In this document: positions 1-34,640 of the stretch, in pieces
Numbering within the stretch: the stretch's first letter is position 1
How the letters are laid out: the number at the start of each line of letters is the position of its first letter
Origin: an uncultured Christensenella sp.
GTDB lineage: Bacteria > Bacillota > Clostridia > Christensenellales > UBA1242
Direction of reading: 5' to 3'
Assembly (NCBI GenBank): GCA_964369125.1
Contig: CAYJEF010000002.1
Location: forward strand, 1 to 34,640
DNA: 34,640 bases
Notes under the pieces: model-generated
The model's input: only the letters and a program-made list of their open reading frames with translations
What the model was told of the DNA's origin: nothing
Databases searched by the model: none
Made by a program: the position numbers and the translations under genes

Positions 1-99
1 TATGAAAACAATGCTAAATTTTTTTATAACCAAAAAGTTAAAGTTGTGGATAAAATCAAAAGCAATTCATTTAATATTAAAGGTTATTTAATAAACTAA
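1..99 (+). CDS. 3' end of an unidentified CDS (partial; continues upstream of the window)
   Basis: Frame 1 is open from the window edge to TAA at 97-99 (YENNAKFFYNQKVKVVDKIKSNSFNIKGYLIN*). There are only 32 codons, Lys/Asn-rich as expected for AT-rich coding DNA. A terminator-like hairpin follows at 199-245. No family is recognisable. Confidence 0.3.
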   Translation, partial: YENNAKFFYNQKVKVVDKIKSNSFNIKGYLIN

Positions 100-198
100 C
101 AAGATTTGAAAAAGATATAAAAAGGTACAGATCGTTTTAGGCAGGTTTAGAAAGTTCAAAAGCGGTGAATTTGATTAAAAAATGAGCATTTGCAGTAA

Positions 199-245
199 AG
201 TGCAATATGGAGTGTGTTTTGAGCATATTGCACTTTTTATTTTTG
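199..245 (+). terminator. Rho-independent terminator-like hairpin
   Basis: Perfect 11-bp stem agtgcaatatg (199-209) / catattgcact (224-234) with a 14-nt loop, followed directly by ttttatttttg (235-245). The position fits termination of the CDS ending at 99. Confidence 0.5.
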
Positions 246-315
246 TGTCCAAATCGCTTTATTTTAGTGGGGTTTTAGCCCTTGGGGGTGAATTTTAAAT
301 ATTAAAAGTTGATTT

Positions 316-360
316 CTGATAAGGTGGGGGTCGGTGGTTCGAGTCCACTCAATCCTACCA
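316..360 (+). tRNA. Truncated tRNA-Ile(GAU): 3' half only (anticodon loop to encoded CCA). An att-type remnant, not a functional gene.
   Basis: The 45-mer ctgataa-ggtgg-gggtc-ggtgg-ttcgagt-ccact-caatcct-a-cca reads as: anticodon loop CUGAUAA (anticodon GAU at 318-320), 3' anticodon stem, 5-nt variable loop, complete T arm (GGTGG/TTCGAGT/CCACT), 3' acceptor strand, discriminator A, CCA. From memory, the core GGTCGGTGGTTCGAGTCCACTCA is the conserved bacterial tRNA-Ile(GAU) sequence (B. subtilis and E. coli type). The 5 nt upstream (gattt, 311-315) cannot pair with ggtgg (323-327). No GTAGCTCAG-type D arm exists anywhere in 1-315. Confidence 0.7.
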
Positions 361-368
361 AAATTCAT

Positions 369-399
369 AAAAAGACACTCCGTTTGGGGTGTTTTTTTT
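369..399 (+). terminator. Rho-independent terminator immediately after the tRNA fragment
   Basis: Stem acactcc (375-381) / ggggtgt (386-392), 7 bp including one G-U, with loop gttt. It is followed by a T8 run (392-399) and preceded by an A5 run (369-373). Confidence 0.7.
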
Positions 400-427
400 G
401 TGCGGTTTTATATTATTTGAAAAATCA

Positions 428-461
428 TTGACAGAAAGTATAAAGCATTGTAAAATATAAT
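428..461 (+). promoter_or_regulatory. Sigma-70-type promoter upstream of the zinc-ribbon gene
   Basis: Perfect -35 TTGACA (428-433), a 17-nt spacer, then -10 TAAAAT (451-456). An overlapping perfect TATAAT lies at 456-461, but with an overlong 22-nt spacer. This predicts a 5' UTR of roughly 110 nt before ATG 576. Confidence 0.55.
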
Positions 462-560
462 AAATTTTCTAGCAAGACGCAATTTTGCGACCTTGACTAA
501 ATTGGAAACTAATAAACCAAAATCTCCATTAGGTCTTTATGTTATCCATGAAAATTTTAA

Positions 561-566
561 AGGAGG
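561..566 (+). promoter_or_regulatory. Shine-Dalgarno site (AGGAGG) of the zinc-ribbon gene
   Basis: aggagg at 561-566, 9 nt upstream of ATG 576-578. Confidence 0.75.
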
Positions 567-575
567 ATAACATCA

Positions 576-740
576 ATGGAAGACAAAACTTTGGTATGCA
601 AAGATTGTCAAAGAGAGTTTGTCTGGACCGTTGGGGAGCAAGAATTCTATGCTCAAAAAGGTTTTGAAAACGAACCAACCCGTTGCCCAGATTGCCGTAG
701 AGCAAACAAACAAAGAAGACAAACAAACAGAAACAGATAA
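576..740 (+). CDS. Small zinc-ribbon domain protein (54 aa, CxxC-x25-CxxC)
   Basis: Hand translation: MEDKTLVCKDCQREFVWTVGEQEFYAQKGFENEPTRCPDCRRANKQRRQTNRNR*, with a strong SD and a promoter. There are two CxxC pairs (C8/C11, C37/C40) and the GEQEFY..KGF.NEP.RC..C signature. I recognise this signature from the widespread bacterial family annotated 'zinc-ribbon domain-containing protein' (Pfam zf-trcl-like; accession PF13451 from memory, unverified). It has a basic C-terminal tail. It is missing from the ORF track only because it is under 60 aa. Confidence 0.8.
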   Translation: MEDKTLVCKDCQREFVWTVGEQEFYAQKGFENEPTRCPDCRRANKQRRQTNRNR

Positions 741-751
741 GTAAATGTTTG

Positions 752-789
752 AAAAAAGTCATATGAGAAACCTCATATGACTTTTTTTT
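752..789. terminator. Bidirectional rho-independent terminator shared by the convergent zinc-ribbon and giant genes
   Basis: Perfect 10-bp stem gtcatatgag (758-767) / ctcatatgac (772-781) with loop aaac. It is flanked by A6 (752-757) and T8 (782-789). It lies 12 nt after the zinc-ribbon stop (738-740) and 3 nt after the giant-gene stop (793-795 on the minus strand). Confidence 0.85.
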
Positions 790-792
790 GTT

Positions 793-3700
793 TTAACCTA
801 TCAAATTAACTATCGCTTCCATAGACAAACCAAAACCTTGAAAGAATTTAAACATTAATTCTGCGGCTTTGACATATTTCTCGCTCTGTTGAACAATGGA
901 TAATGATTTGAGCGGTCCAAGTAATGAGCCTGATATTATGCCCTTGATGATGCTAGAAGCACGTGAAATCAATTCCATTTTCCTCCAGCCAGCGCCTTGA
1001 ACAATCCTTATATTATCCCGCCATTTGGAAATTTTGGTTGGCATAACCCAGAACAAAAATACGTTTGTAGTTTCCTCTGTGTATCCATTCCCTTCCATAG
1101 ATGCAACAACTAGGTCCCATGCAAATAGAATGCTTGAAATTATAATGCCACCTGCGCCATTCTTTTCCTCCTCTCTCATTGCGTCAATAAGGGGCTTGAC
1201 TTGCGTGTATAGTTGATAGTAATCTTGCATCTTTGGACTCATATCTTGCATAAATTCGAATATATTGCCTTCTTTATGCCACCAATCTTCCATTCTAAAT
1301 GCCGAGAGGTCAGGACCGACATTGTCGACTAATCCGTTTACTGTAAGGTCTGGCTTTAGCATCATCCACACGACTGGTATGTAGAACGGGATCTCGAATT
1401 TGCCTATTATTCCAAGATTTATTTTAATAGGCGAGTATTTGAAGTAAATTTCAAGCTCGGAATAGTAGTTTGCACGTGCTTCAACATAGGTGCGTGGATA
1501 GAAATTGATATATTTTATATTTTTGAAACTAGTGAGAATCAAGCGCGAATCGAACTTAAAAGAATATCCAAACCACATAGAACCCTCTATATTGCCGTTG
1601 AAAGTTGCTTTGTCATACACATCGCTGATGCCTTGCCTCGACGCCTCATAGTTGCCGTCTAGACATGAGGAACTGTCGAGGTATAACGCCAAAGAGTAGC
1701 CCGAATTTGGAGTAAGTTCTTCGCCAGCAATTCTGTCAAGGGCGCTTTGTCCCGCTTGTTTCACAGCACCACCGTTAAACTGCACGTGCGAACCATTTAT
1801 GGCGTAGATGCCGTCGTAGTACATAAATTTATCTCTGCCGTCACCTTGGGCACTGTCGTTTTTGAATTCTTGCACAATCGCATAGGCGCTGCTGGCTGGG
1901 ATAACCATATATTGCCTTGCCTTATTGTTTTGAATGACACCGTTGCTGTTTAAATTTATTGTTGAACCACTGGCATATATACCACCACCGAATCCACCAA
2001 AATCACCACTGCCTGTCGCTTTGTTCCCTCCGATGTTGCTATTAAGAACAAGGGTGGAGTTTAGCAAATACACACCGCCACCTGCCTCGACTGCAACATT
2101 GTAACTGACGGTGTTGAAACTGGAATTTGCGTTTGTCGTGCCACCTGTGCTAATTGTCAACGTGCCATTTGCGAAGTATATACCTCCGCCTTTATTTGCT
2201 TTGTTAGAGAAGTAAAGCGGTTTGCCATTTAAGTCGTGACCCATTCTGCCAATATTGCATTTTGCAAGCGTGACTGTGGTGTTTGGCGCGCCCGATACAT
2301 ATAGTCCGCCACCATTACCTGATGCCATATTGCTGACAATATCAAGCACAGATTCTTCTGCTCCTGTCTTGCCGAGGGTTAAGGATTTTGCGTAAATTCC
2401 TGTGTCAAAATACACACCACCGCCGTTGCCACCTGCATAGTTGAAGCCTATTGTTCCGCCGTCAAGGTTGACTGTGGCGTTTGGCGCGATATATATTCCG
2501 CCGCCGTTTGCGCCCGCATAGTTGGAGTAACTTAAACTGCTGGCGGTGATTACTTCATTGTCTGAGGTGTCTGTTATATCCACGCCTATTGTGCCAGATT
2601 TCAAGTCGAACTTGCCGACGACATACACACCTCCGCCGTTACCGCTTGCCGTGTTGGAATAAATCTTTGAGCCTGAAATTGCCCTCACATCGCCACCACT
2701 ACCCACATAAAGTCCCGCTCCGTTTCTAGACATATTATTTGTCACTTTTGCCGAGGAACCGAGGGTGACATTCCCAGCATTCACGAAAATTCCACCGCCG
2801 TCATCTTTCGCCAAGTTTGAACTAACGTAACCAGAATTTACAACTAAAATGCCCGAGAATACGTATATTCCGCCACCGTTACCTGTTACAGCATTGTTGT
2901 TATTTATGCCATAAACTGGATTGTCACCGACAAGAGTTAAATCGATTGTCAAAGTGGTTGTGCCACCGTCGATGGCAATACCTCCGCCGTTACCTGTGAC
3001 GCTATTATTTGAAATCTTCGTGTTTTTCATAAGAATAGTGCCCGTAGAGAACATTCCACCGCCTTGACTGGTAGTGAGGGTGGTTGATGTGCCTGTGTTA
3101 TTCACCACCAACTTTCCATTATTCTCTATCTTTGCATATTCTAGGACAAAGTCGGCGGAACTTCCCACAAACACACCGGCGCCTTTATAGGCGAAGTTGT
3201 TGTGAATGTCCGCTTTGATTGTTGTTTTTTCCTCGATTGCGCCAATGGTTAATTTTGAACTGTTCACATACAAGCCACCGCCCTCACCAGTAACGTTATT
3301 TGCTGTCTTATTGTTTTTGATTATGACGCCAGGCAAAATGTTTGCAAGGGAGTTTGTGCCAAGGTAGATGCCACCGCCTTGAATTGTAACAGAGTTTGAT
3401 GAAATCATAGCGTTCATAACGTTTAATCGTGGGACTGAGTCTGCCGTTCCGTCCGCGTAAATACCGCCACCTTTCTCGGCTGTGTTATCTGTTATTTGCG
3501 TGCTGGACACGTTGGAAGTGACACCACCAAAGTTAAACGTGCCAGAAAATACGAACACGCCACCGCCATTTATTGCACGGTTATTTGAAATAACGCCATA
3601 ATCCATATGAAGAGCATTGCTGTCACCCGCGACGTATAGCCCGCCACCGTCCACTGCATAGTTGTCTTGAAGTATTACGCCCGAGTAGGTTGTCGTCCCG

Positions 3701-6700
3701 CGCTCGAAGTAAATTCCGCCACCTTTGAGTGCGTTATTATTTTTTATTTGCACGCCACCTAGGACATATGACGAATAAAGAGTGTCGGTTGCGGTTAGAT
3801 ATAGTCCGCCTCCGTTTGTTTTTTCGTCGTCGCCATTATCATAAATTGCGCCAGAAGTTAAGTCAAGCGCACCACCTGCCACGTAAACTCCAGCGCCATT
3901 TACGGCTATATTTTGCGTGATTTGCGCTGAAATCTTATTCATTACAAACTTACCTGCACTATAAACGCCACCACCTGCAATGACGGCATCGTTATTTAAA
4001 ATTTGTCCGCCACTCATGGTGAACACTCCAAAATGATAGTCCGTAACTGAGGTGTTTATGCCAATAACTGCGACGCCTGCACCGTTTTGTGCAGTGTTTT
4101 CACTTATGACTCCACCCGTCATATTAAAGGTGCCAAAATGCGCGCGAGAAATGTTCACTGCGTCCACATACACACCGCCACCCTGTTCTAGCGCCGTGTT
4201 CATCGACACTTGCGAAGTGCCAGAAAGCGTTAGGATTGCTTTTGCGCCGACGTAGATACCGCCACCGTTTCCACTAGAACTATTTTCAGTTATGCTGACG
4301 GTCGACGTCAAAGAATTTATGTTCACTATGGACTGCTCGGCGTAGATACCGCCACCGCCGATTTCGGCGACGTTGAACGAAATTGTGCCCGCTTCAGCAT
4401 TAATTGTAGAAGCGCCCGCGCCGTAAAGTCCCGCGCCGAAAATTGCAATGTTCTTTGTGCAAAGAGCGTTTGAACTTAACATATTAAACACGCTAGTACT
4501 GTTAGTTAAATAGACGCCACCGCCGTTGTCCGCAACGTTGTGACTAATTTCGCCACCCGTCATATTCACCGTGCCACCGCCAACATATATGCCACCACCG
4601 TTGCCTCTGCTGTGGTTGACTGATGTCTCACCTTCCTCTATCACTTCAGTCGATTCGTTGCCTGTTATTTTGCCAGAAATTATATCAAATACTCCTCCAT
4701 TCATAAGCGCGACTCCTGCGCCGTTGCCTGTAGCGGTGACCTGCAATAATTTCGTGACTTTGTTGCCAAAGTTTTGCGTCGTGGTGCCGTCGCCCGAGGT
4801 TATTTCGTCGCCAATTCTACCTCCGTTAAGCACGAGATAACCGCCCGCAACGTAGACGCCACCGCCGTTTTGTGCCGTGTTTAAAATAATCTTCGAGGCA
4901 TTTTGCGTTCCTAAAATTTGCAGTTCACCACTTGCACTAACATACGCCCCGCCACCGTTTTCTTCTGCATTGTTCCCTGAAAGTATACTGCCGTTTGCAA
5001 CGTCTGCTATGCCCGCCACATATAGTCCTGCGCCGTTATTTGCTATGTTTTCGTAGAGTGTGGTGCCGTCGAGATCGACAGTGCCTGTGCTGTAAACTCC
5101 GCCACCGTTTTCGTTTGCCGAGTTTTTCCAAATACTGCTGTTTAGTAAGGAAAGAGCCCCCGCACTATATATGCCCCCGCCGTTATTTGCCGTGTTTTGC
5201 GTGATTTTGTCGATATTTTCCGTTACTATTATGCTAGAACTTATCGTGCCGTAAATTCCGCCACCATTAACCTTTGCCTCGTTGCTGGACACATAAACGT
5301 TGCTGCCAAGGGTCATTATTGCACTGTCGACATAGATACCTCCGCCGTTTGATAGAGCGTTGTTCCCGATGCTAAGCGCTTGGTTGTCGCTGACCTTAAG
5401 GTCTTCAAGTGATACGATGCCACTTTCGATATATATACCGCCACCCATATTTGCCGTGTTGCCTTTAATTGAAGTGTATGGATCATTTAAAGTCCCAGCG
5501 GACATAAGTTTTCCGGACGCAAGATATACGCCTCCGCCAAGGCTTGTTTCATTATAAGATATCTGAGAACCCAAAAGACGCACGGTGCCAAAATCAAGCG
5601 CACTTGAACCCGAAGCAGAATGGTTTGCTTGAATGAATATCGCTCCTTTGCTTGCGGTGTTTTCCGTAACTATTGACTGCCTGAGGTCCAAAGAACCGTC
5701 ATTTTTAACAGCGATAAGTCCGTTGCCAAAAGTGCTAGAAGATTTAACCGTGAGATTTTCCGCAGTGACAAGACCTCCAAGAACATTTAGTGCAGTGCCG
5801 TCGTTGCTACCTTTTGCCCCGTCAATCATCACGTTTGATATATTAACATTTCCGCTTATTACTTCAATTATACTGCTGGCGGTTGGGGAGATATTTCCAA
5901 AACTATCAATATATGGGATAAGGTTAAAGTTCATAATGTTGAGGTAAGAATTTGAACCAGTTAGCGTAATTCTAAACATATCGTCAACTGTGCCATTATG
6001 GAAGCGCTTTAACTCCGTCCCGACAATCAATTGCTTGTTCTCGTCAATATATCCCGAATTTATCGTAAGCATATATTCGCCACTGATATCAAGCGTCTTT
6101 TCCTTCGTATACATATCGTCCTTGAGCACAATTATAATAGACTCTACATTCTCATCAAGGCGAAGGAGCGCCGTTTCGATATCCATAAAGTATCTTGTGA
6201 CGTCGTTTGCAATTTTTGCGACGTTTTTCTCGCCAATAAGAACATTGAAATCGTCTATGATAAAGGTGTATTCTTCGCCACTTGAATCAAAGCCGACAAA
6301 CAACATTTCGTTTATCGTCGCAAGGTCTGTGATTGCGTTTGAATACATTGCTACGAGAGTGAGGTAGTCGGTGTGAGCATAATCTGTGGCGAGGTTCAAA
6401 GGCACATTGCCGTTATATCCGCCGTTTACATAGACGATTGAGTCACCCTCTATATAGACTTCGTCGGTTATGTTTAGATATGTAGAAATGTATGTCATTT
6501 GCCCTTCATTTAAGCCCGAACCAATGGTGAAATTGTGCGATCTTCCAGTAACAACATAGACGCCCGCGCCTTTGTTCACTGCCGTGTTGTTAGTTATGCT
6601 AGCGCTTTCAATCGTTACTTTCGCCCTATTTTCCATATACACAGCACCGCCGTTTGTCGCCATATTATTTGACAGCGTAACCGAACTGGAATTCTCGTCA

Positions 6701-9700
6701 CCTAGGGTCAAAATGCTATACGCATTAACATAAATTCCGCCACCTGACGTTGTTGTTACTGTGCCGTTTTGTGTGAAGGTCGCGTTTCTAGTAATTGTAA
6801 TAAGCGATTTGTGTGAGTATATTCCGGCGCCATTCGTTGCGTCATTTTGGGCAATGTGAGTGATTTTTGTGCCGTCGATATGAAGTTCCACACCTGTTAC
6901 ATACAGTCCGCCACCAAGTCCCGCACCAACGCTTGCTGTGTTGCCCACAATAGTTCCTCCAAGAAGAGAGACCGCTGTGTTGTAACCCTCGGCGTATTCG
7001 TCTGCCGTGGTGGTGTAACCTGTTACATACACGCCACCGCCCATGCCCGACATATTGTGGCTAATTTCTCCGCCATACATACATAGAACGATTTTGTCTC
7101 CAAAGGATTTTTGCGAATTTGCTACGAAATTATATGTGTCCTCCACGTATAAACCGCCACCCGACGTGCCTGCGAAGTTATAGGAAATGGCTACTGTGTC
7201 GCTACCGTTTTTGTCAATAATCACTTGAATTGGGTTTGAGGCAGCCGCTGTTATGGTGCTCTTTGCATAGATTCCGCCACCACTAATGCTCGCGTAGTTG
7301 TATGCAATCTTCGCGGTGCCACAAATGTCGACAGTGGTGCCGATAGCGTAAATTCCGCCACCGTATCTTGCCGTGTTTGAGTAAACGCTTGTCGTGGCAA
7401 CAGTGGATTTTGTGCCGTCTCCGATGATTCCTCCGCTAATTTCAATAACGGACGATGGACCGCAATAGACTCCACCGCCATATTTTGTGGCAAAGTTGCC
7501 GGAAATGACGCCACAGGTCATATAGAACGCGCCACTATTCGTTACATACACGCCACCACCATTGCCGTTTGTGGACTCCATATCGTCACTGACAGAGCGG
7601 TTATTTGAGATTTCCCCGCCTGCTAGATAAAGCGTTCCTTGCACTAGTGCCGCTGCGCCGTACCATTCCGTCCATTCCCTCGTAAGCGTAACCCCGACCC
7701 CCAGCCAAAGGGTGGCATTTCGGGCAATGTTTATGAGACGAGAGGAGGAATTGTGCACGTCAAGCGTGGTGGAATTGCTCTTGCCACCTTGAATTGTTAT
7801 TGTATTGTTTTCGTAGTCTGCGCCACAGAATTGAAGATATGCCCTCTCAAACGCAGGATTCATACCAATATAAAGGGTGTCGCCAGAAAGAATGTTGAAC
7901 ATTTCACCCTCAAACTCGCCCGCCTCCGTCCTGCCACGAAGCAAAGTAATTTCAGTTTGTTTTGCGGAAAGGGTGAAAGATTTGTGCGTTCCGCTGTAGT
8001 TTGAATAAAGCGTTTCGTATACTTCGTAGACGTTATTGACACTGCCTGTGACGTTTATGAAGATAAGCCCGCCGTCGTCAACGAGAGATAGTGCTTCTTT
8101 TAGAGTTTCGGTGCCATATGCCAGTTCGTATGTCTCGCTCGCGCCCGAACCGACCGCTCTAACCACTTGGAAATATTGTGCGCGCAAGACGGCGAAATTA
8201 CCCTCACCACGCATGTCGCTTTGACCAAGCAAGAACCCAGACGCAACAGGCAGAGTGATTTGACCAAGCAAACTATTTTGAACACCTTGTGAGCCCGAAA
8301 GTGAACTCGAAAGCACGGCGCGAAATACTCGGTCGCCTAGCATTTTTCCACTGACGCCCAAGGTAACACTACGCACGGAGCCGTCGAAAAGGTTGACGTC
8401 CGCTATGTCAATGGTGCTTTCTTTGACGTTTAGATATGCGTCCTTGCCTGCAATTAAAATGGTGTCAATGAGGGCGTCACTTTGACCCGCGAGTGTGAAT
8501 AAATTGTGCTCGTCGCTGGCAATTTCTGTGCAAATTGCGCCGGAGTTTATGCTAGTAGTTGGATTTTCAAAATAGCATCTGCCAAGCACGTTCACGACTC
8601 CGCCCGTGTGGTATATTCCAGCGCCGTAGACGTCCACGTCCGTGACCGCCGTAATTGTGTTGTTTAACACATTGATACTGGTCATATCCACATTTGCCCC
8701 GCCGATATATAACCCCGCACCGCGTTTGTTTTCCATTGTTGTTGCGTCTGTTGCGTTTATGACATTATTTGTAATCGAGCAAGAGCCCGTGGACATATTC
8801 GCGTAACCGCCAATTAGGTGCAAGCCAGCGCCAGCGCCAAACGAGGTGTTCCCTGAAATGTCGCATGCGACTTCGTTATATTTATATAGGTATAGCGTGC
8901 CAGAATCTTGATATATTCCGCCACCAAAACTATTTGTGGTGTCTAGAACTCTATTTGAAAGCACGCTCGTAGCATAGAGATTGACGACGCCACCGGACGT
9001 GATATATAACCCACCACCTGTGGAAGCAATATTGGAGATTATTTGCGCTTTATATATGTCTATAATACCGCCAGAGATATACAATCCACCACCCATTTGC
9101 GCTGTATTTTGTGAAATTTCGCTCATATTTTGTTCTATATCCACGCGCGCTTTGCCCCTAACTATGCTTATTGCCCCACCGCGAGTGGTAGTTTTGTGCG
9201 AAGAATCGGGCAATGTGCCTGTGCCGTTTGACGAAATTATTGAACTTTCGACAACGAGGTTATATTCATTACTAAGCATATTGCCGTCAAGGTGAATTGC
9301 TCCGCCCGTTTGAGCATAGTTGCCAGTCATCGCGGAGAAAGTAACTCTTACCATACTGTCGCCAGAGAGTTCAAGCGCTCCGCCAAAACTGTATGCTATG
9401 TTGTCACTAAACTCACAACTCGTGATGTTTAATGTGCCTTTTGACACAGAAATTGCTCCGCCATTTTTCGCGAAATTATCTTCAAAATTGATGCTTGTAA
9501 TGGTGCTTGTAACTTGTGAATTGTTTGAAATTGCCCCGCCACGAACTGACGCACTATTGTTAATAAAATCCGTGCCACTTATAATAATTTGTCCCGCTTC
9601 GTTGTGAATGGCTCCGCCATTTTCGGCGACGTTTCCGCTAAATATAGCACGCTTACTTACGTTCTTTGAAATCTCTAAAATGCCGGAATTGACATAGATT

Positions 9701-12700
9701 GCCCCGCCGTCTTTTTGGGCGACGTTTTGATAAGACAACATTTGTTCGTCATATATGCCATATTCGCCACCATACAACTCCACTTTGCCGTTTTCAACGT
9801 ATATTGCCCCGCCGTAAGTCGCACTGCACGCATAAATCTTGGCGCTGACGATTTTTAGGGAGAAACTTAAGGAATTGTTTGCGTTCACATAGAATGCACC
9901 GCCCCTGTTGCCATCGATGGTCTCAATTACTCCCGTGTTTGGTGTGACGAGTTGCAGTTTGCGCGTGTTCGTCGCGTTGTTGCCAATAATTTCCACGCCG
10001 TCATTTACGACAGCAATACCCGTGGCACCAATATAAACGAGCGAACTGGCGTTATTAACAGCGCCTCCCGAGATAATAAAGCCCATATTCAGCATTTGCG
10101 ACAAGGATTGCGCGGAGTCAAGGTTAAATTCAATGCGCCCATACACTGCAAATAGTACGCCCGTATACAAACTATCGCGCGTAATGCCATATCCCAGTTG
10201 CGTGGCGCCAAACACTGGCGATTGTGAGGATACTATAACCACGTCTTTGTCCTGAGGCACGATCACAACAGAGTTTTCGCCAATAACTTGCTCGTCAAGC
10301 AATTTCAAAATTCGCCTTTCATTGCTTGGAATTTGCATAATTGCATCTTTTAGTGTGGTGTAATTTTCAGGTTTGCTTTGGTCGGTTATGTCGACGACGG
10401 TCGCCCTGCCCACATATACATTTGTGTCAATGAGTGTAAACCCAACGCCGATGCCAAAGAATTTCGACACGCGGGCGTAACTGCTTCGTGTGAAAGTCGC
10501 CACCAGCGTGCGATCGTTTGCCAAATAATTAAAGTCAAACGCCAGCATAATTCTTGGGCTAGTTTCCAAAGTCTTGTCGATGATTGTTACAAGAGAATTT
10601 TCCACCAAACACACCATATTTCTTGCGGTTTCGTCGCTAAAATCAATCTCGGTGGAGTTTGAAATGGAAAGCGCATTTGGCGAAGTGTTGTTTAAAAACA
10701 CTCCCGAATATTTGTCTTGGTCCACTTCGGACATATTATGCGAAATCGTAACAGCGTCCAAAATGACCGCCGCTGTGTTCGTAATGTAGATTGCACCGCC
10801 ACGACCTTTGGTCGCAACGCCAGCTATATCTTTTGCAATATTATTTTCTATTGTGGCGTTCAAAATGGTTAGGTTTGTGTTCACATACAATCCTGCGCCA
10901 GTCGCCGCCGTATTATCAAAAATTCTCGTGTTGTTAAACATTGTTATGTTTGGCGAATTCCCGAAAGTGTCGGTCGTGAAATATACGCCACCACCCTGCG
11001 CTCCCGCGTTGTTATAAGAAATCTCGCAACCGTCGAACCTCACCACCACCGAACCGCTGACAAACACGCCTGCGCCAGAACTCGCGGAGTTTTCTTGTAT
11101 CGAAGTAAAGCGAGACAAAGTCACTTGTGCTGTGCCCGACAAATATAATCCACCACCAAGATTACTCGCTTCGTTGCCTGCCATGGTGCCCCCAATATAC
11201 GTCCTTGGCGAAGTCATACCGATTTCTATATTTCCGCCCATTGCGTGTAAACCGCCACCGTTTCCACCCACTCCGTTTTGGGCAGTTGCTTTATTAGAAA
11301 ATATGTTTGCGCCAGAGATATACGCTTCGCCGTCTTCCACATAAACTCCACCACCACTCACGCTTTCATTGCCAGAAATGGTTGTGCCAAGTTTAATGTT
11401 TAACACTCCGCCAGCCATGTAAATTCCACCGCCAAAGTAGGCGACGTTGTTTAGAATGAACAGTGAATTACCACTTAAGTTGACAAGTCCACTTTCAACG
11501 TAGATTCCTCCGCCAAAGTTGCTTTCGACACTACTATTGCCATATTCAATGCGCCCCATAAGCACATTTGAAGCGCCCCAACTTTCCATAATTTGCGAGG
11601 CAAAATGTATATTCCCGCCAAATTTTGCAGTGTTGCTGGATATAGTAGCGCGCGCGTCGTTCATTTTTAAAATCCCACTGGCGCCCACATACACACCACC
11701 ACCAGCACTAGTTGCCTCGTTGCCTATTACTGGCATTCTAAGGTCGTTTAGTTGCGAGTTTCTCGTTTGCATTCCAATGGTCGCGTTTTCAATTAAAAGT
11801 GTTCCGTTCATAACCGCCACGCCACCACCGTTTGTGGCTACGCTGGAATAGATTAGGGCGCCACCGTGAAGTTTCACAAATCCGTCACTTATGAATATTG
11901 ACCCGCCCGTTTGTGCTTGATTGTTAAAGATTTCGGCAGAAGAAATGTCCACGCAACTGCCCTCGTCCAAAATGCCAGTGCCGACAAATATTGCCCCGCC
12001 ATTTATAGAGGAGTTCGAATGGATATACACACTGCTCGTGTCTTCGTTTATGACAAGGCGACTGCCCGTATCCAAATATATTGCGCCACCGTTTTGTGCA
12101 TAGTTTCCATAAATTTCGCCACCTTTTATGGCGACTGTGCTTGAATTTGCGTATATCGCACCACCGTTAATAGTCGCAGTAGTATCTCCGTTGTCGTGAA
12201 GAACTGCACCCGTTATCGTCAGCGTGCCATTTTGAACATATACCGCACTGCCAGCAAGCGACTTTGTGTTAAAGATAAAAACATTTTGACTTAGGGTTAA
12301 AGTGCCGGAATTAACAAAAATGAAACTGTCGCCAGTAATCCCGTTGCCGTCAAGGTTGAGCATTGGCGATTTGTATTCCACACCGCGTGCCGTGCCAAAC
12401 GTCCCGCCAAACGTCACGTTATGCGAGACAACTTCAAACACATTTCCCGTAAAGTTTTGGTCCCGAAGTATGGTGATTTCTCTGTCGTTATAGGAATAAC
12501 CGTCTTGACCTTCGCGTAAAGATTCGTAGCCTGCAAGGATAGTGACGTCCTTGTCGACGATAATCGTATCGCTTATAGTTATATTATGTTTAATCATAAT
12601 ATAGTCGCCGACAGTGCTGGAATAAAGCGCCAGTTCGATTGTCGAATGGTTTTCCACAAATTCTTTATCAGCGTTAAACCTTGCAATAATATCGCTAACA

Positions 12701-15700
12701 ACAATGTTGTAGTTTAGGTAAATTCCAGAGAGCGATACATAGAAATTCACGTCGGTGACAACGTATGAAGTCGTGTCAGGTTTCTGCAAAATATTCGTGC
12801 CGTTTATGACTGCGTTAAACGCCATTGTGGAATATATCTCGGCAAACTGCAGAGTAGAACTATAAAACGCCGTGACATTAACCCCAAGCACCGTTCTTGG
12901 CAGGATAACAAACACCACGTTAGTTCCATATAGCGCTTCTTCGGCAATGTTTTCGAGTGCGTCAAAATTAATTTCGTCTGGCAAATTTATGCAATTATAG
13001 AATGCTTGCTTGCCGATGGTCTTTAATTTTTTAAACTTAAACTCACTTTGTAAGCTTTCAAACTCTAAGTTTGTGCAATTATAGAACGCGCGCTCGCCCA
13101 CTTCATCTATTACTTTTGCAAAAATTATGCTTGTTAGCATAGAGCAACCTTCAAAGGCGCTTGCTTTCACTTTAGTTTCTAGCCTTATAGTCACTTTGAC
13201 TAGTGCGGTTGGCAGTTTAGAAAGTCCGCCAAAACTAAAGGCAAAATTGTTCGAGTCGTTTATAGTCTCGCCCACGTAAGGCAAGGAGATTTCGGTGAGG
13301 TTTGGCATATTCTCAAACGCCGACGCCTCTATTCTCGTAACAAGATTACTGCAAAGCACGCTAGTAAACTCTGTGCCATAGAAGCAAAGTGATGAAAGCG
13401 CCGTTATATTGACGTTATTTCTCGCAATATTAACCATAGACATTTCGTAGGCGCCGAGGATAGAGTTTGCTATCAAATAGGTATGCAATTTCACGCCGTT
13501 TGACAAGTCATAGAAATTGCCGTCCTCGTCCGTTTTATATCGTGTGTTTTGTGGTGAAAGCGTTACAGTTGTTAGATTTGTATTAACTAACGCCCCTGCT
13601 TCGACTACGGTATCTTTTGGAATATTTAGCACGCTATTTAAGTTTGTTAGGTGCCTGAATGCAAACTTTGAAATTGACACAAGATTTGCCATACACTCTA
13701 AATCGACGCTTGTTATGTTGCTTAGTTCGTTGCAGTTCTCCAACTCGCCAACAATTGTAATTGCACTGCCGAGAGTTACCGTGTTATTCGCAAAATTTAA
13801 AATATATCGAGGCAGGATAAGTTCTGAATTTGCGCTGATTTCGCTCTTTCCAAGCGCGCTGAGCCCTGTTATCGTAGTGCCGGAATATTCAAAATAGAAA
13901 GGATTAGAATATTCACGCCACACGGCGTATAAGGTGATTTCTCCGCTAAATTTCACCGCGTTTTGACCATTTACATTTTGAGGGGAAGTAAACTGCGCTT
14001 CGTTTGCGGTGCTTAAAAGCGCCCAGCCCATAAATAGCGCGAATACGTTTTCCTCCCTGTCGGCAACAAACCACTCTTTGTTATCCTTATCGGCAAACGC
14101 GAGCGCCGTTTGTGTCGATAAATCCAAAACCGCAGTCGTATTCGTGCCGTTTGGCAGGATTTGCGTCGTCGACCCTCCGATTATGTCATACGAAGTATTT
14201 AGGTCATATGTTATGGAATATGAAGCCGTCATCACGCCATAAAGCGTGATAGTGTCGTTCACAATAGCCTGATTTGTGATAATACTGGCGAACTTTGCCA
14301 TTGATAATGTGAACACTTCATTGAGGGTGCAATCTATTGTCGAAAGATTGTTTGAGAATGAATATCCCACTAGCATATATTGTGCATTACGGTTACCGTG
14401 GAGCGTTATTTGCGTCGTGGCACCGATGCCATTGTATGTGTTTGTGGCGCTACTCGATACCGTGACGGTTTGGATTGTGAAATTTGCGTCAATTTGGTTG
14501 TTTATCATATATTTTATCGTGTAATTTTTTGCGCGCCATGCCACGAAAAGTTCCAAAACACCAATATCTTCGTCTTTTAGGTTCAAACTGGCAATGCCCC
14601 CGAAGTTGAACATTAGCGCTCCAGTGGTAGAAATATCAGCAGTTTTGCTCAAATATCCCGCCTCAAACCCAGCGACGCCAAAGCCCGCAGAGACAATGTC
14701 GGCGGTAGAAATGACGACGTTGCCGTCTATGTCGCAAAAGTTTTCGAGCGTGAAGTCGCTACCGTCGTTTGAATGGACGATTACTTTTCTATATTCCACG
14801 ATTGCATAGAGTTTTATTATAACATTATCTTCTGCGGTTAGATTTAGTATGGTATCTTGGTCCAAAAATTCTGGTTCGGTGGCGAGTGGGTCGGTGCTGG
14901 TTGTCCACCCTTTGAAATACTTTTGGTTGCCAATTTTGAGCACTCTTTCTCTTATATCTGTTGGGAAATCTGCCACCGCTGGCAAATATGAGGAGGTGTT
15001 ATATTCCATTCGAACTTCTTCGCCGAGGTCATTAACGCTTGTTGGGTTGGCATAGAGTTTCACTGTATATTTGTTTGCTTCCCAGTCTGCATAGACTGTC
15101 ACTTCATCGCCTATCGTAAGATTTCTGGCAGTTTCTCCCAAAATTTGCTCGCCCAGTTTCCACGCCACTTGGTGATATCCCACTGCTAAAAATTTATCGG
15201 TTGGTAAGTTGAAATATTCGCCATATGTAACCAAAATGCTTGAAATTTCGCCAGTGATGGCACCATGTGAGAAGTTTGGTGCAAAATTAACTGTATATTG
15301 CCTTGGCGTCCAGATGCAATAGAAATCAAGCACTGTATTGTCCGTTATAGCAAGGTTAAATACACGCTCGCCAAATCCATATGTAGTGCCCGTGCCATCG
15401 ATAGTCGTGTTCCAACTGTCCGCAATGTAGCCCGCGAGGGTAAACTTCGTCTTTTCTGCCATAAATGCAAAGGTGTCAAACAGCGCTGTTACCTCGTGAG
15501 TTGTTTGTGTTACTACCCCCATATAATTTGAGTGAAATATCATTGTGTAGGTTATCGGCGCCCACGAAGCATATAGGATCGTATCGTTTTGTGGCATTTT
15601 GAATGTTAGTGTGGTTGCGTCATACACATTAGCGCTTGCAATTTGCGAAGCCGAAACCCCGCGCAATGTGTAGCCCGCACGTGTTAGGTTCGCCATAATG

Positions 15701-18700
15701 TCGAATATAACTGCATTTCCAAACGTGGAAGTTTCGTTGTCGGCAAAAATTTCCACCACAATTTTTGAACCGTCAATGTAGGTGTAATATTGCGACGAAC
15801 TAGACAAAATTGCCTTATTCCCGCTCATTCCAGCGGTGTCATTAAAGTCCACAGTCAAAACAAAATATTTCTTAGACCAAATGGCAATTGCCGTAACATC
15901 TTCATAAGGCATCAATATATCCGTCAATTTGTCGCCGTCTGCCGTGGCACTGCTATTCCATTCAATAAAATATTTATTGCGCTGACTGACGGAAATTTTC
16001 TGCTCGCCGTTTAAAAGTGACAAAGCAGTTTCGAACCTTGATAATATGAGAGATAAATCATATAGATATTCGATTTCTATGATAATATTCCCCGCCGAAA
16101 GTGTGACATTCATTCCCGAGAGTGCGTTATATAAAGTCCCGTCGTTTGCCGAGATAGTCAATGTAAACACTGCCTTTTGAAGAACAACATATTGGTCGAT
16201 GACCTTTACACGGAAATGGTTAGTGCTTTGTTCTTGCTTGTAACTGTCATCTACGTCAAATAATCTGGCGATTGGTGTAAGGTTGCTTGCAAATTTCACG
16301 ACGTTAACCTTCCCGCCAGCGATAACTGGGGCATAATCCGTCAGTTCCACCACCACTTTATCGTTGTTCGCGTCGATAACATCGTTTACATAAATAATCG
16401 CACCGTTTTTGAGAATAATTCTGTCTGCAATAGCGTATCTGCCCGAAAGGTAAAGTTCGCCGGCGATAACTGTATTGTCCACATAAATCGTGCCAACATA
16501 TGCACTGCCACCTATAACTCCGCCAGAAATTCGAACAATTCCAGCAGATATATTAGACGTAATATATACGTCACTGCCCAGCCCGCCTTCGGTGTTTTCG
16601 TTTGCAAATATTGACCCTCCACGCTGATTAAACGTGCCTCTAAACACACAGACCCCGCCACCATACGTTGCCGTGTTGTTTTTGATTTCGCCAGTTGTTA
16701 AAACGACAGAATGTTTGGAATGAGTGTTTTGATTGTCGCCCACACACACGCCACCGCCATATGTCGCCGAGTTGCCCTTAACGACCACGCCGTTTATGTT
16801 CGCAACAACAATGGTATTCAAGTTACTGCCCTCCACGTAAATCCCGCCACCATAAATTGCGGAGTTGCCAAAAATATTAAACGTGGTTTCTGCAATGATT
16901 CCTGCGCCAAACGTAAACGTCGCGCAGTTTGCCGACAAATACACACCGCCACCTGCGCTCGATGCCGTGTTTGTGCTAATAATTCCGCCTGTCATTTTGC
17001 TATTACTACTGCTACTAAAATAAACACCTGCGCCCTTAATTGCGCCGTTACCTATAATTTCTCCGCCTTGCATTTCAAACGTGGACGACGCCATATATAC
17101 GCCACCGCCGTTAACCGTTGCCGTATTCCCGTTTATTTTTGTTGAGCCCTTAATTATAAGCGTTCCCGCCAGATATATTCCAGCGCCGTTTTGCGCCGAG
17201 TTTGCGCTGATTTCCCCGCCGTTTAATGTGCAAACACCCGCGGATTTTATGCCACCGCCATTTGACGAGGATGCGTGGTTAATAATCTTTACCCCCGTGC
17301 CTATGGTTAGGTTTCCGTTTGGCATAACATACACTCCAGCGCAATTTGTTAGTATATTATCGCCGTCGATAACGAGGTTGGCTGGCGAAGTAATTTCCAC
17401 CTGCGCGCCTATCGACAACATATAGTCGCTAAATGCACCCATTCGCACTAGTCGAACGTCGGCAATGCTTGTGAGAGTGATATTTCGTGAAATGGTTATG
17501 TTTGAGTATATCTCAATGTTGCGTTTGACTATAACTAGAGTGTCGCCGTTTACAAGAGCGTTTGTGGCGTCTGTCAAGTTTTGATAATACACAAAACGTG
17601 GTTCGTTTACACTGGCGCCCGTGGAAGGTTTCCTAATATATGCGACTGTTTCCATCCATTCGCAGTGCAATTTAATGTATGTTATGTTGCTTATCTTAAT
17701 TGAAGAATTGCTGTCGTTATACTTTTCGTCAATTGCCCCGTCAAACACTCCGTCGTCGCCCGTGAAGAAAGAGAGAACAATGTGGTTATCACGTTTGAAA
17801 TCATCTATGAAGATTATATAGTCGACGAACAAGTCCTTTTGCAAGACAGTGTAAATCCACGTGTTTTGTGGGTCATCTCCCGCGATTCTATCGTATGGAC
17901 TGTCTATTAAATTGCTAGTTATCCCGCCGTTGGCGTCAATTTCAATAGTAACTTGTGTCCACGAAAATATACCCTCAAAATATAAATTACTGCCACCCTG
18001 CGCAATAATGAGGTTAAAGACCTCGGCATAGGTGTATATCACTCCGCCAATTTCCGTGGTTCTCGCGATGTCGTCCATATATTTTAACTCAAATCTGTGG
18101 GCGTTATTAAAGGTTATACCCGTATGAACCATACCGCTTGGTGAAAGATAGGAAAGTTCCCATTCCACAAATGTGCAATATCTCATCGTTGGTGCAGTTA
18201 ACACTATTGACCCAGTAAATCGCAAGTACCCAAGGTCGGTCGTAACCGTTTGACCGCTAGAATTTTCATAGAATGAAAACACATTCACCACACGCTCTAC
18301 CCACAGAGGTTTTAGCGTCAAAACTTTGACAGGAAGCAGACTGTTTGCGGTGTAAATTTTATTTTTACTGTCCACAAACTCTCCGCTCATTTCATACCCA
18401 ATTCTAGTGCCAAAAATCTCACTTAGTGTCACAAAATACGTTTGAGTTGGGTCGATTGCCACTTTAAAGCGTTTGAAGTTGCCGTTCGCGTCATATTCCG
18501 CCACGTAATTTACTTGCGAGCCAAATGTTATTTCTCCGCCATTTTTCTCAAGATAGAAATATTCCGCCACTTTTGCGATATAGAGTGTACAGTCTGTTTC
18601 GTTGTAGTCGAGGCAATAGTTTCCAAGCACGCCTGTGTCGATTATGTTTAAGACAAAATATTCTTTGCAGTTTTCAAGTATGCTTATGTTTGCAAACTTC

Positions 18701-21700
18701 ACAACCTCGTCGTTTTCCAGTTTTTGTTTGAGTTCCAAGTCTTTTGCACCGATGTAATTTATTGTGGATTTTTCCGTGCCATATCTCACATTCGTTAGAT
18801 TATTATCCACGCGAATGACGGAAAATCTCTTCACGTAAATGTCTTTTACGTATGCCGTACCCGACAAAACTAGAGTGCCCTTTTCATTAGAATACGAGTC
18901 TTCCACGCTGGAATTTATGCCAATAGTGCCCAAAATCACACCAGACGCAATTTCAAGTGTGGCGTTTTTGTCGATGTAAATTTCTTCGCCCAACACTTCG
19001 GTCGCGAGGTTTGTTTGATAGCCTGCATTGGTCAAAATGACGTTTTCAGTAATCTCCACTCCGTTTAAGGTAAGTTTTACAGAGGACGAAGACATATATA
19101 TTGCAGCGCCCGCCTTGCCCGCTTTGTTGCGATATATCTTGCCAGCACCCAATGAACTATATACGTTTACAGTGGCAAAATATAACCCTCCACCGCCGAA
19201 ATATGCTTCGTTCTGAGTGATTTGTGCACCGCTGGACATCGCAATTTGACTGTTTCCCGCCAGATATATTCCTGCGCCAGAAGTGGCAATATTGTGCATA
19301 ACGCGCGCGTTATCGCCCAAAATTATGCTGGAATTGCCCGTTGCATATATGCCCGCACCCGCCACCACTTCGTTTCTTATAACGATTGCGTCAAGAATTA
19401 GCGTGGTATTATTTATGTAAATTCCGCCACCACTGGTGTTGCCAACGACGTTTTTGCTGTAATTCATTTCAATTATTGTCCCGCCCGAAATGTTCAAACT
19501 GGAATAATTTGTGAGCGAGGTGGTTACGTATATTGCACAGCCTTCATATGCCGTGTTGCCGTTTGAAGTGGAACCCATACCAAACAATACGTCGGCGATA
19601 TTTACCACCGCGTCTATGGCATACACTGCACCACCAGAGGCGTTTGCACTGTTGCGAATGAACAAAGTGTTTTCGCCAGAAGCACAGTTTTCGCTATTGA
19701 TGTTTAGCACGCCCATAGCGTAGATTGCTCCGCCGTTTTCGCTAGAACTCGTGTTTGCCTCAAAACGCCCAGATTTTATGACGAGGTTTGTTTGGCTGTA
19801 GATAGCGCCTCCTTTTTGTCCCGCCGTATTCTTAAGGAATATCTCGCCAAATAAAATTTCAAGTTTGCTTGTGGCGTAGATTGCTCCGCCTACTGTTGCA
19901 AAATTGCTTTCAAAAGTTGGCTTGTTTTGTGAATTTTGTGACAGCACAAAATTGGTTCCCAAATATAACGCCCCGCCGTTTAACGTCGCCGTGTTATATG
20001 CAAACAAAGTGTTCCCAAGAATAATGTCGCTTGCGAGCGCATAAATTGCCCCGCCAGAGTTTGCCGTGTTGTAGATAAACGAATTTTCGCCAAAAAGCGT
20101 AATATGCGCGTCTGCTTCGGCATAAATTGCCCCGCCGTTTAACGTCGCCGTGTTTCCTTGAGACGCCGTGCCAAATAAGCAACTTGTCACTTGCACATTA
20201 GCAGAACTTTCCACATACAACGCACCGCCAGATTGGGCGGAGTTATTGATGAAAGACACGCCTGAAAAGTTTGCAGTGCCTTTGACGGTAATCGCCCCGC
20301 CGTTTCTGCTACTTTGCGCCGTGCCACCCACAATATTAATGCCAGATATTTCCAAAGTTCCGCCGGCTTCCACCTTTATAAGGCTGACATTTCGCGTCAC
20401 AAACGTGCCGTCCAAATTTCTGGCGTTCGACAGGGTGTAAGGTATCCCGCCATTTAAGCCTTCGCTTAGGGTTAGCATACCCCTTGATTTCACCGTGAAC
20501 ATTGTGAAATTTGCACCAAGTCCACTGCCCGGCGAGACGGTGAGACCACTGTTAACCGCATAAATAGCAACATTATCGCTGATATCCACTTGCGTATTTA
20601 CAACAACGCTTGTTAAAATCTTCACGACATATCTTGCAGGTTTAACGTTATAAATTTGTGCGTTAATGTCATCGAACGCAGCATTAAACGACGTATAGTA
20701 AACGTTATAAAATCTATTGTTATATCTCACAACATTTTCCACATAGCACACCGCTGGACCCCACACGGCATAGAAAGTGGTAACGCCCGTGGAAGACTCT
20801 ATTATTGTAATTTCTTGCCCAAGGCTAAAATCGGGCGCCGAAGCATTTGGCGTGCGTGCGAAGCCTAATAGCACTGAATTTTGCTTGTAGAAAAATCTTT
20901 CGATATTGTCGTAAGGCGTCGACGAATATGAGTTTGGCAAAACGAGTTTTGTCCCGACGCTTTTCGTTATGCTAAATGTCGTGCTACCGTCCGTTCCTCC
21001 GTTTGCATCAAAGACCACTTCAACTGACATTTTTGTAAAGTAAATGGTCACATAAATACGTCTGTCGGCGGTGTTTGTGTTTGGATTGGTTTTTATTACA
21101 GTAATCTCTTGATTTGGCACATAAATATTCCCGCCCAAAACATATTGCTTGAAATAGAAGCCATCTGGACGATAATTTTGTCGCAAGTAATATTTTAGAG
21201 AATTGTATATGAAGACATATTTCTCATTTTCGACGGTAATGTTGAGTGTAACAGTTGTATCGGCGTCCGTAAAACTTATACTTTCAGGGTATATATTTGC
21301 ATCTTTATACGCGTCGGCATTGTTTAGTGCCATATTTGGTTTAGAAAACACCGTGAATGCTTTTGTACCAGTATCAATATAATATACAAGACTATCAGCG
21401 GTGGTATAGTAATATTTATCGCGGTTTGCGTCGAAGTAAATATCTGATTCCTCATATGTGGTTTGTTTGTCTACCACTCTTATTGGGACAGAGCCAAGAT
21501 ATGTCACAGTCACGTCCTCATAATGCACAAACTCCACACTGCTTAGTGTGCTTGATTGTGGCAACCTAAACGTCTTGCCATACTTGACGGTTTGAGATAG
21601 TAAAAGCAAGTTGTCGTCCGTCAGTTGTCTGCCGTCGATAGAGTAGTATGTCGTGCCGGGATATCTGTCGAATACGGTGTCATATTGATAGTAGACCGTG

Positions 21701-24700
21701 AACTCCACAGGCTCCCACACGGCGTATATATATATGTTGTGGTTTGGAAGTGCCTTGCCAGCCACTGCCGACGTGAACGTGGCATATGTTTGCCCCACTC
21801 GTGTCACGTAGACGAAATTGGTGTAATATGGGTCGGTGGACAATGCCATAACCTCAAAGACTTCAACGCTTGAAGCAGGACTTGGTCGACCAAACGAAAT
21901 GATATTCCCAAGTTCGTCCCTCTCCACATAAATCGCCCACCCAACGAGGTTATACCCCTCGCGTATTGGATTGTTCCCTAGAGATTTGTCTAGTAAATCT
22001 CGTTGAGAAACAGTGTCGTTATAAGTGAAAGTCATCGAACCAGTGATGTCGAGTTCGGCGCTATCAGCGCTGATGTCCCGATAGAACAGCGAGTAATTTG
22101 GGAACCCAAGCACGAGCGCCTTGCCCACAATGTCAACAATCAAAATGAAATCCACTTCGTTGTGAATTTTAAACGGCGTGTAACCTCCCTCGAACAAAGC
22201 ATTTACTGTGTTAAACACCGAAATATTTGTGAACTTGACAATAGGTTTGCCAAGCACAAAATCTTCACGCGGAAAGTCAATTACGACAGGCACTGTCAGT
22301 TCGTTATAAATCCCGCTTGAAATGGTCAAATATTTATATTCGTCCACCTGCTTGCCGTCTGTGTCCACATACGACACAAAATTAACAAATATCTTTTGCC
22401 CCTCTCCCAATATTACGTTGCCGTCAAACTCAAGTTCGCCGTCGTTATATATCAAAATGTTGTTTAGGCTGGTGTTCATTTTAATTACGACACTGCCAAG
22501 ATATAATGTTCCAGCGTTGTAGATTGCTCCGGCGTTGTCATAGCCCATATTGCCAAAGAAATTGCCAAAATCCATATCCACAGTTCCGCCCGCGACGTAT
22601 AGTCCAGCACCCGTGTAGCCATAGTTGCCAAGATAGTTTTCCACAAGAGTTGGGTCGGCACCCTCTGCCTTGCGTCTTTCGATTTCGGCAGTCAGTTGCG
22701 CACACCCCGCTTCGTAATCGTCGTTCACTGCTTTAATAGCAACCGATTTCTGTTCTGGAGACAATGTGGCGTCGGTATTTATGTCACTAATAGCGTTATC
22801 TCTTGCCGTTTCCAGTTGTAATAGCCCAATAGCGAGTGCTTCGTCGAGTGATTCATCGTCCTCGCCCATTTCGCTATTGTCCAGTTCGTCAATGTGGAAT
22901 ATTCCAATGTCTGCACCAAGAATATTGAGATTTCCACCTGCCACATACACAGCACCGCCGTAGTGTGCGCCGTTGCCATAAAACATAACTGTAGAGGACA
23001 TTTTGCCGTCTGTATCTATGTGCGTTCCGCCCAAATATAATACGCCACTAATCATAGAAATTGCACCGCCACGATATGTCATATTGCTAAACGAACCGTC
23101 AGCGCTTTGGCAAACATTACCCACAAACTCCGCACTATTTATCCTTGAAACAAGTGTGCTGTAATTTTCGTCGCTTTCCGCAATTTGTGTTCCAGAATAA
23201 TAAATCGCCCCGCCGTTATTTGCTTGGTTGCCGTGGAAGTAAGTGCCAATAACCACACCTTCAGCGTCGGTATAGTCGTCCACGATAAGCGTTGCATATT
23301 CGCCAACGTAAATGCCACCACCCATTACAGCATAATTACCGCCGACGTCCGCTCCATTGACATTAAGTTTTGCAAAATTACCCACACTGCCAATAATGTA
23401 GATTGCTCCACCAGCGCCGGACGAAGCGTTTGACATATTATAATTGTAAATCCCGCCATTTATAGTCAAATTATTTGAACTCGAATAAATTGCTCCGCCC
23501 TGCGTGCCGGAGTTTAAGTAAAAACTACCCTCGGTAACCGTAACGGTAGAAGAAAATTCAGCATACAGCGCGCCACCAAACGAGTCGCCAGAACCGAGTC
23601 CCGTATTCATTGAAAATTCAATGTTATTTATATTCAAAACCGCATTAGTCACATAAATCCCGCCACCATATGTCGAGGTGGAATATTGCACAATGAATTT
23701 GTCGAAAGTAATGACGTCGCCGACAGAGACGGACGCATTGCCGTCCACCGCGATTGCCCCGCCATATATGGCACTGTTGCCCGACGCGTCATTTGTGCCT
23801 TTGCCAAAAGTCACTTTCTGGGCGTCATTAAGCGTGCTTGCAAAAGAGTTCTTTAGATACACTGCCCCACCATAGGACGAACCCGAAAGAGACGTCGCTA
23901 TATTTGACAAGAAATTTGCGTCGCCAAAGGTTATAACGCTGTCGTTTTCCATCGCCACCGCTCCGCCATATGCGCCAAGCGTCGACTCCACAGAATTGTT
24001 CGCGAAAATTGCAGAATTTAGAACAAGGGTTGAATTGTTTAAATATATCGCTCCGCCATACAAGTTTGCGGACAAAGTTTGAAGTTTGTTGCCTATAAAT
24101 TGCGCACCGTTAGATATAATTCGCGAGCCATTTTCTGCAAATATTGCACCACCGAAATTAGTCAAACTATTTTTGTTGTTCCTAATCACAAAATCTTTGC
24201 AAAGCACGAGTGTCCCAGCATTCAGTTTTATAAACGCGCCAGTTGGCATTGCAGAATATCCGTTTAGAGTGAACGTGCCATTCTCACTGCCCTCAAATTC
24301 CAACACTCCGCCCGTAACATTAAACACATTGTCACCCGAAAAAGACGGCGCGCGAGTAAACATAAATTCGCTGTTTACAATAAGTTCCGTATGTTCAGGG
24401 TTATTGTAAAGCGCGATAATGAGTTTTATGTTAGTCAGGTTTATTTGATTAATTATTTCAAACTGACTAAGTCTGTTTAGAATAACAATCTTTGTGTATG
24501 GGTTCTGCTCTAAACTCTTTGTTGCGATCTCTGGGTCGTTTTGAGTAGCGCCAAGCGCACTTGCAAAATTATAGTAAAATCTCTCGGTGCCCGACCTCAT
24601 ACTATAATAGTTTTCGATATAACACACTGCCTCTTGCCACACGACGTTCAGCGTCAAGGTATAAGTGCCGTCGGCGTTTGCGGTGCATTTGTCTATGCTG

Positions 24701-27700
24701 AGTCTTATTGGGTCACTACTGCCAAGGTCGTAGAGAATTTTACTGCTGGTATATTTGATCGCCACTTTGCCAAAGCAATAGATTTCCTCGAGAACTGGCG
24801 TAATAAATTCTTGCTCAAGAGACTTGCCTTCAATAAGGAAATATTTGCCGATAGTTGCGCTGTTATAGACATTTAACACACTGTCGCCAAAGTATTTATA
24901 GTCACTGTCGTTCCCAAGCACGATTTGTATATTCACTCTGGAATTGTTCCAAACGGAATAGACGGTGAAAGTTATGCCTTCTGTAATAATAACACTGGAG
25001 CCGAAATCACTTTTGATATTTGATTCAGAAATAAGATATTCATAATTAGGAGCATAGTTGTGTTGATTTGGTGCAATAAAAATCCTCCAGCCAATGAAAT
25101 ATTCGCCCGGTTTAGACCATGTGCTTACGTCTGCGTCGTTTGAACTTAAGAAATTTATAGTTTCGCCGAAGTATCCTTGCACAATCTTTTCATTTATAAT
25201 TTGTTCATCGCTATTCCTTGACGAGACGAACTTGAAAGAGATAGTCAAAGGTTGCCAAATGGCATATAATGTCCTGCTATTCATTCCAACACTTCTCGCA
25301 AAACTATATTCCTGTCCGCCGTCGTCCGCTGGATTATAAAGCGTCACCGTTGTTCCGCCCTGCACGGCACTATTGTATGAATTGTAATTCACATATTCGT
25401 CCGACCACCCAAGGAAATTGTAGCCATATTTATATGGACCATAATCAGTGTGAATGTCAGGTTTGCGCGGAGGCAGTGTGGCGATATACGTTTCGTTTTC
25501 TTCGTCCAAAATTATGCTACCGTTGATAAACGAATTTGGCGTAATTGTCAAGTTGCCGTTATATTCTCCGCCGCCAAGGTTATAATTTACAAGAACATCG
25601 TCCCAAATGCCTTTTAAAAGAATAATTTTGTTGTTGTCGCCCGCGATAAAATCGTTCAAAGTTAAGTCCATAGTTGAATAATTATAAATTCCGTCCGTCC
25701 AACCCTCAAAACCCGCCACGTTAAACGTAATTTGGTTTATAAGCATATAAGGAATGACGTCGCCAAAGCGCGCGATGAGAACAAGACCGTTTGACACGGC
25801 GTCATAGTAAACTTTGCCCGCCTCTAATAGAGCAAACGGCACAAACGAGCCAGTGTCGTTAATGGCATTATAAATATATTCGTAAGAACTGCCAGTTGGA
25901 CTGGTCGCCTCGGCATAACCCACTACTGCTTTGCCATAATTTAGCACCGTTGTCTCTTTATTGGTTAATTGCGTGTAATCTAAAACTACCTCCACTTTGT
26001 CTGGGTTCAGCGAAATATATCGCAGGTTGCCCTGCCAAGGCACAGCCTTTATGCTTTCTTCCGTGACCTCAAAATTCTCGTCTCCCTCAGCATTCACGTG
26101 ATAGTTATTTTTCACAAACCACGAATACACGCCCTCCACTTCAAGCGTAATTGTGGACATATAATATGTATAAGTATACACCGACTTGTCGTCGCTAGCA
26201 AAAATCCACTTTACACCACCAGCAGTTTTGGTGCGAACACTTATCCCACCGATTGTTTCTTGCACAGTGACAACTCCGCTGTCAATCTCTCCGCCGTCTG
26301 CGTCCACCGTGAGTTTGTAATAATTCCACATTGCATTTAGACAAAACACATAGTTTGGCGTAATAATGCCACTTGTGAGTTCAATCCTAATGGAAGGGCT
26401 ACCCTTTGCAAATATCATTTCGTCTTGTTCAAAGAGTGCTGGATAGAATAGTTCGCTAATATCCCCGCCAAACGACCAGCCCGCGAAAGTGAAAATATTG
26501 CCGTTCGCGTCGCGATAAATAAGCATATCTTCGTCGAGTTCAAAATATTCAGTAAGTGACACGCCAGATTTCAAAAGCGAATATATAATATCTTTCTCAA
26601 TAAGGTATGATTTCACCCCCTCGGTGTCGTCGTAGTAATAGTTAAAGCCATATTCGCTGGTGTTATACATTCCGCCATTCAAGTTCAATCTTAATGTATA
26701 TGACATTTCTTCCCAAACCGCCGACACAACAAGAGCGCCACTCTGTCCGCTCATGTGTGCTTGCGAGAAAATCCCGCCAACGCCACACGAGAACAGTAAG
26801 TTTTCAGTTTGCGTTAATAATATTTCCACACCAAGCGCGTTTGTATATTTCCAACCAGCAAATTGCACATAGGTATTGGCTTCAAAATCAAAAGCAGTAA
26901 GCGCCAGCGTTTCTCCGCCGAATGCAAACAGTTCACCTAGCGTATATGTCCCGTCATACAAAAATGGCACTTCTTGATTGCTGTTTGTGTAAAGTCTGTC
27001 GCTAAAATCAATAGTGTATTCGTTTTGACACCATATTGGATAGAGTTTCACCGTCTCGCCGTCGACGTTTGTTAGGTTATAAATATATTCGGTATTTAAG
27101 ACGTCACCTTTAATGTTTGGGTCGTAGGTTTCCATAAAATAGAAGCAGTTTTCTAGCGTCTGTTCACTCAATTTTTGCTTGATGGACCAGCCAATCTGCG
27201 TCCAACCAAAGAGCAAATAACCCTCGTTCAGTTTCGAAGCCTCCTGATAGACAAAGGTGGCGGTGCTTACATAATCTGGAGTTGGCAAAGATATTTGCCC
27301 CGACGCGTCCACGTTATACTCATTCTCTAAAGAAGGCAAGGTAGCCTCATACGACACGGTGTATTCCACATTTGACCAATATAGTGGCATCGATAGCAAG
27401 AAATAGTCGCCCTGCTCCACGTAGAAAGCGTCGAAATTTAAAAGATTATTTTCGTTGTCATAGTAACCTAAGGTAAATGTCCCCGCTTTGCCAAACACAA
27501 TGGCGTTATGTTCGTCATATTGAATTTCTTTGCCGTCCTCACTTGTTACAGTGGTAGTCGTCTTTGTGTATGTCCTAGAATTTAGCAAATAAAAGTATTC
27601 ATATGAAAAACCAAAGTTTGAAGGGGTTGGCAATTTCGATAAATCAACCTCACTTTGCATTTTGAGCCCGGATAAAATAAGTTTGCCGTCCGAAAGAGAA

Positions 27701-30700
27701 AGCGGATAATCGTATGTTGCTTGTGGGTCAAGGGTATAACTGGCGTTTGTCGCCGTTGTACCAAGTGCCGTGCCTTTTGGGTCTATTTCAATTGCAAAAT
27801 CTTTGCTTTGCCAGTTTGCAACCAGTGTTATATCACCTGCGGGCATAACAAAACTCCCCGAGACAATGTCGCCTGTCAGCATATTCAAAAAGTTTATAAA
27901 CGTATAAACTGGATACGTCCTGTTTTTGTCGAGACTATGCACACACACAAGTCCCTCAGCCGTCATATCCAAATAGTCCACCGAGGATTTATAGGCATAA
28001 CTAAGCGTAATAGAGGTCACATCTTCGTATGTTTGCCCCACAAATTCGCCCGAAAATTCCCCACCCGAGAAGTCATAAGTGAGTTCAAAAATTACCTCCG
28101 ACCATTGCGCTGTGAAATAGTATGTGGCATTAAAACCGTAGTCAAGAGTCCTAAAAATTGGACTGCTTATATAATATTCTCCGCCACGTTCGTCCTCATA
28201 GTGCGAAAATTCATAGCCCACGTCGCCATCGGCGCGCTCGTTTCTTGTGTCAACATAAAAGTCGCTAAGTAGGTTAATTTCGTCGCCAAAGCGATAAACG
28301 TTCGTGACAGTTTGCGACCTACTTTGCACGCCCAAAAGTCCACCATTGTCCGCCATATTCACGACAACATTTACATTAACGCCCACCCAAACGCAATAAA
28401 GCGAAATAACACCACTTGCGTCAATGTTAAAGTCTGGTTGCTTCATATAATATTTTGTAAATGTGCTCAGCGAAAAGGGGTCGCCCTCGCCGTTACTTAG
28501 GTTATTATAAGAATCAAGGTTGTAATTTACACGCGTGAAGTTTATCACTGTATCGTTGATTTTTGGCGATTGATTGCTTGGTTTTGTGAACATAACTTGC
28601 GTGCCATATGGCGCAGTGAACGATACAAATTGAGTGTCGCTAGCCGACGTGTTTGCATAGATTTTCATTGTCACCATCTGCACCCACACTGCCTGAAGTT
28701 GCACTGTTGTCTTGTTGATACAATTCACGGTGTCGCCCGCGAAATATGTGGTGTTACTCGCGTCAACGAAATTGCTTAGTTGGTGATATGCTTTCGCCAC
28801 ATTAGAGATAGTTGGCAGTTTATACCTTCCGCCCACTTTCACCTCAAGGGTCAAAAGTCCGCCGTTTATGTTGTAAGATTTCAAATTCTCACTGTTTTGG
28901 CTGGAATTTAGGTCGTAGTATGTGTAAATACTCTCTAAAAACTCCCCGCCGTCCAAGTTTATTTCCACGATTGCTATCTGCCTAGACCATCTTGCGAACA
29001 GAGTGAACACATAATATTGCACACCCTCAATAGTTTGCAATGTTAAAAAGTTTAGCATTGAATTGTCAAAAGTAATGTGCGAAGTGTAAAGGTTTTGCCC
29101 CGATGCAGAAGTCTGCCAACCCACAATCTCATAGTATTCATACACATATGGAATGTTTTGGTTTATGTTGTAAACGCTCCCATAAAGGATTGGTTTTGGC
29201 GTGACGCCGTCTGGCAACAGCCCGCTAACAGTCTCTTTCACTTGCCCAAGTCCATAACTTGCAGGACCGTTTTTGTCATACACCACCATAATCCTGCCAA
29301 ATTCATACACGGCATAAAGGGTGACATTGCTATTATCCCCTGTCACGGCGAAAGAAGTGGTATACACATTCGTCACATTTTCATTCACAATGTTTGGCGA
29401 ATATTCCTCCCCCCAACCCAAGAAATTGTAACCCTTGGTGCTTGGGAGTGAACCCACTGCAGTCATATAGGAGGTGTTTAAATTCGCTGTCTCTCCCGCA
29501 AATTTTGTGAAAGTGTGGCGCGTAACAAATTTATTTTGAGTTGTGTCGTAGACTTTCAGTTCAATATTTACAACAGATGCAACCCAATCCGCCACGAGAG
29601 TACAGTTACTTATTATTGTAACAGGGGGCACTTTTGCAGCGCCAAGAAGCCAACCCGCGAATGTGTGACTAGTGCCAGTTATTTCAAAATATATATTGTT
29701 TATATCGTTTGAAGAGAGTTGACTCCCAGCATAATATTCCTTTATGAAACTCGTGTCACTGCTTTCCACCCTGTTTGGGTCATAATGCGCCGTAACCGTC
29801 ACACCCTGCGGGAACGAAGCAGGCGCAACAAAACTAAACGTAACCGTGTGCGTCCAAATGGCATAGAGCGTTATCGTCCTTGTTTCATTGTTGCCATAAT
29901 TTGCTATGAGTTGCCTTGTTATTGTCGCCGTCTCTCCCCAACTAATAAGGTTTGACATTTCAGTTGGAAGACTTGAAATATCAGACGTATAGTACCACCC
30001 CGCGAAATTCCTGCCAGTGTATGATGTCGCGCCGTCGTTAGTTAATGAAAACGAAATATAATCGTCGCCCGCGTCCTCGCCCGTCACCACTTGCTGACGG
30101 ATTGTTTGCACGCTCGTGCTTCCGCCGTTTGCGCCAAACTGCACGGTGAAATATTCTTGCCACAATGCGCGAATATGCACGGTGTCACTCTCATTTTGCG
30201 CCTCAAAAAGTTTTGGGGTGGCAAACTCGTTTAAATCATACCTCAAACCGCTATAAGCAGTGCCTGTTATTTCGCCCAGCCCGTCCACAACGGAAAATGC
30301 AACAAAATCAAACCCCACGCGCGAGAGCCCTTCATAGGGCAAAAGTATGCCATTAGTATTTATATAGGTGTATGTTCGCTTGTAAATCAAAAATCCGTTT
30401 TCGTCCGTGCTATATGTGGCGTCATAGTTTTGTAGTTTTTGATTTTCCGTGTCCGACCAAGAGCCACCTCCCAAATCGACTAAAACTATGTATGTTTTCT
30501 CTTCCCAAAATGCCGTAAGCACCAACTCACCGTCGTCAAAGTCGCTGTTAGCAAACAGCCCAAATTCCGACTTTGAAAGTAACGAAATGCTAGAAGTTAT
30601 ATCGGCAGACTCAGTGCCAATGAGGACTCTTGAAAACGTGTAGTAAACGCCATTAAAATACTGTCTGTCGGTAATGTTAAATAATTCTTCAATTATAAAC

Positions 30701-33700
30701 TCTTCACCATATTTCAACAACGCTTGCTGAGTTGCGTTTGTGCCAATATTATCAATAAAGTTCAGGGTATATTCGGCGTCGTCCCAGTTGGACGTAAACG
30801 TTGTGTCACTTCCAATTTTAAGCACATAGTCCGGCAAAATAACATTGTCCAAAATTTCCACTTCGCCACCCTCGGTAATTCTAGTCACAATAGAGTTTGC
30901 CGAATAGTGAGTGAAAACTTTGTGCAAATATGTAAATCTGGACGCCATATCAAGAGCATAATCATAAGTAATGTCCACGGCTAAAACGACAAAATTTGGA
31001 TATTCCGCTGTGTCATAACTCGTCCCCACATATTCCACTATGCTTTGGTTAGTGCCGTTATTAGCCTTAAAGGTTACATTTTTCTTTGTTGCGATATACA
31101 TTTTATATATATATTTGTCGCCATCTTTTGACATTGTAGAGTTTGGTTCCGGCACGCTTAAAACAACCTGTTCTCCAAATGTATCATAATAATACGCTGT
31201 GGTTTCGGCGAGGTCGATAATAAAATCGATTTCCTTGCCGTTTGTAACTGGCAATCTGCCGTTGCTTTTAGACAAAGTGTACTCGCGAGACATGGGACCA
31301 GTTATGTCAAAATATGTCTTTGGGGTAAGGTTTATGGTAGCGTCTTGCTTGCTGTTGTATATTTTGACTGTCACCGTTTTTGGCTCCCATTTCGCCACAA
31401 ATAGGACGGAACTATTTACGTTTGCGCTTAAAAGTTCCACACCCGTTGATTGCAAAGATAAAACAAGTCCATTTGCAACCACTGCGTCATTTAGCGTCCA
31501 ACTAGCAAATTTATAATACTCGGTGCAAGTGAATGTGTTTTGTGGGAGTATAGAAATTTGCGCGCCATACGCCATTCTTTTAATTGCTGGAGAGACCCCG
31601 CCAGCCCCTGCCTTGCCGTCATCGTCGCCCTTCGTGAAGTTTAAAACATAAAACATAGCAAACAGTTCATATTCGCCATCAATGTTTATATTCAAATCTT
31701 TCAGTTGATTTGTTTCTTCGCTCGCTAAAAATTCGTCGCCCTCTCCGTTTGCAAGGGTGTTGAAATGCGTGAAATTATACCCCGAAATTTCATCACCCGC
31801 AAGGACAAACTCGCCCCCTCGTGATACAGCAATGTTTGCAGTTTGCGTCCTGTTTGCATAAAGGCAAACTTTCACATATGTAACGTCCACCCACACGGCG
31901 TAGAGTGTCATATTATTTTCGATGACGGCATTTAATTCGCCGTCAAATTCGTAAGTAACAATCTTGTGCTCGGCGTTTTCTTCGCTTGTCGCCCAGCCCT
32001 CGAAGTAATAACCCGAATATGTCATTTCGTTTTCGTTAGGGAGAGTTATTTCGCTTTCAAACAAAACTTCGGTAATTGTAAAGTTACTGTTTGAACCCTC
32101 ATATTCCCCACCGTTTAAGACGAAATTCACGGCATATTTTTGCTTTTCCCAACGCGCAAAAATTTCGCCAAAATTCTTGTCTATTCTTTTGCTCGTCTTC
32201 ATTTCGCTTTGTCCATCGTTTTCCACGATATTTTCGCCACCCGTGGCAAGCGAATACAATCCCACAAAATCATAGCCCGTTCGTTGCTGAACCATTTGAG
32301 AGATAAAACTGGTGGCGTTTGCGCTTTGCTTTAATGTCACAGTAACTGTGGTGACATTGCTGTTTTTTACGCATGTGACCTCGATATATATAAGCGAACC
32401 ATATGGCACACGTGCAGTTTTATACACAAACTCGTCGTCAATCTCATAAAAATTCACGACGACGTCTCTGTTTTGCCCCGTCCAGTTAATGTTTGCAATA
32501 AGTTTGCCGTCTGACAAAAGCACTTCAGTAATAGATAGCCGAGTGCCCGCAATATAAGAGTCGTTTTTGACAAGATAAGAACTCAAGTCGTAGTTTGGTC
32601 TAATGAACTCCGGCAAAATAATCGAGGCACCCACCAGCAAGTTTGTTATGGTTATCTTCATATTCTGCGCGTCAAACGAATACGAAATTTCCCCGTCATA
32701 CGAAAACTCGGGGTCACTTAAGTTGAAATTCACACCAAACAACTGCGCTAGTTCCGCATTCGTCGGGACAGTAACTTCGTCAATAATGTCGCCACCCACA
32801 AAAATTTCCGTAGAGACAACAATTTTCACAAACTGAGCAAAAAGCACAATCGCACCTCGCTTGCCCATATAGAAATAGTCGCGGTCATAATATGGCTCTG
32901 TCCAAAGGTTGACGTCGGCTGGAATCTCAAAGTCTTTTGCATAGCAGTTGCCCGTCTTGTCTACAAACCCAACGAGAGCATATCCCGCCTTTATCACAGT
33001 TGTTTCAAAATTCTCGCCCGCCCAGTCCGTCAGCATTTTCGCACTTCCGGCAGTGACACTCGTGCTACTCAGTAAGTCCCCGCCATTTGGAGCAGGGTCT
33101 TTTATAACAAGCGGAATACTAATCTCCTCCCACACGGCATAAAAGTCAATATAAGTCTCGTCGAGCAAAAATTCCCTGTCAATTCGCGCCACCGAATATT
33201 GACCAGTGCCCGAAGTTTTCGACATCGACCACCCGCTAAACTTGTGATAGAGCGGTTTTGTCTGCATAAAGTCCGTAACCCTAAAATCGTCCAGCAAATT
33301 GTAGTTAAGTTTTCCGTATGTAGTTTCTTTTGTGGCGATTTTGTCGTCGTATTCTGGGGTTCCGTAACCCTCTGGATACGACACGGCGTCGTAGTATGTC
33401 TCTACCGTGTCTTGGTTGGAATGATACACCAATGTCACTTTTTGTGGTGTTAAATTCACCCTAAATGCCATATTCTTGGACGGCGTAATAATGCTATTTC
33501 CTTCCGTCAAAGTTAAAATCTCCAAATCTCCCACGGTCTGTACATTATCGTTATCTCTCAAATTATTCGCAACATTCGTGGAAGTTAGCGTTGTAATTTC
33601 AAAGTAGTTTTCCAAAAATCTCACATAGTCGGCTTTTGTATATGTCGCCGTGGCGTCATTGATAATCTCCTCGTTTGCGCCGTCAAACCTAAACAATTTG

Positions 33701-34314
33701 TCATTATTGGCATAAAGTTGTCTTGTCGCGTCATTTTCAATCACGCTAAACGAAAGGTTGCGAATCATATCCGCGACATCGTCGAAATTTATTTCGCCCG
33801 TATAATACGTTGTCTTAATCTCGCCAAGGAAAATATCCCCGCCGTTTCGGTTATAATTGTTTTCTGCATAGAACCGGCAAGTCACTTCGCCGAGTTTGTA
33901 TCCTGCATAAAGAGTCATATCCGTATTCACTGGACCTCGCGAATAACGCTCCAATCTATCTTCGTCCAAAAACCAGCCGTCAAATTCCGCAAGCGTAGTA
34001 GTGCCTTCGTCGCTAACAATGTTAGCAGATTGTGGCAAAGTAAAATATCGACCCTCCGCCACATTGACATTTTCTTGTGTCGCAAAAGGTCCCGTCTCGA
34101 AGCGAACGGTGTAAGTTTTTTTTGAAAACATCATAACGCCAAAGACGATGCCAAATGTAACCACCAAAACAGAAATGACCGCCAGCAAAATGGCCTTCTT
34201 TGTAGGTCTTGGTTTTTCGAATTTATTGCCACGCTTTAGTGGCGCAGGTGTTTGTTTTACGCTTGCGTCTTTTTGCCTGTCACCCTGAAAATTTATATTT
34301 GTGGTGGACATCAT
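793..34314 (-). CDS. Giant (11,173 aa) N-terminally membrane-anchored surface protein: InlB-B/Flg_new repeat arrays + seven Pmp-type beta-helix cassettes + BspA-type LRR block + novel C-terminal domain
   Basis: The frame is uninterrupted for 11,173 codons. AGGAGG (34317-34322, minus) lies 2 nt from ATG 34312-34314 and 5 nt from the second ATG 34309-34311, so the true start may be 34311. The TAA stop at 793-795 is followed by a hairpin terminator. The translation shows coherent domain grammar from end to end. All boundary motifs I mapped back to DNA fall in the same frame. Confidence 0.93.
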   Translation of the reverse strand: MMSTTNINFQGDRQKDASVKQTPAPLKRGNKFEKPRPTKKAILLAVISVLVVTFGIVFGVMMFSKKTYTVRFETGPFATQENVNVAEGRYFTLPQSANIVSDEGTTTLAEFDGWFLDEDRLERYSRGPVNTDMTLYAGYKLGEVTCRFYAENNYNRNGGDIFLGEIKTTYYTGEINFDDVADMIRNLSFSVIENDATRQLYANNDKLFRFDGANEEIINDATATYTKADYVRFLENYFEITTLTSTNVANNLRDNDNVQTVGDLEILTLTEGNSIITPSKNMAFRVNLTPQKVTLVYHSNQDTVETYYDAVSYPEGYGTPEYDDKIATKETTYGKLNYNLLDDFRVTDFMQTKPLYHKFSGWSMSKTSGTGQYSVARIDREFLLDETYIDFYAVWEEISIPLVIKDPAPNGGDLLSSTSVTAGSAKMLTDWAGENFETTVIKAGYALVGFVDKTGNCYAKDFEIPADVNLWTEPYYDRDYFYMGKRGAIVLFAQFVKIVVSTEIFVGGDIIDEVTVPTNAELAQLFGVNFNLSDPEFSYDGEISYSFDAQNMKITITNLLVGASIILPEFIRPNYDLSSYLVKNDSYIAGTRLSITEVLLSDGKLIANINWTGQNRDVVVNFYEIDDEFVYKTARVPYGSLIYIEVTCVKNSNVTTVTVTLKQSANATSFISQMVQQRTGYDFVGLYSLATGGENIVENDGQSEMKTSKRIDKNFGEIFARWEKQKYAVNFVLNGGEYEGSNSNFTITEVLFESEITLPNENEMTYSGYYFEGWATSEENAEHKIVTYEFDGELNAVIENNMTLYAVWVDVTYVKVCLYANRTQTANIAVSRGGEFVLAGDEISGYNFTHFNTLANGEGDEFLASEETNQLKDLNINIDGEYELFAMFYVLNFTKGDDDGKAGAGGVSPAIKRMAYGAQISILPQNTFTCTEYYKFASWTLNDAVVANGLVLSLQSTGVELLSANVNSSVLFVAKWEPKTVTVKIYNSKQDATINLTPKTYFDITGPMSREYTLSKSNGRLPVTNGKEIDFIIDLAETTAYYYDTFGEQVVLSVPEPNSTMSKDGDKYIYKMYIATKKNVTFKANNGTNQSIVEYVGTSYDTAEYPNFVVLAVDITYDYALDMASRFTYLHKVFTHYSANSIVTRITEGGEVEILDNVILPDYVLKIGSDTTFTSNWDDAEYTLNFIDNIGTNATQQALLKYGEEFIIEELFNITDRQYFNGVYYTFSRVLIGTESADITSSISLLSKSEFGLFANSDFDDGELVLTAFWEEKTYIVLVDLGGGSWSDTENQKLQNYDATYSTDENGFLIYKRTYTYINTNGILLPYEGLSRVGFDFVAFSVVDGLGEITGTAYSGLRYDLNEFATPKLFEAQNESDTVHIRALWQEYFTVQFGANGGSTSVQTIRQQVVTGEDAGDDYISFSLTNDGATSYTGRNFAGWYYTSDISSLPTEMSNLISWGETATITRQLIANYGNNETRTITLYAIWTHTVTFSFVAPASFPQGVTVTAHYDPNRVESSDTSFIKEYYAGSQLSSNDINNIYFEITGTSHTFAGWLLGAAKVPPVTIISNCTLVADWVASVVNIELKVYDTTQNKFVTRHTFTKFAGETANLNTSYMTAVGSLPSTKGYNFLGWGEEYSPNIVNENVTNVYTTSFAVTGDNSNVTLYAVYEFGRIMVVYDKNGPASYGLGQVKETVSGLLPDGVTPKPILYGSVYNINQNIPYVYEYYEIVGWQTSASGQNLYTSHITFDNSMLNFLTLQTIEGVQYYVFTLFARWSRQIAIVEINLDGGEFLESIYTYYDLNSSQNSENLKSYNINGGLLTLEVKVGGRYKLPTISNVAKAYHQLSNFVDASNTTYFAGDTVNCINKTTVQLQAVWVQMVTMKIYANTSASDTQFVSFTAPYGTQVMFTKPSNQSPKINDTVINFTRVNYNLDSYNNLSNGEGDPFSLSTFTKYYMKQPDFNIDASGVISLYCVWVGVNVNVVVNMADNGGLLGVQSRSQTVTNVYRFGDEINLLSDFYVDTRNERADGDVGYEFSHYEDERGGEYYISSPIFRTLDYGFNATYYFTAQWSEVIFELTYDFSGGEFSGEFVGQTYEDVTSITLSYAYKSSVDYLDMTAEGLVCVHSLDKNRTYPVYTFINFLNMLTGDIVSGSFVMPAGDITLVANWQSKDFAIEIDPKGTALGTTATNASYTLDPQATYDYPLSLSDGKLILSGLKMQSEVDLSKLPTPSNFGFSYEYFYLLNSRTYTKTTTTVTSEDGKEIQYDEHNAIVFGKAGTFTLGYYDNENNLLNFDAFYVEQGDYFLLSMPLYWSNVEYTVSYEATLPSLENEYNVDASGQISLPTPDYVSTATFVYQEASKLNEGYLLFGWTQIGWSIKQKLSEQTLENCFYFMETYDPNIKGDVLNTEYIYNLTNVDGETVKLYPIWCQNEYTIDFSDRLYTNSNQEVPFLYDGTYTLGELFAFGGETLALTAFDFEANTYVQFAGWKYTNALGVEILLTQTENLLFSCGVGGIFSQAHMSGQSGALVVSAVWEEMSYTLRLNLNGGMYNTSEYGFNYYYDDTEGVKSYLIEKDIIYSLLKSGVSLTEYFELDEDMLIYRDANGNIFTFAGWSFGGDISELFYPALFEQDEMIFAKGSPSIRIELTSGIITPNYVFCLNAMWNYYKLTVDADGGEIDSGVVTVQETIGGISVRTKTAGGVKWIFASDDKSVYTYTYYMSTITLEVEGVYSWFVKNNYHVNAEGDENFEVTEESIKAVPWQGNLRYISLNPDKVEVVLDYTQLTNKETTVLNYGKAVVGYAEATSPTGSSYEYIYNAINDTGSFVPFALLEAGKVYYDAVSNGLVLIARFGDVIPYMLINQITFNVAGFEGWTDGIYNYSTMDLTLNDFIAGDNNKIILLKGIWDDVLVNYNLGGGEYNGNLTITPNSFINGSIILDEENETYIATLPPRKPDIHTDYGPYKYGYNFLGWSDEYVNYNSYNSAVQGGTTVTLYNPADDGGQEYSFARSVGMNSRTLYAIWQPLTISFKFVSSRNSDEQIINEKIVQGYFGETINFLSSNDADVSTWSKPGEYFIGWRIFIAPNQHNYAPNYEYLISESNIKSDFGSSVIITEGITFTVYSVWNNSRVNIQIVLGNDSDYKYFGDSVLNVYNSATIGKYFLIEGKSLEQEFITPVLEEIYCFGKVAIKYTSSKILYDLGSSDPIRLSIDKCTANADGTYTLTLNVVWQEAVCYIENYYSMRSGTERFYYNFASALGATQNDPEIATKSLEQNPYTKIVILNRLSQFEIINQINLTNIKLIIALYNNPEHTELIVNSEFMFTRAPSFSGDNVFNVTGGVLEFEGSENGTFTLNGYSAMPTGAFIKLNAGTLVLCKDFVIRNNKNSLTNFGGAIFAENGSRIISNGAQFIGNKLQTLSANLYGGAIYLNNSTLVLNSAIFANNSVESTLGAYGGAVAMENDSVITFGDANFLSNIATSLSGSSYGGAVYLKNSFASTLNDAQKVTFGKGTNDASGNSAIYGGAIAVDGNASVSVGDVITFDKFIVQYSTSTYGGGIYVTNAVLNINNIEFSMNTGLGSGDSFGGALYAEFSSTVTVTEGSFYLNSGTQGGAIYSSSNNLTINGGIYNYNMSNASSGAGGAIYIIGSVGNFAKLNVNGADVGGNYAVMGGGIYVGEYATLIVDDYTDAEGVVIGTYFHGNQANNGGAIYYSGTQIAESDENYSTLVSRINSAEFVGNVCQSADGSFSNMTYRGGAISMISGVLYLGGTHIDTDGKMSSTVMFYGNGAHYGGAVYVAGGNLNILGADIGIFHIDELDNSEMGEDDESLDEALAIGLLQLETARDNAISDINTDATLSPEQKSVAIKAVNDDYEAGCAQLTAEIERRKAEGADPTLVENYLGNYGYTGAGLYVAGGTVDMDFGNFFGNMGYDNAGAIYNAGTLYLGSVVIKMNTSLNNILIYNDGELEFDGNVILGEGQKIFVNFVSYVDTDGKQVDEYKYLTISSGIYNELTVPVVIDFPREDFVLGKPIVKFTNISVFNTVNALFEGGYTPFKIHNEVDFILIVDIVGKALVLGFPNYSLFYRDISADSAELDITGSMTFTYNDTVSQRDLLDKSLGNNPIREGYNLVGWAIYVERDELGNIISFGRPSPASSVEVFEVMALSTDPYYTNFVYVTRVGQTYATFTSAVAGKALPNHNIYIYAVWEPVEFTVYYQYDTVFDRYPGTTYYSIDGRQLTDDNLLLLSQTVKYGKTFRLPQSSTLSSVEFVHYEDVTVTYLGSVPIRVVDKQTTYEESDIYFDANRDKYYYTTADSLVYYIDTGTKAFTVFSKPNMALNNADAYKDANIYPESISFTDADTTVTLNITVENEKYVFIYNSLKYYLRQNYRPDGFYFKQYVLGGNIYVPNQEITVIKTNPNTNTADRRIYVTIYFTKMSVEVVFDANGGTDGSTTFSITKSVGTKLVLPNSYSSTPYDNIERFFYKQNSVLLGFARTPNASAPDFSLGQEITIIESSTGVTTFYAVWGPAVCYVENVVRYNNRFYNVYYTSFNAAFDDINAQIYNVKPARYVVKILTSVVVNTQVDISDNVAIYAVNSGLTVSPGSGLGANFTMFTVKSRGMLTLSEGLNGGIPYTLSNARNLDGTFVTRNVSLIKVEAGGTLEISGINIVGGTAQSSRNGGAITVKGTANFSGVSFINNSAQSGGALYVESSANVQVTSCLFGTASQGNTATLNGGAIYAEADAHITLFGENSFIYNTANSGGAIYALASDIILGNTLFAYNTATLNGGALYLGTNFVLSQNSQNKPTFESNFATVGGAIYATSKLEILFGEIFLKNTAGQKGGAIYSQTNLVIKSGRFEANTSSSENGGAIYAMGVLNINSENCASGENTLFIRNSANASGGAVYAIDAVVNIADVLFGMGSTSNGNTAYEGCAIYVTTSLTNYSSLNISGGTIIEMNYSKNVVGNTSGGGIYINNTTLILDAIVIRNEVVAGAGIYATGNSSIILGDNARVMHNIATSGAGIYLAGNSQIAMSSGAQITQNEAYFGGGGLYFATVNVYSSLGAGKIYRNKAGKAGAAIYMSSSSVKLTLNGVEITENVILTNAGYQTNLATEVLGEEIYIDKNATLEIASGVILGTIGINSSVEDSYSNEKGTLVLSGTAYVKDIYVKRFSVIRVDNNLTNVRYGTEKSTINYIGAKDLELKQKLENDEVVKFANISILENCKEYFVLNIIDTGVLGNYCLDYNETDCTLYIAKVAEYFYLEKNGGEITFGSQVNYVAEYDANGNFKRFKVAIDPTQTYFVTLSEIFGTRIGYEMSGEFVDSKNKIYTANSLLPVKVLTLKPLWVERVVNVFSFYENSSGQTVTTDLGYLRFTGSIVLTAPTMRYCTFVEWELSYLSPSGMVHTGITFNNAHRFELKYMDDIARTTEIGGVIYTYAEVFNLIIAQGGSNLYFEGIFSWTQVTIEIDANGGITSNLIDSPYDRIAGDDPQNTWIYTVLQKDLFVDYIIFIDDFKRDNHIVLSFFTGDDGVFDGAIDEKYNDSNSSIKISNITYIKLHCEWMETVAYIRKPSTGASVNEPRFVYYQNLTDATNALVNGDTLVIVKRNIEIYSNITISRNITLTSIADVRLVRMGAFSDYMLSIGAQVEITSPANLVIDGDNILTNCAGVYVMPNGNLTIGTGVKIINHASSSNGGGIKSAGVCTLNGGEISANSAQNGAGIYLAGTLIIKGSTKINGNTATVNGGGVYMASSTFEMQGGEIIGNGAIKGAGVYFSSSSNSKMTGGIISTNTASSAGGGVYLSANCATFTFGAGIIAETTFNIFGNSAIYGGGIYVEGSNLNTIVVANINGVVVKGNSATYGGGVCVGDNQNTHSKHSVVLTTGEIKNNTATYGGGVCVFRGTFNQRGGSIFANENTEGGLGSDVYITSNISAGIVRISGGVIGGSAYVGTIYVDNTVIAGELYLSGRYAIADRIILKNGAIIYVNDVIDANNDKVVVELTDYAPVIAGGKVNVVKFASNLTPIARLFDVDDSYKQEQSTNHFRVKVIDQYVVLQKAVFTLTISANDGTLYNALSGMNVTLSAGNIIIEIEYLYDLSLILSRFETALSLLNGEQKISVSQRNKYFIEWNSSATADGDKLTDILMPYEDVTAIAIWSKKYFVLTVDFNDTAGMSGNKAILSSSSQYYTYIDGSKIVVEIFADNETSTFGNAVIFDIMANLTRAGYTLRGVSASQIASANVYDATTLTFKMPQNDTILYASWAPITYTMIFHSNYMGVVTQTTHEVTALFDTFAFMAEKTKFTLAGYIADSWNTTIDGTGTTYGFGERVFNLAITDNTVLDFYCIWTPRQYTVNFAPNFSHGAITGEISSILVTYGEYFNLPTDKFLAVGYHQVAWKLGEQILGETARNLTIGDEVTVYADWEANKYTVKLYANPTSVNDLGEEVRMEYNTSSYLPAVADFPTDIRERVLKIGNQKYFKGWTTSTDPLATEPEFLDQDTILNLTAEDNVIIKLYAIVEYRKVIVHSNDGSDFTLENFCDIDGNVVISTADIVSAGFGVAGFEAGYLSKTADISTTGALMFNFGGIASLNLKDEDIGVLELFVAWRAKNYTIKYMINNQIDANFTIQTVTVSSSATNTYNGIGATTQITLHGNRNAQYMLVGYSFSNNLSTIDCTLNEVFTLSMAKFASIITNQAIVNDTITLYGVMTASYSITYDLNTSYDIIGGSTTQILPNGTNTTAVLDLSTQTALAFADKDNKEWFVADREENVFALFMGWALLSTANEAQFTSPQNVNGQNAVKFSGEITLYAVWREYSNPFYFEYSGTTITGLSALGKSEISANSELILPRYILNFANNTVTLGSAITIVGELENCNELSNITSVDLECMANLVSISKFAFRHLTNLNSVLNIPKDTVVEAGALVNTNLTTVTLSPQNTRYKTDEDGNFYDLSNGVKLHTYLIANSILGAYEMSMVNIARNNVNITALSSLCFYGTEFTSVLCSNLVTRIEASAFENMPNLTEISLPYVGETINDSNNFAFSFGGLSKLPTALVKVTIRLETKVKASAFEGCSMLTSIIFAKVIDEVGERAFYNCTNLEFESLQSEFKFKKLKTIGKQAFYNCINLPDEINFDALENIAEEALYGTNVVFVILPRTVLGVNVTAFYSSTLQFAEIYSTMAFNAVINGTNILQKPDTTSYVVTDVNFYVSLSGIYLNYNIVVSDIIARFNADKEFVENHSTIELALYSSTVGDYIMIKHNITISDTIIVDKDVTILAGYESLREGQDGYSYNDREITILRDQNFTGNVFEVVSHNVTFGGTFGTARGVEYKSPMLNLDGNGITGDSFIFVNSGTLTLSQNVFIFNTKSLAGSAVYVQNGTLTITGAVLHDNGDTTATINGGAIYANSSTVAIKGGEIYGNYAQNGGAIYLDTGSRLVINEDTSSVYIHSNSSINGGAIFVGTGILDEGSCVDISSAEIFNNQAQTGGSIFISDGFVKLHGGALIYSSVATNGGGVAVMNGTLLIENATIGMQTRNSQLNDLRMPVIGNEATSAGGGVYVGASGILKMNDARATISSNTAKFGGNIHFASQIMESWGASNVLMGRIEYGNSSVESNFGGGIYVESGLVNLSGNSLFILNNVAYFGGGIYMAGGVLNIKLGTTISGNESVSGGGVYVEDGEAYISGANIFSNKATAQNGVGGNGGGLHAMGGNIEIGMTSPRTYIGGTMAGNEASNLGGGLYLSGTAQVTLSRFTSIQENSASSGAGVFVSGSVVVRFDGCEISYNNAGAQGGGVYFTTDTFGNSPNITMFNNTRIFDNTAATGAGLYVNTNLTILNATIENNIAKDIAGVATKGRGGAIYITNTAAVILDAVTISHNMSEVDQDKYSGVFLNNTSPNALSISNSTEIDFSDETARNMVCLVENSLVTIIDKTLETSPRIMLAFDFNYLANDRTLVATFTRSSYARVSKFFGIGVGFTLIDTNVYVGRATVVDITDQSKPENYTTLKDAIMQIPSNERRILKLLDEQVIGENSVVIVPQDKDVVIVSSQSPVFGATQLGYGITRDSLYTGVLFAVYGRIEFNLDSAQSLSQMLNMGFIISGGAVNNASSLVYIGATGIAVVNDGVEIIGNNATNTRKLQLVTPNTGVIETIDGNRGGAFYVNANNSLSFSLKIVSAKIYACSATYGGAIYVENGKVELYGGEYGIYDEQMLSYQNVAQKDGGAIYVNSGILEISKNVSKRAIFSGNVAENGGAIHNEAGQIIISGTDFINNSASVRGGAISNNSQVTSTITSINFEDNFAKNGGAISVSKGTLNITSCEFSDNIAYSFGGALELSGDSMVRVTFSAMTGNYAQTGGAIHLDGNMLSNEYNLVVESSIISSNGTGTLPDSSHKTTTRGGAISIVRGKARVDIEQNMSEISQNTAQMGGGLYISGGIIDIYKAQIISNIASTGGGLYITSGGVVNLYATSVLSNRVLDTTNSFGGGIYQDSGTLYLYKYNEVACDISGNTSFGAGAGLHLIGGYANMSTGSCSITNNVINATDATTMENKRGAGLYIGGANVDMTSINVLNNTITAVTDVDVYGAGIYHTGGVVNVLGRCYFENPTTSINSGAICTEIASDEHNLFTLAGQSDALIDTILIAGKDAYLNVKESTIDIADVNLFDGSVRSVTLGVSGKMLGDRVFRAVLSSSLSGSQGVQNSLLGQITLPVASGFLLGQSDMRGEGNFAVLRAQYFQVVRAVGSGASETYELAYGTETLKEALSLVDDGGLIFINVTGSVNNVYEVYETLYSNYSGTHKSFTLSAKQTEITLLRGRTEAGEFEGEMFNILSGDTLYIGMNPAFERAYLQFCGADYENNTITIQGGKSNSTTLDVHNSSSRLINIARNATLWLGVGVTLTREWTEWYGAAALVQGTLYLAGGEISNNRSVSDDMESTNGNGGGVYVTNSGAFYMTCGVISGNFATKYGGGVYCGPSSVIEISGGIIGDGTKSTVATTSVYSNTARYGGGIYAIGTTVDICGTAKIAYNYASISGGGIYAKSTITAAASNPIQVIIDKNGSDTVAISYNFAGTSGGGLYVEDTYNFVANSQKSFGDKIVLCMYGGEISHNMSGMGGGVYVTGYTTTADEYAEGYNTAVSLLGGTIVGNTASVGAGLGGGLYVTGVELHIDGTKITHIAQNDATNGAGIYSHKSLITITRNATFTQNGTVTTTSGGGIYVNAYSILTLGDENSSSVTLSNNMATNGGAVYMENRAKVTIESASITNNTAVNKGAGVYVVTGRSHNFTIGSGLNEGQMTYISTYLNITDEVYIEGDSIVYVNGGYNGNVPLNLATDYAHTDYLTLVAMYSNAITDLATINEMLFVGFDSSGEEYTFIIDDFNVLIGEKNVAKIANDVTRYFMDIETALLRLDENVESIIIVLKDDMYTKEKTLDISGEYMLTINSGYIDENKQLIVGTELKRFHNGTVDDMFRITLTGSNSYLNIMNFNLIPYIDSFGNISPTASSIIEVISGNVNISNVMIDGAKGSNDGTALNVLGGLVTAENLTVKSSSTFGNGLIAVKNDGSLDLRQSIVTENTASKGAIFIQANHSASGSSALDFGTVRLLGSQISYNETSLGGGVYLASGKLMSAGTLNDPYTSIKGNTANMGGGIYIESGIVSLEDLKVSDNQALSIGNNALSNGGGIYVDSAIMTLGSNVYVSSNEAKVNGGGIYGTISSSIIVTENIDKITQNTANNGGGIYSAGALSLLNSSIWKNSANENGGGVYSTGTVDLDGTTLYENIANNGAGLYVAGIADVANGSILSGNNAEENGGGAYVSASGELQILGTQNASKIILNTAQNGGGVYVAGGYLVLNGGRIGDEITSGDGTTTQNFGNKVTKLLQVTATGNGAGVALMNGGVFDIISGKITGNESTEVIEEGETSVNHSRGNGGGIYVGGGTVNMTGGEISHNVADNGGGVYLTNSTSVFNMLSSNALCTKNIAIFGAGLYGAGASTINAEAGTISFNVAEIGGGGIYAEQSIVNINSLTSTVSITENSSSGNGGGIYVGAKAILTLSGTSQVSMNTALEQGGGVYVDAVNISRAHFGTFNMTGGVISENTAQNGAGVAVIGINTSVTDYHFGVFTMSGGQILNNDAVIAGGGVYSAGKFVMNKISAQITQNIAVNGAGVYVAGGALDLTSGAIYDNGDDEKTNGGGLYLTATDTLYSSYVLGGVQIKNNNALKGGGIYFERGTTTYSGVILQDNYAVDGGGLYVAGDSNALHMDYGVISNNRAINGGGVFVFSGTFNFGGVTSNVSSTQITDNTAEKGGGIYADGTADSVPRLNVMNAMISSNSVTIQGGGIYLGTNSLANILPGVIIKNNKTANNVTGEGGGLYVNSSKLTIGAIEEKTTIKADIHNNFAYKGAGVFVGSSADFVLEYAKIENNGKLVVNNTGTSTTLTTSQGGGMFSTGTILMKNTKISNNSVTGNGGGIAIDGGTTTLTIDLTLVGDNPVYGINNNNAVTGNGGGIYVFSGILVVNSGYVSSNLAKDDGGGIFVNAGNVTLGSSAKVTNNMSRNGAGLYVGSGGDVRAISGSKIYSNTASGNGGGVYVVGKFDLKSGTIGVDITDTSDNEVITASSLSYSNYAGANGGGIYIAPNATVNLDGGTIGFNYAGGNGGGVYFDTGIYAKSLTLGKTGAEESVLDIVSNMASGNGGGLYVSGAPNTTVTLAKCNIGRMGHDLNGKPLYFSNKANKGGGIYFANGTLTISTGGTTNANSSFNTVSYNVAVEAGGGVYLLNSTLVLNSNIGGNKATGSGDFGGFGGGIYASGSTINLNSNGVIQNNKARQYMVIPASSAYAIVQEFKNDSAQGDGRDKFMYYDGIYAINGSHVQFNGGAVKQAGQSALDRIAGEELTPNSGYSLALYLDSSSCLDGNYEASRQGISDVYDKATFNGNIEGSMWFGYSFKFDSRLILTSFKNIKYINFYPRTYVEARANYYSELEIYFKYSPIKINLGIIGKFEIPFYIPVVWMMLKPDLTVNGLVDNVGPDLSAFRMEDWWHKEGNIFEFMQDMSPKMQDYYQLYTQVKPLIDAMREEEKNGAGGIIISSILFAWDLVVASMEGNGYTEETTNVFLFWVMPTKISKWRDNIRIVQGAGWRKMELISRASSIIKGIISGSLLGPLKSLSIVQQSEKYVKAAELMFKFFQGFGLSMEAIVNLIG
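796..1647 (-). other. C-terminal non-repeat domain (aa 10890-11173), unassigned; contains hydrophobic segments
   Basis: After the last degenerate beta-helix coil (..ALYLDSSSCLDGNY, Y10889 = 1648-1650) every repeat pattern stops. The sequence continues with MWFGYSFKFDSRLILTSF.., YYSELEIYFKYSPIKINLGIIGKFEIPFYIPVVWMML, then QDYYQLYTQVKPLIDAMREEEKNG. Next comes a hydrophobic 21-mer GAGGIIISSILFAWDLVVASM (aa 11053-11073, nt 1096-1158), then TNVFLFWVMPT and an amphipathic tail ending ..EAIVNLIG. Confidence 0.7.
1648..6231 (-). repeat. Beta-helix cassette 7 (aa 9362-10889), Pmp-type GGG[IV]Y/FxxN-like coils, about 40 turns by hand count
   Basis: N-cap: ..VTRYFMDIETALLRLDENVESIIIVLKDD. Roughly 40 repeats follow of the form N(G/A)GG[IVL][YF]..G..(L/I).(L/I)....I..N.A, for example NGGGIYVDSAIMTLGSNVYVSSNEAKV. 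Start anchored by G9361 = 6232-6234. Confidence 0.75.
6232..8181 (-). repeat. Beta-helix cassette 6 (aa 8712-9361)
   Basis: N-cap: ..ELAYGTETLKEALSLVDDGGLIFINV. GGGVY/GGGIY/GGGLY coils. C-terminal stalk: ..NLATDYAHTDYLTLVAMYSNAITDLATINEMLFVGFDSSGEEYTFIIDDFNVLIG. Anchors: R8711 = 8182-8184, G9361 = 6232-6234. Confidence 0.75.
8182..10407 (-). repeat. Beta-helix cassette 5 (aa 7970-8711)
   Basis: N-cap: ..PENYTTLKDAIMQIPSNERRILKLL. There are nine GGA[IFL]x coils (GGAFY, GGAIY x2, GGAIH x2, GGAIS x3, GGALE), followed by GGGLY/GGGIY/GAGLY coils. Stalk: ..VTLGVSGKMLGDRVFRAVLSS..GNFAVLR. Anchors: G7969 = 10408-10410, R8711 = 8182-8184. Confidence 0.75.
10408..12708 (-). repeat. Beta-helix cassette 4 (aa 7203-7969)
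   Basis: N-cap: ..ENHSTIELALYSSTVGDYIMIKHNITISDTIIVDKDVTILAG. Coils: GGAIY x2, GGAIF, GGSIF, then GGGVY/GGGIY/GGGLY. Stalk: ..IMLAFDFNYLANDRTLVATFTRSSYARVSKFFGIGVGFTLIDTNVYVG. Anchors: D7208 = 12691-12693, G7969 = 10408-10410. Confidence 0.75.
12709..13917 (-). repeat. BspA-type leucine-rich repeat block (aa 6800-7202)
   Basis: Repeated I..I...AF..C..L..I motif. Examples: LVSISKFAFRHLTNLNSVLNIP, VTRIEASAFENMPNLTEISLP, KVKASAFEGCSMLTSIIFA, DEVGERAFYNCTNLEFESL, LKTIGKQAFYNCINLPDEINF, NIAEEALYGTNVVFVILP. This is the LRR_5 (BspA-like) signature as I know it. Start anchored by W6799 = 13918-13920. Confidence 0.7.
13918..16173 (-). repeat. InlB-B / Flg_new-type repeat array 4 (aa 6048-6799), about 8 units
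   Basis: Units end in TAIAIW, TILYASW, LDFYCIW, VTVYADW, IKLYAIV, LELFVAW, ITLYGVM, ITLYAVW. Internal G[YF]..xxW motifs are present (AGYIADSW, VGYHQVAW, YFKGW, FMGW). Anchors: A6048 = 16171-16173, W6799 = 13918-13920. Confidence 0.7.
16174..17646 (-). repeat. Beta-helix cassette 3 (aa 5557-6047)
   Basis: Begins VAYIRKPSTGASVNEPRFVYYQNLTDATNALVNGDTLVIV. Coils: GGGIK, GAGIY, GGGVY x2, GAGVY, GGGIY, GGGVC x2. Stalk: ..VVELTDYAPVIAGGKVNVVKFASNLTPIARLFDVDD..HFRVKVIDQYVVLQK. Anchors: V5557 = 17644-17646, A6048 = 16171-16173. Confidence 0.75.
17647..18570 (-). repeat. InlB-B / Flg_new-type repeat array 3 (aa 5249-5556), about 3-4 units
   Basis: Units end in LTLKPLW, YFEGIFSW, IKLHCEW. Contains EKNGGEITF and IDANGGITS (the NGG start motif of these repeats). 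Confidence 0.6.
18571..20751 (-). repeat. Beta-helix cassette 2 (aa 4522-5248)
   Basis: Begins VCYVENVVRYNNRFYNVYYTSFNAAFDDINA. Classical Pmp grammar with paired motifs: FINNSAQSGGALY, FIYNTANSGGAIY, FAYNTATLNGGALY, FESNFATVGGAIY, FLKNTAGQKGGAIY, FEANTSSSENGGAIY, FIRNSANASGGAVY. These are followed by GGGIY/GAGIY coils. Stalk: ..KFANISILENCKEYFVLNIIDTGVLGNYCLDYNETDCTLYIAK. Anchors: C4523 = 20746-20748, K5248 = 18571-18573. Confidence 0.8.
20752..22098 (-). repeat. InlB-B / Flg_new-type repeat array 2 (aa 4073-4521), about 4-5 units
   Basis: EGYNLVGW...IYIYAVW; VVFDANGGTDGSTTFSITKSVGTKLVLP...LLGFARTPNASAPDFSLGQEITIIESSTGVTTFYAVW. Anchors: N4073 = 22096-22098, C4523 = 20746-20748. Confidence 0.65.
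22099..24627 (-). repeat. Beta-helix cassette 1 (aa 3230-4072), with helical insertion
   Basis: Begins VCYIENYYSMRSGTERFYYNFASALGAT. Paired coils: FIGNKLQ..YGGAIY, FANNSVESTLGAYGGAVA, FLSNIATSLSGSSYGGAVY, FSMNTGLGSGDSFGGALY, FYLNSGTQGGAIY. Stalk: ..VVIDFPREDFVLGKPIVKFTNISVFNTVNALFEGGYTPFKIHNEVDFILIVDIVGKALVLGFP. Anchors: A3229 = 24628-24630, N4073 = 22096-22098. Confidence 0.8.
22636..22893 (-). other. FIVAR/DUF1542-like alpha-helical insertion inside beta-helix cassette 1 (aa 3808-3893)
   Basis: IDELDNSEMGEDDESLDEALAIGLLQLETARDNAISDINTDATLSPEQKSVAIKAVNDDYEAGCAQLTAEIERRKAEGADPTLVEN. This is the only long Gly-poor, charged, helix-prone stretch in the protein. Its pattern, A..A..(I)..I...(T)LS.EQK..A...V......(A)..I, resembles FIVAR-type three-helix repeats of Gram-positive surface proteins. 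It is flanked on both sides by GGAVY / GAGLY coils. Anchors: H3807 = 22894-22896, G3896 = 22627-22629. Confidence 0.5.
24628..34116 (-). repeat. InlB-B / Flg_new-type repeat array 1 (aa 67-3229), about 30 units of roughly 100 aa
   Basis: Units are recognisable by the terminal strand: LYAVW x2, LYAIW x2, FARW, FVAKW, LTAFW, IRALW, LVADW, LFARW, LQAVW, LYCVW, FTAQW, LVANW, LYPIW, VSAVW, LNAMW, LKGIW, VYSVW, LNVVW and others. They also carry the internal aromatic-GW motif: SGYYFEGW, KGYNFLGW, YGYNFLGW, RNFAGW, HTFAGW, FTFAGW, YEIVGW, QFAGW. Many begin with ..F..NGG / LNGGEY / LDGGEF / NLGGGEY. Confidence 0.75.
34126..34194 (-). other. N-terminal transmembrane signal-anchor helix (aa 41-63)
   Basis: AILLAVISVLVVTFGIVFGVMMF is preceded by a Lys/Arg/Pro-rich 40-aa segment (..LKRGNKFEKPRPTKK) and followed by SKK. 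This is positive-inside topology. I can see no AxA cleavage site and no lipobox Cys. Confidence 0.75.
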
Positions 34315-34316
34315 TT

Positions 34317-34322
34317 CCTCCT
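34317..34322 (-). promoter_or_regulatory. Shine-Dalgarno site (AGGAGG) of the giant gene
   Basis: Plus-strand cctcct at 34317-34322. The minus strand reads AGGAGG-AA-ATG-ATG. Confidence 0.75.
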
Positions 34323-34511
34323 TAGTAGTCTTTACAAATTGCAGTAAAAATATAATAACTAGAAGAGTATAATTTTATATAATATATAATAACACTAGCG
34401 TCCTAAAACTCAAAATAAATTTAGGCAAAAAAAACCCTAATTTTTTGTATTATATTTCTTGTAATATTTAATAGTTTTAATATAAAAATTTTTAATAATA
34501 ATCTTTTAGAT

Positions 34512-34640
34512 AATAAAGTTCTATTTGTAGAATTAGAAGATGAAGATGATTTCCCTCAAGAAGTTAATGGGTTAGTAGCTATGAAGCTATCGGCTCATCA
34601 TAAGCATCCAACTCTTCTTGGAAGACTTAATAGTGAGGGA
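34512..34640 (+). CDS. RecJ-like (DHH/DHHA1 phosphoesterase) fragment; partial at the window edge and apparently lacking its 5' part
   Basis: This is the only open frame on either strand here. It is open from 34425 (after TAG 34422-34424 and TAA 34416-34418) to the window end. Translation: ..DNKVLFVELEDEDDFPQEVNGLVAMKLSAHHKHPTLLGRLNSEG. By eye this aligns with the RecJ segment ..V.V......W..GV.G(I/L)VA(S)KL.....(Y/H)(R/H)PT(I/L)(V/L)......G that precedes the KGS.RS motif (B. subtilis and E. coli RecJ, from memory). There is no ATG/GTG/TTG in frame before ATG 34581-34583, and that ATG has no SD. Confidence 0.35.

Follow-up and report, generated by a model that had tools for sequence, protein, structure and literature searches.

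A single intact gene of an uncultured Christensenella encodes an 11,173-residue repeat-built protein, probably an N-terminally anchored cell-surface fibril

The DNA analysed here, a window of 34,640 nucleotides from an uncultured Christensenella sp., is nearly filled by one gene, which is real and intact and encodes a protein of 11,173 residues. The product is probably a 1.2-MDa cell-surface fibril of fixed length, anchored N-terminally, with adhesion or aggregation as its most likely role. With this length it ranks among the larger bacterial proteins, and it enlarges the known class of giant surface proteins by one family.

The preliminary description of this DNA had reported a frame without a stop for 11,173 codons, and gave no strand. 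Re-reading of the frame confirmed this and placed the gene on the minus strand (Table 1). The base composition predicts about one stop per 17 codons, and the chance of an open frame of this length is ~1e-302. The predicted product has a mass of 1.205 MDa and a pI of 4.5. The Shine-Dalgarno site and the terminator claimed earlier were also found. The former, AAGGAGGA, lies 1 nt from the first ATG and 4 nt from the second, and the surrounding ACTACTA[A/T]GGAGGAA is invariant in the window and in the related loci L002 and L003; the site itself is kept in both orthologues described below. The hairpin, flanked by an A-run and, on its opposite side, by a T-run, directly follows the stop and is common to the giant gene and a convergent zf_Tbcl gene, whose product gave no record in an exact-protein look-up. 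The upstream promoter-like element aligns with similar elements 5' of both orthologues; the count of promoter-like sites in its region is not above the shuffle expectation.

Table 1 Features of the window, with residue ranges of the giant protein where they apply
Feature	Residues (aa)	Position	Strand	Basis or remark
zf_Tbcl gene		576-740	+	Convergent to giant CDS
Bidirectional hairpin terminator		751..788	.	A-run and T-run
Giant CDS	1-11173	793..34314	-	11,173 codons + TAA stop, ATG start, single stop at end
Orphan C-terminal domain (284 aa)	10890-11173	796..1647	-	No homologue, no family match
Beta-helix modules 4-7	7261-7965, 7966-8712, 8713-9362, 9363-10889	1648..12534	-	
BspA-type leucine-rich repeat region (~458 aa)	~6803-7260	12535..13908	-	Pfam LRR_5
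B-type array IV	6032-6802	13909..16221	-	Eight contiguous units, custom HMM
Beta-helix module 3	5557-6031	16222..17646	-	Self-BLAST, motif map
B-type array III	5204-5556	17647..18705	-	Weakest array; relaxed HMM only, aa 5204-5360 and 5408-5578
Beta-helix module 2	4522-5203	18706..20751	-	Chlam_PMP 57.5 bits, POMP_repeat 95.8 bits
B-type array II	4066-4521	20752..22119	-	Custom HMM matches aa 4066-4203 and 4410-4521
Beta-helix module 1	3230-4065	22120..24627	-	Self-BLAST, GGxIY motif map, POMP_repeat 16.2 bits (cut-off 15)
Helical insert in module 1 (100 aa)	~3801-3900	22615-22914	-	Only helical insert in protein
B-type array I	67-3229	24628..34116	-	~30 or more tandem Flg_new/InlB-B-like units
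N-terminus: K/R-rich cytoplasmic segment and TM helix	1-40 and 41-63	34126..34314	-	Signal-anchor prediction
Shine-Dalgarno site AAGGAGGA		34316..34323	-	Read off sequence, just 5' of ATG-ATG pair
Promoter-like element TTGAGT-16 nt-TATTAT with TG extension		34386..34413	-	Consensus scan

In agreement with the N-terminal transmembrane anchor proposed earlier, the protein contains one strongly hydrophobic segment, aa 42-60, which reaches a Kyte-Doolittle value of 2.91, is the sole window above 2.0 in the whole chain, is preceded by a K/R-rich stretch and is conserved in the orthologues. The N-terminal pattern KPR.TKK.ILLA...G.V.GV...KK.YTV is common to L001 and L003. No small-x-small motif was recognised by eye after the H-region. 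We infer that the anchor is uncleaved; alternatively, signal-peptidase cleavage may release the protein. By prediction, nearly all of the giant protein lies outside the cell, tethered at its N-terminus. At its other end a C-terminal LPXTG sorting signal is absent (the sole LP.T[GAN] is at aa 1021, and the chain ends in ...SMEAIVNLIG), the NCBIfam scan of the C-terminal part gave no sorting-signal model, and no wall-anchoring module was found, the last 1,273 aa being without NCBIfam or Pfam match (Pfam E ≤ 0.01).

The rest of the chain consists of four B-type arrays (together ~4,743 aa), seven beta-helix modules (together ~5,622 aa), the leucine-rich repeat (LRR) region and the C-terminal domain. 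The preliminary description had presented its blocks as an exact sum, with 4,672 aa for the B-type repeats, 5,748 aa for the beta-helix, 403 aa for the LRR and 284 aa for the C-terminal domain. The four arrays, the seven modules and the 284-aa domain are retained in our analysis, whereas the lengths match only approximately. Of the four repeat families named there, Flg_new, Chlam_PMP/POMP and LRR_5 score above their curated cut-offs. The recognised families are nevertheless three, because FIVAR (PF07554) gave no match at E ≤ 0.01 in any chunk of the protein and the helical insert (aa 3790-3905 scanned) gave only DUF1542 below threshold (E = 0.054; 14 bits, with the cut-off at 24.3).

The B-type arrays hold ~45-50 units in all. 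Those of array I are 80-150 aa each, with a hydrophobic-x-A-x-W motif at the end; the end motif of the B units is enriched 10-28x over shuffles, and in array III it is recognisable by eye. Flg_new (PF09479) passes its cut-off of 27 bits in aa 1-1000 with a score of 47.1, the best stretch being aa 727-807, and array IV reaches 17.9 bits with Flg_new_2, under the cut-off of that model. Scanned singly at E ≤ 0.1, most units are missed by Pfam (8/31 recognised, Flg_new in 7/31 and Flg_new_2 in 1/31), and the remainder need a custom profile. Our B-repeat HMM was seeded on the LYA.W end motif, and iteration 11 was used because later rounds drifted to longer models; a shuffled sequence gave no match at i-Evalue < 0.01. 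One match of this HMM, aa 4621-4732 (12.7 bits), falls within beta-helix module 2 and was treated as a false positive. When a profile of 31 B units was compared with the PDB, the top match was the InlB B-repeat 2y5p_A, over the whole domain (E = 0.0026). For one Pfam-dark unit an AF2 model was built (pLDDT 69.6); its best Foldseek E-value is 0.19, with no significant match, and the list is enriched in MucBP/beta-grasp folds.

In the beta-helix modules, PF02415 (Chlam_PMP) matches with 57.5, 49.5 and 21.1 bits, all above its cut-off of 20.6, and TIGR01376 (POMP_repeat) with 95.8, 37.2, 25 and 16.2 bits, all above 15. The matches in modules 4-7 are those of 49.5 and 21.1 bits and of 37.2 and 25 bits, respectively, and each of these four modules carries an N-terminal cap-like segment. 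GGxIY-type motifs (n = 113, median spacing 30 aa) are confined to the seven modules. The AF2 model of aa 10174-10890 is a beta-helix with pLDDT mostly 80-97, and the top of its Foldseek list consists of right-handed beta-helices only, with Ag43 and pertactin among them; others are PL6 alginate lyases, GH55, phage depolymerase tailspikes and the NosD fold. Every E-value is above 1e-3, and the matches therefore indicate fold class only. The nearest solved folds are self-associating or adhesive autotransporter passengers (Ag43, pertactin) and tailspikes, but the same fold is found in polysaccharide lyases and hydrolases, which counts against the adhesion reading. Database proteins matching the beta-helix part number 605, and those listed carry PF13229, PF02415 or PF05048. 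In the LRR region, LRR_5 (PF13306) scores 57 bits against a cut-off of 27.7, with the best stretch at aa 7047-7154 and a weaker match at aa 6846-6925.

The C-terminal domain is an orphan. A full HMMER search of 1.84 billion representative proteins found no homologue of it (a word-indexed search was also blank), it gave nothing in metagenome and viral contig scans, and it has no match in Pfam (last 300 aa, E ≤ 1), NCBIfam, PHROGs or PDB sequences. Within the domain lies one moderately hydrophobic 19-aa segment (aa 11053-11071, KD 1.84). AF2 predicts helices and no barrel, at a pLDDT of ~30-55, which is low because the alignment leaves the domain uncovered. A GxxxGxxxG pattern was considered as a hint of membrane insertion and dropped, since it occurs 7 times in the glycine-rich giant protein.

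The preliminary description could name no orthologue. We found two, both uncharacterised, one in an "uncultured Christensenella sp." MAG and the other in a JGI metagenome contig. The MAG contig, CAYIZE010000004.1, is 35,850 bp long and has the gene start at nt 71; the JGI contig, Ga0247841_10001389, is 55,377 bp long and has it near nt 21,062. Both orthologues run collinearly with the giant protein (40-49% identity), with very few gaps and with open frames of 4,015 and 5,720 codons. With the L003 orthologue a single collinear alignment results, 5,802 columns long, with 49.4% identity and ~100 gap positions per side, which covers the first 5,725 aa of the giant protein; in every 500-aa bin the identity of codon positions follows pos2 > pos1 >> pos3. 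Over 5,700 aa there is no copy-number change of the repeats. The B units are 9-24% identical to each other, and each unit is therefore individually conserved and the repeat number fixed. Judged from these alignments, purifying selection and a conserved length between the orthologues are shown over the compared part.

These data also bear on whether the gene is an assembly artefact or a decaying pseudogene, which we strongly disfavour as very improbable. The window DNA probably comes from a metagenome assembly, support from an independent contig ends at aa 5,725 with the distal half (aa 5,726-11,173) beyond it, and a frameshift is present in the Logan contig of a relative, all of which speak for such an origin. 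However, the frameshift of L002 comes down to one 1-nt indel against L001, to which it is 99% identical, and the length of the open frame is far outside chance expectation. The first 5,725 aa are moreover collinear with an independent contig and have a coding substitution pattern. The DNA repeats within the gene (the longest 64 nt at 73% identity, the most similar pair 33 nt at 91%) are too short and dissimilar to mis-join reads, and repeat collapse is unlikely because none exceeds 64 nt or 91% identity. Among protein tiles, the highest identity in self-BLAST is 58%.

Searches of 5.8 billion protein clusters, of one representative genome for each of 185,579 species and of JGI metagenome contigs turned up only two other family members. 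So far, the family is very rare and seen only in Christensenella-like bacteria, its sole named relative lying in a Christensenella-like gut MAG. In this analysis the tie to Christensenella was drawn from the 40-49%-identical orthologue in the MAG of that name. A tblastn search of aa 1-1000 against phage and plasmid collections gave no match, and scanning viral contigs with the alignment of orthologues found nothing; as these searches were all blank, phage or plasmid cargo is without evidence. A literature search on the pairing of Christensenell* with giant or huge proteins listed no paper with a Christensenell* term. The earlier suggestion of something undescribed applies to the family, but not to the kind, as very large surface proteins made of repeats are well known from bacteria (PMC11573180; bioRxiv 10.1101/2023.11.21.568195; PMC12863079).

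For the export, extension and adhesion of the giant protein we infer the following sequence of events. The N-terminal TM helix, with its positive cytoplasmic side, would direct the nascent chain to the Sec machinery and then stay as a membrane anchor, so that the remaining ~11,100 residues would lie outside the cell. The proximal third, with ~30 or more putatively beta-grasp-type B-repeat units, would form a stalk that crosses the wall and projects outward. In the distal two-thirds, shorter B-type spacers would alternate with the seven right-handed beta-helix modules and the one BspA-type LRR. Likely interaction surfaces are the beta-helix modules, together with the LRR and the orphan tip domain, and their targets could be like cells, partner microbes, or host or dietary glycans. 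The preliminary description had likewise proposed a surface fibril or adhesin; the adhesin-type domains and the predicted tethering outside the cell agree with this, while the adhesive role itself is read from domain content. Its estimate of a few hundred nm for the extended molecule is reasonable. Cultured Christensenella species flocculate and hold Methanobrevibacter smithii within the flocs (PMC7002349), which offers a plausible biological role for such a fibril in this lineage. A fixed-length, repeat-diverged fibril with an orphan tip is a concrete candidate for Christensenella aggregation and methanogen hosting.

Other roles for the protein were considered. The strictly conserved length and repeat number between ~49%-identical orthologues, and repeats that are not homogenised, in contrast to variable-length adhesin stalks, would also suit a non-adhesive coat or spacer, that is, a fibrillar layer of fixed length which sets the distance between cells or shields them against phage or host factors. 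We regard this as rather unlikely, since the LRR and the PMP-type beta-helix modules are classic binding surfaces, and the single gene copy and apparent rarity of the family speak against an abundant coat protein. The beta-helix modules might instead be lyase- or hydrolase-like enzymes or glycan binders, arrayed on the surface for nutrient capture and not for attachment. The PL6, GH55, depolymerase tailspike and NosD matches, the many sequence homologues with PF13229 or PF05048 and the carbohydrate degradation proposed for the giant proteins of Omnitrophota (bioRxiv 10.1101/2023.11.21.568195) point in this direction. Such an array is nevertheless improbable: no enzyme family is significant, the repeats are of the non-catalytic GGA[ILV]/FxxN PMP type, and the Foldseek matches, all with E-values >1e-3, give fold class only.

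Two further readings, both doubtful, give the tip the leading part. The stalk may merely present the C-terminal domain as a contact-dependent, polymorphic-toxin-like effector for insertion into, or delivery to, a neighbour's membrane, like CdiA-CT atop its beta-helical filament. The domain is a true orphan placed after a long beta-helix, it has predicted helices and the moderately hydrophobic segment described above, and polymorphic toxins typically have fast-evolving tips. Against an effector, there is no candidate immunity gene, the terminator and the convergent zf_Tbcl gene following directly after the stop, and Pfam and NCBIfam scans revealed no known pre-toxin, TPS, LXG or Rhs feature. 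Similarly, it is a long shot that a length kept so strictly, a tether at the N-terminus and a C-terminal domain lacking homologues together make a monoderm 'molecular harpoon', a filament with a fixed reach of a few hundred nm. We hold it just as conjectural that the tip of such a filament engages a particular partner's envelope or inserts into it; the partner could be, for example, a hydrogen-consuming methanogen held in Christensenella flocs or a competitor. If true, it would add a contact-dependent system of interaction that is new and shares no homology with CDI, T7SS-LXG or autotransporters.

The adhesive fibril that we favour can be set beside several known systems. The InlB B-repeat/Flg_new proteins of Listeria, Bacteroides and gut Clostridia, and the archaeal 'List-Bact' proteins (PMC7883539), have a like unit of ~70-100 aa and share with the giant protein the motifs Y.V.F..NGG ... 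GY.F.GW ... LYA.W. In contrast, the units of the giant protein are very divergent, many with long insertions, and it has neither the internalin N-terminal LRR-IR cap nor a GW or LPXTG anchor. With chlamydial Pmps and type V autotransporter adhesins (Ag43, pertactin, Hap) it has in common the GGA[ILV]/FxxN repeats and the predicted right-handed beta-helix, but it is anchored N-terminally, carries seven separate modules per chain, probably has its host among the Bacillota, and gave no match to an autotransporter beta-barrel or PMP middle domain (Pfam, with E ≤ 0.01 for the final 1,273 aa and E ≤ 1 for the final 300 aa). The LRR_5 region resembles surface proteins of the BspA (Tannerella forsythia)/LrrA type; here it makes up a single module of ~450 aa in a chain of 11,173 aa, with no T9SS C-terminal domain. 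The same pair of building blocks, parallel beta-helix and Listeria-Bacteroides repeats, is described for gut-associated lineages in work on the adhesin-like proteins (parallel beta-helix repeat ALPs) of methanogens, with cell-cell attachment as the presumed role (PMC7883539); the likeness is one of description, and those proteins are far smaller and belong to another domain of life.

With an uninterrupted reading frame of more than 10,000 codons and an export signal, the protein falls among giant surface proteins of >10,000 aa. Ebh of S. aureus has ~10,000 aa. The Giant1-5 proteins of Apilactobacillus kunkeei (3,000-8,000 aa; PMC12863079) are, like Ebh, megadalton-scale, elongated, repeat-built extracellular proteins of Bacillota, with beta-solenoid modules proposed as ligand binders. 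The giant protein differs from these in having no FIVAR-GA, serine-rich region, LPXTG or sequence homology to them, in its distal and C-terminal beta-helices, and in its tether, an N-terminal TM helix. The Omnitrophota giants are likewise rare, >10,000 aa and mostly extracellular, with domains that need segment-wise structure prediction, but they have many TM helices, SecA-DEAD domains and peptidases, whereas the giant protein, with its one TM helix, lacks all of these domains (bioRxiv 10.1101/2023.11.21.568195).

The gene also stands apart from stalks of variable length. 'Periscope'-type stalks are encoded by near-identical tandem DNA repeats and vary in copy number. In contrast, the giant gene has no near-identical DNA repeats and its repeats keep their number across the compared part, which makes the protein a useful counter-example to length-variable adhesin stalks.

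The window contains one giant ORF at 793..34314, as the preliminary description had proposed without giving a strand; it lies on the minus strand and runs for 11,173 codons from an ATG to its only stop codon, at the end. Random sequence with the base composition of this ORF would carry a stop about once in 17 codons, and an open frame of this length has a chance probability of ~1e-302. The window has no N bases. The GC content is 44% in the giant ORF versus ~33% in the flanks. The proposed Shine-Dalgarno site (AAGGAGGA) lies immediately 5' of an ATG-ATG pair. Its distance to the second ATG is the more usual one, so translation may begin there and yield 11,172 aa. The terminator was likewise located, as a hairpin at 751-788 after the stop codon, with a 17-bp stem between an A-run and a T-run, which also serves the convergent zf_Tbcl gene. 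The transmembrane part of the claimed N-terminal anchor corresponds to aa 42-60, the sole strongly hydrophobic stretch of the whole protein (Kyte-Doolittle 2.91), which follows a K/R-rich segment; the first repeat unit begins at most 3 residues after it. Fourteen ORFs of 104-183 aa run antisense to the giant gene (window 5633-34125, plus strand), most likely as a side effect of its codon composition.

We scanned the giant protein against Pfam in 1,000-aa chunks. Profile matches above the cut-offs assign parts of it to the families Flg_new, Chlam_PMP and LRR_5 (see table), and NCBIfam POMP_repeat matches reach 95.8, 37.2, 25 and 16.2 bits (cut-off 15); no Pfam family matches in three of the chunks or in the last 1,273 aa. 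Three of the four repeat families named previously are thus recovered, and the fourth, FIVAR, is not, as Pfam gave nothing for it at E<=0.01. What was taken for FIVAR is probably the helical insert of beta-helix module 1, whose sole match is the sub-threshold DUF1542 (E=0.054). The block totals, 4,743 aa of B-type units (Flg_new/InlB-B-like), 5,622 of beta-helix, 458 of LRR and 284 of C-terminal domain, agree with the earlier count of 4,672, 5,748, 403 and 284 aa.

The B-type units start with Y.V.F..NGG and end with hydrophobic-x-A-x-W, motifs which are 10-28 times enriched over shuffles, and array I reads as an unbroken run of such units. At i-Evalue<0.01, an HMM built from motif-anchored segments detected 32 units, against zero in a control shuffled locally; one of the 32, inside a beta-helix module, is probably false, and a relaxed HMM fills most gaps between units. 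The units group into four arrays, the number originally given. Their mutual identity is 9-24% (alignment, n=31), and single-unit Pfam scans recover Flg_new in 7 and Flg_new_2 in 1 of the 31. Against PDB sequences, the best match of the 31-unit profile is the isolated InlB B-repeat 2y5p_A, over the whole domain (E=0.0026), followed by full-length InlB entries in the same region. For a Pfam-dark unit, AF2 gave a model with a pLDDT of only 69.6, for which Foldseek listed many MucBP and other beta-grasp domains and no significant match; the model and the list would be consistent with a B-repeat fold.

All 113 GG[A/G/S][ILVM]-type motifs (median spacing 30 aa) fall within seven beta-helix modules, matching the seven cassettes first recognised, and a cap-like segment is found N-terminal to each module. 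AF2, using 52 homologues, modelled aa 10174-10890 as a beta-helix (pLDDT mostly 80-97), in line with the earlier reading. The closest solved folds in Foldseek are Ag43, pertactin, tailspikes and polysaccharide lyases, which give the fold class only, since all have E>1e-3. A search with aa 10174-11173 retrieved 605 proteins, and among the matches listed only the beta-helix part is covered, at 25-33% identity.

The C-terminal domain (aa 10890-11173) has no relative in a word-indexed search of 5.8 billion protein clusters, by full HMMER against 1.84 billion representatives, in metagenome and viral contig scans, or in Pfam (E<=1), NCBIfam, PHROGs and PDB sequences. It includes one moderately hydrophobic 19-mer (KD 1.84) and some helices predicted by AF2 with low confidence, and LPXTG or another known sorting signal is absent from it (motif map, NCBIfam).

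Features of the giant protein (aa numbering) and of the window and related loci (nt)
Feature	Position	Strand	Basis or description
Flg_new	aa 1-1000		Pfam, 47.1 bits (cut-off 27)
Chlam_PMP	aa 4001-5000		Pfam, 57.5 bits (cut-off 20.6)
Chlam_PMP	aa 8001-9000		Pfam, 49.5 bits (cut-off 20.6)
Chlam_PMP	aa 9001-10000		Pfam, 21.1 bits (cut-off 20.6)
LRR_5	aa 7047-7154		Pfam, 57 bits (cut-off 27.7)
B-type array I	aa 67-3229	minus	custom HMM and motifs
B-type array II	aa 4066-4521	minus	custom HMM
B-type array III	aa 5204-5556	minus	HMM-based grouping of units
B-type array IV	aa 6032-6802	minus	custom HMM
Beta-helix module 1	aa 3230-4065	minus	motif map
Helical insert in module 1	window 22615-22914 (aa 3801-3900)	minus	acidic, alpha-helical, ~100 aa (…SPEQKSVAIKAVNDDYEAG…)
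Beta-helix module 2	aa 4522-5203	minus	motif map
Beta-helix module 3	aa 5557-6031	minus	motif map
Beta-helix module 4	aa 7261-7965	minus	motif map
Beta-helix module 5	aa 7966-8712	minus	motif map
Beta-helix module 6	aa 8713-9362	minus	motif map
Beta-helix module 7	aa 9363-10889	minus	motif map
Conserved leader/promoter region	window 34309-34450; L002 3395-3535; L003 6425-6568	minus (window)	alignment
RecJ-like fragment	window ~34495-34640	plus (opposite to giant gene)	open frame …NKVLFVELEDEDDFPQEVNGLVAMKLSAHHKHPTLLGRLNSEG
zf_Tbcl gene	window 576-740	plus	54-aa treble-clef zinc-ribbon, PF13451, 87 bits; own AGGAGG site
tRNA/tmRNA-like 3' end	window 322-360 (feature 322-464)	plus	T-arm GGTGGTTCGAGTCCACT, acceptor strand, ACCA

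That the giant ORF is an artefact is essentially excluded by its DNA repeats, none fit for collapse or mis-joining, and by collinear orthologues with a coding-type codon-position pattern. All DNA-level repeats of the gene encode the GGxIY motif, and they are short and diverged (longest pair 64 nt, 73% identity; most similar 33 nt, 91%), so short-read collapse or mis-joining is not expected; protein self-similarity is at most 58% (100-aa tiles). The blastp-type orthologue check proposed earlier located relatives: one locus in the genome scan, one in the metagenome scan, and only one fragment for aa 1-1000 among 5.8 billion protein clusters. The genome locus (L001) belongs to a GTDB representative MAG and lies on contig CAYIZE010000004.1, with the title "uncultured Christensenella sp.", where the gene starts at nt 71 and is open throughout the 4,015 codons examined. 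The metagenome locus (L003, JGI contig Ga0247841_10001389) has no stop in any of the 5,720 codons examined, and each contig is long enough for a ~33.5-kb gene. L003 aa 29-5720 align with aa 23-5725 of the window protein in one collinear BLASTP segment (49.4% identity; ~100 gap positions per side in 5,802 columns), and independent orthologue support covers the window protein up to aa 5,725 of 11,173. In every 500-aa bin, identity at codon position 2 (0.64-0.76) exceeds that at position 1 (0.56-0.70) and, by far, that at position 3 (0.35-0.43), a pattern that, at the sequence level, marks purifying selection acting on the protein. GC content differs markedly (window ORF 0.44, L001 0.35, L003 0.395), and protein collinearity is kept nonetheless.

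In L001 a run of 100 N (2879-2978) stands in place of 559 nt found in L002, a Logan contig of the same species (SRR34068983); since both lengths are 1 mod 3, the reading frame is kept across the gap. The L002 orthologue is split by a 1-nt indel at ~6300 relative to the 99%-identical L001, most simply an assembly or read error, and the protein database therefore holds only a 925-aa fragment (P0001).

In UniProtKB, >41,000 proteins reach 5,000 aa or more, with surface proteins as one of the major groups in bacteria (PMC11573180); several phyla have proteins of >10,000 aa, and even Firmicutes have some of >30,000 aa (bioRxiv 10.1101/2023.11.21.568195), and A. kunkeei Giant1-5 are further giant surface proteins (PMC12863079). 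From this recognised class of giant repeat-built surface proteins and the few relatives found, the giant protein is a new, very rare family in a known class, notable for its N-terminal rather than C-terminal tether, its orphan tip domain, and non-homogenised repeats with a fixed copy number, for which a variable-length 'periscope' stalk was rejected. It differs from LPXTG adhesins, an assignment we rejected, in having no C-terminal LPXTG sorting signal. A chlamydial-type autotransporter is ruled out because there is no barrel, a FIVAR/Ebh-type protein by the missing FIVAR match at E<=0.01, and a CDI toxin by the lack of an immunity gene or known toxin feature.

The protein has a single TM helix, near its N-terminus and positively charged on the N-side, the remainder being extracellular-type beta-rich repeats, and, judging from an orthologue alignment that reaches aa 5725, selection preserves every unit and the total length. 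We propose that the chain would be exported via Sec and tethered by its N-terminus, with the proximal B-array as a stalk through the wall and beyond, and the distal beta-helices, LRR and tip as surfaces for binding or self-association. If each beta-helix coil of ~28-30 aa adds ~0.48 nm and each B unit a few nm, the extended protein would measure ~250-300 nm.

Adhesion or aggregation is the best-supported role, and a reasonably probable one. Cell-cell aggregation would be an attractive candidate role, because the relatives occur in Christensenella-like genomes and cultured Christensenella flocculate, with M. smithii harboured inside the flocs (PMC7002349). The orphan tip could also belong to a contact-dependent effector, which is quite unlikely given that neither an immunity gene nor a known toxin feature was found; carbohydrate-active display fits the fold class and is equally improbable, as there are no enzyme-family matches. 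The fixed length would suit a non-adhesive spacer or coat, a role that we regard as rather doubtful.

The window and both relatives share a homologous stretch of ~140 nt 5' of the giant gene (mean column identity 75%, three species), which holds a TTGAG-N17-TATTAT-like element and the Shine-Dalgarno site. The next gene upstream is Tex in L002 and L003, and a different one in the window, where the RecJ-like frame has 37.5% identity (E=2e-3) to residues ~345-391 of 580-aa RecJ-like ssDNA exonucleases of Staphylococcus phages. This frame, with no upstream in-frame start codon within the window and no Pfam match, is probably a 5'-truncated gene remnant adjoining the giant-gene promoter. The exact zf_Tbcl protein sequence has no record in the assembly index, and window 1-99 (plus strand) holds the 3' end of a gene (…YENNAKFFYNQKVKVVDKIKSNSFNIKGYLIN, then the stop) without a Pfam match. 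Downstream of the zf_Tbcl gene, the tRNA/tmRNA-like 3' end lacks a 5' half, and a terminator-like hairpin comes after it. At 322-464 ARAGORN called no gene, and on the minus strand of this feature Rfam HPnc0260 scores 62.6 bits (gathering score 59), because that model carries at its 3' end the antisense of a tRNA-like end of this kind. Searches of phage and plasmid collections and a viral contig scan gave no phage or plasmid link; the tRNA-like end could be the att-site scar of an integrative element, and the flanking scars hint that the giant-gene locus has moved.

What the first reader, a model, noticed from the sequence alone, without database searches (positions are those of the whole stretch)
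796..1647. Unassignable 284-aa C-terminal tip domain with hydrophobic segments, at the end farthest from the membrane anchor
Seen: from E10890 onward all repeat grammar disappears. The domain starts with aromatic-rich, beta-strand-like stretches (MWFGYSFKFDSRLILTSF; YYSELEIYFKYSPIKINLGIIGKFEIPFYIPVVWMML). It continues with a charged helical-looking stretch (QDYYQLYTQVKPLIDAMREEEKNG) and a 21-aa hydrophobic segment (GAGGIIISSILFAWDLVVASM, nt 1096-1158). A second short hydrophobic stretch (TNVFLFWVMPT) and an amphipathic Ser/Gly/Ile/Leu tail follow. It has no LPXTG, no choline/GW/SLH-type wall-binding repeats, and no terminal aromatic residue as in autotransporter or OMP barrels. I recognise no toxin or enzyme motif in it. 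Inference: the N-terminus is the anchor, so this is the distal functional tip. It could be a receptor-binding or target-membrane-inserting module, or a second membrane anchor that would make the protein a giant loop. It is the least explainable part of the gene.
Basis: partly seen in the sequence, partly recalled or inferred. Interest (0 to 1): 0.7.

Follow-up and report, generated by a model that had tools for sequence, protein, structure and literature searches.

The report
Novel end domain of giant surface protein
The last ~266 residues of an 11,173-residue surface protein are a real, selectively maintained domain with no known relatives except one orthologue in a Christensenella genome, and that orthologue shows its "membrane-like" hydrophobic stretch is probably a buried helix, not a membrane anchor.

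Summary
The tail is real. Nt 796-1647 (-) encode the last 284 aa of an 11,173-aa ORF with an N-terminal membrane anchor, and every quoted string and coordinate checks out. The frame has 0 stops against about 20 expected. Beta-helix-type similarity actually runs to aa ~10907, so the unique part is about 266 aa. It has four long amphipathic beta-strands followed by a helical region. Pfam, NCBIfam, PHROGs, PDB, 5.8 billion clusters, 1.84 billion representatives, genome, metagenome, viral, plasmid and phage collections gave nothing. Following the neighbouring zinc-ribbon gene found one syntenic orthologue in an uncultured Christensenella MAG. The body is 54% identical and the tail 34% (pairwise E 1e-52), almost without indels. 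Second codon positions are conserved while third positions are saturated, and Trp, Tyr, Gly and Asn are preferentially kept. So it is a constrained, fast-evolving, lineage-restricted domain rather than a degenerate tail. The 21-aa hydrophobic segment is marginal (about +3.5 kcal/mol on the Hessa scale, against -3.0 for the N-terminal anchor). In the orthologue it becomes amphipathic (LGPALEGVKLALDIILALM), and the glycine zipper is lost. A second anchor or membrane-inserting module is therefore disfavoured. No immunity gene follows. Best reading: a soluble distal end domain, a beta cap plus a helical bundle, probably for binding. Its function remains inferred.

The parts
793..34314 (-). Giant ORF of 11,173 aa with an AAGGAGG ribosome-binding site upstream. 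It contains Listeria-Bacteroides repeat domains, BspA-type LRR and several Pmp-like beta-helix blocks.
   Evidence: A colinear orthologue (51.9% identity over 3276 columns) is.
34126..34191 (-). N-terminal signal-anchor helix (aa 42-63, ILLAVISVLVVTFGIVFGVMMF) after a K/R-rich 41-aa N-terminus. It is the only strong transmembrane candidate in the protein.
   Evidence: KD19 2.91, Hessa sum -3.0, Wimley-White octanol -9.8.
1975..1989 (-). Last canonical GGGIY rung of the beta-helix (aa 10776-10780).
1594..1947 (-). Transition zone (aa 10790-10907) with degenerate rungs (YYDGIYAINGSHVQFNGG, SLALYLDSSSCLDG, VYDKATFNGNIEG).
   Evidence: BLAST alignments from unrelated beta-helix proteins end at aa <=10907. 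Identity to the orthologue is 45.8%.
1345..1593 (-). Beta subdomain of the unique tail (aa 10908-10990), with about four long amphipathic strands. Conserved motifs: GSxWF, YINxYPxTY, ANYYxE, INLG, PVxWM.
   Evidence: Periodicity p about 0.0005. Identity to the orthologue is 42%, with codon position 2 identity 0.78. Low-confidence AF2 models show strands here.
796..1344 (-). Helical subdomain of the unique tail (aa 10991-11173). Conserved motifs: VNG, AFRxxDWxHKxG, YQxY, TNxxLxW, WxDNIR, GWxKMxL.
   Evidence: Identity to the orthologue is 25-34%.
1267..1302 (-). AFRxxDWxHKxG motif (aa 11005-11016). It contains the only His of the tail, which is invariant in the orthologue.
1096..1158 (-). The 21-aa hydrophobic segment GAGGIIISSILFAWDLVVASM (aa 11053-11073). 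It is read here as a buried or amphipathic helix with a conserved mid-helix Asp.
1039..1065 (-). Second short hydrophobic stretch NVFLFWVMP (aa 11084-11092). The orthologue has NAILIWI-E.
1006..1023 (-). Conserved WxDNIR motif (aa 11098-11103).
751..788 (.). Bidirectional intrinsic terminator hairpin, starting 5 nt after the stop codon (793-795) and shared with the convergent gene.
   Evidence: It is conserved in L001.
576..740 (+). Convergent 54-aa zinc-ribbon gene (zf_Tbcl). It served as the synteny anchor that located the orthologue. It shows that no same-strand gene follows the giant ORF.
   Evidence: PF13451, E 7e-25.

Best explanation
The tail is a folded, soluble, extracellular end domain of a cell-anchored giant beta-solenoid fibre. 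So far it is seen only in a Christensenella-like lineage. The protein is inserted by its N-terminal signal-anchor, and about 11,000 residues are exported. After the last beta-helix rungs fade out (aa ~10790-10907), a roughly 83-aa subdomain of long amphipathic beta-hairpins closes the solenoid. A roughly 180-aa helical bundle follows, and its core helix is the 'hydrophobic segment'. This module sits at the end of the chain farthest from the membrane. It most likely acts as the contact or binding tip, for cell-cell or cell-glycan adhesion. It evolves faster than the stalk but keeps its aromatic, Gly and Asn core. Shown: it is coding, conserved, under purifying selection and unrelated to known families, and the hydrophobic helix is not conserved as a membrane segment. 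Inferred: the fold, the extracellular location, the cap role and the binding function.
For: It is real coding sequence. A syntenic orthologue, L001, comes from an uncultured Christensenella sp. MAG. It has the same convergent zf_Tbcl neighbour (90% aa identity) and terminator, and it aligns colinearly over 3276 columns at 51.9%. The tails align with E 1e-52 at 35% identity. They are 33.8% identical over 266 aa with only 5 gapped positions. Codon-position identities in the tail are 0.45/0.66/0.38. Position 3 is as saturated as in the body (0.36), so the tail is under purifying selection. Conservation is concentrated in W (6/8), Y (9/14), G, N and the single H, as expected for a folded core or binding surface. 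Beta periodicity has p about 0.0005 and helical periodicity p 0.037. AF2 secondary structure agrees, though at low confidence. The only strong transmembrane segment is N-terminal. Related beta-helix proteins carry the opposite layout, with a signal peptide and C-terminal LPKTG. This protein therefore needs another end module. Giant adhesins anchored at the N-terminus with functional C-terminal regions are an established pattern, for example RTX adhesins (own knowledge).
Against: There is no structural model: pLDDT is 37.9 for the tail alone and below 50 for most of the tail in context, and the fold search was empty. No homology links the tail to any binding domain. Only two sequences are known, so conservation statistics are thin. 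The window copy does have an unusually apolar helix and a GxxxGxxxG motif. N-terminal anchoring, as opposed to signal-peptide cleavage, is inferred from sequence only. The tail is less conserved than the stalk, which also fits relaxed constraint.
Confidence: 0.5

Rival explanations
1. Purely structural terminator. The tail only caps the last beta-helix block and prevents edge aggregation. It has no ligand or activity of its own.
For: The beta subdomain adjoining the solenoid is the best-conserved part of the tail (42%, codon position 2 identity 0.78). AF2 in context continues strands to about aa 10966 at pLDDT 50-61. No functional motif was found.
Against: About 180 further residues of conserved helical domain are more than a cap needs. 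The six internal beta-helix blocks end in a different, shorter module, and an HMM of that module does not match the tail. Conserved polar motifs (DWxHKxG, WxDNIR) suggest a site.
Confidence: 0.18
2. Cell-envelope re-attachment module. The tail binds the producer's own wall or membrane surface non-covalently. In that case the protein lies as a loop, or it stays attached if the N-terminal segment is cleaved.
For: Other giant Gram-positive proteins use C-terminal non-covalent wall-binding domains, for example the SH3b-like ends of the Apilactobacillus Giant1-5 proteins (PMC12863079). The window tail ends in a cationic amphipathic stretch with net charge +7.
Against: There is no hit to SLH, CWB1/2, GW, LysM, SH3b or WxL models. 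The positive charge is not conserved: it is +1 in L001, and the whole L001 tail is -12. The N-terminal helix has no evident signal-peptidase site (by reading).
Confidence: 0.14
3. Membrane-active tip or second anchor. The hydrophobic helix pair inserts into a membrane, either the cell's own (giant loop) or a target's (an ionophore or pore like the CdiA-CT helical ionophores).
For: The segment is the second most apolar 19-mer of the protein on the KD and Hessa scales. It has KD 1.84 and Wimley-White octanol about -4 (hand sum over the 19-mer, not a tool output). It is followed by a K/R-rich stretch. A glycine zipper GIISGSLLG is present. CDI ionophore C-terminal regions are likewise two-domain, with an entry domain plus a five-helix bundle carrying a glycine zipper. 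They diverge to 20-39% identity (PMC11630599).
Against: The Hessa sum is +3.5, so the segment is not predicted to insert. A conserved Asp sits mid-helix. The orthologous segment has E, K and D (Hessa +8.0), and no KD>=1.6 window exists in the L001 tail. The glycine zipper is not conserved. There is no small hydrophobic immunity gene. The giant ORF is followed by a terminator and a convergent gene in both genomes. The 77-aa antisense ORF is absent from L001. Homology falls gradually rather than at a cassette boundary.
Confidence: 0.1
4. Degenerate or relic tail with no function, for example decayed repeats or read-through sequence.
For: It is the least conserved part of the gene (34% against 54%). 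There are no homologues beyond one lineage.
Against: It is retained colinearly with almost no indels while synonymous sites are saturated. Position 2 is much more conserved than position 3. W, Y and G are selectively conserved. The amphipathic periodicity is strong. Codon use is native.
Confidence: 0.04

Closest known systems
Pmp-like / right-handed beta-helix repeat surface proteins (Chlam_PMP PF02415, Beta_helix PF13229, NosD PF05048), including LPXTG-anchored ones of Bacillota
   Same: The stalk that leads into the tail is built of GGxIY-type rungs. 708 such proteins match the last 968 aa at 26-32% identity.
   Different: Their similarity stops at aa <=10907. Chlamydial Pmps end in an autotransporter barrel. 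Many Bacillota relatives have a signal peptide plus C-terminal LPKTG. This protein is anchored at the N-terminus and ends in an unrelated alpha/beta domain.
Giant RTX/T1SS adhesins (LapA, MpIBP, SiiE type)
   Same: They work alike in layout: an N-terminal retention or anchor, a very long repetitive stalk, and functional modules near the C-terminus, distal from the cell (own knowledge).
   Different: No RTX repeats, T1SS signal or homology were detected. The envelope and the export route (Sec signal-anchor) differ.
CdiA-CT alpha-helical ionophore toxins (PMC11630599)
   Same: Both sit at the C-terminus of a filamentous beta-helix protein. Both have a two-part layout ending in a helical bundle. 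The window copy has a glycine zipper. Both diverge rapidly.
   Different: There is no demarcation motif and no downstream hydrophobic immunity gene. The apolar helix and the zipper are not conserved in the orthologue. The organism is a Bacillota-type bacterium.
Apilactobacillus kunkeei Giant1-5 proteins (PMC12863079)
   Same: They are very large extracellular proteins of a gut-associated Bacillota bacterium. They have beta-solenoid parts and a conserved C-terminal end domain.
   Different: Those have a cleaved signal peptide and DUF5776/SH3b-like, positively charged wall-binding ends. Here no such model matches, and the charge is not conserved.

Membership tests
Sortase (LPXTG) cell-wall sorting signal | An LPXTG-like motif, then a hydrophobic stretch and a K/R tail, at the extreme C-terminus | tested here: not met
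   Regex over the last 320 aa finds none. No Gram_pos_anchor or TIGR01167 hit at E<=1. The hydrophobic segment lies 100 aa before the end.
Autotransporter / OMP beta-barrel domain | PF03797-type barrel of about 12 amphipathic strands with a C-terminal aromatic residue | tested here: not met
   No Pfam hit. There are only about 4 strands followed by helices. The window protein ends in ...NLIG. L001 ends in F, but within a helical stretch.
Second transmembrane anchor (bitopic stop-transfer helix) | A segment of at least 19 aa with insertion-competent hydrophobicity, conserved as such in orthologues | tested here: not met
   The Hessa sum is +3.5 in the window and +8.0 in L001. KD is 1.84 against 1.58. 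E, K and D are present in the orthologue. DeepTMHMM was not available.
Polymorphic toxin C-terminal domain (CdiA-CT/Rhs/LXG-like) | Abrupt loss of homology at a demarcation motif between otherwise similar proteins | tested here: not met
   Identity declines gradually (54, 46, 42, 34, 25-30%) and the tails remain homologous.
Polymorphic toxin C-terminal domain (CdiA-CT/Rhs/LXG-like) | A cognate immunity gene immediately downstream on the same strand | tested here: not met
   A terminator and the convergent zf_Tbcl gene follow in both genomes. The antisense 77-aa ORF is not conserved.
Non-covalent wall-binding modules (SLH, CW_binding_1/2, GW, LysM, SH3b, WxL) | A match to the family profile, usually in repeated copies | tested here: not met
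   Zero Pfam or NCBIfam families at E<=1 for both the window tail and the L001 tail. There is a single WDL tripeptide only.
Pmp-like beta-helix repeat | GGxIY / FxxN rungs spaced about 25-35 aa apart | tested here: not met
   For aa 10908-11173 there is no motif, no alignment from 120 repeat proteins and no self-similarity to the body. The feature is met upstream, up to aa ~10907.
Internal beta-helix cassette-end module of the same protein | Similarity to the six '..VKFxNxS..' block ends | tested here: not met
   The HMM of the six modules scores the tails below shuffled controls.
Any solved fold | A confident model with a significant structural match | tested here: inconclusive
   pLDDT is 37.9. 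Foldseek against the PDB gave 0 hits at E<=0.001. The orthologue could not be added to the alignment.

The most novel reading that the evidence does not exclude
The tail is a new contact-dependent, membrane-active tip. In this reading it would be a monoderm counterpart of the CdiA helical ionophore or entry-domain arrangement. Its beta subdomain would dock on a partner cell (another bacterium, or the archaeal partner of Christensenella). Its apolar helical hairpin would insert into that cell's membrane. Self-protection would come from topology rather than from a linked immunity gene.
Probability: 0.06. Interest if true: 0.8.

Novelty: new variant of a known kind. Interest (0 to 1): 0.35.

Why it matters
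The stalk of this protein is made of common repeat types, and the tail is the only part that could give it specificity. It defines a domain family with no match in any curated profile library or among about 1.8 billion representative proteins. Only two members are known, both apparently from Christensenella-like gut bacteria. Christensenella species form dense flocs that host Methanobrevibacter smithii (PMC7002349). The surface molecules responsible were not named in the passages read. A giant fibre anchored at the N-terminus with a conserved distal end domain is a reasonable candidate, and this makes a concrete, testable target: delete or block aa 10908-11173. The link to flocculation is speculation, and assigning the window to Christensenellaceae rests on one neighbouring gene and one orthologue. 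For genome scanning, the practical lesson is that a hydrophobic 21-mer in a single sequence was misleading, and that synteny recovered an orthologue that every sequence search missed.

Tried and rejected
Searches with the tail found nothing:
- Sequence searches: PDB phmmer, Pfam, NCBIfam and PHROGs, and the 5.8-billion-cluster word search.
- Exhaustive phmmer against 1.84 billion representatives.
- Genome, metagenome and viral contig scans with the single sequence and with the two-sequence alignment.
- Plasmid and phage tblastn, and a PDB profile search with alignment A1.

Other searches:
- The N-terminal 500 aa have no orthologues in the protein database.
- An exact look-up of the neighbouring protein found no contig.

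Structure:
- AF2 on the single sequence gave pLDDT 37.9.
- AF2 in context with 43 beta-helix relatives folds the stalk but not the tail.
- Foldseek on the weak model gave no hit.

Ideas rejected:
- The tail as out-of-frame or foreign DNA.
- The tail as a diverged copy of the internal cassette-end module, or of any body segment (best E 4.8).
- The 77-aa hydrophobic ORF 529..762 (-) as an immunity gene. It is the antisense of the K/R/Q-rich end of the zf_Tbcl gene and is absent from L001.
- The single WDL as a WxL domain.

A literature search found no description of giant Christensenella surface proteins.
Full report
**What is there.** The window is almost entirely one gene, an ORF at 793..34314 on the minus strand encoding 11,173 aa. 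A strong ribosome-binding site, AAGGAGG, precedes it. The frame has no stop in 284 codons. The other five frames have 12-28 stops, composition-matched shuffles average 19.7, and P(no stop) is about 1.5e-9. Synonymous codon choice in the tail (-1.126) lies within the spread of the body (-1.101 +/- 0.043). The lower GC (39% against 44%) comes mainly from amino-acid composition. The tail is therefore genuine native coding sequence. It is not an out-of-frame or foreign fragment.

**Context in the protein.**
- The only strong membrane segment is N-terminal: aa 42-63, KD 2.91, summed Hessa scale -3.0, after a K/R-rich 41-residue N-terminus.
- The body carries a Listeria-Bacteroides repeat domain, BspA-type LRRs and many Pmp-like GGxIY rungs between aa 3388 and 10776.
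- A search with the last 968 aa returned 708 beta-helix repeat proteins at 26-32% identity. None covers more than 66% of the query, and no alignment passes aa 10907.
- The repeat grammar therefore fades through degenerate rungs between aa ~10790 and ~10907. It does not stop at E10890, and the truly unique part is about aa 10908-11173 (266 aa).
- Several of those relatives have a signal peptide and a C-terminal LPKTG anchor, which is the opposite topology.

**Anatomy of the tail.**
- Residues 10908-10990 show a highly significant two-residue amphipathic periodicity: mean moment 0.451 against 0.213 +/- 0.055 in shuffles, p about 0.0005. This indicates roughly four long beta-strands.
- Residues 10991-11173 show weaker helical periodicity (p 0.037). 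Low-confidence AF2 secondary structure agrees.
- The 21-aa hydrophobic segment is real but marginal. Its KD19 is 1.84, while clearly extracellular stretches of the body reach 1.68-1.99. Its Hessa sum is +3.5, with an Asp in the middle.
- The window copy also has a GxxxGxxxG motif and a cationic stretch after the hydrophobic pair.
- No LPXTG, PEP-CTERM or terminal aromatic residue is present.

**Homology searches.**
- Searches with the tail gave nothing in Pfam, NCBIfam, PHROGs and PDB sequences, or in the 5.8-billion-cluster and 1.84-billion-representative protein collections. Genome, metagenome and viral contigs, plasmids and phages were also empty.
- The N-terminal 500 aa also lack orthologues in the protein database.

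**Finding an orthologue by synteny.**
- The convergent neighbour of the giant gene is a 54-aa zf_Tbcl zinc-ribbon gene (PF13451, E 7e-25). I used it to fetch 80 loci.
- The best locus, L001, comes from an uncultured Christensenella sp. MAG and shows 90% identity for the zinc-ribbon protein. It has the same arrangement: zinc-ribbon gene, shared terminator, and a convergent giant ORF that runs off the 10-kb flank.
- That ORF aligns colinearly with window aa 7888-11127 in one alignment at 51.9% identity. Its tail is homologous to ours, at 35% identity with pairwise E 1e-52.
- None of the other 79 loci has the tail.

**What the orthologue shows.**
- Identity falls gradually: 54.2% in the body, 45.8% in the transition, 42.2% in the beta subdomain and 25-34% in the helical part. 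There are only 5 gapped positions in 266.
- Third codon positions are saturated in both tail and body (0.38 and 0.36). Second positions remain conserved (0.66 in the tail, 0.78 in the beta subdomain). The tail is therefore under purifying selection.
- Conservation is concentrated in Trp (6/8), Tyr (9/14), Gly, Asn and the single His. Short motifs stand out: GSxWF, YINxYPxTY, ANYYxE, INLG, PVxWM, AFRxxDWxHKxG, WxDNIR and GWxKMxL.
- The hydrophobic segment aligns with LGPALEGVKLALDIILALM (KD 1.58, Hessa +8.0). The helix is more amphipathic there (moment 0.36 against 0.19). The Asp is conserved, and no 19-mer of the L001 tail reaches KD 1.6.
- The glycine zipper and the positive charge of the last 80 residues (+7 against +1) are not conserved.

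**Interpretation.**
- The data fit a folded, soluble, lineage-restricted end domain. A beta-hairpin subdomain closes the solenoid, and a helical bundle follows whose core helix happens to be especially apolar in this copy.
- Given the N-terminal anchor, this domain is the far end of the exported chain. By analogy with N-terminally retained giant adhesins, I commit to a distal contact or binding tip as the most likely role (confidence about 0.5 for the whole statement). The binding function itself is inference.
- A purely structural cap, a self-envelope re-attachment module and a membrane-active tip remain as rivals, in decreasing order.
- The membrane-active or ionophore idea is attractive. 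CdiA helical ionophores also have an entry domain plus a helical bundle with a glycine zipper, and they diverge to 20-39% identity (PMC11630599).
- Three observations count against it. The apolar features are not conserved. Homology declines gradually rather than at a cassette boundary. No immunity gene follows in either genome.
- On the last point, the 77-aa hydrophobic ORF just downstream is the antisense of the Lys/Arg/Gln-rich end of the zinc-ribbon gene and is absent from L001.
- A degenerate relic is essentially excluded by the conservation pattern.

**Limits.**
- No usable structure could be obtained. pLDDT was 37.9 for the tail alone and below 50 for most of the tail in context. The orthologue could not be added to the alignment, and Foldseek found nothing.
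- Only two sequences are known. The orthologue's N-terminus was not retrieved, and no dedicated transmembrane predictor was available.
- Assigning the window to a Christensenella-like organism rests on one neighbouring gene and one orthologue.

**Verdict.**
- The 'distal functional tip' reading is supported as far as sequence can support it.
- The 'membrane anchor or inserting' reading is disfavoured.
- The tail is an undescribed domain on a known kind of protein.
- Interest is moderate to low, unless the tip turns out to mediate Christensenella flocculation or partner contact (PMC7002349).

Noticed in passing
window 316-399 (+): The 3' half of a tRNA is present: anticodon loop CTGATAA (GAU, Ile-like), T-arm GGTTCGAGTCC, and an end at ...CCTACCA. 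A hairpin and T-run terminator follow. The 5' half is missing and ARAGORN finds no tRNA. The above-threshold Rfam hit to HPnc0260 (322-464, minus strand, 62.6 bits) is driven by this tRNA end. Synteny with the Christensenella locus begins only at about nt 492. The fragment may therefore be an att-like remnant of an integration or a rearrangement breakpoint.
   Followed up: partly
window 529-762 (-): A 77-aa ORF with a very hydrophobic N-terminus starts 31 nt after the giant gene's stop, inside the terminator hairpin. It is the antisense of the K/R/Q-rich end of the zf_Tbcl gene and has no counterpart in L001. It is probably spurious and is not an immunity gene.
   Followed up: yes
window 751-788: A 17-bp-stem hairpin flanked by an A-run and a T-run serves as a bidirectional terminator for the convergent giant and zinc-ribbon genes. 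It is conserved in L001, which has an additional hairpin before the giant gene's stop.
   Followed up: partly
window 793-34314 (-), aa 4025, 5204, 6005, 7938, 8663, 9321: The giant protein looks like a concatenation of at least six beta-helix cassettes. Each ends in a similar non-repeat module ('..VKFxNxS..'-type). Four of them are followed within about 50-500 aa by a cap-like [YF]xx[FL]xxA[ILFM] motif (aa 3247, 4540, 5280, 7985), with Listeria-Bacteroides-type domains and a BspA LRR block interspersed. This suggests growth by cassette duplication.
   Followed up: partly
window about 22450-22750 (-), aa ~3860-3960: A strongly acidic, helical-looking insertion (…DELDNSEMGEDDESLDEALAIGLLQLETARDNAISDINTDATLSPEQKSVAIKAVNDDYEAGCAQLTAEIERRKAEG…) interrupts the first beta-helix block. 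It was seen in the translation and not analysed.
   Followed up: no
L001 147-2418 (-): In the Christensenella MAG the left neighbours of the zinc-ribbon gene are a GalE-like epimerase and a protein with many 'NIGMYAA'-type repeats (read by eye). The window instead has AT-rich non-coding sequence and the tRNA fragment, so the flank is not syntenic.
   Followed up: no
window 34400-34640: The right end holds an AT-rich intergenic region. On the plus strand it then has an open stretch (…FVELEDEDDFPQEVNGLVAMKLSAHHKHPTLLGRLNSEG) with no obvious start. It may be a gene fragment running out of the window (read by eye).
   Followed up: no
whole window / databases: Neither the giant protein nor its 54-aa neighbour is present as an exact or close sequence in the large protein and contig collections. 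The one orthologue sits in an unannotated TPA MAG. This explains why protein-level searches missed it.
   Followed up: yes
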